A DNA stretch of 51,950 bases from Candidatus Parvarchaeum acidiphilum ARMAN-4 (GTDB lineage Archaea; Nanobdellota; Nanobdellia; Parvarchaeales; Parvarchaeaceae). Position numbers and translations under genes: made by a program. The stretch covers positions 1-51,950 of the forward strand of contig GG730042.1 of NCBI GenBank assembly GCA_002412065.1, given 5' to 3'. Shown in pieces: positions 1-51,950 of the stretch; positions within the stretch are counted from its first letter, which is position 1; every line of letters starts with the position of its first letter. A model generated the notes under the pieces. It had not been told where the DNA came from. It saw only the letters and a list, made by a program, of their open reading frames with translations, and searched no databases.

Positions 1-1067
1 ATGGGTTGATTGGATAGTGAAGCTCCAGTATAAACAAAACCAAGATCAGATGCATATCCTGTTATACTTATTACGTTTATTGTAGTACCACTTGGTCCTG
101 TAACACGTGAGGGAGCTCCAGTATTTCCTTCGAAATTGAAATCTGTTAAGGGAGTGTTTCCATTAAAATAAAGAGCAAAGACTTTTGCACCGTCATCGTA
201 TTCTGCATATGTTGATGATAGTTGGGGAGCTTCACCGTCGTTTACTGTGTTGAATAGATTTGTTGATGTTGGTGCTATTCCCATATAAACTGTTATTGAA
301 GAACTTGCAGGTATGCTGCCTAACTTAATCCACCAGATTGCACTGCTACCTGTATAACTTTCCAGCCATGAAGGTATAACTGTTCCGTTGCTGTAGAAAA
401 ATTCAACGTTTTGACCGAAATTGCCGTTGGATATAAGCTGCCAGCCGTTGTCTGCCGATGTCATGTTTACCATCTGCTGGAATGGATTTGATGTTGCTGA
501 ACTTTGAGTATTCTTTATTGTCAGCTTTGAGACTGCTGCAAAAGTGTAATTTGCTGGATATATTACTGTAGGTGTAGAGCCTGTTATACTGCCTGTCGAT
601 ACATATGGACCTGGTAATGGCTGGCTTATTTCCTTATAGGTTATTGTAACTGCTGTTGATATATGGGAACCTTGATTTGCTGCTGTAAACAGCTTTGATA
701 ATACTAAAACCTGTGATTTTCCTGGTAATAGGGTTATATTTGGCTCAATTGTTACTTTTCCTCCTGTTGTTGTAGTTGCTGTTATATTTGTTATTTCTAT
801 TGGATATCCTACCGAATTTTGTACTGATAATGATAAACCACCATTATCTGTAAAGATTGCTGAGGATACTGGAGTGCTTGAGAAGCCTGTTATTGTTGTT
901 GATATGCTTGATGATGGATTGAAGATACCCATGCTGTATAGGATTACTGCTACTATGACTATGATTAGGATAGCCCAGCCATAGGTCATCATGTACTCTA
1001 ATGCTGATTGTGATCTCCTTTTTGTTAAAAGAGTTAAATCCTTTTTGTTTAAGGCTTTAAATGACAT
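1..1067 (-). CDS. Class III signal (pilin-like) surface protein with DUF2341-like domain; 3' end runs off the window
   Basis: Not in the ORF track. Manual translation from ATG 1067: MSFKALNKKDLTLLTKRRSQSALEYMMTYGWAILIIVIVAVILYSMGIFNPSSS...NPFQQMVNMTS...GQNVEFFYSNGTVIPSWLE...NDGEAPQL, open to base 1. Paralog of 23163..24701. Confidence 0.85.
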   Translation of the reverse strand, partial: MSFKALNKKDLTLLTKRRSQSALEYMMTYGWAILIIVIVAVILYSMGIFNPSSSISTTITGFSSTPVSSAIFTDNGGLSLSVQNSVGYPIEITNITATTTTGGKVTIEPNITLLPGKSQVLVLSKLFTAANQGSHISTAVTITYKEISQPLPGPYVSTGSITGSTPTVIYPANYTFAAVSKLTIKNTQSSATSNPFQQMVNMTSADNGWQLISNGNFGQNVEFFYSNGTVIPSWLESYTGSSAIWWIKLGSIPASSSITVYMGIAPTSTNLFNTVNDGEAPQLSSTYAEYDDGAKVFALYFNGNTPLTDFNFEGNTGAPSRVTGPSGTTINVISITGYASDLGFVYTGASLSNQP

Positions 1068-1102
1068 ATTATTGGATGGAAAGTAAAGGATATAAATATT
1101 TC
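1048..1102 (-). repeat. Promoter/5' block shared with the paralog at 23128..23182 (inverted copy)
   Basis: Reverse complement GAAATATTTATATCCTTTACTTTCCATCCAATAATATG(T/C)CATTTAAAGCCTTAAA matches 23128..23182 with one mismatch. Contains TATA-like TTTATAT about 25 nt upstream of the ATG. Confidence 0.9.
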
Positions 1103-1205
1103 GCGGCTTACCTTATAGGCATTATAAATAATTAGGTAATTTATTTGTTTTTCTATTTTATTTCATTTTGGTAAGTTATTTAACATTTCCTTTACTATAT
1201 GAATA

Positions 1206-1919
1206 ATGCAAAATAATGACCCATTTGTGGACGTGGATGTAGGTAATATAATAGATGAATATTTAGAGGAAAAATCAAGGCCCAAAACAATCGGAGCATA
1301 TTATCCTAGTGAAATAGGCATGTGCATGCGTAGAAGCTATTACTCTTATTTTATATCAAAACCAACGGAAACCAGCGCACTCAGGATATTTGCCCTTGGA
1401 AATAACGTCCACGAATTTATAGCCAAGGCCCTTAAAGGGTCAAGTACTTTAGCCGTGGCAGAAGAAGAAAAACCTATAAGGATAACATATGCAGATGAAA
1501 ACACGAAATTCACAATATACGGTAGGATAGATGATTACATTGAGACAAAAACAGGCAAAAAGATAATAATAGAAGCTAAATCAACTGGCGATATCACAAA
1601 AGTAAACGAGCCGGATCCAAAACACAAGATGCAAATCTCATTGTATTTAGCGGCACAGAAAGCAGATTACGGCCTTTTAGTCTATGCAGACAAGAAAAAC
1701 TTAGAGATAAAACAGTTCAAGGTAGAATACAACGAAGAAGAGTACAAAAAAGTGATGCAAAGATTCAAAGACCTAGATTACCATTTAAGGAATGAGATAT
1801 TACCGCCCGCTGAATATTATTTTGACAATAAAAAAGTCTGGGAATGCAAGTACTGTCCTTATTACAAAGAATGCATGCAGGCTTTGGCGGATTCAAATTC
1901 TTTGGAGAATTATCAATGA
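1206..1919 (+). CDS. cas4: Solo Cas4-like PD-(D/E)XK (RecB-family) nuclease with Fe-S cysteines
   Basis: N-terminal PSEIGMCMRR, GRIDD...IIEAKS, HKMQISLY, and C-terminal WECKYCPYYKEC (1+3 Cys). Confidence 0.8.
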   Translation: MQNNDPFVDVDVGNIIDEYLEEKSRPKTIGAYYPSEIGMCMRRSYYSYFISKPTETSALRIFALGNNVHEFIAKALKGSSTLAVAEEEKPIRITYADENTKFTIYGRIDDYIETKTGKKIIIEAKSTGDITKVNEPDPKHKMQISLYLAAQKADYGLLVYADKKNLEIKQFKVEYNEEEYKKVMQRFKDLDYHLRNEILPPAEYYFDNKKVWECKYCPYYKECMQALADSNSLENYQ

Positions 1920-1923
1920 AAGA

Positions 1924-2301
1924 TTAGCTGCCTTTAACTTCTTTGTATACCTTTTTTACAGCGTCTAATCCAACAGTAGCGCATTTTACTCTTGAAATAC
2001 TTATATCTTCAATACCTAATAGACTTTCAACGTCTTTTAGTTCCATTTTTTCTATTTCCTTTAAAGGTTTCCCGATCAAGAAACTGCATAATTTTGACAA
2101 TGAGACTGTTGAGATTACACATCCTTTACCGTCGAAAGACGCATCTTTTACTATTCCATTTTCAACGTCTAGATAAACTGAAAACTTATCCCCGCAGGAA
2201 GGGGAATATCCATTCTCAGAGTAATTATATTTACTAAGTTTCCCATAATGCTCTGGGTTTCTGTATAGCTCTACCAACTCATAAAATTTATCGTCTTCCA
2301 T
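1924..2301 (-). CDS. sufU: Fe-S cluster scaffold/sulfur transfer protein SufU/IscU
   Basis: YRNPEHYG, PSCGD, GCVIS and RVKCA motifs; overlaps sufS. Confidence 0.9.
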   Translation of the reverse strand: MEDDKFYELVELYRNPEHYGKLSKYNYSENGYSPSCGDKFSVYLDVENGIVKDASFDGKGCVISTVSLSKLCSFLIGKPLKEIEKMELKDVESLLGIEDISISRVKCATVGLDAVKKVYKEVKGS

Positions 2302-3505
2302 ATTTCACTGCTATATTATTTAATTCCTCTATGAAAATATCTATTTCCTCTTTTGTGTTGTAAAAGTAAAGACTTGCCCTTGCGGCTCCATCTAATTTTA
2401 GCCTGTCTTCTATCAAAGGCTGAGCACAATGGAAACCAGATCTAACTGCGATTCCTTTTTTATCTAGAAGATAGGCAGTGTCATGTGAATGCAATCCAAT
2501 TACATTAAAAGAAAAAATTCCACTAAATCTTCTGCTCTTTCCACTGTATACCTCTACGTTTTTAAGTTCTTTTGCCTTCTCATACAGGTAAGTGGTAAGC
2601 TCATTTTCATATTTTTCTATGTTTTCCATACCTACTTTGTTTAGATAATCAACCGCCAAACCTAATCCATAAGCCCCTTCAATATTTTGTGTGCCTGCTT
2701 CAAAAAGATTCGGAGTGTTTTCATAGATTACTTTTGATAGACTAACATCCTTTATCATTTCACCCCCTGTTAAGAATGGCTTTAGATTTTCTGCTATGTC
2801 TTTTTTTATGTATAAAACACCTATACCGAATGGAGCAAGCATTTTATGGCCGGAAAATGCAACAAAATCTGCGCCAATGTTTTTAATATCGAATGGAATG
2901 TGAGGAACGGACTGGGCCGCATCTATTAACACTAGGGAACCCTGCTCATGTGCAAGCCTAGTTATTTCCTTTATGTCGTTTATTGTTCCGGTGACATTTG
3001 AAGCGTGGGTCAGTGCAACCAGGCGGGTATTTTTCGGCAGCTTCTTGTAATAATCCATGTCTAACTCATAATCATCTGATACTGAAACTATATCTACATT
3101 TACTCCTTTTTCTTTTAGCTGCAGCCATGGCAGAAGATTTGAATGATGCTCCATATAAGTAGTTGAAACTCTGTCCCCTTTTTTAAATGGAAAAGAAAAT
3201 GAAACCAGATTTATTGCTTCTGTTGTATTCCTTACGAAAACTATCTCTTCCGGCTCTGCATTTATGAAATCAGCAACCTTTTTTCTCGCTTCATTGTAAT
3301 TTTTTGTTGCTTCTTCAGCTAAACTGTGTATGCTCCTTATCGGATTTGCATTGATATTTTCATAGAAATATTTAATTCCGTTTATAACGGTTGAAGGCTT
3401 CTGTGAAGTAGCCGCATTATCTAAGTATACTAATTTATTGCCATTGATTTCCTTGCTCAAAATTGGAAAATCCTTACGTATTTTTTCTACATCAATATTA
3501 CTCAT
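2288..3505 (-). CDS. sufS: Cysteine desulfurase, SufS group II
   Basis: YLDNAATSQKP, EHHSN, FSGHKM (PLP Lys), RSGFHCAQP. Confidence 0.95.
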   Translation of the reverse strand: MSNIDVEKIRKDFPILSKEINGNKLVYLDNAATSQKPSTVINGIKYFYENINANPIRSIHSLAEEATKNYNEARKKVADFINAEPEEIVFVRNTTEAINLVSFSFPFKKGDRVSTTYMEHHSNLLPWLQLKEKGVNVDIVSVSDDYELDMDYYKKLPKNTRLVALTHASNVTGTINDIKEITRLAHEQGSLVLIDAAQSVPHIPFDIKNIGADFVAFSGHKMLAPFGIGVLYIKKDIAENLKPFLTGGEMIKDVSLSKVIYENTPNLFEAGTQNIEGAYGLGLAVDYLNKVGMENIEKYENELTTYLYEKAKELKNVEVYSGKSRRFSGIFSFNVIGLHSHDTAYLLDKKGIAVRSGFHCAQPLIEDRLKLDGAARASLYFYNTKEEIDIFIEELNNIAVKYGRR

Positions 3506-3549
3506 AGCACTACCTATACATTATTATTTATAAATATAACGCCGTTATA

Positions 3550-4188
3550 TTAATCCAATAAATCTAAAACTGAAATCTTTCCGCAAATTGACAAAGCCGT
3601 TTGATTTTCAAAAGCTTTTTTCATAGCAAGCATGGTAAGTGTAAAATCGGATTTTACTGCTTCCTTAAATTCTCCTGTGTCACCATTCATTCCTGTTGGT
3701 ATGTCTATGCTGATTTTCTTAGCCTGTGAATTATTTATTAAATCAATTAAATCGGATACTAAAGGTGGCAGCTCTCCATGGAAACCCATACCAAATATAC
3801 CTACAACTAAAAGATCAGCATTGGAAACGCTGTCTTTTATTTTAATTAAATCTGCAGGATCAGAAAGGAATTTTACAGGAACGCTTTTTGTATCATTTAG
3901 AAGGTGGATAAAGTTGTCTGACTCTTCCTTTAAACTATCAGGTTTGCCAACGACAAAAACCTCTAAATCAAAATGATTTAAATTAAACAGATGAAACGCT
4001 GTAGATAGTGTATCGCCGCCATTATTTCCAGGCCCTGCTATGAAAACTGCCTTCTTGAATACTAAGTTTTTAACAATAAAATCCGATGCGAGATGCCCAG
4101 CGGTGTCTATCATCTTTTCTTCTGTCATCCCTTTTCTTATTGCTTCCTGCTCTATTTTCCTTATATCGTCTATGCTGTAGTATTCCAT
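3550..4188 (-). CDS. nnrE: NAD(P)H-hydrate epimerase (stand-alone YjeF N-domain)
   Basis: GPGNNGGD, GIFGMGFHG, SIDIPTG motifs. Confidence 0.85.
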   Translation of the reverse strand: MEYYSIDDIRKIEQEAIRKGMTEEKMIDTAGHLASDFIVKNLVFKKAVFIAGPGNNGGDTLSTAFHLFNLNHFDLEVFVVGKPDSLKEESDNFIHLLNDTKSVPVKFLSDPADLIKIKDSVSNADLLVVGIFGMGFHGELPPLVSDLIDLINNSQAKKISIDIPTGMNGDTGEFKEAVKSDFTLTMLAMKKAFENQTALSICGKISVLDLLD

Positions 4189-4296
4189 GTTTTATATACT
4201 GCAGTAATTCTATTAATTTGTAGTTGTGGCCTTTGTATAATTTGGATATAAATAAAATCTAGAAAGTGTTTGCTTACGTTATAGCTAAAATATAAT

Positions 4297-5433
4297 TTAA
4301 ATTGCTATGTGCAGATAAACTGAAGCAAGATGTCCTACTAGGAAAGTCACAAACGCAGCAGTTAAACTAAGAAGCAACGCTCTTCCAACATACCTAAAGA
4401 CTTTCTCATTGGAGTTTAATGCTATTATCAGCGACGTAAAGGCAATTGCTATTGAAGCTAAGACAACTGATATGACTAAGTTGTAGTAAGTGTTAGATTT
4501 TATAATGGAACCTATAAGGAAACTTATCAGCGGGATAATTGCACCGAATACATAAAAAACGCCTACATACAAAGCATCCTTGAATGGATTCACAGAATCG
4601 TTGCTTGTGTAAACCTTGCCATTCCCACCTATAAAATTCTTTAAAGGGTTGTCTCTTTCGCGCTCAAGCACTTTATAAACTGGATCTTTTTCCTTTTTTA
4701 ATTTTAATATCAAATCCTCCAAGCCTTTGTCAAATTTTTTATAGTTCAAGGAATGCCTCTCTAAATCCTCCTTTAATCTTTCTTTAGCAACCTGTAACTC
4801 CAGCTCTAAGCGGTTTATTCCGCTGAACTCCAGATCTTTTTCAGATTTTGAAGAAAGATAGGCACCAACGGCCATTGAAATCGTGCCTGATAAACCTACT
4901 ATGGTACCAGCAACTGCGATAAGCAGGTTGTTATGTATAGCTCCTGTGAAACCTGCGACTGCGGCCAAGAACTCTACTAATCCATCATTCATCCCAAAAA
5001 CTACATCTCTTATGTGGGATAACACGCCGTTCTCCCAGGATTCCTTTTTAAGTAACCTTTCCTGATACATCTCTTCCACTAAATAGTCCACGACTTTTTC
5101 TCTTTGTTTGTTTGGAATATCTTGAAAAACCTTTGATAGATCCGACATCTTTCTTGTTTCAAGGGAATTTATCAAGCTTAATGTTAAGCCGCTACCAAAT
5201 AGCCTTCTTAGCAGGACAAAAAGGAAAACTTCAACTTTGTTTTTATTTTCCTTGACGGATATGTTCAGTTCTTTGTATATCTCTGTCCATACCTTAATGT
5301 GCTTTACGTCAAGCTCTTTAAGCTCCTTGAGCTTCTTTTTCATCTCTTTGTTTCTTTCAAGTCTCTCAAGTTTTGAATAAAGCTGATAAGACAATCGTTC
5401 TGAGTTCAAAACCTTTTTTATTTCATCCGACAT
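4297..5433 (-). CDS. VIT1/CCC1 family Fe/Mn transporter with N-terminal ferritin-like domain
   Basis: IRDVVFGMNDGLV, SMAVGAYLSSKSE and C-terminal TM helices; rubrerythrin-like N-terminus. Confidence 0.85.
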   Translation of the reverse strand: MSDEIKKVLNSERLSYQLYSKLERLERNKEMKKKLKELKELDVKHIKVWTEIYKELNISVKENKNKVEVFLFVLLRRLFGSGLTLSLINSLETRKMSDLSKVFQDIPNKQREKVVDYLVEEMYQERLLKKESWENGVLSHIRDVVFGMNDGLVEFLAAVAGFTGAIHNNLLIAVAGTIVGLSGTISMAVGAYLSSKSEKDLEFSGINRLELELQVAKERLKEDLERHSLNYKKFDKGLEDLILKLKKEKDPVYKVLERERDNPLKNFIGGNGKVYTSNDSVNPFKDALYVGVFYVFGAIIPLISFLIGSIIKSNTYYNLVISVVLASIAIAFTSLIIALNSNEKVFRYVGRALLLSLTAAFVTFLVGHLASVYLHIAI

Positions 5434-5474
5434 GATTAATCAAAACCTACCTTTAAAATATAAATTTATTCTAA

Positions 5475-5810
5475 CTAGCCGGTAAATGGATGGGTCGGCT
5501 TAGACTTGTCAAAAAATCCCTTGTACTTGTCCCATATCTGCTGGCCGGCCTCTTGCGAAAGAATATCTGTTACTGTTTCTGGCCGCATGAAAACACCCTG
5601 CGCTTGTATAAGTCCATTAAAACGTACTATAACAAAATCATCGTCTTTTGGATTTACATTCCCTATCTCGCATGTTATTATGTTATTATCCCACATTTCT
5701 ATGACTGCTTTTTGTTTTTTATCCACGTTTTTAGAATTGTTTTTGTTAATTACCTTAACGATCTTTCCAATGTGATAAAATACCAATTCCTTTGCTTTTT
5801 TTTCTTCCAT
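5475..5810 (-). CDS. Hypothetical protein (small, beta-rich)
   Basis: ATG-started 111-aa ORF with natural composition; overlapping + strand ORFs look like shadows. Confidence 0.65.
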   Translation of the reverse strand: MEEKKAKELVFYHIGKIVKVINKNNSKNVDKKQKAVIEMWDNNIITCEIGNVNPKDDDFVIVRFNGLIQAQGVFMRPETVTDILSQEAGQQIWDKYKGFFDKSKPTHPFTG

Positions 5811-5963
5811 CTTAATAAACTATAATTTTTTTAATATTAAACGCTATTGTTTATTGCAATTTATGCTTTATTAACCTTGTCTAAAAATTATATTTAAGGA
5901 ATATTAAATAGCTTTTCGCAGGGGTTTAAATATAAATATGACAAAAGGTATTACTTCTTTATT

Positions 5964-6281
5964 GTGGAAACAAAGCCTTTTGTGAAAAAACAAAATGTGA
6001 TGAGGAATACTGACATAACTGCTGAACCTGGCAAAGAATTTGTGTTTAGGTTAAAAGATGGAAAAGAAGTTGGCAGGGCCGGCACATTAAATGGCTTTGA
6101 AAGCCTGATAAGGACTTTGCCTTCGGACTCTTTGGAATTTCATAATAATGGAAAACACTTTTCAGCTTGGCTACGTTACCTCAAGCAGGATAAAATCGCA
6201 AATGCGTTTGACAGGATAGACTCAAAAGGAGAACTATTAAGAAAAGACTTATTAAATGCTATAAAACTTAATAAATTATAA
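5964..6281 (+). CDS. DUF5752-like small protein
   Basis: FVFRLKDG..A.TL..F...I..LP.DSLEFH...HFSAWL pattern. Confidence 0.6.
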   Translation: METKPFVKKQNVMRNTDITAEPGKEFVFRLKDGKEVGRAGTLNGFESLIRTLPSDSLEFHNNGKHFSAWLRYLKQDKIANAFDRIDSKGELLRKDLLNAIKLNKL

Positions 6282-6599
6282 TTTACAGTCTAAAGTAGAA
6301 TTATAGCCGTGTGGATAATCCAACATAAAAACTTTCTTCCCGTCTTTAGCTTTGCAGGAATAAACATAGAAAGGAATAGAATCGGACCAGCCTTGATATC
6401 TTCTCTTGTCAATCTCTACGAACCCCCTCAACGCAAGTTTTAAAGCCTTTATATAATTCAATTTAATCTCTTCAAATTCTTGTGTAGCTTTGTTATAGAC
6501 TTTGACTTTATGTCCTGTTATATAAGTCTTATCCAATAAACTATCCAAATTTGGATTGTACCAAATTGACATTCTTGTCATAAAATTTGATGAAAACAA
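6276..6599 (-). CDS. Hypothetical protein
   Basis: 107-aa ORF with GW..IPFY.YSC...YPHG...C pattern; true start may be a downstream ATG. Confidence 0.6.
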   Translation of the reverse strand: MFSSNFMTRMSIWYNPNLDSLLDKTYITGHKVKVYNKATQEFEEIKLNYIKALKLALRGFVEIDKRRYQGWSDSIPFYVYSCKAKDGKKVFMLDYPHGYNSTLDCKL

Positions 6600-6728
6600 C
6601 TAATATTTAAACCTTTATTTGCATTTTTACATGAAAAGACCATTAACTTAAGATTATTGCTTATTAAACAAACCTCAAAATAGTAAATATAGATAGCCTT
6701 TCAATTCTTAAAAATCTTTTAATCAACA

Positions 6729-8027
6729 CTAATTGGTAAGGTTTAATTCTTCTTTTATTATAAGCTCTGCCTTGTTTATTATTGATGGAGAAAAGGCAAT
6801 GTTTAATTCCCTTGTTCTACCGTATCTCCCGTGGCTTTTTATACGGGACATTACCAAAGAATTATAATCCATGTCTGCAATCAAATCTGAAACTCTTCTA
6901 AATGTCAAACTTTTCAGGCCAAATTTATCTGAAAGCTTTAAGTATGCATCATAAACCTCGCCGCTGTATACTTTTCCCATTCTTTTAGTTCTTGCGACTG
7001 AGATTATAGAGAGAAGAATACATTTACTCTGCCTAGTCATTGATTTTATCATGCCTTCAGTTATGTTTTGCTCAAGTGATTCCGCTGCTGTATCAAGTTC
7101 TTCTTCAGTTATTATTGATTTCCCCAGCTGCTGTGTTCTCTCACCGGCAACCTTCAACAAGTCCAAAGCTTTTCTTATGTCACCGTGCTCCTGGGCAACC
7201 ATTGCAGCGCATTTCCTTAAAACCCCTTCATTCAATGCATTATCATAAAATGCATCTTTAGAGCGGTTTAATAGAATATCAAATATTTCATCTGCATTGT
7301 AAGGCCTGAATATTATCTCTACAGGATTCAAAGAGCTCCTTACTCTCTGATCTAATGATGCTTTAAGATCGATGTTGTTTGAAATTCCGATTATTGCGAT
7401 CTTTGCGTGTTTCAAGGATTCATTCAACCTCAAAAGGCTGTATAATACTCCATCGCCTGCATGCTGTATAAGCTTCTCTATTTCATCCAATACTAGTATA
7501 AGATATGTACTCTCTGCATCTATGGTTTTGACAAGTCTTTTGTATAGGCTGTTAACTGAAAGGCCGCTTTCCGGGACATTTATATTGAAGACAGCACAGA
7601 GATTTGCAATAAGCCTGTATTCAGTGTTATTGTTTTCCAGTCTGCAGTTTATGTAAACCGGAAGCACGTTCGCTTTTTTCTCTTCTGCCGAACTTGCCAA
7701 TTTTTTAGCAACAAATTTTGTTACCAAAGACTTGCCTGTTCCTGAAAAGCCGTATACCAACACATTGGAGATTCCTTCAAACAACAGACTTGGGGCCATT
7801 ATCCTTGAAAGAGTTGCTATTTCATTGTTCCTGTGCATTATGCCTTCCGGGACAAATGAAGAAGACAACACATCTTTGTTCTTGAATATGCGCTTGCTGG
7901 TAAGAAACTCATTGAATATGGCAATAGGATCAACGTTGCTTATTTTATCTGTATCTGTTTTCTGGAAAAAATCATTATTGGATTGAAAGGCTTCCATATG
8001 TTCGTAAATTATTCTATCTTTACTCAT
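6729..8027 (-). CDS. cdc6: Orc1/Cdc6 replication initiator
   Basis: Walker A GFSGTGKS, YINC, Walker B LVLDEIE, RVRSSL, FRPYNADE, GDIRKALD, C-terminal wHTH with GRYGRTR. Confidence 0.95.
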   Translation of the reverse strand: MSKDRIIYEHMEAFQSNNDFFQKTDTDKISNVDPIAIFNEFLTSKRIFKNKDVLSSSFVPEGIMHRNNEIATLSRIMAPSLLFEGISNVLVYGFSGTGKSLVTKFVAKKLASSAEEKKANVLPVYINCRLENNNTEYRLIANLCAVFNINVPESGLSVNSLYKRLVKTIDAESTYLILVLDEIEKLIQHAGDGVLYSLLRLNESLKHAKIAIIGISNNIDLKASLDQRVRSSLNPVEIIFRPYNADEIFDILLNRSKDAFYDNALNEGVLRKCAAMVAQEHGDIRKALDLLKVAGERTQQLGKSIITEEELDTAAESLEQNITEGMIKSMTRQSKCILLSIISVARTKRMGKVYSGEVYDAYLKLSDKFGLKSLTFRRVSDLIADMDYNSLVMSRIKSHGRYGRTRELNIAFSPSIINKAELIIKEELNLTN

Positions 8028-8135
8028 TTAAATAACTATTATTAATTTTAATTATGTCATTCTAATTATATAAACTTAATCACAGTGATTGAAACATAAT
8101 TTTGCTTTATAAATTCATTTAACTAAAAACACAGA

Positions 8136-8349
8136 GACACCTACGTTTCTTATGGAGAATCATCTAAATAATTTTTTATACTGTTTAATCCTATATATAT
8201 CTATATATTCTATATAGAATTATAATAAATATAATAATAAGGCTTCCATAGGAAATATAGGGGTGTTCCATAGGAAATAATTTTCATCAAAGCAGCTCGA
8301 TTGTAAGTCAAATGCAACGACGGTTTGTTCCATAGGAAATAGGGGTGTC
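8136..8349. promoter_or_regulatory. Putative replication origin (oriC): ORB boxes flanking an AT-rich DUE
   Basis: Direct boxes TTCCATAGGAAATATAGGGGTGT (8244-8266), GTTCCATAGGAAATA (8265-8279) and GTTCCATAGGAAATAGGGGTGTC (8327-8349). Inverted box at 8136-8157 reads CTCCATAAGAAACGTAGGTGTC on the minus strand. Nearly pure A/T at 8160-8240. Adjacent to cdc6. Confidence 0.88.
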
Positions 8350-8449
8350 CCTGTACCCCATATATATAGTATTCTTTACTACTAAATAAAAGTAATTTGA
8401 TAGAAAGCTTTAAATATGAGTAACTTCCATAAACTTAAATCAAAAAATT

Positions 8450-10612
8450 ATGGTGCAAAAAAATATCGGCGTTGTAATTTGTATTTCAGTGTTACTAGCA
8501 GTAATACTTTTGTTGTTTGTAAATTCTGGAGTAAGCAATGCTTTTTCCTGTTCAAACCAGAATATAACCTTGACAAATTTCTCTAATTTTGTTTGCACGT
8601 CACAATGGGTAAATGTTCCAGATCCAGTTTATCTTGCTAACGTAAATATAATTGCAAAAGGGATGTTCATAAATAATACCTTTAGTATTACTGGTGATTC
8701 TGTTTTGAATGTTAGCAGAATAATGAACAATGGAACATCCAACATAAATGCAACATTGCTAAGTGGAAGTTTGTTTAAGAATTACGGAACTATTGTTTTG
8801 GAGAGGCCGATTTTCCTCAACTTTACCTATTTCTTTAACAAAGGTTTGATCAGCAATAAGAACTACTTAAACAACGGCGGATATGCTAATAGCTATAATT
8901 CATACGGAGAAAAGAATTATGGCTGTGGCGGAGAGAGCTTTCCAAGCTCCTTTGCAGGAAGCGGCGGCGCGAGTATCTCTTACAGTGCATGCGACGGCGG
9001 CAGTACTTTGGTAGATGGAGGTTCCGGAGAATCGATAGGGAATGAAGGTTATCCTGCAGCTTATTGGAATACCTCTGGAAGTCATGTGTATTCTAAGCTT
9101 TCAAACTACACATTTAATCTAAGCCTGCTGAGCAGTGCTGGCGGGGCCTCATATAACGAAGCAAGCAACGCATATTTATTGAGAGGAGGAAGCGGGGTAT
9201 TTCCTTTGATAATAATAGCAAGGCAGTTTGATAACCTTGGGAAAATAACTAATCAAGGCCAGTCTATAAACTATTCAAAGATACAAAACGCAAGCGATTT
9301 TCTTGATCAAGGAATAGTAGGGGCAGGAAGTGGTGGGATTTTAGAGATAATTTCGCAAGGCTTTATTAATAATGGCACAACGAACGTAAGCGGAGGAAAA
9401 GTCTATTTTAACACTTCAATGCCTTTACCCTACCATTATACAGCCAATGACTTTGGGAACGGCGGCAAAGGAAATGCCTTTTTCTTCAGGGCCGGCAGCA
9501 ATCTTCTATCAAATTCAATAAAGAATTACAGTTTTGGCACTGAGCAGGAAAGCTTTGGCATAAATGATTCAAACAGTTCAAAAGTCAATCTATACAGCTT
9601 AAAGGTTGCTTTTCCAGTTATTTACGGTTGTGATTATGCTTCTTTATACTTGAAGGCCAGCGGCATTTATGACAACAATAGCTTTTCAAAGATCCAGCCA
9701 GTTAATGATGATGATTTCTCGCTGAATTCATCCGATAAGAATATCTCTTTTTCAATGTCAGGAAGCGATCCAATTTCGAAGTATTACAACAGTACAAGCC
9801 TTTTTGTTAATAATCTTTCAAATGACACAACCGTAAATCTGGGCTTTAAAGATACAATACCTGTCAGCGTGTCTTTCCAAAATACTAATAACACAAATTT
9901 CTCCCTGCAATCCGCAAATAATACTTTATTCTCAGGGTCTACTTCACTTCCTTTAACATTCGAATTAAGGCCAGGAAATTATTCTCTTTTCATTGGGAAT
10001 AAATCAGAGAATTACACTTATTATTTATTTGTCCAGAGGAACTGTCTTGGCTACCAAAACATAACCATCCCAGTAGGCCAGGATTATTATGATTATGATT
10101 CATTGAAAATACCTGCAAAGCCGTTAATAGTTTATAAAATGGATCAATCAGTGCTGAAAGTAGTCAAATATGTAGGCATGGACAGCTGCAGTTTCAATGA
10201 TTCACAGCTTTTGGGTCTTGATAGCTCGATATTGCAAAGTCTTTCAGCAATCAACAGGAGCCTGCTAAAAGACGGAAATACAAATTACAGCGAAATCATA
10301 AACAAAGAGGCAAATTACACAAATTACGTGCTGAATAAATATACAAGCAAACCAAAAACTACTGGAAACATATCTATGAACCAAAGCGGTCTGAATCTTT
10401 TGGATTACTTTAACAGCGGGAACTTTACAAAAGAAGTATTCCAGGTAAATAGCAAAGGCACAATAAATCTAAGCTATGGGAGCGGGAGCAAAATACAGAT
10501 AGTGGTGACAAGCAAACCAACACAAAACATTTTAGTGTCTGTGAGCAATACGGTCGTAAAGGCCTTTGCATATGTCCCTTCCCTGTTTCTAGGGTTTTTA
10601 GGAGGGTTATGA
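8450..10612 (+). CDS. Large secreted/surface protein with Gly-rich region and hydrophobic C-terminus
   Basis: Signal peptide, many N-x-S/T sequons, GGxG-rich blocks (AGSGG, GGSG, GAGSGG, GNGGKG), hydrophobic tail VPSLFLGFLGGL. Confidence 0.8.
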   Translation: MVQKNIGVVICISVLLAVILLLFVNSGVSNAFSCSNQNITLTNFSNFVCTSQWVNVPDPVYLANVNIIAKGMFINNTFSITGDSVLNVSRIMNNGTSNINATLLSGSLFKNYGTIVLERPIFLNFTYFFNKGLISNKNYLNNGGYANSYNSYGEKNYGCGGESFPSSFAGSGGASISYSACDGGSTLVDGGSGESIGNEGYPAAYWNTSGSHVYSKLSNYTFNLSLLSSAGGASYNEASNAYLLRGGSGVFPLIIIARQFDNLGKITNQGQSINYSKIQNASDFLDQGIVGAGSGGILEIISQGFINNGTTNVSGGKVYFNTSMPLPYHYTANDFGNGGKGNAFFFRAGSNLLSNSIKNYSFGTEQESFGINDSNSSKVNLYSLKVAFPVIYGCDYASLYLKASGIYDNNSFSKIQPVNDDDFSLNSSDKNISFSMSGSDPISKYYNSTSLFVNNLSNDTTVNLGFKDTIPVSVSFQNTNNTNFSLQSANNTLFSGSTSLPLTFELRPGNYSLFIGNKSENYTYYLFVQRNCLGYQNITIPVGQDYYDYDSLKIPAKPLIVYKMDQSVLKVVKYVGMDSCSFNDSQLLGLDSSILQSLSAINRSLLKDGNTNYSEIINKEANYTNYVLNKYTSKPKTTGNISMNQSGLNLLDYFNSGNFTKEVFQVNSKGTINLSYGSGSKIQIVVTSKPTQNILVSVSNTVVKAFAYVPSLFLGFLGGL

Positions 10613-11229
10613 TGGAAGAAGAACTTAAGCAGCTTTATGAAGCGGTATTGAAAATGAATGAAAAACTGTCGCAGGTAAACAGCAAGAATGAGCAGCTCGA
10701 ATCGCTGATAAATGCAATGTCCCAATATATGCTTTCTAAAAATGATGGGGAAATAACAGAGCAAGAAATGGTCGTACTGGATCCTTTTAACATGAGCGGG
10801 TACAAGAATGTTTCAACTTCAAACGGCAGTGTTTTTAAGGTAAGATCAAAGGGCCTATGTGTAAACGGAAGGCACTCTGTCGATGAAAACTCCAATGTAA
10901 AAATCTGCTCAAAGTGCAATGGTATAATCTGCGAAACACATGACACGGGTTTGAATCCTCCAATGTGCGTGAACTGCATAAAGGATCAGATAAAAGATTT
11001 AGAGCTGCTGGACATTTACATATTAAGTGCAATCAACAACGGAATAAGCATAAACCAGCTAAGGAAGTTGATAAAAGGGTCATATAAGGAATTCAATATC
11101 TCTCAGCAGAAACTTTTAAAAGAAGGGTATATCGACAAGGACCTTCTCTTCAGGAAAATACTGACAACAAAAGGTGCATCTGCTCTATTGCTGGGCAGCA
11201 CGGTATATGACCTTTCATTTATAGGGTAA
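10609..11229 (+). CDS. Coiled-coil + Cys/His Zn-finger + winged-helix protein
   Basis: N-terminal heptads; C..H...CSKC...CETH...CVNC; C-terminal wHTH-like LLKEGYI...LTTKG. ATGA overlap with the upstream gene, preceded by SD-like GGAGG. Confidence 0.75.
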   Translation: MMEEELKQLYEAVLKMNEKLSQVNSKNEQLESLINAMSQYMLSKNDGEITEQEMVVLDPFNMSGYKNVSTSNGSVFKVRSKGLCVNGRHSVDENSNVKICSKCNGIICETHDTGLNPPMCVNCIKDQIKDLELLDIYILSAINNGISINQLRKLIKGSYKEFNISQQKLLKEGYIDKDLLFRKILTTKGASALLLGSTVYDLSFIG

Positions 11230-11234
11230 GATAA

Positions 11235-13121
11235 ATGGAAGAGCAGCTCCAAGGAATAATCAAAAAACTAAGTTTATTCCGGGAATTCACTGACACCAGT
11301 AAGATTGAGGGCCTTATCTCCAGGCTAAGCAAAACAAAAGACCCAGGGATGCAGGTTTTCCTTCTTTCAAATATAATGAAGGAATTTAAGGATCTTGAAG
11401 CGGCGTTTCCAGTTTCGGATCCTTTATTTCCCATCATAAAGAGAAAGGAAGGAATGGAAATCGGCAGTATTTTATATCAAGAACAAAAAATCGGCAGGCT
11501 TTCGCTTTCTCTGGAGGATTTAAACAGAAATATACTTATAGTGGGTTCGACCGGCCATGGTAAAACATCACTGATATATAGTATACTAAAAAAGGCATCC
11601 GAGAACGGTATAAACTATCTTATATTCGACATGAAAAAAGATTACAGGGCCCTGGGTTTGGGCAAAGACTCGGTTTACATTGATGCAAATGACCTGAGGA
11701 TAAACCCTTTAGAGGTTCCTGTAAACACCAAAGAAAAGGAATGGGCAGTGCATTTTGCGGATATTTTTTCAGATAGTTTTTCGCTTCTTATAGGAAGCAG
11801 GGATTATCTTTTGGAAAACACCATAAACCTTTGTTCTTCATGGGACAAAAATTATCCTCCAAGGCTGGCAGATTTGCTGCTTTACATTACCTTGAATGGC
11901 AAAAGAAATGATTACTTTAAGGTTATTGAAGGAAGGTTGAAAAGCCTTGTTTCATCCACTTCTATGTTTGACTGCAACTTGGGTATTTCTTTTGAGAGAA
12001 TGAAGGATAAAAACATTATAATAGGGATTGAAAATGTGGGTATTGCAGAGCAGTATTTCCTTGTTTCGTTTATCCTTTCTTCATTTTATTACTCTAACCT
12101 TGGAATAAGCAGCAGAAAATTCAATAGGCTTGTTGTGATAGACGACGCACATTCAATATTGGATGCAAACAAGGAAAGGGACTACGCTAAAGGGATACCG
12201 TTAATTCATTCAATAATTGCAAAGATAAGAGAGATGGGGTTCGGCTTTATTTTTCCAGAACAGCAGGTTTCGTCCATATTATCAAGCGCTATACAGAATA
12301 CCAACACAAAATTCATAGGAAGAGTAAACCTTTACTCCGATCTTTATAGAATACTGCCGGGCAATGCAAACGTAGTTTCAGATTTTATCTCTAAGTTAAA
12401 CAAGTCGGAGTTTTTGGTTTTTAACGAGTCAATACGGCCTTTTTGTTTGTTTGAAGCTGACAGGGTAAATATTGCAAAGTCGGTAGATCCTTCAATGTTT
12501 GCAGTAAAAACCGCAATGGACAGGCAGTTCCTGAATTTTTTTAAGGCAGACAGTTTTTCCGCAAAAGAAGAAAGTTTTCTCGCTGAAATAAATTCAAACT
12601 ACTTTTTGAATTTGACCCTGCATATGCAGAATTTATCAGAAATTATGGACAAAGAGGAATTTAATTCGATTAAAAACATGTTTTTGAAAAATAAGGTTAT
12701 ATCGCAAGTTTCTCTGGATTTCCCAAGCGGGAAAACCTCCAAGTTCTTATTTATAAATAAAGACTCTAATGGTAAAGCTGGCAGGATAAGAGATTTAAAC
12801 CCGTTAACAGAAGAAGAATTTTTCAGGAATTTATTCAAGTACTTGGTCGTTAATCAGCTGAAAATAAGCAAGTCAAACTTTGAAGAATATGAAGATGGGT
12901 TTTTGATAAAAGGCCTGCTTAAAAAATACATTTTAGTAGATTACAATATTGCAAGTCTTAAAAGAATACTTGAAACAAAATTCGATTCCGTGATATTTTT
13001 AGTAAATGATAATCTGTCTGAGCAGGATGTTCTTGCAGAATTAATAAAGGAAAGCGATCAAAAACAATTGCTTAATATGAAAGCATTAAAGATAGTTCAT
13101 TACAAGGACTTTAAAATTTAG
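11235..13121 (+). CDS. HerA/FtsK/VirB4-like (DUF87) P-loop ATPase
   Basis: NRNILIVGSTGHGKT, IFDMKKDY, INPL, VVIDDAH (Walker B), IREMGFG (Arg finger), Q...S..IQNTNTK. Confidence 0.85.
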   Translation: MEEQLQGIIKKLSLFREFTDTSKIEGLISRLSKTKDPGMQVFLLSNIMKEFKDLEAAFPVSDPLFPIIKRKEGMEIGSILYQEQKIGRLSLSLEDLNRNILIVGSTGHGKTSLIYSILKKASENGINYLIFDMKKDYRALGLGKDSVYIDANDLRINPLEVPVNTKEKEWAVHFADIFSDSFSLLIGSRDYLLENTINLCSSWDKNYPPRLADLLLYITLNGKRNDYFKVIEGRLKSLVSSTSMFDCNLGISFERMKDKNIIIGIENVGIAEQYFLVSFILSSFYYSNLGISSRKFNRLVVIDDAHSILDANKERDYAKGIPLIHSIIAKIREMGFGFIFPEQQVSSILSSAIQNTNTKFIGRVNLYSDLYRILPGNANVVSDFISKLNKSEFLVFNESIRPFCLFEADRVNIAKSVDPSMFAVKTAMDRQFLNFFKADSFSAKEESFLAEINSNYFLNLTLHMQNLSEIMDKEEFNSIKNMFLKNKVISQVSLDFPSGKTSKFLFINKDSNGKAGRIRDLNPLTEEEFFRNLFKYLVVNQLKISKSNFEEYEDGFLIKGLLKKYILVDYNIASLKRILETKFDSVIFLVNDNLSEQDVLAELIKESDQKQLLNMKALKIVHYKDFKI

Positions 13122-13187
13122 CTTATAAAATCAAAGTATCCTGAAATAAACACCTATATAAGATTTTGTTAAGATAAAATAAAAAAT

Positions 13188-13209
13188 GATAGATAATAAT
13201 TTATCTATC
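13188..13209. terminator. Inverted repeat between convergent genes, possible terminator or binding site
   Basis: GATAGATAA-TAAT-TTATCTATC, a perfect 9-bp stem. Confidence 0.4.
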
Positions 13210-13245
13210 GCGCAATCCTCTTACTAGACATTAAGTGACTAAATT

Positions 13246-14370
13246 TTAAAATCCGCCCAAATAAAACAAAAATTCGGCCCAGTTATCCTTTCGTTTCGGT
13301 TTAAGCTTCTTTAATAATTCTATAGTCTCATATCCAGTAAATTCTAAACCATGCTTTATGTTAGGTAAAATGTATCTTGACTCTCCTTTATAGACTTTAT
13401 TATGTGGTAGTGCAAGATCAATGTACCACCAGCCCAACTTTCCATTTAATTGTTTAAAGTGAAGCTCTGAATCTTGCATTCCATCACATGCATTATTACC
13501 AAGTTCATCAACATAAATTTTACTTCTAAATGCATCTTCTCCAAAATCATCCCCTGCCTTTTTACCGTAAACCTTGCAATTTCTTATTTGTTTCAATGCT
13601 TTCTCGCCGGCTTCACCAAAATGTATTTCGCTGTTTTCTGCATAATCCGCTAACCACTCTTCAGCTTTATCAACATAAAGTTTTGATTTTTTCATGCTAT
13701 TGCCTGCACCGAGTCCAGCTTTTTTAGCGAATATTATAGAATGATCCGCACCCTGGCCGAGAAAATCGCTGGCATCATGAACGTATATCGTTGAACCAAC
13801 CGAGTCACGTCCTAAACCCTCGTCAGCTTTGTAAATATGCATCTCTGAGTTAACCATTTCTTTACCTGCTTCATAACCTGCGGTTTTGGCAAATATCTTA
13901 CTATTTACAATTCCTTCTCCAAGATTATTCCCAGCTACATTTACATGTCCTTCAGCATCTCTTAATCCATATAATAACTTGTCTATAGGTCTCGGAGAGT
14001 TTATGTAAACCTTCTCTCTAGGTTTTATAACATTGTTTATTGCTGCAGAAATAAAAATCCCCAAGCCATCAGTTTTATCAATATTATTGTAAACTCTTTC
14101 ATCACCTGCCAAATCTTCAACATCCTTTAATTTGTAATCCAAACCCTTCATCTCTCCGTGCAGGTATTCTTCTCCTACAGCAGTAAAATCTGTTCCAGAT
14201 AGCTTAGAAAATGCATACAACAATGCATCTAAACCCTTCAATCCTTTTTTATTGGTAAACTGAATTGTATTTTTGATATGGCTCTTATAACCTTCTACTA
14301 CTCTTTCGTATGCCTGTACCTCTTCTTGACTTACTGGATAGAAATAAGGCCCCTCTTCGCTTCCTCCCAT
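13246..14370 (-). CDS. Beta-helix repeat protein (FwdC/GltB C-terminal GXGXG-like)
   Basis: About nine tandem 18-aa repeats, e.g. IFAKTAGYEAGKEMVNSE, IYVHDASDFLGQGADHSI, IFAKKAGLGAGNSMKKSK. Confidence 0.7.
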   Translation of the reverse strand: MGGSEEGPYFYPVSQEEVQAYERVVEGYKSHIKNTIQFTNKKGLKGLDALLYAFSKLSGTDFTAVGEEYLHGEMKGLDYKLKDVEDLAGDERVYNNIDKTDGLGIFISAAINNVIKPREKVYINSPRPIDKLLYGLRDAEGHVNVAGNNLGEGIVNSKIFAKTAGYEAGKEMVNSEMHIYKADEGLGRDSVGSTIYVHDASDFLGQGADHSIIFAKKAGLGAGNSMKKSKLYVDKAEEWLADYAENSEIHFGEAGEKALKQIRNCKVYGKKAGDDFGEDAFRSKIYVDELGNNACDGMQDSELHFKQLNGKLGWWYIDLALPHNKVYKGESRYILPNIKHGLEFTGYETIELLKKLKPKRKDNWAEFLFYLGGF

Positions 14371-14515
14371 ATTTTATCATCTCCTTTTTAATTTTAAACA
14401 ACTATCAATAGAATAGAAATAGTATATAAATGTTTCCTTACTATATAATGATAATTTTTACTAGAATAAGTGGTAAAAAAAGAAGACATAAGAATGCATC
14501 TTAATTTTTTTAGTT

Positions 14516-14764
14516 TTAAACTTTGTTATTCTCTTTTAAATCATTGTTTTCAGGATTCTTGTAATTAGATAAAGCGATGGCTGAAACATAAGCTAGCACA
14601 GCTGCTGACCATAATATAGCATAAACAGGTAATTTAGGCATCAAAGGAAGAGCAATTACTCCAGTTAAACCAGATCCATAACTGAAAAATTCAAGGCGTT
14701 CCGCCATTTTATAGTATCTTGATTTTATCAAGCAGAAAGAACTACTTCGGCAGGTGATAGCCAT
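14516..14764 (-). CDS. Small membrane protein, possibly a gene remnant
   Basis: Two hydrophobic segments; start uncertain. Confidence 0.4.
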   Translation of the reverse strand: MAITCRSSSFCLIKSRYYKMAERLEFFSYGSGLTGVIALPLMPKLPVYAILWSAAVLAYVSAIALSNYKNPENNDLKENNKV

Positions 14765-14878
14765 GAGTCTTCAATTTATTAGTGGTACTACTGCACATGT
14801 TAGAAATGAAAGCTAAGGAGAAATAATCAATAACTTAAAAACCAAGGTTTATATCCAACCTCCAATCAATTTATTATC

Positions 14879-15613
14879 ATGGGCCGCAAAGAAAAGCTTG
14901 AAAAAATACTTAAAGATTTGAGCAGCTCATTTGAAAAATCAAAGCTTTTGGAATACATGGATTTTAATCCAAAAAGCTTTATCTTTAGGCCAGAAAAAGA
15001 AAATTTGGATGGAAACCTGGTTTACAATGCGCTAGCTTCTTATGATCCAGAAAAGGATAAATTCTATATACTTAAAGAGCTGTTCAGCCCGGGCCCTTTA
15101 GACAATGCACAGAAAGTAAAAAACCTGGAAAGCCAAAAGGCTATTGTAATGCATGAAGAGGTGCATAGAGCAGTAATAAAATCAGGTTTGCTGTATAAAT
15201 ATCAGAATGACTCTGTAATAAGTTCTACTTTTTGCCTAGATAAAGACCATAGTCTACCGTTTGTTTTAGCTTCTCTTAAATTCAATGGGAGGCTTTCAAA
15301 TTACTCTTATTCTGACAATGAACTTGTTGACTTCGCGGATACTTTCAGTTCTTTAGGCCAGCTTATTGAATACTTAAAAGCCCAAGATTCTGCTGCCATC
15401 CAAAAAAGCCTTTATCTTCTAGATTTAACAGGTTTTAGCGAATCAAAAGAGGAGGTAGTAGAAAAACTGCGTTCGGAGGGGTTAAAATTTAGAGATGGTA
15501 TGATGTTTGCAGTTAGAGGTAAACAAGCACTGGTTTACTTTAAAAAAGCATTTTACAATACTTATTTAGATGATGGTAAAAATGATATTGCCATAAAATA
15601 CAAAAAACTTTAA
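14879..15613 (+). CDS. Hypothetical protein with zincin-like HExxH motif
   Basis: ALASYDP...IVMHEEVHRA. Confidence 0.6.
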   Translation: MGRKEKLEKILKDLSSSFEKSKLLEYMDFNPKSFIFRPEKENLDGNLVYNALASYDPEKDKFYILKELFSPGPLDNAQKVKNLESQKAIVMHEEVHRAVIKSGLLYKYQNDSVISSTFCLDKDHSLPFVLASLKFNGRLSNYSYSDNELVDFADTFSSLGQLIEYLKAQDSAAIQKSLYLLDLTGFSESKEEVVEKLRSEGLKFRDGMMFAVRGKQALVYFKKAFYNTYLDDGKNDIAIKYKKL

Positions 15614-15710
15614 TTGCCGTAAATTACGTATAATCCTAAAAAATTAAAAACCGCTTAAAAATGTATTTAAAAGGAAGAAAAGTTTAATATATACACGGAG
15701 TATAATAACT

Positions 15711-16199
15711 ATGGTAGAAGAAAAAAAGTTTCATTCTGTTTTATCCTCAACTGCTGTTAAGTTATCCGTATATTCTTCTTTCCTAGATTTTGGTTTAGCG
15801 ATATCGGTGTTTTTCTTACAGAGGAAACTCCTACCAATAGCAATGACTTCTTTCCTTTTAAATTTGTTTGATACTGCAATTGCTTATTTAACATTTGCGA
15901 TAATCGGTTTATTCCTTGCTGCAATGGCATTAAAGTTTAAAGAGAGAATTGTAACAATTAAGCCAAGTAATAAGAATTTACAGCAGGCAAGCATAAGAAA
16001 AGTAAAGATATCCTTGCCAAAAGAAAGCTTTAATGATAATAAGCCTAAAGCGGCCATTCTAAAGGTAGTCTCTGGCCATCCAAATAATGAAATAGAAAGA
16101 GTTGTAAGCAAGAACAAAGAAGACTTTATAAAATTCAATGGTGTTTGGTACAGAGTGGCTAAGGACAAATTTGATCAGGTCACAAGGCCGGATTATTAG
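15711..16199 (+). CDS. Two-TM membrane protein
   Basis: Two hydrophobic helices followed by a basic soluble domain. Confidence 0.65.
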   Translation: MVEEKKFHSVLSSTAVKLSVYSSFLDFGLAISVFFLQRKLLPIAMTSFLLNLFDTAIAYLTFAIIGLFLAAMALKFKERIVTIKPSNKNLQQASIRKVKISLPKESFNDNKPKAAILKVVSGHPNNEIERVVSKNKEDFIKFNGVWYRVAKDKFDQVTRPDY

Positions 16200-16242
16200 C
16201 TATAAAAGATAATATTTTAATGATGGAAAAGCTTATAATCAA

Positions 16243-16596
16243 ATGAAAGGACAAGGACTGCCAATTTCAGCTGTAATTATAATAATTTTGGCAGTAGTTA
16301 TTCTTCTTTTCGTGGTTTTATTAGTAATACTTCCTATCTCTAAGACTTCAAACTCGTTAAAACCCCCTTCTTCAAATGTAAGCTCATTTCAATTTGAATG
16401 CAGCACAGACTGCAGCTTAGCTAGTAGCCCAAACCCTGCAAGTACTTCTTTTTGCACAGCGACTTTGCCAGGTTATCCTTCTGTGCACTGCTATAGCACA
16501 ATACCAGGCACAAGCAATTATGTTTATGGTAGTGGTAGCTGCATTTACACAGATTCTTTCGGAAAACAGATAACTGCAGATAGCAGTGACTGCTGA
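16243..16596 (+). CDS. Small pilin-like protein (class III signal peptide), Cys-rich
   Basis: MKGQ followed by a long hydrophobic stretch; six Cys in the mature part. Confidence 0.7.
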   Translation: MKGQGLPISAVIIIILAVVILLFVVLLVILPISKTSNSLKPPSSNVSSFQFECSTDCSLASSPNPASTSFCTATLPGYPSVHCYSTIPGTSNYVYGSGSCIYTDSFGKQITADSSDC

Positions 16597-16746
16597 AAAA
16601 TAATATTTTAATAAAAATCTGTTTTATGCAAAGAAAAGATATAAATTAGCAAATACAAATAGTTTTATGGTTGCAGAATTAAATTTCAGTTTTAGATCTG
16701 AAAAAATAAATTGTTTTCTAACCAAGGAGGGAAGCCTCGAATAGCT

Positions 16747-17538
16747 ATGGTTTCTGTTACGTGGCTCGAAGGTTTTGATCCATCATATATTTTTAAATCA
16801 AGGGAAGATTTTAAGAATTGGCTTTTGTCCCATATAGATCTTACTTATCTCCCACCGTATCTTCCTAGTGACGATCTAAAAGCTTTTTTGGATAAGGCTA
16901 TAAGCTATGGGTTTCAGCGAGTTTGTATCCCGATTACTTCCATCACAAGAGCAGAGGAATTAATAGGTAAGGATAAAAAACTTGAGTTTATCACTTTCAT
17001 TTCTTCATTTCATGGAAATAGGAATCTTGTAGATGAGAAAAAACAGGCTTGCTACACTGCAGTATCTCTGAAGGCAAGTGAAATAGAGTTCAGCCCCGAT
17101 TTATCATTGCTTGCTGACAATCCAGATCTTTTCAAGACAGAAATAAGTTCAATTTTAGATATAATAAAACAGGCTAACAAGGTTTCGAAGGTTTACTTAG
17201 AAATCGATAAACTACCCGATGAGTTGATAGAAAAAGCAATACAATTATCACAGGGCTGCCAGCCAGATTATATAAGTATATTCATAAACCTGCTGGAAGA
17301 AGAGGACTACGATGGTCAAAATCTAAGTTTTTCGAAAGTATGGTTTGAAAAAGTAAACAACTCAATAAAAGACGGCAAGAAAACAAAACTAAAAGTCTAT
17401 GGGAGAATAGACAATTTCAATAACCTCCTTCCCCTTCTTTATCTGGCTACCAAATATAATTGGAGTTTAGATGATATTAGAATAGGAACTGAGTACGGCT
17501 TTGACATACTGGACAGTTTAGACACGTCTTCGCTGTAA
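16747..17538 (+). CDS. DeoC-like (deoxyribose-phosphate aldolase fold) protein with degenerate active site
   Basis: HIDLTYL, YGFQRVCI, ASEIE, KVYLE, LKVYG and RIGT are collinear with DeoC, but DFIKTSTG is replaced by DYISIFIN. ATG 16747 preferred over the TTG at 16711. Confidence 0.7.
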   Translation: MVSVTWLEGFDPSYIFKSREDFKNWLLSHIDLTYLPPYLPSDDLKAFLDKAISYGFQRVCIPITSITRAEELIGKDKKLEFITFISSFHGNRNLVDEKKQACYTAVSLKASEIEFSPDLSLLADNPDLFKTEISSILDIIKQANKVSKVYLEIDKLPDELIEKAIQLSQGCQPDYISIFINLLEEEDYDGQNLSFSKVWFEKVNNSIKDGKKTKLKVYGRIDNFNNLLPLLYLATKYNWSLDDIRIGTEYGFDILDSLDTSSL

Positions 17539-17604
17539 CTACCTATCAAAGGGTTAAAACACTAATTACAATAAGTTTTTATACCTTAAAAAATTCAATC
17601 TTAT

Positions 17605-18357
17605 ATGGGAGTTTTAAAGCTCATATTTTATGTTATAGTGGCTATAATCGTTTTTTCATTGATATCTACTTATATAATAAACATAAATGCACCGGAGGTT
17701 GCCGGCCTTATAGGGCAGTCTGCGCTTTCTTTCTTTAAGAGTGCCACATCAAACAATACAATGGTTTCGAATGGTGCTAATTTTTCGTATCCTGGTAACT
17801 GGCTTATTTTTTCCCCATCAGTTATAAATGGAGTTCCAATATTGTCGCAGAACAACAGCGGTTCAAAAATTATATCAGGTGAACTAACAAATTCATCAAT
17901 ATCTATAATATTGCCAAATTCATACATTTCAAATATTGTTGAAGACATACCAAGTGTTATTTCCGGCGCGATTTCAAAGAATCTGAGTCTTGCAAGCATA
18001 ACCAAACTTGCAAAGAATGTTGATTTAGTTCTGGTGGCAGATTTTAATATCCCGGCCAATTTTTCAAATGCTACTAACATAAATCAAGTAAGTAGTTTCT
18101 TAGATGCATTCAAAATAAGCACTTTGAATAATTCAAACATAAACTTATCTAACCAAAAAGGGATTTTAATAACAGATAGGAATGTAAGAATTCCCCAGAT
18201 AGAAAACCTTTCATTTGCATATGTTAAAGTTGCAATTGCAATTACTGGGAAAACAGTTTGCATGGTCTTTGGTTTAGCATCCGAGAACAGCTCTATAAAC
18301 AATGTAAACATCGGTTTTAGGAGAGTAACTGAAAGTTTAAAGTGCAAAGAAAGTTAA
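17605..18357 (+). CDS. Membrane-anchored extracellular protein
   Basis: N-terminal TM helix, FSYPGNW motif, many N-glycosylation sequons. Confidence 0.7.
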   Translation: MGVLKLIFYVIVAIIVFSLISTYIININAPEVAGLIGQSALSFFKSATSNNTMVSNGANFSYPGNWLIFSPSVINGVPILSQNNSGSKIISGELTNSSISIILPNSYISNIVEDIPSVISGAISKNLSLASITKLAKNVDLVLVADFNIPANFSNATNINQVSSFLDAFKISTLNNSNINLSNQKGILITDRNVRIPQIENLSFAYVKVAIAITGKTVCMVFGLASENSSINNVNIGFRRVTESLKCKES

Positions 18358-18388
18358 TTCTAACCTTTATAAAAACAATAATTTTAAT

Positions 18389-18460
18389 TGGAGCTAGAGG
18401 GATTTGCACCCTCACCGTCACGAGCTTCAGTCGTGTGCCCTCCTATTGGGCGATAGCTCC
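18389..18460 (-). tRNA. tRNA-Phe(GAA), intronless, CCA not encoded
   Basis: Minus strand GGAGCTA-TC-GCCC AATAGGA GGGC-A-CACGA CTGAAGC TCGTG-ACGGT-GAGGG TGCAAAT CCCTC-TAGCTCC-A; all four stems pair. Confidence 0.93.
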
Positions 18461-18565
18461 AAGATTATGATTACTTGATTAATATTAATAATTATACTCG
18501 CTCAAGAGTTTTTTATAAATTAAATCAATGAACTTAATATAAATGTGAAATTCTTATAAAAGGCA

Positions 18566-19600
18566 TCATTGAAATGAGAATTTGCATACTTCATCATTTA
18601 TGGCTGAGCATTCTTTTTCATTTAATCTAAGCATTGTTCCAGTAATCTTGTACGAAAGACTGGACAGTATACTTCCCAACAAAAAGCATCTTTTTTCAAT
18701 CGCATCATCAATATGCAAAGCATTAAATGAATTGTAGACATCAACCTCCAACAGGTAACCCAAATCATTTTTTAAGGTTGTTATCTTTCCAAAACCGCTT
18801 AATATAGATATTACACTTAAATCCATAATACCATATTTTTCTTTTATTAGCTGCAGATTGTACTGTTGATAAAGTTTTGCAAGTTCTTTCCCAGCCTGGT
18901 TTTCGATACCATATACACCCTGGCCTATTATCTTTCGTAATTTACTAAAAAGATATGGGAAGTAAACTACAGGTATTATTTCAGAGGGTATTGAATTTAT
19001 GAAGATATCCGTTTCGTCATTAGTTATCTCAATCTTCTTTAGTTTTTCATTTTTCTCGTCAAATACCTGCGAAGGTATATATGTATATTCATCCTTTGTT
19101 TCTTTTACATTAATATTGAAATAATCCGTATCAGCGTCTCCTGTGCTTCTGCATTTTTCTTCCGTAACTTCAACGTCTTTGTTAGTTATAATCCTGTAAA
19201 TCCCTGTTAGTAAGCCAATACTATTAAAACAATATGGAGAGTTTGTGATAATGTTCAAAAATGAGTTCATATTTCCGTCTATGCTTATTTTATAATTTCT
19301 TAAATCACTTGATATTTTATTTATCCTACCTATCCCAAGTTCTTTGAATAATGTGAACATCTCTATCTCGGTTTTTTCTTCGCCTCTTATCTTTAAGCTT
19401 TTTCTTTTTATCAAATCCTGTAAAAATGAGTAGAAAACCGTCGATGAAACCTCTTGAAATATGCTTTTAGTGGCAAGCCCCAATATAATGTTTACTGAAT
19501 TTTGTATTGATTCAATGCTGCCTTTAGGTAATACAAGGACTCTAATCTTGTTTAATAGATAAATCCCTCTATCTTCATCGTATTCTAACTCTCAATCCAT
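18566..19600 (-). pseudogene. Tandem V4R-domain protein with in-frame TGA at codon 3 (nonsense mutation or sequence error)
   Basis: ATG GAT TGA GAG TTA GAA TAC... reads MD*ELEYDEDRGIYLLNKIRVLVLP, in frame with ORF 18566..19483. V4R motifs C...G..EEKCRSTG and C...EKECSA...CKF. Confidence 0.7.
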
Positions 19601-19627
19601 ACATTTAGATAATTTCGCAAAATTTAT

Positions 19628-20440
19628 ATGCTTTTAAATATTAAAATTATGATGGCAACTTTGAAATTTAAGCTTAATACACTTATTTATATGTTTGTTG
19701 CCCTGCTTGCAGTAATAATAATAGCAGTATTATATATAGTGTTTTTTGTAAATGGTTCTGCAACAAAGAGTATTGGTAATAATTGGTTTAGTATAGACGG
19801 CGCAGCGCCAATAATTAATAATGGCAAACTATGGGTTAATTTTGCAGGGATAGAAGGTTGTGAGTACTGTGCAATAGAAAGATATGCACTATTTGATGCA
19901 CTGAGTAATTTTGGGAATTGGACTTATTACGGAAAATCTTTAGATATCAACACTTTGCCGGTAACAAATTATTCTCAAACTCCTCAGACAAATACTTTTT
20001 TTTATCATGCATATGAAGGAGATTGGACCTTGAATTTCCTTAATCCGCACCTTCTATATACATCAAATTACATAAATTTTACCTCGGAAGAGCTTTACAA
20101 TGATCAGTATCCAAATCCTTCTCCATTGCAGTCCTTTACACCTATCGAAGATAAGTATGCAACAAAATATGACCCACAAGGAGCTGTACCTTTCTCATTG
20201 ATAGGGGGCAATTTCTTCGAGGTGGGGGCTGGATCAAGCCTTGTCAACAACGGAGTTCCTATTATATTTGCAGCAAATGGGATAGGGTATATACCAAGCT
20301 ATATAATAGGCCAATTTAATATTACGGGTTCAGCTATAAACAAAGGAATAACCCAAGAGGCAGATTATATAACCGCAATGATATGCCAAGACATAAAGAA
20401 TGCTGCTCCAGTCTGTTCCGAATCGCTGCCAACGGTTTAA
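19628..20440 (+). CDS. DUF929 family membrane-anchored thioredoxin-like protein
   Basis: TM anchor, GIEGCEYCAIERY..ALSNFG, YDPQGAVPF..IGG, ITAMIC...APVC. Confidence 0.8.
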   Translation: MLLNIKIMMATLKFKLNTLIYMFVALLAVIIIAVLYIVFFVNGSATKSIGNNWFSIDGAAPIINNGKLWVNFAGIEGCEYCAIERYALFDALSNFGNWTYYGKSLDINTLPVTNYSQTPQTNTFFYHAYEGDWTLNFLNPHLLYTSNYINFTSEELYNDQYPNPSPLQSFTPIEDKYATKYDPQGAVPFSLIGGNFFEVGAGSSLVNNGVPIIFAANGIGYIPSYIIGQFNITGSAINKGITQEADYITAMICQDIKNAAPVCSESLPTV

Positions 20441-20486
20441 TCTAGAAAATAATTACTTTTATATACAAACAGATACTTTATATGTT

Positions 20487-21053
20487 ATGGCATTAGCACC
20501 AGTTGCATTCGCTATTTCTGCTTTCTCTGTAGCTGCTATAATTTCAGGTATAAACCTAAAACAAGCTAGCAAAGACAAAACAACTGCCAAAACTTTGGGT
20601 GTTATAGTTACTTTGGCTGGAATCGCGATATTTATGGCTTCATTACTCATGATAACTACAACTCCTTACGGAAGCAGTTATCCTGCGGCCAACGTTCAAT
20701 TGATGTTTTCACTTCTAATGCTAATATTTGCATTTGTGTGGATAACTTTTGGGATGACTTTATTGTATAACTGGGACATGAAATTCATAGGAGATATGAC
20801 TATGGTCCTTTTTGTATTTAATTTAATTGCAGTTATTGCATTGTTCTTCTGGAATTCAGGTTATGCTGTTTATAGCCTTGCGGATTTCGCAATAGTGGAA
20901 ATAACCTTAATCTCCTACTTATTTGATGAAGTAGGGTTCTTTGCGCTCACTCATGGCAAGATGAAAGCTAGTCTGCAATCAGGTTTTCTAATTGCGTCTG
21001 GTGTCCTTTCAATATTGCTCGCAGTGACTGCAAGTGGGATAATCCCTTTGTAG
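20487..21053 (+). CDS. Six-TM membrane protein, possibly an AmiS/UreI-like channel
   Basis: About six hydrophobic helices; LIFAFVWITFG...WDMK resembles the UreI/AmiS pattern. ATG 20487 preferred. Confidence 0.55.
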   Translation: MALAPVAFAISAFSVAAIISGINLKQASKDKTTAKTLGVIVTLAGIAIFMASLLMITTTPYGSSYPAANVQLMFSLLMLIFAFVWITFGMTLLYNWDMKFIGDMTMVLFVFNLIAVIALFFWNSGYAVYSLADFAIVEITLISYLFDEVGFFALTHGKMKASLQSGFLIASGVLSILLAVTASGIIPL

Positions 21054-21060
21054 ACAGATA

Positions 21061-21067
21061 GGAGGTG
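21061..21067 (+). promoter_or_regulatory. Shine-Dalgarno site
   Basis: GGAGGTG ending 6 nt before ATG 21074. Confidence 0.7.
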
Positions 21068-21073
21068 TTTTAA

Positions 21074-21727
21074 ATGGTTAGCGTTAAATGGTTGGGTCAT
21101 GCTGCATGGCTTACCACTTTCAAAGATACAAAAATAATAATTGATCCATTTCTTACAAATAATCCAAAGGCAGCAATGAAAGCCGATGATGTTAAAGCAG
21201 ATATGGTTCTTGTTACACACAACCATTTTGATCATCTTGGTGATGCATTTAGTATTGCAAAGAGAAACAATGCAAAATTAGTAGGCAAGTTTGAGCTTTC
21301 TTTAGATGCTCAAAAAGCAGGTATACCTGACGCAAATGCAATTGGCATGAATATAGGCAGTATGGCAAAATTCGGTTCCTTAGAAATCGCGATGGTTCCA
21401 GCGATACACAGCGGTAATGAAGGAGGGTTTATCATAAAAGGAGATGGTAAGACGATATATCATGCAGGAGATACAGCTTTGTTTAGTGATATGCAACTAA
21501 TAAAAAAATTATACAAGCCAGATATTGCTATGCTTCCAATTGGAGGCTTTTTCACAATGGGCCCAAATGAGGCTGCAATAGCTGCCAAATACATAGGTGC
21601 AAAGATAGTATTCCCAATGCATTACAATACTTTTCCTCCGATAGCACAGGATGCAAATAAATTCGCTAAGATGGTTAAAGGTTCAAAAGTAATTGTATTA
21701 GAACCCGGACAAGAAAGAGAGATTTAA
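21074..21727 (+). CDS. Metallo-beta-lactamase fold hydrolase (UPF0173)
   Basis: WLGHA, IDPF, THNHFDH, YHAGDT, PMHYNTF. Confidence 0.9.
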   Translation: MVSVKWLGHAAWLTTFKDTKIIIDPFLTNNPKAAMKADDVKADMVLVTHNHFDHLGDAFSIAKRNNAKLVGKFELSLDAQKAGIPDANAIGMNIGSMAKFGSLEIAMVPAIHSGNEGGFIIKGDGKTIYHAGDTALFSDMQLIKKLYKPDIAMLPIGGFFTMGPNEAAIAAKYIGAKIVFPMHYNTFPPIAQDANKFAKMVKGSKVIVLEPGQEREI

Positions 21728-21801
21728 ATCTTAATTTTAAATTACTGCACAGATTAGAAGCGGTTGAAAGTTATTAATACTACCTTTCTTCATTTGATTT
21801 A

Positions 21802-23046
21802 ATGGTAGAATACCACAAACATAAATTAGAAAATGGTTTGGAGGTCCTATTAAGCCCAAATAACTACCTACATAGTGCTTCAATTACCGTAGGCTTTAAA
21901 TATGGTCTTTTTAATGAAAGAAATGGAGAAACAGGAGTTTCCCATTTAATAGAGCATACAGTTTTTGAAGGTTCAAACAAAATAAACCATAAGAAGGTAA
22001 AAGATTTTTTAGAAAATAAGATGAATTATTATAACGGAGAAACTCACGATGAAATGACAATTTACAGCTTTAAATTTTTTGATCTTTCAAAATATGAGAA
22101 GGTATTCTATACGCTATCAGAGATGCTTTTTGATTCTTCTTTTCTAGAAGATAGTATAAAAAAGGAAAAAAATGCAGTCATAAACGAGGTACAGAGTAAA
22201 TTCGATTCGGAAATTCAATTAGATGCTACTATAGCAAGAGCATACATGTTTAGAAAGCCTGTTTTTACATTTTTAGGAGGGAATCCTAAGGTAATAGACG
22301 GTTTATCACGAGAAACTATGCTTGATTTATATTCAAAATACTATGCCCCTAATAATGCAGTTATATCCATAACAGGCAACTTCAATTCTAAAGACATAAT
22401 GTCCGGCATAAAAAATTATTTTGAGAGTATAGAAAAAGCCAATGCGAAACCAAAATTAGAAGTTTATACTGGTAGAACTGCTTATAAAAATATACATTTA
22501 AAGAGTTTCAATATCTACAAAGGCCAATCATCATTAGTATTTGGAATCAAACTACCCGGCGCGTACCAGATATATAATAAAACGGAAAGGGGCAGAGCAG
22601 CCATAGTCTACCTAACAGATTTGCTGTCTGGTAATCTAATGAGGGTTCTACGTGAAAAGACTGGATTAGCTTATTCTGCTGGAGCCGAATTTCATATTGG
22701 AATGCATACTGGAAATTTAATGCTGTATACAGTCGTTAACAACAAAGATTTTGAAGAGGCTAAGAGTTTAATATTTGATGAAATCGACGACATAGCAGCT
22801 GGAGAATTGGATGAAAAACCACTACAAAAAGCAAAACAAGAACTAAAGCTGAATATTGCAGACTTGGTTGATGATAGCTTTGATCATTCTCAAGCCCTAG
22901 TGAGGGGTAAACTAAACTATGGAAAGGACATAAATGAATTATATCGCGAGTCAATGAAACTCAGCCTGGATGATTTAAGGGAAGCAGCAGCGAATTATCT
23001 CAAAAAAGAAGGACAAGATAACTCAGTTCTTGTTACATCAAATTAA
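21802..23046 (+). CDS. M16 (pitrilysin) family zinc peptidase
   Basis: GVSHLIEH inverted Zn motif, EKNAVINE, LREKTGLAY. Confidence 0.9.
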   Translation: MVEYHKHKLENGLEVLLSPNNYLHSASITVGFKYGLFNERNGETGVSHLIEHTVFEGSNKINHKKVKDFLENKMNYYNGETHDEMTIYSFKFFDLSKYEKVFYTLSEMLFDSSFLEDSIKKEKNAVINEVQSKFDSEIQLDATIARAYMFRKPVFTFLGGNPKVIDGLSRETMLDLYSKYYAPNNAVISITGNFNSKDIMSGIKNYFESIEKANAKPKLEVYTGRTAYKNIHLKSFNIYKGQSSLVFGIKLPGAYQIYNKTERGRAAIVYLTDLLSGNLMRVLREKTGLAYSAGAEFHIGMHTGNLMLYTVVNNKDFEEAKSLIFDEIDDIAAGELDEKPLQKAKQELKLNIADLVDDSFDHSQALVRGKLNYGKDINELYRESMKLSLDDLREAAANYLKKEGQDNSVLVTSN

Positions 23047-23127
23047 TCTTAGAGTTTATAAATTCGCTTTAAAATTTAATCAAGGTTTTTATTACTATTG
23101 GAATTAGATTATATAATCGATTAACAT

Positions 23128-23182
23128 GAAATATTTATATCCTTTACTTTCCATCCAATAATATGCCATTTAAAGCCTTAAA
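23128..23182 (+). repeat. Promoter/5' block shared with the paralog at 1048..1102
   Basis: 55-nt match with one mismatch to the inverted copy. Confidence 0.9.
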
Positions 23183-24701
23183 TAATAGAGAAAAAGATAA
23201 AGCAGAACGTTCTGACATATATTCACACACTAAGAACTTAACTTTTACAGTAAAAACCAAGCGTTCTCAGTCAGCCTTAGAGTATATGATGACTTATGGT
23301 TGGGCTATCTTAATAATAGTCATAGTAGCCGTTATCCTCTATTCAATGGGTATCTTCAACCCAAGTTCAAGCATAACTTTTACAAGCTCTGGATTTTCAC
23401 CATTTACAGTATCCTCAAGCTTATGCAATAATATAGGATACAAAATAGCAGTATTGGCAGGTCCAATACCAAACAATGCAAATTCACTGACAATCAATAA
23501 AGTATACTTAACATCAGCAACAGGAGCTAACACAACAACAGCCAGTTATACATTGACAAACCCAGTAACATTGAAAAGCGGTCAGTCAGCAACAATACTA
23601 ATACCAAATGTTGCCTGTAATTCAGCAAATATCCATTATTCCTTATCAGCAAAAATACAGTACAGCTATGATGTTCCTACAATAGGCTTGCAAAATGTAA
23701 ATACAACAGGAACAGTGGCAGGAACCTCTATAACTGGAAAACCATCAACTTTAACAAGCTATGAACCAATAACCATAACTAACAGCCAAAGTTCAGCAAC
23801 TCCAAGTCCATTCCAGCAGATGGTTAATTTCACATCCTCAGATAACGGGTGGACAAGCATTTCAACAGGCAATTTTGGACAGAATGTAGAGTTCTTCTAT
23901 TACAATGGAACAGTTATACCCTCATGGTTAGAAAATTACACATCAACAAATGCAATTTGGTGGCTGAAGATAGCAGCTATACCTGGAGGCTCATCAGAAA
24001 CAGTCTATGTAGGTTTTGCTCCAAAAGCTACAAATCTATTCAACACAGTAAACGACGGTGAAGCTCCTCAATTAACATGTCCAAACCCTAATGATATTAT
24101 TTCTTGTTCTACCTATGCAAAATATGATGATGGCTATTATGTGTTTAATGGGGCAAATTCTTATTATGATAATTTTATAAACAATGCTAATTTATCTCAG
24201 TGGCAAGCCGGTTCTCCATTTCAAGGTGGTAATATGCCTTATGCAGATAATGGTTTATGGATGAACACGAATGTGTCAGGTGCACCCGTTGATTTTCATC
24301 TCCCTATAAATTTTAATTTTAACAATGCTTATTTTATAACTTATGGCAGTGGATATAACACCTCGGATTTATATTTAAGATGGGGCTATGGAATTTTGCC
24401 CGCTAATCCGACTGCCTATATAGCATCTGTTAATTTTTTTGTTGCAGCAAATGATTCATATGGTTATGGTACTTCATTTACTGATGACGTAAACTCTACA
24501 TATTATTTTTATTATGAAAAGGGAGTTTATTACGCCGTATCACCAACACAAAAGGTAAGTTTAACTTTACCAGATGCCGATTTGTCATCACTACAACTAG
24601 CAGGGCAATTGAATAGTGGAAATGCATACTGGGCGTATGTGGCGGTTGCTAATGTGCCAAATAATGTTATGCCAACCGTAAAATTTGGGGCAGTAAATTA
24701 A
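23163..24701 (+). CDS. Class III signal (pilin-like) surface protein with DUF2341-like domain and variable C-terminus
   Basis: KRSQSALEYMMTYGWAILIIVIV, PFQQMVN, NVEFFY.NGT.IPSWLE, NDGEAPQL, C-terminal PNNVMPTV. Confidence 0.85.
   Translation: MPFKALNNREKDKAERSDIYSHTKNLTFTVKTKRSQSALEYMMTYGWAILIIVIVAVILYSMGIFNPSSSITFTSSGFSPFTVSSSLCNNIGYKIAVLAGPIPNNANSLTINKVYLTSATGANTTTASYTLTNPVTLKSGQSATILIPNVACNSANIHYSLSAKIQYSYDVPTIGLQNVNTTGTVAGTSITGKPSTLTSYEPITITNSQSSATPSPFQQMVNFTSSDNGWTSISTGNFGQNVEFFYYNGTVIPSWLENYTSTNAIWWLKIAAIPGGSSETVYVGFAPKATNLFNTVNDGEAPQLTCPNPNDIISCSTYAKYDDGYYVFNGANSYYDNFINNANLSQWQAGSPFQGGNMPYADNGLWMNTNVSGAPVDFHLPINFNFNNAYFITYGSGYNTSDLYLRWGYGILPANPTAYIASVNFFVAANDSYGYGTSFTDDVNSTYYFYYEKGVYYAVSPTQKVSLTLPDADLSSLQLAGQLNSGNAYWAYVAVANVPNNVMPTVKFGAVN
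24030..24067 (+). repeat. 38-bp identical block shared with 226..263 (inverted)
   Basis: ACAAATCTATTCAACACAGTAAACGACGGTGAAGCTCC in both paralogs. Confidence 0.9.
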
Positions 24702-24864
24702 TTCCTGTAACTAAATTAACTTACTAGCAATTCTAATTATTACTAATTTCTTTTTATAAATAAAACTAAACTAAAGTATAATCATCTTGTTTCTGTTAAA
24801 ATTTACTTATTTATTTGATAATTTATATCGAAAAGGATTTAAATGTGTTATTATTTCTATAATA

Positions 24865-25560
24865 ATGCTTAATAAAAAACTGTTAGTTACAGGGTTGATT
24901 TTAGTTATAATATTCATAATTATATTTTTGCTTGTAAATTTCAAGATATCAAACAATTTTGATTTAACAGTCTTTAAACTAATAAACGAAAAATGGAGTG
25001 TTAGTTTCTTAGATCCTTTCTTTGCAGCTGTTGCAATTTACGGCAGAGAGTATTTCTGGGTACCAGTAGTCTTATTAATGTGGATTTTAGGTAGCGCTTT
25101 CAATAATGAAAAAGCAAAGAAAGGTGCAGTAATGCTTGTAGTAGTGTTCATAGCTATAATAATAATCGGTTTGTCTTTGAAAGCGGTTTATTATAGGCCA
25201 AGGCCTTTCCTTAACCCATTATTGTCTTCTGTGGATCATGTTCTAGTCCCTAAGGACCTTGATTCTTCCTTCCCATCAGGGCATGCCTTAATAGTCGCAG
25301 GCGGTGCCGCAATAGCATTTCTTTTCCTACGTAAAAGATATTCAATACCTTTGGTAATCGAAGCCGCTTTAGTCTCTTACGGCAGGGTTTATGTAGGTGT
25401 GCATTACCCAACAGACGTATTGGCAGGAGTTGTTTTGGGTGTTGCAATAGCTTTTATAATCTATTCTATCTTGGTTAACAATAAATATTTCAACAAACTT
25501 TATCAGCTTGTAGATAACATTTATAAAAAGATATTGCGGGCTGTAAGGCTTATAAAATAA
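24865..25560 (+). CDS. PAP2 family membrane phosphatase
   Basis: K....RPRP, SFPSGH, GRVYVGVHYPTDV; ATG 24865 preferred. Confidence 0.9.
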   Translation: MLNKKLLVTGLILVIIFIIIFLLVNFKISNNFDLTVFKLINEKWSVSFLDPFFAAVAIYGREYFWVPVVLLMWILGSAFNNEKAKKGAVMLVVVFIAIIIIGLSLKAVYYRPRPFLNPLLSSVDHVLVPKDLDSSFPSGHALIVAGGAAIAFLFLRKRYSIPLVIEAALVSYGRVYVGVHYPTDVLAGVVLGVAIAFIIYSILVNNKYFNKLYQLVDNIYKKILRAVRLIK

Positions 25561-25590
25561 AATTCAGGTTTTACATCATTTAGTAAAATT

Positions 25591-26598
25591 TTACTGTTTT
25601 TGCCGAAGTTTATATTTTTTCGATAGCTCTTTTATTTCTTTTATCAAATCAGACTCGGATTTAAACATGTTATCAACGAAGTAAGGAGTAAATGGGCTGT
25701 ATTTTTCGAAAGGGAAATAAAGCAAGACCTTTTTACCGGTAAAATGAGCATGCATTCTTTCTCCGTCAATTCCACTTGAATAAACTAAATCAGAAAGATA
25801 TACAACAGTAATATCTGTTTGGTCTACCAAATGAAAATCCCTTCGCACTGTCTGGTTAAATATAAGGTTCTTTGTCCTTTCATTTGCGTTTTCTTTATAG
25901 GCATCAATATCTACGGCTTTTGGGTTGAAAACTATCAGATATTGTCTTATCTTCTTTATGAATTTTTCCAAAGTTTCATATCCGCTTTTCCTATGCTCTA
26001 TAGAATAGCTTATGTAAGCTTTTGGTTTGTCAGGCCTGTAAATTAGCTCATATAAAGTATCTGGATCTTCTTTTGAGCCTATAACGTAATTTTTTCTGTT
26101 TATTGAGTTGCTTATTAAATCAGCAGTGTAAACCTCTAGTTCAGACCATAATGCTATTTCATATTCGTCTATGGTTTTGTCTTCCCAAGATTTTTTCTTT
26201 TGCAGGTTTTTATTGACGGTATTAGGGTCATTTAATACTGATATGAAAAAGTCAGGGTTAAGTGCTTTTAGGTCTTTTGAATTTAGTAGGTTTAATGGCC
26301 CTCCCCTCCACCAAAATGACATGTGTCCGTCTATTATATAATCGGTTTTTGTGTTTTCTTCTATGTTCATTTTTATGTTTTTAAGAGCAGTCCCCTTAAG
26401 TAACCTTATGTTCTCTATGTCCAAGTTAGGAATGTTTTTTGAATTTATGTAGGGGTTTGTCTTGTTGCCGACCTTGATCATTTCATCTATAAGGTTAATT
26501 ATCTCCAGGTTTTTACCATGTTGTTTAGCTATTTTCGTTGCCTTAGTTTCCAGGCTTATTCGATCAGAACCTGCTATTGCGCAGCTGAATATTATCAT
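25591..26598 (-). CDS. Nucleotide-kinase-like domain fused to nucleoside 2-deoxyribosyltransferase-like domain
   Basis: Adenylate-kinase-like N-terminus (IIDGH) with a degenerate P-loop; C-terminal AYISYS, RDFHLVDQTD, SSGIDGE..HA...KKV. Confidence 0.6.
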   Translation of the reverse strand: MIIFSCAIAGSDRISLETKATKIAKQHGKNLEIINLIDEMIKVGNKTNPYINSKNIPNLDIENIRLLKGTALKNIKMNIEENTKTDYIIDGHMSFWWRGGPLNLLNSKDLKALNPDFFISVLNDPNTVNKNLQKKKSWEDKTIDEYEIALWSELEVYTADLISNSINRKNYVIGSKEDPDTLYELIYRPDKPKAYISYSIEHRKSGYETLEKFIKKIRQYLIVFNPKAVDIDAYKENANERTKNLIFNQTVRRDFHLVDQTDITVVYLSDLVYSSGIDGERMHAHFTGKKVLLYFPFEKYSPFTPYFVDNMFKSESDLIKEIKELSKKYKLRQKQ

Positions 26599-26629
26599 TT
26601 ATTTATATAGATTTTTAAACTAATAAGCT

Positions 26630-28036
26630 TTATTTTCTGCCTTTTAATTTTCTTGGCGTAGTAAGGTTGAAAGGATCAAATATTTTTTCTAGCTTTTCTT
26701 TTTGAAGTATATTTTCATCTTCAGCAACCTGTTTTATTGTTTTTTCTTCTTTTACAGCTTTTTTGACAATTTCAGCGCTTTTTTCATAGCCTATATAAGG
26801 GTTCAATGCCAAGCCAACTCCAGGGGTTTTATTTACCATCTCTTCTATTCTTTCTCTGTTGACTTTTATGTCATTGACTGTCTTCTCTGCGAATATCTTA
26901 CAGGCATTTTTAAGTATAATCAAATCATGCAGCAGACAGTAATTTATTATCGGCTCCATAACATTTAATTCAAACTGTCCGGCTTGTGTTGCCAATTCTA
27001 TGGTCTTGTTGTCTCCCATGACTCTAAAGCAGACCATATCAACCATCTCTGCTATGCTTGGGTTAACTTTGCCAGGCATTATTGAAGACCCTGGTTGAAC
27101 AGCCGGCAAAACGATCTCCGCTAACCCAGTTATGGGCCCAGAATTCATTAATCTCAGATCATTGGCAATCTTTGTCAAGTCTGTGCAAAGGACTGTTATT
27201 GCGCTTGATAATGCAAAAAGGTCAGAGGGAGATTCGGTAACCGCCGGAAGGTCTTTTGACTGGTTTAATTTAAGGCCTGTCCACTTTCTTAGGTAAATTA
27301 TAGCTTTTTTCACATATCTTGGGTCAGCATTTATTCCCGTGCCTACAGCCGTTGCTCCTAAGTTTATATTCTCCAGCTCTTTGTTTGCTTCATTTATCCT
27401 AGAAATAGATTCCTTTATCAAATCGGCCCAGGCCTTGAATTCCTGTCCCAGTCTGATAGGTGCAGCATCCATTAAATGGGTTCTTCCGCTTTTTATTATC
27501 TTATCAAATTCTTTGGCCTTTTTTGAAAAGGATATTTCAAGTTCATTTAATGCTTTTATTAATTCGTTCGAAAGTTTGAGAGCAGCTATCTTTGTAGCAG
27601 TAGGTATGACATCATTCGAGGATTGGCCCATGTTTACATCATCATTTGGATGTAATACAGAGTAATCACCTCTTTTTTTGCCTAGTTTTTCAATTGCTAT
27701 GTTAGCTATAACCTCATTTACATTCATGTTATTTGAAGTTCCTTCTCCAGCTTGATAGATATCTACTAGAAATTGATTGTCAAACTTTCCTTCAAGTATT
27801 GCATTGCATGCATGTACTATAGCATTTGCCTTCTTTTTTTCCAAAAGGCCTATTTCTGAATTTGCCATCGCAGCCGCCTTTTTTATTAAAACTATAGAAT
27901 AAGTGTATTCTTTTATTGGTGTTATGCCTGAGACAGGAAAATTATCCAATGCACGCTGCGTTTGAACTCCCCAATATGCTTCGCTAGGTACTTTAACTGC
28001 CCCTAAATAATCTTTTTCTACCCTAAATTTATCCAT
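26630..28036 (-). CDS. Aspartate ammonia-lyase / class II fumarate hydratase
   Basis: HPNDDVNMGQSSND, GRTHLMDA, GSSIMPGKVNP; AspA versus FumC is not resolvable by eye. Confidence 0.9.
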   Translation of the reverse strand: MDKFRVEKDYLGAVKVPSEAYWGVQTQRALDNFPVSGITPIKEYTYSIVLIKKAAAMANSEIGLLEKKKANAIVHACNAILEGKFDNQFLVDIYQAGEGTSNNMNVNEVIANIAIEKLGKKRGDYSVLHPNDDVNMGQSSNDVIPTATKIAALKLSNELIKALNELEISFSKKAKEFDKIIKSGRTHLMDAAPIRLGQEFKAWADLIKESISRINEANKELENINLGATAVGTGINADPRYVKKAIIYLRKWTGLKLNQSKDLPAVTESPSDLFALSSAITVLCTDLTKIANDLRLMNSGPITGLAEIVLPAVQPGSSIMPGKVNPSIAEMVDMVCFRVMGDNKTIELATQAGQFELNVMEPIINYCLLHDLIILKNACKIFAEKTVNDIKVNRERIEEMVNKTPGVGLALNPYIGYEKSAEIVKKAVKEEKTIKQVAEDENILQKEKLEKIFDPFNLTTPRKLKGRK

Positions 28037-28069
28037 TTTATTCTATGGTTTTCTAGATATTAATTTCTT

Positions 28070-29296
28070 TTAGACAGAAGCTGCATTTGTTTTTACCTTT
28101 TTTCCTCTTAATGTTATAAAGGCTCCGACAGTCGTAACTATATTCGTCAGAATTATAACATATGTTACTAATACAAGGAAGGTATTTGCTTGGGGGATAC
28201 CATACTCCAAAGCTAATATTGCCAAAGTAGCGGGCGTTAAACCCTGCGCCAGAGAAATAAATATGGGCAGTTTATCCTTAACCATATCAGATTTGTATGT
28301 TGATATCGAAACGGCAATGAATCTTGAGAACAATAAAATACCAAGTATTGCAAGTCCTGCGCCTAAACCGAAATACAAGCTTGAAAATGAGAGGCTTAAT
28401 ATCAAACCCAAAAATACAAAGAAGAAGGTTTTTAATATGAAAGTAATTTCTCCTTGGAAGTTGAATATGTCCTTTTCCAGCTTGTCCATTTTTATTTTTC
28501 TTCTGAATAGTTCGCTTATAAACCGGTGGTTTCCGAAAACTATACCGAAGATTATGACGGCTAGGTAACCGCTTCCGCCAGCTTTATCCGTAAGCCCATA
28601 AGTAAGGAGAAGCAAACCCAATGTTAAAACATAGGTATAATGCTGGTTTTTCAAATAATTTAGCAGGTAAATCCATATAACAGAAAGTATCATTCCGATA
28701 AATATCCCTATTGAAAAGGAAGACACCAACGAGTCAACTGTAGAGTAAATATTTGCGTTTCCACTTTGGTACAACCCAACAAATGTAAGGAAGAGAACAA
28801 CTAAAACAATTGAGTTCAATGCTGCTTCAAATGTTAGGAACATTACTGTTTTGTCTTTTATGTTAAGCTGTCTTGACAGAGGTATTATAACTACAGTTGT
28901 AGTCTCACCTCCGACTATAGCTGCGAATATCAAGGATATAACTAAATTGAAGTGCAATACAAAATATGATAGCATTGTCACTGCTGCAATGCTTATGCTT
29001 ACGTATAATGCAACTTGAACAAATGGTCTCCAGCCGTCTTTTAAAAGTGTTTTGGCTTTTAGGTCTAAACCTCCGTGGAATATAACCATTATAAGTGTTA
29101 CTTCCGCCAGTACACCAAGTAATGGGAGTAAAGCGGCCTTTTGGATAACACCAAGTACTGGGCCAAGTATAAATCCTGCAAAAACTAAGAAAAGAAAGGA
29201 GGGAATATGGGTTTTTCTAAAAAATTGCTCTCCTATGTAACCTAAGAATATTATAAGTGCAGACACAAGCAGAATAAAGGTTACAGACTCTGTCAT
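28070..29296 (-). CDS. Cation:proton antiporter (CPA1/NhaP-like)
   Basis: About 12 TMs, IFHGGL, FEAALNS, TFFFVFLG, GLTPATLA. Confidence 0.85.
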   Translation of the reverse strand: MTESVTFILLVSALIIFLGYIGEQFFRKTHIPSFLFLVFAGFILGPVLGVIQKAALLPLLGVLAEVTLIMVIFHGGLDLKAKTLLKDGWRPFVQVALYVSISIAAVTMLSYFVLHFNLVISLIFAAIVGGETTTVVIIPLSRQLNIKDKTVMFLTFEAALNSIVLVVLFLTFVGLYQSGNANIYSTVDSLVSSFSIGIFIGMILSVIWIYLLNYLKNQHYTYVLTLGLLLLTYGLTDKAGGSGYLAVIIFGIVFGNHRFISELFRRKIKMDKLEKDIFNFQGEITFILKTFFFVFLGLILSLSFSSLYFGLGAGLAILGILLFSRFIAVSISTYKSDMVKDKLPIFISLAQGLTPATLAILALEYGIPQANTFLVLVTYVIILTNIVTTVGAFITLRGKKVKTNAASV

Positions 29297-30513
29297 TTCT
29301 TTTCTACCTCATTGTGTTTTTGTTTGTTTATTATTGAAATCATGAGACTGTTAAGGAATATTGTAACAAATATAACTGCAAATATTATGTCTATAAATGA
29401 ACCTGTTCCAGGTATAGCGTAGCTTAAAGGAAGGGCTGCAACTACGGCCGCACCTGCTCCTCTTGAAACCATAGATCCAATAATTGCTTTGTCTTTTTCT
29501 TCATAAGCTGATTTGTAAAGTGCCATTTTTGTTGATACATATTTTACTATGAAAAGGGTCAGTGCTATTACAATTCCGAAAATAAAAGCTAGGTAGTCAT
29601 TCAATAAAACAAGTGCACCAAAGTAAACAAAGAAAAATGAAGTGGTTAAAAATGTAACCAGCTCGTTAAATGACTTGGATTCTTTGTTTATATTGAAGGA
29701 AATACTGTGCCTGTATTTTAGAGACTTGAATATGTTTTCCCCGTTTGCTATTATTATACCAAAAGCCAGCACCGCTATCGGCCCGCTGCCGCTTATTGCT
29801 CCTATAAAAACATACAGTAAAAAAGCTATTGCAAGTGAAGCTACATATGAGTAATCGTATCTTTTTCTCTGAAGATAGCCCATTATAGGAACCCATGCCA
29901 TACCTATAAGTGCTCCCAGTACGGCGCCGATAGAAAATTCTGATATAACCTTGCCAGAAACAAAGTTTATGCTGGTGTTATTTAATATTATTGCACCTAC
30001 TAACACTAAAACAAATATTATCGTCAATGGTTCCTCGACAGTCGCTTCTAATTCCACCAGGTTCCTTGCTTTTTCAGTTCCGCTTCTCCTGCTAAAGCTT
30101 GATACTACTGACAAACTTAAACCTGCAACTGTAAGGCTTAATAGTCCTGCGATTATAGGGTTGTTAAGCAGGAAATATGTTATCAGAAAAACAGCAAAAA
30201 ATGACAGTATAAAGTTTATTAGGGATAGTCCTAAACCTCTTGAAATAGTGTGTATTACCTTCCTTAAGTTTATGCTTAATCCAGCATTAAACAGAACCAA
30301 TAATATTATGATGTTTATTATAAACGGAAGGTAAGAAAGCAGAGTGTTTCTTTTAAGTAAGCCCAGTAAAGGGCCAAGCAAAAGACCGAAGAACATGAGC
30401 CACAATATATATGGTATTGTTGTCTTTTTGCCAAGTACACGGCCTATAAAACCTATAAGCAAGACCCCTGCCGTTCCTAGCATCAGAAAATTCAATACTG
30501 ATGAAGTTAACAT
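29293..30513 (-). CDS. Cation:proton antiporter (CPA1/NhaP-like), tandem paralog
   Basis: LFNAGL, LEATVEEP, SFFFVYFG, SRGAGAAVVA; 4-bp overlap with the next gene. Confidence 0.85.
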   Translation of the reverse strand: MLTSSVLNFLMLGTAGVLLIGFIGRVLGKKTTIPYILWLMFFGLLLGPLLGLLKRNTLLSYLPFIINIIILLVLFNAGLSINLRKVIHTISRGLGLSLINFILSFFAVFLITYFLLNNPIIAGLLSLTVAGLSLSVVSSFSRRSGTEKARNLVELEATVEEPLTIIFVLVLVGAIILNNTSINFVSGKVISEFSIGAVLGALIGMAWVPIMGYLQRKRYDYSYVASLAIAFLLYVFIGAISGSGPIAVLAFGIIIANGENIFKSLKYRHSISFNINKESKSFNELVTFLTTSFFFVYFGALVLLNDYLAFIFGIVIALTLFIVKYVSTKMALYKSAYEEKDKAIIGSMVSRGAGAAVVAALPLSYAIPGTGSFIDIIFAVIFVTIFLNSLMISIINKQKHNEVEKK

Positions 30514-30604
30514 AATTACTTTTTAATTTTAACCATTAAATATCTTTCAAACCTCAGAATTTAGCTCTAAATTTAAGATTATTCTGTATTTCACAATAAT
30601 TAAA

Positions 30605-31216
30605 TTGTTTGGTATCTGGATATTCAATGAAAATTATAATTCAAGTATAGCTTCTAATAGTGGGGAGGGGTTTAATGGAAACGATTCAAATGGTTTGTTT
30701 GCATTTTCTCCAGATAGCCTTTCTTATCAACAATTTGGAGTAGGGCCAGTAACAAATGGAAAAGGTGGTCCTGAATTACATCGCTGTAAGTCTTCAGATA
30801 CTTTTGTAAATGTACCAACAGATTTTTTCAATGGCCAATGGCATTTTGTTGCTGTTTCTGTAAATAAACCAAATTACATATTTGAATTAGACGGAAATCA
30901 ATATACTGCTAGTAATTCAAATGGTTTCTCAAGCGGTAATTTAATTGCAATAGGTGATTATGCATTTAATTACTGTGATGAGGGTCCTTTTAATGGGTAT
31001 ATAGCTGACGTGCAATTATACAATGGTTCTCTTTCAGCATCTCAGCTTTTAAGTTTATACAAAGAAGGGGTTTCAGGTTCTCCTCTATCCTTATCAAGCG
31101 CTCCGTTAATAGGTTACTGGCCATTGAATGGAACAGTAAATGGTTTAGTCAAGGATTATGCTGGTAGCGATTATGGTAATTTTATAAACTCTTACTTAAG
31201 TTCAAACTTTCCATGA
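30605..31216 (+). pseudogene. LamG/concanavalin-like domain lacking its N-terminus (5'-truncated or silent cassette)
   Basis: GQWHFVAV, PFNGYIADVQLYNGSLS..Q...LY.EG, LIGYWPLNG..KDY. No ATG and no signal peptide; begins mid-domain. Confidence 0.7.
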
Positions 31217-31291
31217 TTAATATATTGAAAAATAAAAAAGTTTATTAATCTTCACACCTTATATAATCTATATTCTAATGGGGTGATTAGT

Positions 31292-31807
31292 ATGATAGGG
31301 AAACAAGCACCAGAATTTGATTCTGAAGCATATGTAAACGGTGAATTTAAGAGCGTTAAATTGAGTGAGGATAGAGGAAAATGGTTGGTTTTATTTTTCT
31401 ATCCGGCGGATTTTACTTTTGTATGTCCCACAGAGTTAGAGGGTTTTGCAGAAGACTATAATAAATTCAAGGATAAAGACACTGAGATAGTTGCCGCAAG
31501 CGTTGACAGCGTATATGTCCACAAGGCCTGGGCTGAAAGCGATAAAAGAATAGCAAAGGTTAATTTTCCAATTTTGGCAGATAGGTTGGGCTCAATAAGT
31601 AAAGCATACGGGATTTACAATGATGAAAGTGGAAATGCGCATAGAGGATTGTTTATAATTGATCCTAACGGCATAGTAAAATATATGGTTGTTACAGATG
31701 ACAATGTTGGCAGAAGCACAGATGAAACCTATCGTGTTCTATCCGCTTTGCAGACAGGTGGACTATGCGGGGTCAATTGGAAAGAGGGCCAGGAAACTTT
31801 GAAGTAA
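31292..31807 (+). CDS. ahpC: 2-Cys peroxiredoxin (AhpC)
   Basis: FYPADFTFVCPTE, GRS.DE, LCGVNW; SD GGGGTGA before ATG 31292. Confidence 0.93.
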   Translation: MIGKQAPEFDSEAYVNGEFKSVKLSEDRGKWLVLFFYPADFTFVCPTELEGFAEDYNKFKDKDTEIVAASVDSVYVHKAWAESDKRIAKVNFPILADRLGSISKAYGIYNDESGNAHRGLFIIDPNGIVKYMVVTDDNVGRSTDETYRVLSALQTGGLCGVNWKEGQETLK

Positions 31808-31808
31808 G

Positions 31809-32288
31809 ATGGCAAGGCTATCTTGGGACGAGTATTTTACTGAAATAACAAAAAAAGTAGCAGAAAGATCAACTTGTGACAGAGGACATGCAGCATGCGT
31901 TATAGTTAAGGAAAACAGAATTCTTGCTACTGGTTATGCCGGTTCCCCAAAAGGTATGCCTCATTGTGATGATGTAGGCCATATGTTAAGAAAGCAGTAT
32001 GATAACGAAACTGGGGAGATAACTACACACTGTATCAGGACAGTGCATGCGGAGCAAAATGCAATAACACAAGCAGCTAAGTTTGGTGTTTCTCTTGACG
32101 GTTCAACGGCTTACGTAACTATGGAACCTTGTTTTGTATGCGCAAAAATGCTTGTTCAGGTAGGAGTTAAAAGAGTGGTTGCATTTAAGAAATATCATGA
32201 TGATAAAGATACCCTTGAGCTTTTTAGTAAATCCAATATACCTATAGAAGTAAAAGAAGACAAAGAAGAGGATTACGCAAATAAATAA
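31809..32288 (+). CDS. dCMP deaminase (ComEB-like)
   Basis: RSTC.R, TVHAEQNA, PCFVC. Confidence 0.9.
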   Translation: MARLSWDEYFTEITKKVAERSTCDRGHAACVIVKENRILATGYAGSPKGMPHCDDVGHMLRKQYDNETGEITTHCIRTVHAEQNAITQAAKFGVSLDGSTAYVTMEPCFVCAKMLVQVGVKRVVAFKKYHDDKDTLELFSKSNIPIEVKEDKEEDYANK

Positions 32289-32330
32289 TCTTTTAAAAGA
32301 TTAAAGCTAGAATGAAGACTTTTTGTATTT

Positions 32331-33344
32331 TTATTTATATAGAAGACCTCCACGGTAATTTATCGCGTGTTTATTTATTTTATGCTCAAAAGTTTCGTTG
32401 TGGTTTATAATATGGGTTACTGAGAATCCTTTTAAAACAAGAGCATCAGACACAAGAGAACGGTGGCATTGCCAAGGTAATATTTCAGCGCACATTATTA
32501 CAGTTCTTTTTTTAGCCGAAGCTTTCATAAGATAAACTAAACCTTTCTTAAAATTTCTTGTTTGCATATAATCTGCAAAGCCTCTAAAAGAATTATTCTC
32601 CCAAAAAGTATTCATTGAATTCTTGCTGTTTTGTCTTAGCCCTCCTAATTCTTTAATATTTTTGTATTCAACTCCGTTTTTTATTAAGTCTCTTTTTAAA
32701 GAGACAGCATTAAATTGGGGATTATGCATTGACATAGGGATTTTTCTTATATCTATAACCTCTTTAATGCCGTATTCTTTTATTAAATCTATAAAGTCAT
32801 TTATGTTCCTTGTTGAATGTCCTATTGTGAATACTCTTTTTTTATTAGTTTTCTTTATGTTTTTTATTCGTTCAAAGCCGTCTGTTTTTCTAATTACCCT
32901 TAAAGTTTCAGGTGTAAGAAATTTTGTCACTTTTTTATTCTCTACTATTAGTTTTCTTATTTCTGTTCCGGATAACTCTTTTTTATGTCGTTTTATTGTT
33001 TTTGTCTGTTTTTTATAGTGTAAAAGAATCGCTCTCACATGTTTATTACCACCATAGTGCACATCGAATTTTCCCACAGTTTTTATCAGCTCTTTGAACC
33101 ATTTAGAATCTGAATTTTTATCCTCTAATCCAAATATCATGAAATTTTTCAGGTTTTCTTTTTTAAAAGATCTTTCAATCATCTCTTTTCTCTCTTGAAA
33201 AGTGAAAGGGTTTCTTTTTTCGAATGAGAACTGTTTGCTCCCTATGACTATTTTTATAAGATCAGCTTTTTTGGCTAATGAAATCAAAGTTTTTAAGTGT
33301 CCTTTATGAAATGGCTGAAAACGGCCTATAAACAGTATCTCCAT
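32331..33344 (-). CDS. NMN adenylyltransferase-like domain fused to DUF488 domain
   Basis: FIGRFQPFHKGH, NPFT..ER and SGTEIR; then FTIGHSTR, IDIR..P.S..NPQF, LGG.R, MCAE..PWQCHR. Confidence 0.85.
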   Translation of the reverse strand: MEILFIGRFQPFHKGHLKTLISLAKKADLIKIVIGSKQFSFEKRNPFTFQERKEMIERSFKKENLKNFMIFGLEDKNSDSKWFKELIKTVGKFDVHYGGNKHVRAILLHYKKQTKTIKRHKKELSGTEIRKLIVENKKVTKFLTPETLRVIRKTDGFERIKNIKKTNKKRVFTIGHSTRNINDFIDLIKEYGIKEVIDIRKIPMSMHNPQFNAVSLKRDLIKNGVEYKNIKELGGLRQNSKNSMNTFWENNSFRGFADYMQTRNFKKGLVYLMKASAKKRTVIMCAEILPWQCHRSLVSDALVLKGFSVTHIINHNETFEHKINKHAINYRGGLLYK

Positions 33345-33391
33345 GAATTTATTAGATTTTTAATTATTAAATAATACTTTATGATAGTTTA

Positions 33392-34726
33392 TTATAATCT
33401 ATAATCTAAGTCCTGTTTGAATTTTTCTAAGTAGAACTGCTTTTCGTTGTAGTCTGCTAAATAAAGGCAATTATCCATTGCCTCTTTAAGACAGGAAGTC
33501 GCACCTGGGGATGGTGTTACTGAAAATAAAGCTCCGTCTCCTTCTATTGCAGTTCCACCCAACGCAAGCTGTTTTTTATTTGTGTCTATTATTTGTGGCC
33601 TTATCCCGCCTACATTATGTGCAAGCTGGAGATCTTCTGGCCTTAATGAGGGTACTATCTTATTTACTTCATTTTTAGTAAAGGATATTTTTCCTATAAA
33701 TGGGATGGAATAAATCAAGTTCTCTTTGACTATTTTTGAGATCGTCTTATCAAAGAGTATGTTCTCCAGGCTTTTAGCAGTAGCTTCATTGAAGTTAAGG
33801 GAATGGAAGTAATCAGGCATTGAATACAAGTTTCCTTTTTCTAGTTCAGGATAAATATTTACTGTAGGGCCAAACCTTGTTATAGTTGGATCAGTAATAT
33901 CAGGATCGCCATGTACAGCGGCAAAAGGTATCCCTTCTCTTTCGACTCTATAAACTTTTCCTTTTAGAACTTTCTTTGAATAATAGAATTTACCGCCTAC
34001 TGATAATACCCCTAAGTTGTTTCCGTACCCGAGTTTTTTAGCAAAGAATAAGCTGTATGCTCCGGCAGTTACAAGCACAGAATCAGAAAGTATTTCTCCT
34101 TTTCTAGATTTTATTATATACCCTTCTGAAGTCTTTTTTATTTCTGTTACTTCTTCATTGAATTTTGCTTTAAATGAATCTTTCTGGAGGGCTATGTCTA
34201 AAAATGACTTTGAAAGATTATGGTAATCCACCATATAACCATTATCTGTAAAAAGTGCAAGTAAATTTTCATTTTTGTCTCTTCCTTTTACTACATTAGG
34301 CTCCACCTTTGCGATGGCTTCTTTTTTGTCAAGTTTTTTGACGTAAGGGAATATATCCTTAAATTCAGAGTCATATCTTTTTTCAAGTTTATCTATCTCG
34401 TTATCTCCTACTGCAAGTGTCATTTTTTGACATTTTTGTATAATATTCTTTTGCTCGTCTTTATTTAATTCCTTATTAGCATAGCTCACAACTAGTTTTG
34501 CGTTCTCCTTTGTTTCTTTTGTTTTTTCTATGGAATAGTTTGTTTCTATCTCACCAGAATGAAGCGTCTGGCTATTGTTATTGCTGTTTGAGTTAAGTAA
34601 TGCGACGTCTTTTTCCTTTTCTATCAATAGAACTTCTTTAAAATCAGAATATCTGCTCAGAGCATACATACTTGCAGTTCCAACAACACCTGCTCCTATT
34701 ATTACTATTTCATACTTTTTTGACAT
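33392..34726 (-). CDS. mqo: FAD-dependent oxidoreductase, probable malate:quinone oxidoreductase (Helicobacter-type)
   Basis: GAGVVG, NSQTLHSGEIETNY, PFAAVHGDPD, RFGPT, GGIRPQ, TPSPGATSC. Confidence 0.75.
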   Translation of the reverse strand: MSKKYEIVIIGAGVVGTASMYALSRYSDFKEVLLIEKEKDVALLNSNSNNNSQTLHSGEIETNYSIEKTKETKENAKLVVSYANKELNKDEQKNIIQKCQKMTLAVGDNEIDKLEKRYDSEFKDIFPYVKKLDKKEAIAKVEPNVVKGRDKNENLLALFTDNGYMVDYHNLSKSFLDIALQKDSFKAKFNEEVTEIKKTSEGYIIKSRKGEILSDSVLVTAGAYSLFFAKKLGYGNNLGVLSVGGKFYYSKKVLKGKVYRVEREGIPFAAVHGDPDITDPTITRFGPTVNIYPELEKGNLYSMPDYFHSLNFNEATAKSLENILFDKTISKIVKENLIYSIPFIGKISFTKNEVNKIVPSLRPEDLQLAHNVGGIRPQIIDTNKKQLALGGTAIEGDGALFSVTPSPGATSCLKEAMDNCLYLADYNEKQFYLEKFKQDLDYRL

Positions 34727-34987
34727 GATAATTTAACAAATTACTAAAATTTAATTGTATCTTCATAGATTTTACATAAATAACTCTATTATAAAACTCA
34801 ATTAAATCCTATAAACTATAAATGTAGTCAGTTTTGTTCTAAATCATAGCGAATTAAACTTTGATTATGCTTTTTTAGTTAATACTGAAAATAATAATAC
34901 TAACACAGAGTATATGCCCACTTATATAATTGGTTAGTTAAAGATTAATTTAAGACAAATGATTTTTGTTAAATTATTTTATATTTA

Positions 34988-37105
34988 CTAGATATGTGTT
35001 GCGCTTATTACTAATCCTCCTACAGATCCAAATATCAATGTAACTATGAATGCTATTAGTATATACAATATCATTGAAATAAGAAGCATAGACGCCATAG
35101 TATCACGCATTAATATCTTATCCCCAGGTTGTGAAATTGATGATACAGCGTATCCTATAATTATACTTAAGCTTACTAAATAAATTCCAATTATAACCTG
35201 AAAAGTATAAAGAGGTATTGCTCCCCCACTTAAATTAAACATACTAAATGCAAATGGAACAACCGAAGAAACACTGCTGCTTGAAGATGTGCTAGCAGCA
35301 CTTTGTATCGAGGTTATGCTGCCTGAAAGTGAAGTAAGGACTGTTCCTATCAGAGTAGTCAAGCCTACAACTATACCCGCCATCGCAGGGCTTATAAGTC
35401 CAACTTCGACACGCATTCCGGATGTAACTTCCTCTAGCATCGAGCGAACTTGTTCTTCTATTTTCCTTAGATTAGCAAGATGCTTTGAAACGTATGATGT
35501 GGCTACCGAAGCATTTCTTACGCTTTTTGCAGCAGATGACAAGAATATTTTAGTTGACGCTAGAATTAATGGCGACGGGAAAAACCTTGTAGAACCATTT
35601 GTTGGGTTGAAGAATGCATCCTTTAATGACATACCTAACTTTCTAATGTTATTTATTGTTACATCAAAAAATTCTGCTACAGGAGTTCCCTTCATGTTTT
35701 CTTCAACCTTCACCAAAGTAGCTTCAGGCGGGTATCCTTGTGAGAGAAATGAGCTCATCTGTGACATCGCTGCACCAAATGAAGATTCTATCGCTGTTAA
35801 TTCTTCCTCGGTTTCTTTGAGTTGTACGACTGATAGTTTTAGGTAAACTACAACCGAGAATCCTATCGCTGCGGTTATAAACATAGAAACATATATCTGC
35901 GTCGGTCCAAATGTTAGCAATAAAGGATATAAAAAGTAAACTGGCAGCATAAAAAGTATAAAAATAGCTATTGCAGGGAAGAGCGCGCTTATACTTACTT
36001 TCTTTTTTCCAAAATTTATAAAGAAATTCCCTATTTTTGGTATATTTGGTATATTTTTTATGTCAGGTGCACCGAATCCGCTTGGTCTTGTCATTAATTT
36101 GTTTCGGATAAGGAAATAAACCATTAGAGGAAGCCCAACATCATACATTAAAGCTAAAAGAAGACCAAAGTCTGGTACTGCTACGAAAGCCATTAACATA
36201 GGGGCAAGTACTAACCCTAAAACTGGCAGAACCATACCTATCATATATATTGTATTAAGAGGCTCTTTTAGCGAAGAGGCATATTTAGTCATCGCTTCGA
36301 ATGTTCCCCCAAGAACTCTGTCGGAAGCTTCATCTAACAAGTCAAGCCTTGCTTCTTCAGTTTCCTGTGAGGTAGAGCTTTCAATCAAGAAAAGTGAATC
36401 TGTAAATGCAGGGCTTGATTTTGCCCATCTTTGCGAGTACTCATCCAAAGCTTCCTTTATGTTGTTATATTTTCTAGCAGCAGTATCCCCAATAAGTTTT
36501 TTTAGATCTAGAGCAAAATAACTTGTTAGGTTATCAGAGGCAAATTGAACAGCTCCTTCAAGATTTGGCGTCTGTCTCATAAATATAACCATGTAAAGTA
36601 TCATAGTTACAAGGTCGCTTGAGGATCTACTCAACCTAACTGTCATCTGTTGCTGTGGGAAAATCTGAACTCCTATAAATGATAATACTCCTAGAAACAT
36701 CAATACTATTCCAATTATTATCTGTCCAAATACTAGGAGTATAACTCCTAATATCATAAGACTTACTAAGGAGAATACACCAAAACCATACAACTGTTTT
36801 GCATCAAAATCATATCCTAATAAATAAAGCAAAGTGTTGATTTTCTTTTCCTGTTCTTTGTTTATGTTGAATTTTATTACTTTACCGATTGTACTAGCTC
36901 CAAAGTTTATTATCTTTGAGAATGTCGTAGGATTTTTTTCTTTGAATATCTTATACTCCAAGGAACGTAGTTCTTCCCTTACATTTTCATCTTTTTTGTA
37001 TAAGTCACTTGGAACTAAGTTTTCTTTTGTGTAATAGGTATCTATGAAGTTTTTATCTATCCTCATAGTCGGTATCTTTTCCTTTACTTTTTGCTTTTTA
37101 GCCAT
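34988..37105 (-). CDS. Type IV pilus/T2SS-F platform membrane protein (TadC/ArlJ-like)
   Basis: Two cytoplasmic-domain-plus-TM repeats, PNLEGAV; overlaps the ATPase gene. Confidence 0.8.
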   Translation of the reverse strand: MAKKQKVKEKIPTMRIDKNFIDTYYTKENLVPSDLYKKDENVREELRSLEYKIFKEKNPTTFSKIINFGASTIGKVIKFNINKEQEKKINTLLYLLGYDFDAKQLYGFGVFSLVSLMILGVILLVFGQIIIGIVLMFLGVLSFIGVQIFPQQQMTVRLSRSSSDLVTMILYMVIFMRQTPNLEGAVQFASDNLTSYFALDLKKLIGDTAARKYNNIKEALDEYSQRWAKSSPAFTDSLFLIESSTSQETEEARLDLLDEASDRVLGGTFEAMTKYASSLKEPLNTIYMIGMVLPVLGLVLAPMLMAFVAVPDFGLLLALMYDVGLPLMVYFLIRNKLMTRPSGFGAPDIKNIPNIPKIGNFFINFGKKKVSISALFPAIAIFILFMLPVYFLYPLLLTFGPTQIYVSMFITAAIGFSVVVYLKLSVVQLKETEEELTAIESSFGAAMSQMSSFLSQGYPPEATLVKVEENMKGTPVAEFFDVTINNIRKLGMSLKDAFFNPTNGSTRFFPSPLILASTKIFLSSAAKSVRNASVATSYVSKHLANLRKIEEQVRSMLEEVTSGMRVEVGLISPAMAGIVVGLTTLIGTVLTSLSGSITSIQSAASTSSSSSVSSVVPFAFSMFNLSGGAIPLYTFQVIIGIYLVSLSIIIGYAVSSISQPGDKILMRDTMASMLLISMILYILIAFIVTLIFGSVGGLVISATHI

Positions 37106-39324
37106 AATTCAAATAAGTTTACTATATTTTTTCTTTCTGCGGTTCCATATTCTTCTCTTAGCCTGCTTATTATCTCATCATACTGGTCTATTGCAGAAGA
37201 AGTAAATTCAGCTTCTAATAATGTAGGGTTATTTGTTTTATTTGCATAGTCGGATAATAAACTGAGCACATCCCCTCTAGCGTTTATGTTATCTAATACC
37301 GCATCCCACTTGCCTGCCCATTCTTCTACTCTCGAGGCTATCTCTTTTATTACGTAACTGTTCCCTTCAAGTAAATCATTAGATGGATCAAGGCTGTCCT
37401 TGTGTATATCATATTTTACCAAGTCTACAAATCCGTTTTCATACTGCGGGTCATCTATCCATTCTTTCCTTACCTCAGTTACGTTAAGTACCCTTCTTTT
37501 CTCAATTAATCTGTCTTCTGTCCTAATCTTATTTACAGAGACTATTAAATCTGTTGCTTTGAAGCTTGTTCTAGGTACACCAAGGTCATTGACAACCCTG
37601 TCGAAAACTCCATAAGGGTTTTCACCATGTATGGTTCCCATAACTGTATTTGAAAGTGCACCAACACGCATTGCTTCATACAAGGCCTTTGCTTCAGTGC
37701 TTCTTACTTCTCCAACAATTAATGAGCTGTCACCCAACCTTAAAGTTGTTCTTATTCCTTCATCGGCGCTCATTTCCGATTTTTCGCCAGTAATTGCGCT
37801 CTGCACCTTTAATGAAAGCATATCATAGCCTAATCTCGTAAAAGCATCAGTCGGTATTTCCAAAGTGTCTTCTACAGTTATTACTCTATATCTTTTCATA
37901 AGAAGAAGCATCAATGCAGTAAGCATTGAGGTTTTACCAGCACCCCTCGTGCCGCTTATTAGTATTGTTCTTGCCCCCTCAACGCAGAACCATAGCAGGC
38001 CCGCTGTAAAAGGAGATATCATCTGATTGTTTATGAATAGAGGAATTGTCCAGGGTTTTTCCCTGTGTCTTCTGAATGCTATGCTTACTCCTTCAGGAGA
38101 AAGGGGGCGCTGTGCTATTGCAACTCTTGATCTAAATAAATCTGTTATTAATTCAGTGTCCAGAACAGGGTGGCCTTCATCTAAAGCTCTTCCAGACATC
38201 AACCTGAATCTAGAAGTCCAGGCATCTACTTCCTTTGCGTTTGGTATAATATTAGATGCACATTCTCCGTATTTTGAATGCTTTACAAAAACAGGAGATT
38301 TACTTATTGGAGAGTTTATGTATACATCCTCTACCATATCATCGGACAAAACTATCTCAGTCATACCAAAACCGACAGTAAGTCTTACAAGAATCCTTGC
38401 AAGCTTGTCTATGTCCTTGAAGCTTAAGCTATACTTGTTTTTTGTGCTTATTTCAGAGATCATGTCTTTACTTATCTTAAAGAAAACATCCCTCATTCTA
38501 AGTGGGTCTGTAAATTCATTTTCTTGTGGCCTATAATCAATTAAGTTATTCCTTACTTGATCCAGTATATCATACTCTTCTACATTTAGGAGCAATTCAG
38601 GAGGAGAAAGGTGGTATAGATATTGTGATACCCCTGGTATATGGTATATAGTTACTTCTGTTTGGTCTTCATCCCCTATTTTATAGCTTTCTATCTCAAC
38701 CGCAGAGAGTGGAGGTTCGGACATTATTCTTGTGTAAGTGAAATTAGGCCTTATAAGGGGTTTGAATATGCCTCTGTAAGGTTGTCTGTCCCCTATCTTA
38801 TACCCTAATATAAGGTTTAAGTTTTTGTTTACAATCTGAATTTTTTCTATCTCTGAAATTAAGTTGCTAAATTTGTCTAAAAACTCGGAAAATAAATCTG
38901 ATCCTGAGTTTTCCTGTTTTACTTTAAACTCCCTTAGAAACCTAAGGCCAAGTACGTATGCTCCAAGCGGGTCCCTTTTTAGGCGGTTGAAAAGTATATA
39001 GTTAAACTTTGAAACTTCTTCTGGGAAATTTTTCTGTATATCACTGTCAAACGGCTTTGATAAATCCGATTCAAGCATTGCCTTGTACCTATTTGCAAGG
39101 TCATTTAAAAGGCTAACCTGATCTTTAGTATAAATATAATTTCTGTCGCTTACTATTGTAAGAAGTGTTATATCTCCAGATTCTATTATTATGTTTATTA
39201 CTTTCTCAAATATGTCCTCATTATCCTCTGGATTTGGGTAAAGAACATCCAAAGGAACTTTATATGTAAGCGAGATCTCTCCCTCTTCCCTGGAAATAGA
39301 ATAATCCTTGGTTTTTAATTCCAT
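37084..39324 (-). CDS. Type II/IV secretion/pilus assembly ATPase (VirB11/ArlI-like)
   Basis: GTRGAGKT, TVEDTLE, LRLGDSSLIVGEVR, GTIHG. Confidence 0.92.
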   Translation of the reverse strand: MELKTKDYSISREEGEISLTYKVPLDVLYPNPEDNEDIFEKVINIIIESGDITLLTIVSDRNYIYTKDQVSLLNDLANRYKAMLESDLSKPFDSDIQKNFPEEVSKFNYILFNRLKRDPLGAYVLGLRFLREFKVKQENSGSDLFSEFLDKFSNLISEIEKIQIVNKNLNLILGYKIGDRQPYRGIFKPLIRPNFTYTRIMSEPPLSAVEIESYKIGDEDQTEVTIYHIPGVSQYLYHLSPPELLLNVEEYDILDQVRNNLIDYRPQENEFTDPLRMRDVFFKISKDMISEISTKNKYSLSFKDIDKLARILVRLTVGFGMTEIVLSDDMVEDVYINSPISKSPVFVKHSKYGECASNIIPNAKEVDAWTSRFRLMSGRALDEGHPVLDTELITDLFRSRVAIAQRPLSPEGVSIAFRRHREKPWTIPLFINNQMISPFTAGLLWFCVEGARTILISGTRGAGKTSMLTALMLLLMKRYRVITVEDTLEIPTDAFTRLGYDMLSLKVQSAITGEKSEMSADEGIRTTLRLGDSSLIVGEVRSTEAKALYEAMRVGALSNTVMGTIHGENPYGVFDRVVNDLGVPRTSFKATDLIVSVNKIRTEDRLIEKRRVLNVTEVRKEWIDDPQYENGFVDLVKYDIHKDSLDPSNDLLEGNSYVIKEIASRVEEWAGKWDAVLDNINARGDVLSLLSDYANKTNNPTLLEAEFTSSAIDQYDEIISRLREEYGTAERKNIVNLFELWLKSKK

Positions 39325-39351
39325 TATTAATATTATACCATCTCCAGGCTT

Positions 39352-41772
39352 TTATTTATGTTTTCTTCCGTTTTTTCTGCGTCTTATGCGCTCTATTACA
39401 AGTAGTACTGCCAATATCAATATTATTATACCAACTATTATATACAATTCATACAAACCTGCAGTAATTGAAAGGGTATTCGAAAGCCCATTTAGGTTAT
39501 GAAAAGAAAATTTTGAATTATACGCAGTTATTGTCGCATTATATAACTTTTGAGGGACATTTAAGAATGTAACACCACCGAATATATTTGTTGAATTTAC
39601 AAAAGATACATTATCTATTTTTATAGAGACACTGGCTCCAACAACAGGTATGCCCAATATTGTTAAAATTTTTAATTTTATGTTTGAAACAGGCAGTGTA
39701 ACATTCAGGTAATTTTGAGAGTCAGTCTGTAAAGTTTCGTTTACATCTAAGTTTATTCCATCATAGCTGGCATTTTGTATCAGGATTTGTGTATTCTTTG
39801 CGGCCCACACATAATCGCTCTTATATTTTTCAGTCAGGTTTTCAGAAGATATATAGAAAGATGAAGGTTTTATAGTGTTGTTCTGTTTTGAAAGAAAATT
39901 CAATGTGTAATTGTACTCTTTTACAAAGTTTATGTTTATACGGCTTTCAAATGATTTAGTCAAATTTATAGAAACGTATCGATTATCGTTTATTACCTGT
40001 GGCACTTCACTTATATAAAAGTTAGAATTATTTGTAGAATAGATATAACCTCCATCCTTTAACAATGTGTGTTCTTCTTTGATTTTTTTAGATAAAGGGA
40101 TATGCGTGTAATATGATACATTTGTATATAAACCAGCGGTTCCATTTACGAAATTAAAAGTTACTTTTGGATCTTTGTTCCATAAAAAGCTTACATTAAA
40201 AGGAGATAGAACTTCTATAGAGTAATCTGAATGCTGAAGTAAAGTCCCGTTGTCTATATCAAATCCAATAAGCACATCTTGGTAATTAGAATAATTTTCT
40301 AGTTTTTGAGCAGATATTGTGAAGGTGCTACCATTCTCAATGTATTTGCTGCTGTTGTCTACACCATTATAACTATATTCATTTATCAGGTAGTAAAGGG
40401 AAAAATTAACATTTACAGTGCCAGACATGTTTACAAAAAATGAAACAGTTCTGTTATCACTATTTACAATACCAGTATAAGAATTAAAAACTTTTTTTGA
40501 GTTTCCATTAATGTTCTGGGAATAAGCTGTAAGCGTTACTTTCTCTCCAAAAGTCAGCTTTAGGGCCACAGAACTAGTATAGTTTTTGCCGTTTATACTA
40601 AATATCCCATTTACAGGGTCGCTAAAGTAAATTTCATTGGTTGTATTAGACAGCAATTCAACGAGCGGATAAACATTTGGAGAACCTAATCCTGTAACTT
40701 CATTATATTCCCCATCTGCACAGTATGCTCCGTTGCAGCCACTTGTTATATTGTGGAAAGCCAGACTGCCTGCTCTTGTGTATAAGCTGTATAAATGATT
40801 ATCAAGGTAGCCCTCATCCCCTTTGACATTCTGATTTATTAAGGAATCTACTGCAGCCCACGATGGGGCAGCTGCGCTTGTACCATAAAGCCCAACCCAG
40901 TTTAAATCGGAGTATACACAAAGTGGGGTTCCGGCGTTGAATGAAACATCTGGAACCATACGAGATGAACTTATATCCGGCTGGAATGCTGGCCTTGAAA
41001 AGAACTGGCTTTGTCCTCCGCCGCTTCCATTCCATCCAACCTCGGATTCATAACTACTATTTGAGTAAATTGAAAGTGTTGTTCCTCCAACAGCTATAAC
41101 GTTAGGGCTTGAAGCTGGGAAGTTTACATTTAAAGTGTTATATCCATTATAAGCACCGCTGTCGCCGCTTGCCACGAAAACATTTATTCCCTGTGATTGT
41201 GCGTATTGAAAAATCTGATTAGCATAGTCAATCGACTGTTGATTATAATCAAGTTCTGATGAGCCCCAGCTGAGTGATATAGTATCAACTGGCACATTAT
41301 TAATCGTATAGTTTACTGTTTCGAAAAGCCAGGAATCATTCGGAGCTACAATCAAGTAAATTTTTGCACCGGGTGCAATCGAATGTACTACTTCAACATC
41401 TAAATCAGTCTCATAAGTCCAATTCTGCGGATCAGAGCTCGGGCTTCCAAAAGGCTGTTCAACTATCAGATTAGAGCCATTTGTAAGCGGACTTAAACCG
41501 TACTGAGAATCAAATGTATTTACATCCTGTTGTATATTTTTATCACCGTATGCTACAACTATTGCAACTGACTGCCCACTACCATTTACGCCATCATTAT
41601 ACAATGGGAGAACATCATAAGCGGTTCTTATATTTTGTGGCGACAGATATGAGCAAGTTTGACTTTGCAGAGGTATCTCTTGAAAATTCAGGTTTACTCC
41701 TTTTGAAGCATGGGCAATAGAAATTGAAAATAAAAATATTGCCAAAACAATCAATAAGCTTAGTTTCTTCAT
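39352..41772 (-). CDS. Membrane-anchored sedolisin (S53) acid protease
   Basis: ETDLDVE, SLSWG, ASGDSG, GTSAAAP, YNEVTGLGSP; signal peptide, C-terminal TM and basic tail. Confidence 0.9.
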   Translation of the reverse strand: MKKLSLLIVLAIFLFSISIAHASKGVNLNFQEIPLQSQTCSYLSPQNIRTAYDVLPLYNDGVNGSGQSVAIVVAYGDKNIQQDVNTFDSQYGLSPLTNGSNLIVEQPFGSPSSDPQNWTYETDLDVEVVHSIAPGAKIYLIVAPNDSWLFETVNYTINNVPVDTISLSWGSSELDYNQQSIDYANQIFQYAQSQGINVFVASGDSGAYNGYNTLNVNFPASSPNVIAVGGTTLSIYSNSSYESEVGWNGSGGGQSQFFSRPAFQPDISSSRMVPDVSFNAGTPLCVYSDLNWVGLYGTSAAAPSWAAVDSLINQNVKGDEGYLDNHLYSLYTRAGSLAFHNITSGCNGAYCADGEYNEVTGLGSPNVYPLVELLSNTTNEIYFSDPVNGIFSINGKNYTSSVALKLTFGEKVTLTAYSQNINGNSKKVFNSYTGIVNSDNRTVSFFVNMSGTVNVNFSLYYLINEYSYNGVDNSSKYIENGSTFTISAQKLENYSNYQDVLIGFDIDNGTLLQHSDYSIEVLSPFNVSFLWNKDPKVTFNFVNGTAGLYTNVSYYTHIPLSKKIKEEHTLLKDGGYIYSTNNSNFYISEVPQVINDNRYVSINLTKSFESRININFVKEYNYTLNFLSKQNNTIKPSSFYISSENLTEKYKSDYVWAAKNTQILIQNASYDGINLDVNETLQTDSQNYLNVTLPVSNIKLKILTILGIPVVGASVSIKIDNVSFVNSTNIFGGVTFLNVPQKLYNATITAYNSKFSFHNLNGLSNTLSITAGLYELYIIVGIIILILAVLLVIERIRRRKNGRKHK

Positions 41773-41858
41773 AGTCTAATCAAACACCATATAAATTTAA
41801 AATTATAGTAATTTTGGATATAGAAAAAGTTAAATACTAAGCTATTTATTGAAACTAA

Positions 41859-42152
41859 ATGAAATTGCCAAGTCAAGTCAGAAGATATTGTAAATTCTGC
41901 AAAGAGCATACTCTTCAAAAGGTGGTCCAAGTTAAGGGCGGACAGAGGGGAACTTTGACCGCAGGTAGCCGTAGGAAAGGATGGAATCTTGAGCATGGTT
42001 ACGGTTCCACACCTTACCCAATGTTTGAGCATGCAAAAAGACTTGGTATTAAGCAGTCAAAAAGAATAGACTTAAGATATAAATGTACAAAATGCGGTAA
42101 AATGACTACCCAGAAGAGGGGTAAGAAAGCAAAGAAATTGGAGATAAAATAA
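41859..42152 (+). CDS. rpl44e: 50S ribosomal protein L44e (eL42)
   Basis: YCKFCKEHT...CTKCGK. Confidence 0.93.
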   Translation: MKLPSQVRRYCKFCKEHTLQKVVQVKGGQRGTLTAGSRRKGWNLEHGYGSTPYPMFEHAKRLGIKQSKRIDLRYKCTKCGKMTTQKRGKKAKKLEIK

Positions 42153-42153
42153 A

Positions 42154-42345
42154 ATGGAAGAAATTATATTCAGGCCTTCAGAAGGCAAATTTTCAAAGGT
42201 CAGGTGCAATAAGTGCAAAAATGAGCAGGTCATATTTACCAAAGCTTCAACCGAAGTCAAGTGTTTAGTATGCAATGAAGTTCTAGCTAAACCAACAGGT
42301 GGAAAGGCCAAAATACTGGCAGAAGTAATAGAAAACTATTCTTAA
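42154..42345 (+). CDS. rps27e: 30S ribosomal protein S27e
   Basis: VRCNKCKNEQVIF..CLVC..PTGGKA. Confidence 0.95.
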   Translation: MEEIIFRPSEGKFSKVRCNKCKNEQVIFTKASTEVKCLVCNEVLAKPTGGKAKILAEVIENYS

Positions 42346-42454
42346 TTTGTAGCTAAGGGTTTTCTTTAGAGTATACTGCAAGTAATTCAATGCTTAGTTT
42401 ATTACAAATAAAATCATTGTAATATTTATATATCATATAATTGCTTAGAAACTT

Positions 42455-42997
42455 ATGGATGTGTACGATGCAATAACGAAGAGAAGGACAGTATACTCTT
42501 TTATAGATAAGGAAGTAAATGAAGAAGTAGTACTAAAATTGATAGATGCAGCTGTAAAGTCGCCAACCGCGGGTGGCATTAGAGAGTATGAATTTATAAT
42601 AGTAACAAATCCAAACACAAAAAAGGAAATAAGCAGGATTTCACTTACTCCTCACATAGACTCTGCACCATTCATGGTTGTAGTTATCTGTGATAAGTCA
42701 AAAATGGATGCAGTCTTTGATCAAGAAGATAGCGAAACATTCTGCGTGGAAAACGCTGCACTGGCAATAGAGAATATATTGTTGATGGCAAGTAGCTATG
42801 ATTTAGGGAGCGCATGGATAGCAACTTTGCAACAAGATGAGATAAAAAACCTTCTAGGTATACCAGAGAAATATAAAGTTAGAGGAATTATCCCAATAGG
42901 CTACATAAGGGACGACGTAGAAATAAAAAGAATTTCGCCAAAGGTTGACTTAAGCAGGATAGTCCACATAGAAAAGTTTAATAAGAATAATGAATAG
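42455..42997 (+). CDS. Nitroreductase family protein
   Basis: AITKRRTV, SPTAG, ENILL.A...LGSAW, PIGY. Confidence 0.9.
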   Translation: MDVYDAITKRRTVYSFIDKEVNEEVVLKLIDAAVKSPTAGGIREYEFIIVTNPNTKKEISRISLTPHIDSAPFMVVVICDKSKMDAVFDQEDSETFCVENAALAIENILLMASSYDLGSAWIATLQQDEIKNLLGIPEKYKVRGIIPIGYIRDDVEIKRISPKVDLSRIVHIEKFNKNNE

Positions 42998-43008
42998 GTT
43001 ATAAGAAT

Positions 43009-43173
43009 ATGTTAAATAAAAAAGCACAGACAAGAATGCCTTCTTCCTTTGGAGGATTAGTGCAGTATTACTCAGATTATAAAAGCAAAATAACAATCAA
43101 GCCAAGAACCGTGATAATACTGGGTATAATTTTAGTTATAGTTGTAGTTGGAATAAAAGCTGTTTTTGGTTAA
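43009..43173 (+). CDS. secG: Preprotein translocase subunit Sec61beta (archaeal SecG)
   Basis: Manual translation MLNKKAQTRMPSSFGGLVQYYSDYKSKITIKPRTVIILGIILVIVVVGIKAVFG; below the ORF track cut-off. Confidence 0.88.
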   Translation: MLNKKAQTRMPSSFGGLVQYYSDYKSKITIKPRTVIILGIILVIVVVGIKAVFG

Positions 43174-43183
43174 AAAAATAAAA

Positions 43184-43215
43184 GCAGTTTTTGAGTCCGA
43201 GTATGCAAAAACTGC
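43184..43215. terminator. Stem-loop between convergent secG and hjc
   Basis: GCAGTTTTTG-12 nt-CAAAAACTGC, a perfect 10-bp stem. Confidence 0.55.
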
Positions 43216-43290
43216 CTTCTAATAAAAAAACTCATACTCTTTTCTAATAATAATTGTATTAAAGTATTTACTAGAAACTATTGGAAACAG

Positions 43291-43623
43291 TTAACTGCCA
43301 TATTTTTCAATAAAAGAGTCTATATCTTCTCCGTCATTTTCTGAAACAATCTTTTGCGGAGCAACCACTACTGTCCTTCCCCTTCTGAAATGTACAACAA
43401 GCTTAAAAGGAAATCCAGCATAATCCTTTTCCATGTAACCATAATAATAAAATTTGCGCTTATTTGTAGATTTTATCTGTAAGAAGATGCACTTTCCATT
43501 TTTGAATGCTATTATATCGTATTCACCCAAGCTGCCGCCTGCTCTTACTACTTTCCACCCTCTTTTTATAAAACTAAGCTTTACGTTTCTTTCAGCACGG
43601 TATCCTTTCATTTTGTTGAACAT
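43291..43623 (-). CDS. hjc: Holliday junction resolvase Hjc
   Basis: KGYRAER, GWKVVRAGGS, DIIAF, LQIKS. Confidence 0.85.
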   Translation of the reverse strand: MFNKMKGYRAERNVKLSFIKRGWKVVRAGGSLGEYDIIAFKNGKCIFLQIKSTNKRKFYYYGYMEKDYAGFPFKLVVHFRRGRTVVVAPQKIVSENDGEDIDSFIEKYGS

Positions 43624-43625
43624 AA

Positions 43626-44596
43626 TCAAAGCCTTTTTACTTTATTCACTCTTCCTTCCTGTTTTATCTTTAATAGCTTATAGTTTGTTAACTTTGATAA
43701 ATCTTGCTTACTTTTATCTTAGAAAAGCCAGTCTTTTTTATTATGTCTGCTTGATATGTAAAACCTTTTCTATCCACTGCAGAGAGAACTAGTTTCGCGT
43801 CGTGGTTCAATAAATTTATAGCAAATTTTTTATTTTCTCTTTTCTTTGTTTTTTTCAAAGGACTTTTTTTGGGTTTTTTATGGTAAAAGTACCAGCCCAT
43901 TATAACTACGTAAAATATTATTATGGGAATAATATAATCTAAATAATAATTTGTGTTTGAAGGTTTTTTACTTACTAATTTTAAGTTATATTCTATCTCA
44001 AAAGGCAGGTCGATGTAATAACCAGTAATATTTGGATAACTCTGGTTTATTAAACTCCAAGAGACCTGAAAATGATTGCCGATAGGTGTTATTATAGAAG
44101 TTGGAACATCATAAGCACCAGTTGGTATGTACGCTTTGCTCGGCAGGAGCATCTTTACTGTCAAAGAGCGAGTAAAACTCGACGGTAGAAAATATATTGT
44201 TGAATTGAACGGACCATTCACAGAACGGTAATTTTGATAGTAATCATAATGTAGGGTTATAGGCACACCGTTTTTTACATTTTCCACCTCTACTAATATG
44301 CAGCTATTTAATACTGAGAAAGTATGGCAGTCTGTTGAAGGATATACTTTTAAATTATTTAAACTCGTTAGGTTTTTTATGTTTGAAGGCAGACTTAAAT
44401 TAAAGTTTGAACTTGAAGAATTGTATAATGTTAATGTGTAGTTTACTGTAGAATAAGAATAAAAATTGGAGGTTTGAGTAACATTGCTGTATATCTCTAC
44501 CTGGGAATAAGGCATTGCCGCAGATTTGCCAACCATCGACAAAAACAGCAATATAACAATCACCAAAATCATCGATTTAAACATATTTATTTTCAT
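43626..44596 (-). pseudogene. Membrane-anchored protein with C-terminal wHTH, frameshifted near the 3' end
   Basis: Signal peptide, extracellular domain, TM, then QADIIKKTGFSKIKVSKI. Adding one T near 43700 restores LSKLTNYKLLKIKQEGRVNKVKRL* (stop at 43626). Confidence 0.75.
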
Positions 44597-44676
44597 AATT
44601 GCCTTATATTTGGTTTTATACCATTATAATATAATAAACTAAGCTTTAAATATAAAAAAGTAATAAAGGATGAGAT

Positions 44677-44871
44677 ATGAGAACAGCAAAATACGGTGTA
44701 GGAGTTAGAAAAAGGATTGATGCTATCAAGCAGCTTAGATCTGAAAAATATCCTTGTCCAAGATGTAAGAAACTTTCTATAAGAAGGAAGTCTGCAGGCA
44801 TATGGAAATGCAAGCATTGCGGCCTTGTAATTGCTGATAATGCTTACAGTTTAAGTTCAAAGGTGATATAA
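44677..44871 (+). CDS. rpl37ae: 50S ribosomal protein L37Ae (eL43)
   Basis: KYGVGVR, CPRC, GIWKCKHC. Confidence 0.92.
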   Translation: MRTAKYGVGVRKRIDAIKQLRSEKYPCPRCKKLSIRRKSAGIWKCKHCGLVIADNAYSLSSKVI

Positions 44872-44872
44872 A

Positions 44873-45013
44873 ATGTCAAAATATAAGTGTTTTAATTGTG
44901 GTGCAACTATAGACTCTTCTGAGATAGGTGATGTAGTTAGGTGCACTTATTGCGGTGGAAGAATTTTAATAAAGAAGAAACCAGAAGGCGGACACAATGT
45001 TAAAGCAAGGTAA
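44873..45013 (+). CDS. rpoP: RNA polymerase subunit P (Rpo12)
   Basis: Manual translation MSKYKCFNCGATIDSSEIGDVVRCTYCGGRILIKKKPEGGHNVKAR; canonical position after rpl37ae. Confidence 0.92.
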   Translation: MSKYKCFNCGATIDSSEIGDVVRCTYCGGRILIKKKPEGGHNVKAR

Positions 45014-45245
45014 TCTGTACAGTGTTACCATAAAACTAAAACCCGATAAAAATTTCTTAAATAATCTATTTACGGCTTTATCCTACAATGAAACTTCCGA
45101 TAAGAGGGTAAAAACAAAGATAAAAATGTTAGCAGATGGAATAAATATAAGTATAAAAGCAAATGATTTTAATATATTACTTGCTGTAAATAATAGTATA
45201 ATACAGTCAATAAAGATGTTGGAGACAGTAAATAAATATGAATGA
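44997..45245 (+). CDS. pcc1: KEOPS subunit Pcc1
   Basis: Size, I.I.A.D...L.A..NS pattern, and synteny rpoP-pcc1-pfdB. Confidence 0.7.
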   Translation: MLKQGNLYSVTIKLKPDKNFLNNLFTALSYNETSDKRVKTKIKMLADGINISIKANDFNILLAVNNSIIQSIKMLETVNKYE

Positions 45246-45546
45246 AGAAGAATTTGAGGAACTTAGACAGCGTTTGCAGGTTGAGACCACACAGAAGCAG
45301 ACAATGCAACTGCAATATAATGAGCTTAAAAGAACAATAGAAGAGGTTGAAAAAACCAAAGATGGGATGGATTTGTTCCAATTATCAGGGCAGATACTGA
45401 TAAAAAAAGATAAGAATGAGATACTTAAGGACCTTAAAGACAAATCTGAGATAATAGATTTTAGGCTGAAATCCTCCTCTAAATCAATAGACGAATTAAC
45501 CAATAAACTGCAGAGCATGCAGGATAGCTTAAAAAAGTCGCAGTAA
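45238..45546 (+). CDS. pfdB: Prefoldin beta subunit
   Basis: Coiled coil, FQLSGQILIK hairpin, coiled coil; synteny. Confidence 0.85.
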   Translation: MNEEEFEELRQRLQVETTQKQTMQLQYNELKRTIEEVEKTKDGMDLFQLSGQILIKKDKNEILKDLKDKSEIIDFRLKSSSKSIDELTNKLQSMQDSLKKSQ

Positions 45547-45590
45547 AATATAATTGATAAATTTTTATGCTTTGAAATCCTTACTAAAGT

Positions 45591-46556
45591 ATGTTTGATT
45601 TTGTTACTTTGGGATCGACAACGAAAGACACTTTTCTTTTTTTGGACAAGGTTGTGTTAAAACCAGGAGTGAATAAGCATTTTCTTGAGATCCCTACAGA
45701 CAAGAAAATAGATGTGAATAAAGTGCTGGAATTCAGCGGTGGTAGTGCTACAAATGCTGCGGCAACGTTCTCTGCATTTGGAAAGAAATGTGCAGTGGTT
45801 TCCAAAATAGGTACGGATGAATACGGCCAATTTGTACTGGATGATTTAAACAAGCGCAAAATAAGCACAGAGCTTATAAAGATATCAAAGGGAGAAACAC
45901 CATTTTCAAACATTATAGTCTCATCAAGTGGGGACATGGTTCTTTTAATACATCGGGGAATAGAAAGCACTCTTTCTTTGGAGGATATAAGATTTGATTT
46001 TAAGTCCAAGTGGCTTTATGTGGGCCCCATGCCGTCTAAAAAAACAGAGCTCCTGATAGAGATTTTAAAATTTGCGAAAGAAAATGACATGAGAACAGTT
46101 CTAAATCCTGGCTCGGTAGAATTAAACTTGAAGCTAAAGAAAATGATACCTGTCCTAAAATATGTGGATATAATCAGCATGAATGACGACGAAGCAAAGA
46201 AATTTGTAGGTTATTCAAATGATGTAAACAACATATCTAAATTGTCAGAGTATGTTAATGATATTGCAATAATAACAAAAGGCGAAAAAGGATCTTTAGT
46301 TTCGTCAAAAAATAATCTTTATATCGCTAACACCTTTAAGACCAAGCAGATAAATTTTATAGGTGCTGGCGATGCATTTTTGTCAGCATTTGTAAATGCT
46401 GTAGATGATGGAAAGGACATAGAGCAGGCAATAACAGCAGGCAGTTTTAATGCGAGCAATGTTATACAGAAATACGGTGCAAAAGAGGGGATAATCGGCA
46501 ATTACCCATCTGATGTCAGTAAACTTAGAATTGCAAAAAGCAAGTTATCTATATAA
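45591..46556 (+). CDS. PfkB family carbohydrate kinase (candidate phosphofructokinase)
   Basis: GGSATNAA, NDDEA, TKGEKG, GAGDAF. Confidence 0.9.
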   Translation: MFDFVTLGSTTKDTFLFLDKVVLKPGVNKHFLEIPTDKKIDVNKVLEFSGGSATNAAATFSAFGKKCAVVSKIGTDEYGQFVLDDLNKRKISTELIKISKGETPFSNIIVSSSGDMVLLIHRGIESTLSLEDIRFDFKSKWLYVGPMPSKKTELLIEILKFAKENDMRTVLNPGSVELNLKLKKMIPVLKYVDIISMNDDEAKKFVGYSNDVNNISKLSEYVNDIAIITKGEKGSLVSSKNNLYIANTFKTKQINFIGAGDAFLSAFVNAVDDGKDIEQAITAGSFNASNVIQKYGAKEGIIGNYPSDVSKLRIAKSKLSI

Positions 46557-46563
46557 TCTATGA

Positions 46564-47310
46564 ATGTTTATCTTTAATATGGAAAAATTACCTTTGAAAG
46601 GAGTATTTTTGGCTTATGACCATGGGCTAGAACATGGGCCAACAGACTTTAATGACTTAAATGTCTCGCCTAAATACATAATAGACCTAGCAAAAAAGGC
46701 TGAAGTTGATGCACTTATCCTGCTTAAAGGGAGTGCAAGGCATTACTACAATAAGAAAGAAATTAACATACCTTTAATACTGAAATTAAACGGAAAAACA
46801 AGATTATATGAAGGAGAGCCTTTTTCCACTCAAAACACAAGCGTTTCAGAGGCAGTAAAGCTTGGTGCTGCTGCTGTCGGTTACACTGTATACTGGGGAA
46901 GTAAATACGAGAAATTCATGGTTAGAGAATTTGGAAAGATAGAGGAAGAAGCTCATTCTTTAGGTTTACCTGTAATAATGTGGTCTTATCCGAGAGGTAA
47001 AAACATAAAAGATGACGAATCGTTAGAAATTGTTTCTTATGCCGCAAGAGCTGCCTTTGAAATGGGTGCAGATATAGTTAAACTAAAGTATCCAGATGAC
47101 GATTCCAAATTAGAATGGGTAGTTAAATCTGCTGATAAAACAAAAGTTTTTCTTGCAGGAGGTAAGAAACTAGATACAGAAAACATTGAGCAGCATGTTA
47201 AGAAGGCAATAAATGCAGGATTTAGTGGTATCGCTATAGGTAGGAATATCTGGCAAAGTGACAATCCTGTCGAGAGAATAAAAGAAATAAAAAATACTTT
47301 AAAAGATTAA
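46564..47310 (+). CDS. fba: Archaeal class I fructose-bisphosphate aldolase (DhnA-type)
   Basis: AYDHGLEHGP, WSYPRG, GADIVKLKY, AGG, AIGRNIWQ. Confidence 0.9.
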   Translation: MFIFNMEKLPLKGVFLAYDHGLEHGPTDFNDLNVSPKYIIDLAKKAEVDALILLKGSARHYYNKKEINIPLILKLNGKTRLYEGEPFSTQNTSVSEAVKLGAAAVGYTVYWGSKYEKFMVREFGKIEEEAHSLGLPVIMWSYPRGKNIKDDESLEIVSYAARAAFEMGADIVKLKYPDDDSKLEWVVKSADKTKVFLAGGKKLDTENIEQHVKKAINAGFSGIAIGRNIWQSDNPVERIKEIKNTLKD

Positions 47311-48155
47311 TGGGAAAGGGCAAATTATGCATAGATATAGGCGGCACAAAGATTATATTTGCCATAATTAATCGGGATGGAGATATAATTAAAAGCAAAA
47401 GGATAGACACTCCAAAATCTAAAGATCTGTTCTTAGAAGTTTTGACCTACAATATAACTGATTATCTGCAGTTTTCTAATAACATAATAAATGTTTCGAT
47501 TGCAGGACGTATAGATAATACCGGTAAAATAATATTCTCTCCAAACCTGCCTATATTAGGTTTTAATTTTATGAAGTTTATGAAAGGATTCTCAAGCAAA
47601 GTCACAATTGAAAATGATGGGAACTGTTTTGGTGCATATCATTTGTACGCTGGAGATCTAAAAAAATATAAAAGTGCTCTTGTAGTAGTGTGGGGAACTG
47701 GTATAGGCAGTTCAATAATATACTCTAAAAAAATATATAAAGGAGGGGGGCTGGCTGCAGAGTCTGGCCATATTGTTTATGATTACAATACTGGAGAAGA
47801 TATAGAAAGTGCTATAGGCGGCAAAAGTATAGAACAGCTTTATGGAATAGACGGCTTCGGCCTTCAAAAACTTGCGGAAAGAGGAGATAAAAAAGCTTTA
47901 AAGGCCTTTGATGAAATTGGCAGAATGTTTGGTTTTTATCTTTCTTCTATGATATTAATCTTGGACCCGGAAGCAATTATAATTGGAGGCAGTTTTGCCA
48001 ATTCCTGGAAATTTATCAAAGACAGCGTTTACAAGGTAGTAAATGACAAAAAAATAAGAAGAAAAATAAAAATAGAAATAGCTAGAGGGAAGTTTTATGT
48101 AGTAAGAGGTTGTTATTTTATTGATGAATATGAAAACTCTAATAATAAATTATAA
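47310..48155 (+). CDS. ROK family sugar kinase (glucokinase-like)
   Basis: IDIGGTK, ENDGNC, GTGIG, ESGH. Confidence 0.88.
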   Translation: MGKGKLCIDIGGTKIIFAIINRDGDIIKSKRIDTPKSKDLFLEVLTYNITDYLQFSNNIINVSIAGRIDNTGKIIFSPNLPILGFNFMKFMKGFSSKVTIENDGNCFGAYHLYAGDLKKYKSALVVVWGTGIGSSIIYSKKIYKGGGLAAESGHIVYDYNTGEDIESAIGGKSIEQLYGIDGFGLQKLAERGDKKALKAFDEIGRMFGFYLSSMILILDPEAIIIGGSFANSWKFIKDSVYKVVNDKKIRRKIKIEIARGKFYVVRGCYFIDEYENSNNKL

Positions 48156-48810
48156 AGCGTATGAAGAAGCTTTTACAAAAGGCATAGAAATAGCGAAATA
48201 CTCGGGAGAACTTTCTAAAAGTTCAGGTGTGAGTATTGTAGTCTCACCTCCATTTACTATTCTCAAAGAAACTGTTAAATTTGCTAAAACTATAGCACAG
48301 GGAGTAAATGATGTGGATCCAGGTGCACATACTGGTCACGTAACCTCATTTGAGTTAAAACAAGCTGCAGTTGCAGGTGCTCTGCTGAATCATTCTGAGA
48401 ATAGGTATCCTAACACAAAGGATGGAAAATTAGATTATGCTGCTATAAAAGTTGCAGTTGATAAGTGTATGAATTTGGGTTTAGAGACTTATGTATGTGT
48501 ACAGAATTTGGATGAGGCAAGAGAAGTTTTAAAGATGAAACCTACTGGGATAGCATATGAACCTCCTGAATTAATAGGAGGTAACATATCTGTTTCAAAT
48601 TCAAAGCCTGAAATAGTAAAGGAATTTTGCTCTATTATAAAAAATAATTCTAATTCACTTGCATTGATAGGCGCAGGTATAAAAGGGAAAGAAGATGCAG
48701 AAAAAAGCGTTGAGCTTGGAAGCGATGGACTTTTAGTAGCTTCAGGGATAATGAAATCAGACGATTATAAATCAATTATAGAAGAGTTGGTAAAGGGATT
48801 AAATAAGTGA
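48130..48810 (+). CDS. tpiA: Triosephosphate isomerase (archaeal type)
   Basis: INYKAY, NHSENR, YEPPELIG, GAGI, LVAS. Confidence 0.93.
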   Translation: MKTLIINYKAYEEAFTKGIEIAKYSGELSKSSGVSIVVSPPFTILKETVKFAKTIAQGVNDVDPGAHTGHVTSFELKQAAVAGALLNHSENRYPNTKDGKLDYAAIKVAVDKCMNLGLETYVCVQNLDEAREVLKMKPTGIAYEPPELIGGNISVSNSKPEIVKEFCSIIKNNSNSLALIGAGIKGKEDAEKSVELGSDGLLVASGIMKSDDYKSIIEELVKGLNK

Positions 48811-49935
48811 GTTTATCTTTGCCAGGTCATTTTTAATCGATGTGGAGTTGCAAACGCCTTCGTTGTATCCAACATAACTGCATAGTAACGTCTGGACAAA
48901 GTAAACGCTGTCATTGAATGCAATTCCTACGGTTTGATTCGTTTTTATAAGTGCATTTATCTGACTGATATCTTTCCCAGCGAATACTCTTGGGTTTAGC
49001 ATTGAAGAAATCTCAACGTATCTTCCGCCTATGTCTATAAATGGCATAAAGTTCCCAAGGTTGTCAAATAACTGATAAGCAGAGTTCTGGTCAAATTCGA
49101 ATAACTGCTTCTCAAGTGTTTTTACGTAAGGACTTGAACTTAAGTTTTCTATGTTAGTCGATTCCATGGAAAAGTATTTGCTTTTGTAGTTGTTTCCATT
49201 TAATGTGTAGAACTGCGTTTTACCTAACGTCTCGCCAGTTGAAAAAGAAATAGAAGGTGAGGTTAATACTGTTAAGTTACTGAAGTTCCCAAATGCATTT
49301 AATGCCTTGTATAATATCATACTCTGGACGGCGCTGAAACTTGAGTTGCTGTAAATAAAACTTATTAAGGTTTTATTGTTTGCAGTATATTTAGTACCAT
49401 TAAACAAATAAAGTATCTCTGAAGGGTTAAGCATACTTTCATTTATATTTTGATATATCGATGACTGGTTAAATATATCAAATGCGGTTATCTCTTTATT
49501 CTGAATTAAATCAAAGTAAGTCATGCCTTTTGTAAGCCCTGACAAGAAAGGAGTATTGAGGACAAATTTGTTTCCTACAACATTAAACATATTCAGGTAT
49601 ACTAAGCTGTCAAGTATACTTGCTGAATTATTAGATTCATTTATTATAACAGTTGGGAGAGCGGTTACAGAATAGTTTGATATGAGACTACTTCCTTCAG
49701 AGCTGTCAAAAGACAGGTTTTTTGGGTTCAAGGTGTACTTGTCGGATTTAAACAGATTATATATTGTATTCATAGCGCTATTGCTGCAATTAGTGCAGTT
49801 ATTATAAACTATATTTACAGAGTTTTGATTGCTGTTTACGGCAACTTTCCCAGCATTATAAAAAAATAAAAAGTATACCAGTACAGCTACTATTACCAAT
49901 CCAGCTATAAGTATAATCGGTCTATTTCTCAACAT
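48799..49935 (-). CDS. Thioredoxin-like + DUF929-like membrane-anchored protein
   Basis: TM anchor, CTNC...ALPT, ALNAFGNFSNL, MPFIDIGG, LLC...VC. Confidence 0.7.
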   Translation of the reverse strand: MLRNRPIILIAGLVIVAVLVYFLFFYNAGKVAVNSNQNSVNIVYNNCTNCSNSAMNTIYNLFKSDKYTLNPKNLSFDSSEGSSLISNYSVTALPTVIINESNNSASILDSLVYLNMFNVVGNKFVLNTPFLSGLTKGMTYFDLIQNKEITAFDIFNQSSIYQNINESMLNPSEILYLFNGTKYTANNKTLISFIYSNSSFSAVQSMILYKALNAFGNFSNLTVLTSPSISFSTGETLGKTQFYTLNGNNYKSKYFSMESTNIENLSSSPYVKTLEKQLFEFDQNSAYQLFDNLGNFMPFIDIGGRYVEISSMLNPRVFAGKDISQINALIKTNQTVGIAFNDSVYFVQTLLCSYVGYNEGVCNSTSIKNDLAKINSLI

Positions 49936-49969
49936 AACAGATTTAATTACTTTTTTCTATAATAATAAA

Positions 49970-50752
49970 CTATTGGTTATGAAATATATCTTTTAATGTT
50001 TTAATGTGCAGTTCCTCGGTTGTTGATAATTTTATAGGTGTGACCGTTATTTTCTGATTAAATAAATTATAAAGATCGGCATCCTTGTCCAAGTCTTTTC
50101 TTAAGGTGCCATAAAGCCAGTAATAATCCTTTCCGTTAGGGTCTTTCTTCTTTATCACTATGTCATCAAATACTCTTTTATCTGTTTTTACAATTTTGAT
50201 TTCTGTTTTTTTGTTTATTTTAAGGGGCAAGTTTATATTTATCATATCTATATTCCTGGGAAATTTTTTAGTTTTTATGTTTTCAAGGATTTTTACTACG
50301 CTTTCATATGAGCTCTTCATACTTTTGTCTATATCTTCCTGTTTCATGTCCACGGACAAGTTTTTTGAAAAAGCTATACTCGGTACCTCTGATATCGCAG
50401 CGAACATTGCCGCAGAGATAGTTCCAGACGAATAAACCGTTTCCAGTCCTGCATTCATACCCTCATTTATTCCTGATAAAACCATAGATACCTTGTTTTT
50501 GAATAGGTGATAAATTGACATAAAAACACAGTCAGCAGGTGTTCCTGAAACAGTATAACATGGCATACCTTTGTAATTTATTTTTTCTACTCTTAGTGGT
50601 TTGTGAAATGTAAAGCTCATCCCACTTGAACTTTGTAGTTTATCTGGAGAAACGACCATTACTTCAGATCCAAAAACTTTTTTAGCCGCTCTATATAAAG
50701 TATGCAGTCCTTCTGTCTTGTAACCATCATCATTGGTAATAAGTACTACCAT
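49970..50752 (-). CDS. surE: 5'/3'-nucleotidase SurE
   Basis: ITNDDG, GTPADC, SGINEGMN, YSSGT. Confidence 0.93.
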   Translation of the reverse strand: MVVLITNDDGYKTEGLHTLYRAAKKVFGSEVMVVSPDKLQSSSGMSFTFHKPLRVEKINYKGMPCYTVSGTPADCVFMSIYHLFKNKVSMVLSGINEGMNAGLETVYSSGTISAAMFAAISEVPSIAFSKNLSVDMKQEDIDKSMKSSYESVVKILENIKTKKFPRNIDMININLPLKINKKTEIKIVKTDKRVFDDIVIKKKDPNGKDYYWLYGTLRKDLDKDADLYNLFNQKITVTPIKLSTTEELHIKTLKDIFHNQ

Positions 50753-50797
50753 AATATCTTGTAAATCTCTATCTATTTATCTTCTACATTTAAGGTT

Positions 50798-51097
50798 TCA
50801 GCCGAAAAGACTACTTAAACCAGCGGCCGCTTCTTCTGCACTTTTACCTTCATCTTTGTGTGGTTCTTCTTTCTTGGTCTCCTTGCTTGCTTGTGCAGCT
50901 GGAGCCTGTGCAACTTGTGCAGTTTGGGCTTCTTCTATTACTTTGTTAATGTCAACTCCTTTTAATGCAGAAACAACTACTTTGATCTGCGCTTCATCTG
51001 GTTGTGCACCAGTAGCCGAAATTACACTCTTAAGAGAATCCTCTGTAATCTCCTTACCTAAGCTATTCAATAACATTGCAGCGTATACATACTCCAT
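50798..51097 (-). CDS. rpl12: Ribosomal stalk protein aP1 (L12p)
   Basis: [10 protein letters not shown]...[12 protein letters not shown]. Confidence 0.95.
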
Positions 51098-51100
51098 ATT

Positions 51101-51946
51101 TTATTTGCCTCCTATTACTTTATTTAGTGCATCGGCTCCATTTATAACCTTTGCTAATATGTCTCTTGCATTCGAACTTGAGACTATATTTCTATTTACA
51201 GATAAAAATCTTACTCCTATATAAATCTTTTTAATCATAGGTTTTATCGAATATTTGTTGATTAGTCCTTTATCAGTCGATATTTTAAGTGCAGCATTAA
51301 ATATCTTTGAGATATCATTTACATAAGTTTCTTTCTTTGTGTATAAAAGGTCCTTTCCAAAAATGTATTTACCGTCGTAAGCATATGCCATTGAAAGGAC
51401 TAATTCCTTGGGTCTTATGTCCATACTAGAAAGTATACTTGCTATCTTTTCGTTTACTTTCTCTCCTTTCTTTACTATGGTTGTATCTGATACTATACTT
51501 ATCTTTCCGCTCTCATTTTTTGTTTTAACTCCTATTGAAGAAAACTGGGAAAGCATTGGTCCTGGTGGAAATGGAGTAGGCCCGCTTGGCAATACGATAT
51601 CCATTTGTGATATCTCTCCCGATTTAAGTTTTGTAAAAGTGGTATTCTCCATTGCTTCTTTTGCTAGCTCAAATGGGTCTTCATTAGAAAGCAATAGAAC
51701 CGGCATTTTAACTTCCTCAACTTTTTCGGAAAGTTTGATTCCAGCTTTATTTATTGCATTAAATATAACTACTTTATTTGCGTACACAAAATCTGCTTTT
51801 CCTCTAAAGACTTTTTTTATTCTTTCAAAGCTTTCAGAAGGATAGCCAGCTATTTCTACAATACCAATTGTTTTGTACCCCTTTATCTTTTTGTTTAGCT
51901 CTTCAGCCATCTTCTCTTTTTGCAGGGATCCTCTTGATTTTTTCAT
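51101..51946 (-). CDS. rplP0: Ribosomal protein uL10 (aP0)
   Basis: GPTPFPPGP, GKISI..D....KKGE, upstream of aP1. Confidence 0.92.
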   Translation of the reverse strand: MKKSRGSLQKEKMAEELNKKIKGYKTIGIVEIAGYPSESFERIKKVFRGKADFVYANKVVIFNAINKAGIKLSEKVEEVKMPVLLLSNEDPFELAKEAMENTTFTKLKSGEISQMDIVLPSGPTPFPPGPMLSQFSSIGVKTKNESGKISIVSDTTIVKKGEKVNEKIASILSSMDIRPKELVLSMAYAYDGKYIFGKDLLYTKKETYVNDISKIFNAALKISTDKGLINKYSIKPMIKKIYIGVRFLSVNRNIVSSSNARDILAKVINGADALNKVIGGK

Positions 51947-51950
51947 ATTG

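Follow-up and report, generated by a model that had tools for sequence, protein, structure and literature searches.

The window analysed here is the whole of a 51,950-nt stretch, positions 1 to 51,950 of contig GG730042.1 in the metagenomic assembly of the tiny acid-mine archaeon Candidatus Parvarchaeum acidiphilum ARMAN-4 (GCA_002412065.1). This assembly consists of 44 contigs, some of them redundant, and is about 73% (72.7%) complete. Two genes in opposite orientation, here called gene A and gene B, encode predicted pilin-like adhesins (Table 1). The initial annotation of this DNA described them as a two-gene system in which conserved and unrelated segments alternate; every feature it named was found where it had been placed, and the alternation is evident when the two proteins are compared. 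They are identical at 35 of 35 residues in the N-terminal helix, at 35 of 121 aligned residues in domain A, and at 76 of 102 residues in the DUF2341 block, where the DNA is 74.5% identical. The helix DNA differs at 18 of 105 nt despite encoding the same protein, as had been noted. The starts of the two genes form an inverted repeat of 58 nt with 97% identity (1045-1102 vs 23128-23185). In gene A the centre of the TATA element lies about 27 nt from the ATG, suggesting a leaderless start, and cleavage is predicted after KRS.

Table 1. Position of the features discussed within the window.
Feature	Position	Strand	Remark
Gene A, putative pilin-like adhesin with DUF2341 head, 355 aa seen	3..1067	-	3' end lost at contig start
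Gene A promoter block	1065..1102	-	BRE/TATA-like AAATATTTATAT and conserved spacer
Gene A leader, 19 aa	1011..1067	-	type MSFKALNKKDLTLLTKRRS
Gene A mature N-terminal helix	906..1010	-	QSALEYMMTYGWAILIIVIVAVILYSMGIFNPSSS
Gene A domain A	525..905	-	type A3
Gene A DUF2341 block	219..524	-	NLFNTVNDGEAPQL at its end
Gene A tip	3..218	-	first 72 aa only
38-nt junction block	226..263 and 24030..24067	- and +	exact reverse complements
PD-(D/E)XK (Cas4-like) nuclease gene	1206..1919	+	divergent from gene A promoter
Orc1/Cdc6 gene	6729..8027	-	
Possible origin	8028-8449		intergenic, short repeats
Gene B	23163..24701	+	
Gene B family promoter block	23128..23165	+	
Gene B long leader, 35 aa	23163..23267	+	short (AT)3 and (CA)3 tracts near 23215-23231
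Gene B mature N-terminal helix	23268..23372	+	
Gene B domain A	23373..23768	+	type A1
Gene B DUF2341 block	23769..24074	+	
Gene B tip (208 aa) and stop	24075..24701	+	

A weak skew minimum is found near 8-9 kb, and it is plausible that the two gene copies are arranged around oriC. The nuclease gene next to gene A has a counterpart on scaffold L021, where it adjoins a different family gene.

Genes A and B belong to a family that occurs throughout the genus, with about 20 copies per genome. A genome-wide count in the 791-kb genome gave 20 loci with a class III signal followed by the helix, as well as 15 DUF2341 blocks, and the family takes up at least 2.7% of the DNA of this approximately 0.8-Mb genome. 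When the search was extended to relatives, as the initial annotation had proposed, all 24 other genomes of the genus gave matches (3-33 per genome), while 12 of 16 genomes from other families of the class contained one to four matches and the remaining four none. The features of genes A and B are real, but the two genes represent only two of 20 such loci. In the literature searched, which lay outside subscription journals, no paper was found that describes the family or the shuffling of its modules.

All 20 loci read K-R-S and then, across the predicted cleavage site, Q-S-A-L-E-Y, followed by WAILIIVIVAVILY. This motif agrees with the description of class III signals, which have a charged leader, G/A/S at position -1 and a hydrophobic H-domain of about 20 aa after the site; a subset of the archaeal type IV pilins is described as having Q at +1 and E at +5 (PMC4371748). 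A Pfam search (E up to 0.1) that included Class_IIIsignal (PF04021) gave no pilin-signal match in genes A and B, and no pilin model matched in NCBIfam. The pilin assignment therefore rests on motif and context, and these support the original description of the proteins as class III signal surface proteins, resembling type IV pilins, in a DPANN archaeon. When it comes to context, T2SSE ATPase genes are found at C7:24116-24811 and at 37552-38268 of the window, and T2SSF platform genes at C7:25577-25951 and C7:26410-26778. This 72.7%-complete genome yielded no prepilin peptidase (Peptidase_A24); of 30 other genomes of the genus, 28 encode the A24 peptidase, among them all eight of high quality. 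The 35-aa helix protein is the same in 13 of 19 copies while the mean DNA identity is only 0.846, which indicates selection at the protein level. We infer that the family proteins are type IV pilin-like adhesins; cleavage before QSALEY and incorporation into a pilus are predicted.

The family proteins are 350-540 aa long and share a layout of leader, N-terminal helix, variable stalk (domain A) and head. The leader varies from 4 to about 50 aa and ends in K-R-S, while a LamG domain or, alternatively, a DUF2341 block with a tip forms the head. With the gathering cut-off of PF10102 (DUF2341) at 23.4 bits, gene A scores 27.5 bits and gene B falls below it with 21.7 bits. Among 13 other members scanned, DUF2341 was detected in five, four of them above the cut-off, and Laminin_G_3 in five. 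A predicted Atlas model of gene B residues 195-512 aligned to the Laminin_G_3 parts of predicted models of bacterial DUF2341 proteins at TM 0.50-0.51. The DUF2341 block and the tip appear to form a single concanavalin-A-like jelly roll, with the first half conserved, the middle variable and the last strand (RAYPPNGVMPSVSFGS) again conserved. Such heads would be expected to bind in a lectin-like manner.

The near-identity of the two gene starts had been taken as a sign of exchange between genes A and B. The 55-mer is there, with one mismatch, but it is the promoter block of 13 family genes and carries no trace of a recent exchange between the two; an exact copy is located at C38:14292. The block spans about 38 nt from TATA to ATG and was found at 13 loci, each of them upstream of a family gene, while a reversed control gave none. 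Of 30 other genomes of the genus, 10 contain variants of it. It is probably kept near-invariant by selection, as a common regulatory site.

The exact 38-nt repeat at 226-263 and 24030-24067 is likewise confirmed, but it is a junction of the family, also present at other loci (exact at C10:20388, one mismatch at C2:24196). Within the 306-nt block an identical run of this length exceeds chance, with permutation p values of 0.0006 (columns), 0.002 (codons) and 0.003 (synonymous state alone shuffled), values that apply to the single A/B pair and are uncorrected for the other 104 of the 105 block pairs. Across the family, synonymous sites in the junction block show no greater conservation than those in the rest of DUF2341, and the junction is thus not demonstrably a special recombination site. 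The codon shift reported for gene B is present at the position given, but it is family-wide and therefore not peculiar to this gene. Third positions go from A 0.42-0.54 and T 0.25-0.27 in domain A and the DUF2341 block to A 0.26 and T 0.51 past 24074, and the same shift is seen at four-fold sites (A from 0.62 to 0.39).

The histories of the modules differ. In separate trees for cores and tips, built as had been suggested, AU tests on groups chosen after inspection of the similarity table rejected two groupings: in the core tree, a clade of two genes with related tips (p 4e-8), and in the tip tree, a clade of four genes with the same core (p 2e-34). A third pairing, the C39 gene with L056, was not rejected in the core tree (p 0.14). 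Six of this genome's cores, all of type A1, group together, although no two of their tips exceed 31% identity over the full length. Across the 807 aligned nt of these six cores, 106 sites are informative and 52% of the site pairs are incompatible (PHI p 0.0004), and unexpectedly long concordant runs were found in 14 of 15 pairs at p<0.05, or in 7 of 15 after Bonferroni correction. Part of this fine-scale mosaic could be due to the assembler switching paths, because the paralogs share exact runs of up to 125 nt and some contigs are redundant. All four combinations of leader and domain A types occur, and so do all four of domain A and junction types. Modules shared across copies are 88-93% identical in DNA.

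Both genes of the window take part in this pattern. The core of gene A (domain A and DUF2341) has its nearest row in the core tree in another species (68% at the amino acid level). The gene shares an exact run of 86 nt, from the leader to the start of the helix (to about 990), with a truncated copy at C38:24313-24483, and one of 56 nt, spanning the junction into the tip, with C7:63561-64637. Domain A of gene B is about 88-90% identical in DNA to five other paralogs, and its tip is rare, with two clusters only among 5.8 billion catalogued proteins. Catalogued proteins with a core 82.5-97% identical to that of gene A number 22, and they carry 18 tip types (70% clustering) and, by inspection, about a dozen leader forms.

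Tips are also shared between species, with 85-89% DNA identity in unrelated flanks and cores. The tip of C4:35477-37099 is 94% identical over 229 aa to that of another species, and 89.3% over the 885 nt to the stop; the core in the partner genome is 45% identical, the cysteine desulfurase 65% and Orc1 64%. As judged from these comparisons, tips, cores and leaders are exchanged by recombination among copies, and the repertoire is shaped by recombination on an evolutionary scale. The claim that recurrent conversion or recombination swaps the tips is borne out in this sense by the incongruent trees and mosaic tracts; active switching is unsupported.

That the mosaic is an artefact of assembly or binning, with the assembler switching between paralogs or co-occurring species at shared k-mers, is a very unlikely explanation. 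The metagenome assembly is fragmented with redundant contigs, paralogs have exact runs of 50-125 nt in common, in two runs the helix words fall on very short unitigs of very great depth, and contigs break inside family genes, all of which would fit such an origin. However, the tips common between species are 85-89% and not 100% identical and lie in unrelated flanks and cores, a pattern that co-assembly chimeras cannot give. Furthermore, the separately deposited genome L035 contains 5083 nt, including two family genes in tandem, at 99.94% identity, 18 runs from several studies (2011-2023) each have a fraction of 0.67 or more of the words sampled from the gene B region, and the core/tip combinations differ among the 22 independently catalogued proteins. 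An ordinary old duplication, in which the domains diverged at different rates with no exchange, can hardly be upheld. In its favour, the synonymous sites of the helix are about half saturated and the copies must therefore be old, and quick-evolving binding domains next to slow structural ones are common. Clearly, what was found is neither congruent module trees nor an absence of further copies, the outcomes that the initial annotation had linked to such a duplication. The PHI and run tests are significant, all four leader/domain A and domain A/junction combinations are present, and the tip is far closer between species than the housekeeping proteins are.

Active programmed variation, where conversion or an inversion spanning oriC would swap tips within a cell lineage like pilE/pilS or a shufflon, is given little credence here. 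It is favoured by the inverted copies with their 58-nt (97%) and exact 38-nt repeats, by the longer-than-chance 38-nt run of the A/B pair, and by the five contig ends that fall within family genes. On scaffold L021 the flank, promoter, leader and helix of gene A (96.1% over 794 nt) are joined to another core, 99.8% identical to C7:63576-64642, with a segment inverted relative to C7; these parts differ in identity (96% vs 99.8%), so the scaffold is perhaps chimeric or mis-binned. Against programmed switching, 13 copies have their own promoter, which leaves no single expression site with silent cassettes, and the modules are only 88-93% alike where near 100% would be expected.

We consider it likely that the locus as a whole belongs to a pilus-anchored adhesin family whose modules are re-assorted by homologous recombination. 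Through the essentially invariant helix, every copy could join a single pilus-like filament, the one whose ATPase and platform genes lie on contig C7. Conserved stretches, namely the promoter with the start of the leader, the helix, the DUF2341 end as far as STYAEYDDG..VFN, and the strand at the C-terminus, would serve as homology arms for ordinary homologous recombination and gene conversion; RadA is present (C7:16289-17008). Over these arms leaders, stalks and tips would be repeatedly re-assorted, both among paralogs and between Parvarchaeum species, while the approximately 38-nt promoter block would probably regulate the copies in common. One may suppose that the family is adaptive in binding to host cells or surfaces, and that the shuffling may have an antigenic or host-range purpose.

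DPANN archaea live attached to other cells, and to our knowledge the molecules by which they choose and hold their partners are largely unknown. Heads exchanged across copies and species on a fixed assembly helix are the pattern expected of determinants of attachment specificity, and the module swapping thus points to where the specificity of this symbiont may lie. The tips and the QSALEY N-terminus offer concrete experimental targets, and the family lends itself to the study of recombination in ultra-small archaeal genomes.

Several known systems are similar in part. In the R64 shufflon the minor pilin PilV has a constant N-terminus and alternative C-terminal tips that set partner specificity, and one gene is rearranged by a dedicated recombinase at specific inverted sites. 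Parvarchaeum, in contrast, has many full genes, and exchange apparently goes via general homology; no match to the Phage_integrase or Resolvase profiles of tyrosine and serine recombinases was found in the 73%-complete genome, and a shufflon or invertible segments were set aside with the reservation that the genome is incomplete. RVT_1 (reverse transcriptase) gave no match in the same genome, and a diversity-generating retroelement was rejected. In Neisseria, pilE keeps its N-terminal assembly part constant and is the one expressed locus, undergoing high-frequency exchange with promoterless silent pilS cassettes. Gene conversion there is described as altering the exposed part of the pilin (PMC4877100). 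Unlike this, 13 Parvarchaeum copies bear promoters and the exchanged tracts are old (88-93%); together with exact runs of at most 125 nt this speaks against cassette-type antigenic variation. In polymorphic toxins (CdiA-CT, Rhs) the exchangeable C-terminal module begins at a conserved motif, and similarly the junction motif NTVNDGEAPQ[LI] parts a conserved body from diverse exchanged C-terminal modules. The Parvarchaeum modules differ in that they resemble binding heads, lack immunity genes and have no clearly found orphan counterparts. Polymorphic toxins are mentioned for archaea as well (PMC6393860).

The paralogous adhesion pilins PilA1-PilA6 of Haloferax volcanii are reported to have an almost fully conserved H-domain, to be encoded apart from the assembly genes and to be able to enter the same pilus (PMC4371748). 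The Parvarchaeum paralogs also have a conserved helix and are dispersed from the assembly genes, but there are about 20 copies in 0.8 Mb, with lectin-like heads, a promoter block and shuffled modules, and their function is predicted. DUF2341 is described in archaeal clade-1 type IV pilus loci as two large proteins within the locus, likened to the tip adhesin PilY1 (PMC4858521). The tie to the type IV pilus, and the proposal of a pilus-tip adhesin there, are thus shared, whereas in Parvarchaeum the domain is fused behind a pilin helix, multiplied and dispersed, with exchangeable tips.

In bacterial SSR contingency loci the tract length sets the frame in the 5' coding part of surface proteins, and a review treats the extension of surveys of phase-variable loci to archaea as future work (PMC11868660). 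Comparative hints of a similar arrangement come from the Parvarchaeum leaders, where (CA)n tracts leave some intact copies out of frame, which may be slipped-strand phase variation. It is possible, though doubtful, that the family forms an archaeal contingency-locus repertoire combining (CA)n on/off switching, head exchange and co-regulation by the promoter. The tracts in long leaders would then toggle single adhesin genes by slipped-strand mispairing, and head exchange at the junctions, also laterally between co-occurring Parvarchaeum species, would make new specificities. If true, this would amount to phase and antigenic or host-range variation in a DPANN symbiont, as in bacterial pathogens, and phase variation would be extended to Archaea if the tracts do switch genes. 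The tracts are present in 13 leaders with n = 4-12. Leaders of the form ..IYSHT(HT)nTKHL.. are in frame with n = 4 (L096, L072, L090), 7 (L040) and 10 (L019), and two copies of this genome with n = 9 lack an in-frame ATG. In another species the tract of an intact ortholog (475 aa) reaches n = 12, and the flanks are otherwise identical over about 320 nt.

The two pilin-like adhesin genes of the window, gene A and gene B, were compared module by module (table below). The genome comprises 791,488 bases in 44 contigs, and the window makes up the first 51,950 bases of contig C5. All that the initial annotation had described for this pair was recovered: the 55-mer shared by promoter and leader start, the 38-mer near the end of the DUF2341 block, the helix, the DUF2341 block and the codon shift. 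The 55-mers differ in one base. The helix protein is conserved with many synonymous differences, as had been claimed, 18 of its 105 DNA bases being different. Pfam DUF2341 matched both proteins, gene A over the cut-off and gene B just under it. The 38-nt run exceeds what is expected in a 306-nt block of 74.5% identity, with permutation p values of 0.0006, 0.002, and 0.003 for increasingly strict shuffles when the A/B pair, one among many family pairs, is taken alone.

Features of gene A and gene B and their similarity
Feature	Gene A	Gene B	Result
Gene	3-1067 (-), cut by contig start	23163-24701 (+)	
Inverted repeat pair (repeat finder)	1045-1102	23128-23185	58 nt, 97%
38-mer	226-263	24030-24067	exact match
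Inverted repeat pair, helix region (repeat finder)			167 nt, 75%
Inverted repeat pair, DUF2341 region (repeat finder)			307 nt, 75%
Leader			12/19 aligned residues identical
Helix			35/35 residues identical
Domain A			35/121 aligned residues identical
DUF2341 block			76/102 aligned residues identical
Tip start			24/65 aligned residues identical

The family members, which the initial annotation had proposed to count, are numerous. A whole-genome search found Q-S-A-L-E-Y at the start of the hydrophobic helix at 20 loci, and there are 15 DUF2341 blocks in the genome. Five contig ends interrupt family genes (the start of C5 and the ends of C7, C10, C24, and C43), which is why gene A is truncated; a genome search for its missing end gave no orphan C-terminal piece. 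The leaders are very variable in length and close in K-R-S or similar. They are followed by the helix QSALEYMMTYGWAILIIVIVAVILYSMGIFNPSSS, common to the translated genes, and by domain A, of which there are several unrelated types. The head is either a DUF2341 block with a variable tip closing in RAYPPNGVMPSVSFGS or a LamG tail closing in WWPLDGNANDYS. A Pfam scan of 13 further members found Laminin_G_3 in five, DUF2341 in five (four over the cut-off), and neither in three. Each of the 24 other genomes searched in the genus has between 3 and 33 matches to the family. In other families of the class, 12 of 16 genomes gave 1-4 matches and the remaining four none.

When it comes to the head, a 1394-aa protein encoded by C39:36397-40581 (L110:398-4582, minus strand) is informative. 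It has a divergent class III-like N-terminus related to the family, five Cys-containing repeats that are nearly identical, and two DUF2341-plus-tip units in tandem, each closed by PPNGVMP, which suggests that DUF2341 and tip form a single structural unit. The same reading is backed by the gene B model in the ESM Atlas (pTM 0.73). Residues 195-512 of this model (23745-24698) matched a Parvarchaeota DUF2341 cluster with a TM of 0.84, bacterial DUF2341 plus Laminin_G_3 proteins with a TM of 0.50-0.51, and a 347-aa cluster, mostly from Taleaviricota (filamentous archaeal viruses), with a TM of 0.82 by query and 0.76 by hit. Going by the modeled fold, these viruses may use the same head as a receptor-binding part. 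A profile search against solved structures gave no matches at E up to 1, and an NCBIfam search gave sub-threshold matches only. For archaeal clade-1 pilus loci, an earlier study suggested that DUF2341 serves as an adhesin domain at the pilus tip (PMC4858521).

The modules of the family occur in different combinations. Two leader types and domain A types A1 and A2 are found in all four combinations in this genome: A1 goes with the MHTTNITNHLN leader at C7:13993-15555 and with the MPFNYLD leader at C10:15725-17278, and A2 with the MHTTNITNHLN leader at C38:14368-15507 and with MLFNYLD, a relative of MPFNYLD, at C4:34205-35347. All four combinations are also present of domain A types A1 and A4 with the junction types IPCGSTPTSSC and LSSTYAEYDDG. 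A tree of 49 rows, built from the helix-to-DUF2341 part, places the six A1-type paralogs of the genome in one group, and paralogs of four other genomes likewise pair by genome. The tips of four of these A1 genes, those of the six with complete in-frame tips, are at most 31% identical among themselves over their length.

Modules have also passed between species. Over 229 aa, the C4:35477-37099 tip shares 94% identity with one from another species, while the core is only 45% identical; at the DNA level the match is 89.3% over 885 nt, reaching from inside the DUF2341 block to the stop codon. The cysteine desulfurase and Orc1 of this partner species are 65 and 64% identical to those of the window. 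For C39:2450-3949 the tip is 93% and the core 54% identical to another genome (DNA 85.3% over 749 nt), the cysteine desulfurase of which is 63% identical; its Orc1 was not found with the query used. The incongruence of module trees that the initial annotation had proposed as a test was observed in AU tests, with groups picked after the table of tip and core similarities was known: the core data rejected a grouping of the C4 gene with the partner that shares its tip (p 4e-8), and the tip data rejected the joining of the four same-core A1 genes (p 2e-34). The C39 pairing was not rejected on the core tree (p 0.14). In the tip tree the C4 gene and its partner are joined with a support of 99.9.

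Signs of recombination are also seen within the six A1 cores (807 nt; 106 informative among 201 polymorphic sites). The four-gamete criterion is failed by 52% of the informative site pairs, the PHI test gave p 0.0004, and concordant runs are longer than in shuffles in 14 of 15 pairs (p<0.05), seven of them after Bonferroni correction. Exact runs shared between paralogs reach 125 nt. In public catalogues the gene A core (229 aa) was found at 82.5-97% identity in 22 proteins, which carry 18 tip types (70% clustering), three junction forms and, by eye, about a dozen leader forms. Among these 22, the best match that covers most of the 72-aa tip piece of gene A is 54% (57 aa), and matches of 67-78% are confined to the conserved junction start of about 18-20 aa. 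The gene B tip is rare: about 5.8 billion catalogued proteins contain two clusters of it, the second of which is 69% identical and has the same GEAPQL motif before it, with a quite different N-terminal part. In the representative of gene B's own cluster, P0003 (493 aa, on a contig of 52,523 nt), domain A is shorter by 19 residues (SATGANTTTASYTLTNPVT). The gap corresponds to 57 nt of window DNA, about 23508-23564, and since these are flanked by two copies of TAACAT, a deletion variant arisen by microhomology is suggested to exist in the population.

The 55-nt identity of genes A and B could be taken as a trace of recent exchange, a reading that does not hold. Alignment of the upstream regions showed that AAATATTTATATCCTTTACTTTCCATCC(A)AATAATATG precedes most copies, and the pattern has 13 occurrences in the genome, all directly upstream of family genes (reversed control 0). 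Related genomes have the same TATA part with either the spacer found here or a second type, CCCTCGTTTTTATATAAAT, which has four copies in one genome; a third variant has three copies in another, and both types occur in two genomes. The block is non-coding and has 0-4 differences per 38 bases. Given that about half of the synonymous identity in the adjoining helix is gone, the block must, on this comparison, be under selection at nearly all bases. It would act as a BRE/TATA promoter, the spacer having a regulatory role, and the start codon about 27 nt past the TATA center would imply a leaderless mRNA. The identity of A and B is that of this block plus a shared leader start, and gives no evidence for recent exchange between them. 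Nor did the 38-mer stand as a dedicated recombination site or nucleotide-level hotspot, as codon identity at positions with identical amino acids is no higher at the junction than elsewhere (15 blocks), and the junction block displays no extra synonymous conservation across the family. That recent conversion homogenized the helix was rejected: the protein is identical, but helix DNA identity averages 0.846 within the genome and 0.815 between genomes.

The turn from A-rich to T-rich third positions in gene B, placed by the initial annotation after about 24070, is real at about 24075 and holds at four-fold degenerate sites, but it is not special to this gene and does not mark its tip as a foreign import. 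The shift is family-wide: at four-fold sites A is 0.59 from leader to DUF2341, while the tips have A 0.39 and T 0.40 and resemble the ordinary genes of the window. The contrast is between cores that are unusually rich in A and ordinary tips; expression-linked codon choice in the 5' two-thirds or a different history of the tips might account for it. That A and B are inverted around oriC is plausible but weak, as Orc1/Cdc6 lies between them and the cumulative GC skew dips slightly at about 8-9 kb and a second time at about 20 kb; an inversion was not seen. In 18 public runs (2011-2023, several studies of mine drainage or tailings), one of which is recorded as RNA, 0.67 or more of the words sampled from the gene B region were present.

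Recurrent swapping of tips, the main proposal of the initial annotation, is borne out insofar as modules have been exchanged among copies and species. However, modules common to paralogs are 88-93% identical in DNA, so the exchanges that are visible are, by this measure, old. No promoterless donor cassettes were found in the family in this 72.7%-complete genome, nor any DGR reverse transcriptase, tyrosine recombinase or serine recombinase. In the PilV shufflon, pilE/pilS and polymorphic toxins, exposed C-terminal modules are exchanged across a conserved junction. The Parvarchaeum family is similar in this respect, but differs in what defines those systems: it has no silent cassettes or near-identical donor tracts, and no recombinase was found. 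The finding is real, and the family is most aptly called a large, modular repertoire of pilin-adhesins that general homologous recombination, in part between species, has shaped. The nearest archaeal precedent is Haloferax volcanii PilA1-6 with their conserved H-domain (PMC4371748). A full-text literature search gave no description of the family in main texts, and supplements may list the genes; in the accessible part of a paper on Parvarchaeales genomics, pilin arCOGs are the sole mention (PMC10134863).

Long leaders contain (TA)n(CA)n tracts, read as IYSHTHT.., and the pattern looks like that of slipped-strand contingency loci, as far as sequence can tell. The 13 genes with (CA)4 or more have n = 4, 4, 4, 4, 4, 5, 6, 7, 9, 9, 10, and 12, and three of the 13 have no in-frame ATG upstream of the tract. 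Leaders of the form ..IYSHT(HT)nTKHL.. are in frame at n = 4, 7, and 10, and the n = 9 copies C10:19516-19794 and C24:3691-4656, whose repeat tracts lie at C10:19553-19578 and C24:3728-3753, are one CA unit away from the frame of an upstream ATG. The C10 copy is a decayed pseudogene; its ortholog in another species has n = 12 and encodes an intact mature protein of 475 aa, again with no in-frame start. In C7:13993-15555 and C38:14368-15507, the ATG nearest the promoter does not share the frame of the gene, which starts at an ATG 41 nt further downstream. Unitigs of four runs were placed on the C24 (CA)9 locus (L105): two runs placed none, and the other two only 31-49 nt on the helix, skipping the repeat. 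C10:19300-19640 and its counterpart on contig C10 of another genome, G012 (L112, L113), are identical over the first ~320 nt (flank, leader and helix start) except for (CA)9 against (CA)12; beyond this the identity is 89% with 12 gap openings, another break in similarity near the helix.

An alternative junction for gene A was found in the public scaffold L021, compared over 1-2522 with C7:62789-64642 and window 861-1653. It follows window 1653-861 at 96.1% through the nuclease gene and the promoter, leader and helix of gene A, then turns into the A1-core gene of C7 at 99.8%. Further on, a segment is inverted relative to C7 (C7:62789-63254), with 21 nt common to both alignments at the joint. 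L021 may reflect genuine replacement of an allele at the helix, a rearranged allele, or a chimeric scaffold. It also has an inverted partial copy of the C7 gene (C7:63881-64271) upstream of the nuclease gene. The family gene C7:63151-64637 (L100) is split by a frameshift just after ..VFNYYQ, with the N-terminal frame at 63561-64640 and the tip frame, closing in YPPNGVMPSVSFGSVA, at 63151-63729. L021, deposited separately, has this frameshift too; hence the gene is a real pseudogene or undergoes a programmed shift, and the split is no one-off sequencing error. Several contigs of the assembly are redundant or variant, namely C14 and C15 (versus C13), C29 (versus C4), C44 (versus C6), and C18 (versus C9); some small ones are 99-100% identical to parts of larger contigs, and C44 joins two C6 segments in changed order and orientation. 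It is possible that the assembly includes strain variants or duplicated bins.

The family signal agrees with published criteria for class III signals in archaea (PMC4371748), having a charged residue at -2, S at -1 and a cleavage site ahead of the H-domain; no curated model in Pfam or NCBIfam recognizes it. A prepilin peptidase was not found in this genome, which is 72.7% complete. Since 28 of 30 other genomes of the genus have one, its lack probably reflects incompleteness. A pilus ATPase and two platform proteins are encoded on C7. The RadA recombinase gene C7:16289-17008 lies ~700 nt from the family gene C7:13993-15555 and less than 10 kb from the ATPase-platform cluster, which is probably a coincidence. 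A second T2SSE-type secretion/pilus ATPase, separate from this cluster, is found in the window at 37552-38268 (755-aa ORF, minus strand).

What the first reader, a model, noticed from the sequence alone, without database searches (positions are those of the whole stretch)
8450..13121. Uncharacterised three-gene operon at oriC: Gly-rich surface protein + Zn-finger/wHTH adaptor + HerA/VirB4-like ATPase
Seen: tightly coupled genes (ATGA overlap, then a 5-bp gap) starting about 100 bp from the last ORB and ending at a hairpin. They combine an exported 720-aa protein, a cytoplasmic coiled-coil/Zn/wHTH protein, and a DUF87-type translocase ATPase with Walker B DD and a roughly 200-aa C-terminal extension. 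There is no nurA/mre11/rad50, integrase or relaxase nearby. The DNA looks somewhat more G+C-rich than the flanks (by eye, not computed). Inference: a membrane-linked DNA or protein translocation machine (Ced/T4SS/T7SS-like transfer or host interaction), or an origin-tethering/segregation module; a defence island is an alternative. I do not recognise this combination as a named system.
Basis: inference. Interest (0 to 1): 0.75.

Follow-up and report, generated by a model that had tools for sequence, protein, structure and literature searches.

The report
Origin-adjacent DNA-motor operon of Parvarchaeum
Beside the replication origin of a tiny acid-mine archaeon sits a conserved, unnamed operon for a sugar-coated surface protein, a zinc/DNA-binding adaptor and a HerA/VirD4-like motor ATPase that probably moves DNA, though its exact job is still open.

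Summary
Three tightly packed genes (A 8450-10612, B 10609-11229, C 11235-13121) start about 100 bp from an ORB cluster next to cdc6 in a Candidatus Parvarchaeum (DPANN) genome.

- **A** is an exported, sequon-rich protein and evolves fast.
- **B** has a coiled coil, eight invariant Cys/His and a probable winged helix.
- **C** is a DUF87/HerA-superfamily ATPase. Its 200-aa tail is homologous to a wHTH plus PD-(D/E)xK-like module of relatives, but the catalytic residues are lost.

B and C are adjacent in 23 of 23 family loci, and again in one other DPANN family. A is a lineage-specific addition. cdc6 adjacency holds only within Parvarchaeaceae (11 of 13 informative loci; 0 of 20 outgroup loci).

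The closest curated families for C are CedD, TraC and VirB4, all far below cut-off. Relatives with an intact tail sit beside an integrase, a NikA-like gene or DNA methylases.

My best reading is a B-C DNA-translocating motor, most likely acting at the envelope (0.35). A chromosome or origin role (0.25), defence and repair remain open. No structure could be predicted. The scan reached the same reading earlier on another Parvarchaeum genome (e1-2783302). I class it as a new variant of a known kind, of moderate interest.

The parts
6729..8027 (-). orc1/cdc6 initiator gene, divergent from the operon
   Evidence: Pfam Cdc6_C 5.2e-20, Cdc6_lid 1.8e-19, AAA. Orthologues are 84-92% identical in close relatives.
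8136..8353 (.). oriC core: three direct ORB copies (8244, 8266, 8328, two with a GGGGTG tail), an A+T-rich stretch (about 8166-8240) and one degenerate inverted ORB (about 8136-8165)
   Evidence: ORB-like TCCA-N1-2-RGAAA motifs (3-7 per spacer) are kept in the cdc6-A spacer of 10 of 10 orthologous loci. The inverted copy and the A+T-rich stretch were read by eye.
8404..8418 (+). candidate BRE/TATA element (AAAGCTTTAAATATG), 32-46 nt before the start codon of A
   Evidence: Read from the sequence. This is inference only and was not tested.
8450..10612 (+). A: exported, probably N-glycosylated surface protein with a conserved Gly/Asn-motif N-terminal third, a variable remainder and a short hydrophobic C-terminal tail
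   Evidence: 39 sequons against 16.4 expected; hydrophobic segments 1-34 and 702-720; 21 invariant columns, all within residues 1-341; no family; single copy; 19 homologues; the 4 that carry a source name are hypothetical proteins of Parvarchaeum/Parvarchaeota.
10609..11229 (+). B: cytoplasmic coiled-coil + two-zinc (C84 H89 C100 C103 C108 H111 C120 C123) + probable winged-helix protein, the constant partner of C
   Evidence: invariant ligands; weak profile hits: CheF C-terminal domain 7e-4, eS27 zinc ribbon 0.004; lead only: Zn_Ribbon_1/TrmB cluster, score 0.75; found in 25 of 39 genomes of the order; 9 of 10 that are at least 90% complete.
11235..13121 (+). C: HerA-FtsK-superfamily ATPase. 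Helical N-terminus (residues 1-70), ATPase core (about 75-420), then a wHTH plus catalytically degenerate PD-(D/E)xK-like tail (about 425-628)
   Evidence: DUF87 41.6 bits, TrwB_AAD_bind 25.4 bits; CedD is the best family in 24 of 25 members; invariant Walker A/B, Q343 Q344; PDB HerA 6.5e-7; tail homology; no Pfam family on the tail.
13188..13209 (.). 9-bp A+U-rich hairpin between the convergent genes C and D374
   Evidence: spacer z -2.3. Its function was not tested.

Best explanation
B and C form a two-part DNA-handling motor.

C assembles as a HerA/VirD4-type ring ATPase that pumps double-stranded DNA. It holds DNA through its own C-terminal winged helix and a nuclease-fold domain that has lost its catalytic residues, so it binds rather than cuts. 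B is a coiled-coil (probably dimeric) protein with two zinc sites and a winged helix. It acts as the adaptor that brings the motor to its DNA or to its site of action.

The family looks derived from mobile-element ATPase-nucleases. In Parvarchaeaceae it became a fixed, vertically inherited chromosomal gene pair. In Parvarchaeum it is co-transcribed with a fast-evolving surface glycoprotein (A).

The role I think most likely is CedD/coupling-protein-like: moving DNA across or at the cell envelope, for example DNA uptake from a host or neighbour.

**Shown:** gene order, conservation, ATPase motifs, tail homology and the loss of nuclease residues.
**Inferred:** ring assembly, B-C binding, DNA as the substrate, and the envelope as the site of action.

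I put the DNA-motor layer alone at about 0.65. The whole statement, including the envelope role, is at 0.35.
For: - ATPase family: DUF87 is above the Pfam cut-off, and Walker A/B and Q343 Q344 are invariant.
- CedD (the VirD4-like DNA-import ATPase; passages of PMC11823120 read) is the best NCBIfam model for 24 of 25 members. TraC matches 22 of 25, HerA models at most 5 of 25 each and CedB 3 of 25.
- The other DUF87 paralogues of the same genome best match HerA instead.
- tblastn against plasmids hit at least 5000 records, 4762 of them conjugative, but over the ATPase core only.
- B abuts C in 23 of 23 family loci, and again in G068 of another family.
- The tail of C is homologous to a wHTH + PD-(D/E)xK-like module. 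Relatives with the intact-looking module lie beside an integrase plus a NikA-like gene (G380) or two DNA methylases (G087).
- Envelope genes lie alongside: A in 19 of 20 family loci, and a 63-aa TM protein in G068. Small TM ORFs lie downstream on the same strand in 10 of 20 outgroup loci, at 0.58 per kb (one strand) against 0.26 per kb elsewhere (both strands).
- A metatranscriptome contig bridges the A/B junction at 10420-10696. This is weak, because contigs cannot prove a single transcript.
- Vertical inheritance: the family clade has 99 support and f17 and f36 are each monophyletic (quick tree).
Against: - All matches to CedD, TraC, VirB4 and CedB are far below curated cut-offs (46.8 against 600 bits for CedD). 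No CedB or CedD reached its cut-off in 5 of 5 Parvarchaeum genomes.
- Neither B nor C has a TM segment, and A has no cytoplasmic domain, so no membrane link is visible.
- No VirB6/CedA-like channel, second VirB4-type ATPase or relaxase was seen in the window.
- The small TM ORFs downstream in the outgroups share no sequence similarity across loci (0 hits) and may be spurious in A+T-rich DNA.
- A is absent from genus g3 and from G068, so it is not needed by B-C.
- No RNA contig was listed on C (3 records were not shown).
- No structure was obtained, so the ring assembly, the winged helices and the nuclease fold all rest on sequence profiles only.
Confidence: 0.35

Rival explanations
1. Intracellular chromosome motor. 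B-C acts on the chromosome itself near the origin, in segregation, decatenation or origin positioning, as an FtsK-like function in a lineage without FtsK. B and the tail of C would read origin-proximal DNA.
For: - The operon lies beside oriC/cdc6 in the window and in 11 of 13 relatives' loci with enough flank.
- In genus g3 the arrangement is rebuilt (ORBs, then cdc6, B and C on one strand, with no A), yet B-C stays within about 1.5 kb of the ORBs.
- The pair is single-copy and vertically inherited. It is present in 9 of 10 genomes of the order that are at least 90% complete.
- The nuclease residues are lost, so the tail binds rather than cuts.
- Winged helices behind a pumping ATPase recall the gamma domain of FtsK (recalled, not tested).
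Against: - 0 of 20 outgroup loci have cdc6 within about 6 kb. Two family loci (G026, G032) also lack it. Adjacency may therefore be inherited gene order only.
- Distribution in the class is patchy: 59 of 400 at E <= 1e-25, and 14 of 77 in f17. That does not fit an essential segregation function.
- Pfam FtsK_SpoIIIE scores 12.9 bits against a cut-off of 24.
- Co-transcription with an exported protein is left unexplained.
Confidence: 0.25
2. Defence module. A HerA-type ATPase with an effector tail guards against viruses or plasmids, as in the HerA-based anti-phage systems.
For: - PADLOC mad8 matches at 2.7e-14 (51.4 bits), and several HerA defence models match weakly.
- PDB profile hits include a HerA central domain-containing protein (8wiv) and DptH.
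- The relative in G087 lies beside two DNA methylases.
Against: - No PADLOC hit at E <= 0.01 for A, B or the two downstream genes; B has only a 0.03 CARF hit.
- The position is fixed, the gene is vertically inherited and it is present in 9 of 10 genomes of the order that are at least 90% complete, unlike defence islands.
- The nuclease-like tail has lost the conserved acidic residues.
- No relatives were found in viral contigs.
Confidence: 0.1
3. DNA-repair helicase. C replaces the missing HerA-NurA end-resection pair, with the nuclease-fold tail standing in for NurA.
For: - NurA was not found in 5 of 5 Parvarchaeum genomes, four of them 93-100% complete. The same search found it in 7 of 14 control genomes.
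- C is HerA-superfamily.
- The tail has a nuclease fold by profile homology.
Against: - The catalytic residues of the tail are not kept in Parvarchaeaceae.
- The other 1-2 DUF87 paralogues per genome match HerA models better than C does.
- C best matches CedD and TraC, not HerA.
Confidence: 0.1
4. A is an independent surface (S-layer-like or adhesin) gene that merely shares a promoter with B-C. The 'three-gene system' is really a two-gene system plus a passenger. This reading does not exclude any of the above.
For: - B-C occurs without A in genus g3 and in G068.
- A evolves much faster: 50-54% identity where B and C are 73-83%.
- A has no cytoplasmic part.
- Outgroup families have a different upstream partner, an all-coiled-coil protein with no similarity to B.
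Against: The stop of A lies within -4 to +13 nt of the start of B in 19 of 20 family loci with flank, kept over deep divergence of A (about 25% identity). This suggests selection for coupled expression.
Confidence: 0.45

Closest known systems
CedD / TedD, the VirD4-like ATPase of the crenarchaeal Ced/Ted DNA-import systems (PMC11823120, passages read; PMC9905601, search listing only)
   Same: HerA-FtsK-superfamily ATPase and the best-scoring curated family for 24 of 25 members. It is chromosomal rather than plasmid-borne. Some CedD orthologues also lack a TM anchor, according to the paper.
   Different: The score is 46.8 bits against a cut-off of 600. No CedB reached its cut-off (0 of 5 genomes), and CedA/CedA1 were not identified. 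C carries a wHTH + dead-nuclease tail and has the B partner; in the passages I read, neither is mentioned for CedD. The phylum is different (DPANN).
Conjugative VirB4/TraC and VirD4/TrwB/TraG ATPases, including those of Sulfolobales plasmids such as pAH1
   Same: The ATPase core is similar: TraC 1.3e-9, and TrwB_AAD_bind is above the Pfam cut-off. tblastn hits were mostly to conjugative plasmids. pAH1 DUF87 proteins hit at 23% identity.
   Different: Only the core matches: at most 61% of the query and at most 27% identity. There is no TM anchor, no relaxase and no T4SS gene set nearby. The gene is chromosomal and vertically inherited.
HerA of the HerA-NurA repair complex, and HerA of anti-phage systems
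   Same: DUF87 domain. PDB profile hits to Sulfolobus HerA (4d2i, 6.5e-7) and to other HerA-named chains (8wiv, 8xau).
   Different: NCBIfam HerA models match at most 5 of 25 members each, at 1e-5 to 1e-6. NurA was not found. The N-terminus is helical by sequence, and a HAS barrel was not tested. No effector partner was found.
Chromosomal relaxase-less T4SS of Patescibacteria (PMC12102498, passages read)
   Same: The concept is parallel: an ultra-small epibiont keeps a chromosomal DNA-transfer-type ATPase without a relaxase, possibly for uptake or host interaction.
   Different: That system has a true VirB4 with further T4SS components. Here there is only one divergent ATPase, and no homology beyond the superfamily is shown.
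HerA-like ATPases (arCOG00280) of archaeal 'dark matter' islands and integrated elements (PMC4158269, passages read)
   Same: HerA-like ATPases are common on archaeal mobile elements. Relatives of C lie beside an integrase and a NikA-like gene.
   Different: The Parvarchaeaceae copy is not in an island. It lies among housekeeping genes at oriC. The arCOG assignment was not tested.

Membership tests
HerA-FtsK superfamily (Pfam DUF87, PF01935) | Match above the Pfam gathering score | tested here: met
   41.6 bits against 23.2. DUF87 was found in 19 of 21 wider-family proteins scanned.
HerA-FtsK superfamily (Pfam DUF87, PF01935) | Intact Walker A and Walker B motifs | tested here: met
   G107 H108 G109 K110 T111 and D303 D304 A305 H306 are invariant in 25 sequences.
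Repair HerA (HerA-NurA) | Equivalog-level match to HerA models | tested here: not met
   HerA_Thermprot scores 16.3 bits against a cut-off of 800. Only 5 of 25 members match it at E <= 1e-3.
Repair HerA (HerA-NurA) | NurA partner gene | tested here: not met
   PF09376 was found in 0 of 5 Parvarchaeum genomes, while 7 of 14 control genomes were positive.
Repair HerA (HerA-NurA) | N-terminal HAS-barrel domain | not testable with these tools
   Structure prediction was never accepted (13 tries), so no model exists.
Ced/Ted DNA-import system | CedD equivalog | tested here: not met
   Best 46.8 bits (60.1 in G026) against a cut-off of 600.
Ced/Ted DNA-import system | CedB (VirB4-like) ATPase in the genome | tested here: not met
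   NF041017 was over the cut-off in 0 of 5 genomes. The only weak hits are to C itself.
Ced/Ted DNA-import system | CedA channel and CedA1/TedC pilin | not tested
   I had no model accession for them. F162 (2-3 TM) and G117 (pilin-like signal) lie downstream but match no family.
T4SS coupling protein (VirD4/TrwB) | TrwB_AAD_bind domain | tested here: inconclusive
   25.4 bits against 20.5, but only residues 85-160 around the P-loop are matched.
T4SS coupling protein (VirD4/TrwB) | N-terminal membrane anchor | tested here: not met
   No hydrophobic segment in C.
T4SS coupling protein (VirD4/TrwB) | Relaxase and T4SS genes nearby | tested here: not met
   None among the 48 window ORFs scanned with Pfam.
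FtsK/SpoIIIE | FtsK_SpoIIIE domain above the cut-off | tested here: not met
   12.9 bits against 24.
PADLOC defence systems (MADS mad8, HerA types) | Complete system: the ATPase plus its partner genes | tested here: not met
   Only C matches (mad8, 51.4 bits). A and the two downstream genes have no hit, and B has only a 0.03 CARF hit.
PD-(D/E)xK nuclease (tail of C) | Homology to a nuclease-fold module | tested here: inconclusive
   hhalign gives 97.4%, E 1.2e-11 to the tail of relatives. Those tails hit AHJR-like, PDDEXK_3 and VRR_NUC only below cut-off (E 0.006-0.013).
PD-(D/E)xK nuclease (tail of C) | Conserved catalytic acidic/lysine residues | tested here: not met
   H567, E588, D597 and E610, nearly invariant in the outgroup alignment, have no conserved counterparts in the 25 Parvarchaeaceae sequences.

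The most novel reading that the evidence does not exclude
A mobile-element DNA-transfer ATPase-nuclease was domesticated by Parvarchaeaceae. Its nuclease was switched off, it gained a zinc/winged-helix adaptor, and it was locked beside the replication origin under one promoter with a host-facing surface protein. The result would be a minimal, chromosomally encoded machine by which an ultra-small symbiont takes up host or neighbour DNA (for nucleotides or repair). It would be an archaeal counterpart of the relaxase-less T4SS of Patescibacteria, built from different parts.
Probability: 0.15. Interest if true: 0.8.

Novelty: new variant of a known kind. Interest (0 to 1): 0.5.

Why it matters
DPANN archaea depend on hosts and lack many biosynthetic routes, and how they obtain DNA or nucleotides, or how they segregate their tiny chromosomes, is unknown. 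This work identifies a conserved gene pair found in 9 of 10 genomes of the order that are at least 90% complete. It encodes a pumping ATPase with a disarmed nuclease tail and a dedicated zinc/winged-helix partner, and it sits at the origin next to a surface glycoprotein. That gives a concrete, testable candidate for one of those functions. It also illustrates how a mobile-element motor may be domesticated. The wider ATPase family (212 representatives at E <= 1e-30) has, as far as my searches show, no described function.

Tried and rejected
- **Structure prediction.** Structure prediction for C (A2) and B (A1) was never accepted. There are therefore no models, no fold search and no test of the HAS barrel, winged helices or nuclease fold.
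- **B-C complex.** Complex prediction on B + C gave 'no answer' (score 0.00). This is not evidence either way.
- **Wider loci.** The search for related loci in genome contigs failed with alignments A3 and A4 because no stretch was conserved enough. I used the genome search instead.
- **Viral contigs.** 116 pattern matches, none confirmed.
- **Phage records.** One weak ATPase-core hit.
- **Tail of C against PDB.** The profile found only ParG at E 0.73.
- **ESM Atlas.** For A there was no usable feature hit and TM-scores were at most 0.28. For B there was one sub-threshold lead at 0.75.
- **B against the outgroup partner.** hhalign of B against the outgroup's upstream coiled-coil partner gave probability 0.2%. 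They are not detectably related.
- **Run X1.** It is labelled RNA but gives a flat depth of about 107-116 and one 11.9-kb contig across genes and spacers. I treat it as DNA-like and not as evidence of transcription.
- **No RNA contig listed on C in X2**. A part without cover proves nothing.
- **Foreign origin by G+C.** Rejected: the gene-level z-scores are 0.0 to 1.6.

Full report
**Where the window comes from.** The window is contig C5 of a 791-kb, 44-contig, 73%-complete genome. Homologues of its proteins carry the source names Candidatus Parvarchaeum, Parvarchaeota and ARMAN-5. It is therefore an ultra-small DPANN archaeon of acid mine drainage. Two sequencing runs that hold the stretch are also labelled mine drainage metagenome.

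**The observation.**
A is 8450-10612 (720 aa). B is 10609-11229 (206 aa) and overlaps A by ATGA. C is 11235-13121 (628 aa), 5 nt after B.
- Upstream, on the other strand, lies orc1/cdc6 (6729-8027; Cdc6_C 5e-20).
- The 420-bp spacer holds three exact copies of TTCCATAGGAAATA at 8244, 8266 and 8328, and nowhere else in the window. With 3 mismatches allowed, the 12 matches equal chance expectation (13.2), so only the exact cluster is meaningful.
- By eye the spacer also shows an A+T-rich stretch and one degenerate inverted copy at about 8136-8165.
- The same ORB-like motif (3-7 copies) is kept in the cdc6-A spacer of 10 of 10 orthologous loci. This is a credible oriC.
- The 'hairpin' after C is a 9-bp A+U-rich stem at 13188-13209 between convergent genes (z -2.3 for the spacer). 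It is real but not a classical terminator.
- The impression of raised G+C is marginal. A, B and C have z-scores of 1.1, 1.6 and 0.0 against 48 ORFs of the window. Only the GC3 of B stands out (z 3.1).
- The rest of the window is housekeeping: Fe-S cluster assembly, glycolysis, ribosomal proteins and a type IV pilus ATPase locus. No integrase, relaxase, NurA, Mre11 or Rad50 family was found.

**The three proteins.**
- **A.** It has a hydrophobic N-terminus and a short hydrophobic tail. It carries 39 N-X-S/T sequons where composition shuffles give 16.4 +/- 3.4. It matches no Pfam, NCBIfam or PADLOC family and is single-copy. By the word-based search it has relatives only among Parvarchaeum-type proteins (19, none with a functional name). 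Its first third, with GSGGG/GAGGGG-type motifs, holds all 21 invariant columns. The rest is highly variable.
- **B.** It has no hydrophobic segment. A heptad-like N-terminal 45 residues is followed by eight invariant ligands (C84 H89 C100 C103 C108 H111 C120 C123), enough for two zinc ions. A C-terminal 80 residues gives weak profile hits to the C-terminal domain of the archaeal adaptor CheF (7e-4), and the zinc region to the eS27 zinc ribbon (0.004).
- **C.** It is a DUF87/HerA-superfamily ATPase (41.6 bits; TrwB_AAD_bind 25.4 bits, both above cut-off). Walker A, Walker B (DDAH) and a QQ motif are invariant. The profile hits the solved HerA structure 4d2i at 6.5e-7.

**Conservation.**
- C was found in 24 of 35 other genomes of the family. 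Outside the family there was only one borderline hit in 24 genomes of the class.
- The B profile was found in 25 of 39 genomes of the order, which is a single family. It was found in 9 of 10 genomes that are at least 90% complete.
- The cases with only one of the two genes are all at contig ends or are fragments.
- In the 20 loci fetched first, B lies directly before C in 20 of 20. Three more genus-g2 loci show the same.
- An A-like exported, sequon-rich ORF ends within -4 to +13 nt of the start of B in 19 of 20 loci that have upstream sequence.
- The exception is genus g3 (G035). There the order is ORBs, cdc6, B, C on one strand, with no A.
- cdc6 is the neighbour in 11 of 13 relatives' loci with enough flank. 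G026 and G032 lack it.
- In close relatives, identity to the window proteins is 73-83% for B and C but 50-54% for A.

**Beyond the family.**
- In 361 further genomes of the class, the B profile gave one credible hit: G068, E 2e-9. The remaining hits were short and at E >= 1.8e-4.
- In G068 a 197-aa coiled-coil/Zn/wHTH protein again overlaps the start of a C-like ATPase. It is preceded by a 63-aa membrane protein and an AAA ATPase.
- A profile of C against 1.84 billion representatives found 5647 proteins at E <= 1e-3 and 212 at E <= 1e-30. After about ten Parvarchaeaceae-level rows the scores fall from about 710 to 359 and then about 265 bits.
- These outgroup proteins (590-730 aa) have the same ATPase, followed by a winged helix and a module with nearly invariant H, E, D and E residues. 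That is the pattern of a PD-(D/E)xK nuclease. Pfam supports this only below cut-off: AHJR-like 0.013, PDDEXK_3 0.01, VRR_NUC 0.006.
- The tail of the Parvarchaeaceae proteins is homologous to this module (hhalign 97.4%, E 1.2e-11), but the putative catalytic positions are not conserved.
- The wider family occurs in 59 of 400 class genomes at E <= 1e-25: 25 of 38 in the family, 14 of 77 in f17, and patchy elsewhere.
- In 20 outgroup loci, none has cdc6 within about 6 kb.
- Sixteen of the 20 have an upstream all-coiled-coil protein of about 150 aa that is unrelated to B.
- Ten of the 20 have small TM ORFs downstream on the same strand. These share no similarity across loci, so this is a weak hint.
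- Two long-branch members with the best-preserved tail lie beside an integrase, a NikA-like gene (23.2 bits, under its cut-off of 27) and a HicB-like gene (G380), or beside two DNA methylases (G087).
- A quick maximum-likelihood tree has the Parvarchaeaceae clade at 99 support with g3 basal. f17 and f36 are each monophyletic, and the two mobile-context members sit together apart. The careful search did not finish, and the G035 branch is long. The tree fits vertical inheritance within families.

**Which kind of ATPase.**
- Across the 25 aligned members, the NCBIfam model matched most often and best is CedD (24 of 25, best 3e-19). Next come TraC (22), a VirB4 model (16), HerA models (at most 5 each) and CedB (3).
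- CedD is the VirD4-like ATPase shown to be essential for DNA import in Sulfolobus (PMC11823120, passages read).
- All scores are far under curated cut-offs, for example 46.8 against 600 bits.
- No CedB or CedD reached its cut-off in 5 Parvarchaeum genomes.
- The other one or two DUF87 paralogues per genome best match HerA instead.
- NurA was not found in 5 of 5 genomes.
- Plasmid tblastn hits were numerous (at least 5000 records, 4762 conjugative) but cover only the ATPase core at 27% identity or less.
- Viral contigs gave nothing and phage records gave one weak hit.
- PADLOC gave only single-gene hits for C (mad8 51.4 bits, HerA models).

**Expression.** One metatranscriptome run (X2) yields short contigs on cdc6, on A, across the A/B junction (10420-10696) and on B. 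None is listed on C, and 3 records were not shown. The other 'RNA' run is flat and contiguous like DNA. This is weak support that A and B are expressed and possibly co-transcribed.

**Reading.**
- What is shown is a conserved B-C gene pair that encodes an intact pumping ATPase with DNA-binding-type appendages and a dedicated zinc/winged-helix partner. In Parvarchaeum it is tightly coupled to a surface glycoprotein gene at oriC.
- I infer a DNA-translocating motor (about 0.65).
- I favour a CedD/coupling-protein-like role at the envelope (0.35 for the whole statement). The reasons are the family affinities, the mobile-element relatives and the recurrent envelope genes alongside.
- Against this, there is no visible membrane link and no channel or second ATPase.
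- The chromosome/origin-motor reading (0.25) rests on adjacency that is family-specific. Defence (0.1) and repair (0.1) fit less well.
- Independently of these, A may be a passenger (0.45).
I re-derived its main points here on this DNA.

**Prior description.**
- My searches found no description of this operon or of the wider ATPase family.
- The passages I searched in PMC10134863 with six terms (pili, secretion, DNA repair, S-layer, conjugat, competence) do not mention it.
- PMC4158269 lists HerA-like ATPases only in general terms.
- PMC12102498 offers the Patescibacteria parallel.
- Supplements were not consulted, and subscription journals are not covered.

**Limits.** No structure prediction was possible. 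The B-C complex job gave no answer. Organism names for the wider family could not be obtained. The reference phylogeny of the ATPase was not built, because no reference sequences were on hand.

Noticed in passing
Relatives' loci L021, L022, L024, L026, L027, L029, L034, L036-L040 (contig ends): In many relatives the contig breaks inside or within a few kb of this operon, often inside the A gene. This may reflect strain-level hypervariability of the surface protein A, or assembly trouble at oriC.
   Followed up: no
G000:C4, locus L106:1360-3559: A second DUF87 ATPase of the same genome (439 aa, best NCBIfam match HerA) is followed, 1 nt after its stop, by another exported, Asn/Ser-rich 292-aa protein. 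This is a second pairing of a HerA-like ATPase with a surface protein.
   Followed up: partly
window 15711-16596: F162 (2-3 TM helices plus a soluble tail) and G117 (a pilin-like hydrophobic N-terminus, MKGQGLP..., with a Cys-rich tail) have tblastn matches in 8 of the 20 relatives' loci, downstream of C (directly after C in 4, behind D374/E244 in 3, about 1.5 kb on in 1). In this window D374 (- strand) and E244 lie between C and F162. Neither matches a family.
   Followed up: partly
window 13246-14370 (-): D374 is a repeat-rich protein with no family. tblastn finds it in only 3 of the 20 relatives' loci, so it is a variable insertion between C and E244.
   Followed up: no
window 34988-41772 (-): A type IV pilus/archaellum-like cluster: a 746-aa T2SSE-family ATPase (5.5e-18), a 705-aa protein with no family, and an 806-aa exported subtilase.
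   Followed up: no
window 23163-24701 (+): A 512-aa protein with a class III (pilin-type) signal sequence (...KRSQSALEYMMTY...) and no Pfam family. Similar pilin-like genes lie near the operon in L028, L030 and L031.
   Followed up: no
Outgroup loci L090, L092, L105: In family f36 the C-like gene pair lies next to a small ferredoxin-like ORF, a ribosomal-protein-like ORF and a roughly 450-aa ORF. By eye, from N-terminal sequence only, these look like eS1/S3Ae and a RecJ/DHH-family protein. They were not scanned.
   Followed up: no
window 5000-17000, run X1: A public run labelled as transcriptomic holds the whole region as one 11.9-kb contig at flat depth. It behaves like DNA and may be the sample the genome was assembled from.
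   Followed up: no
window 1206-1919 and 43291-43629: A PD-(D/E)XK nuclease-family gene (1.8e-9) and an Hjc Holliday-junction resolvase gene (2.6e-8) lie elsewhere in the window. Neither is adjacent to the operon.
   Followed up: no
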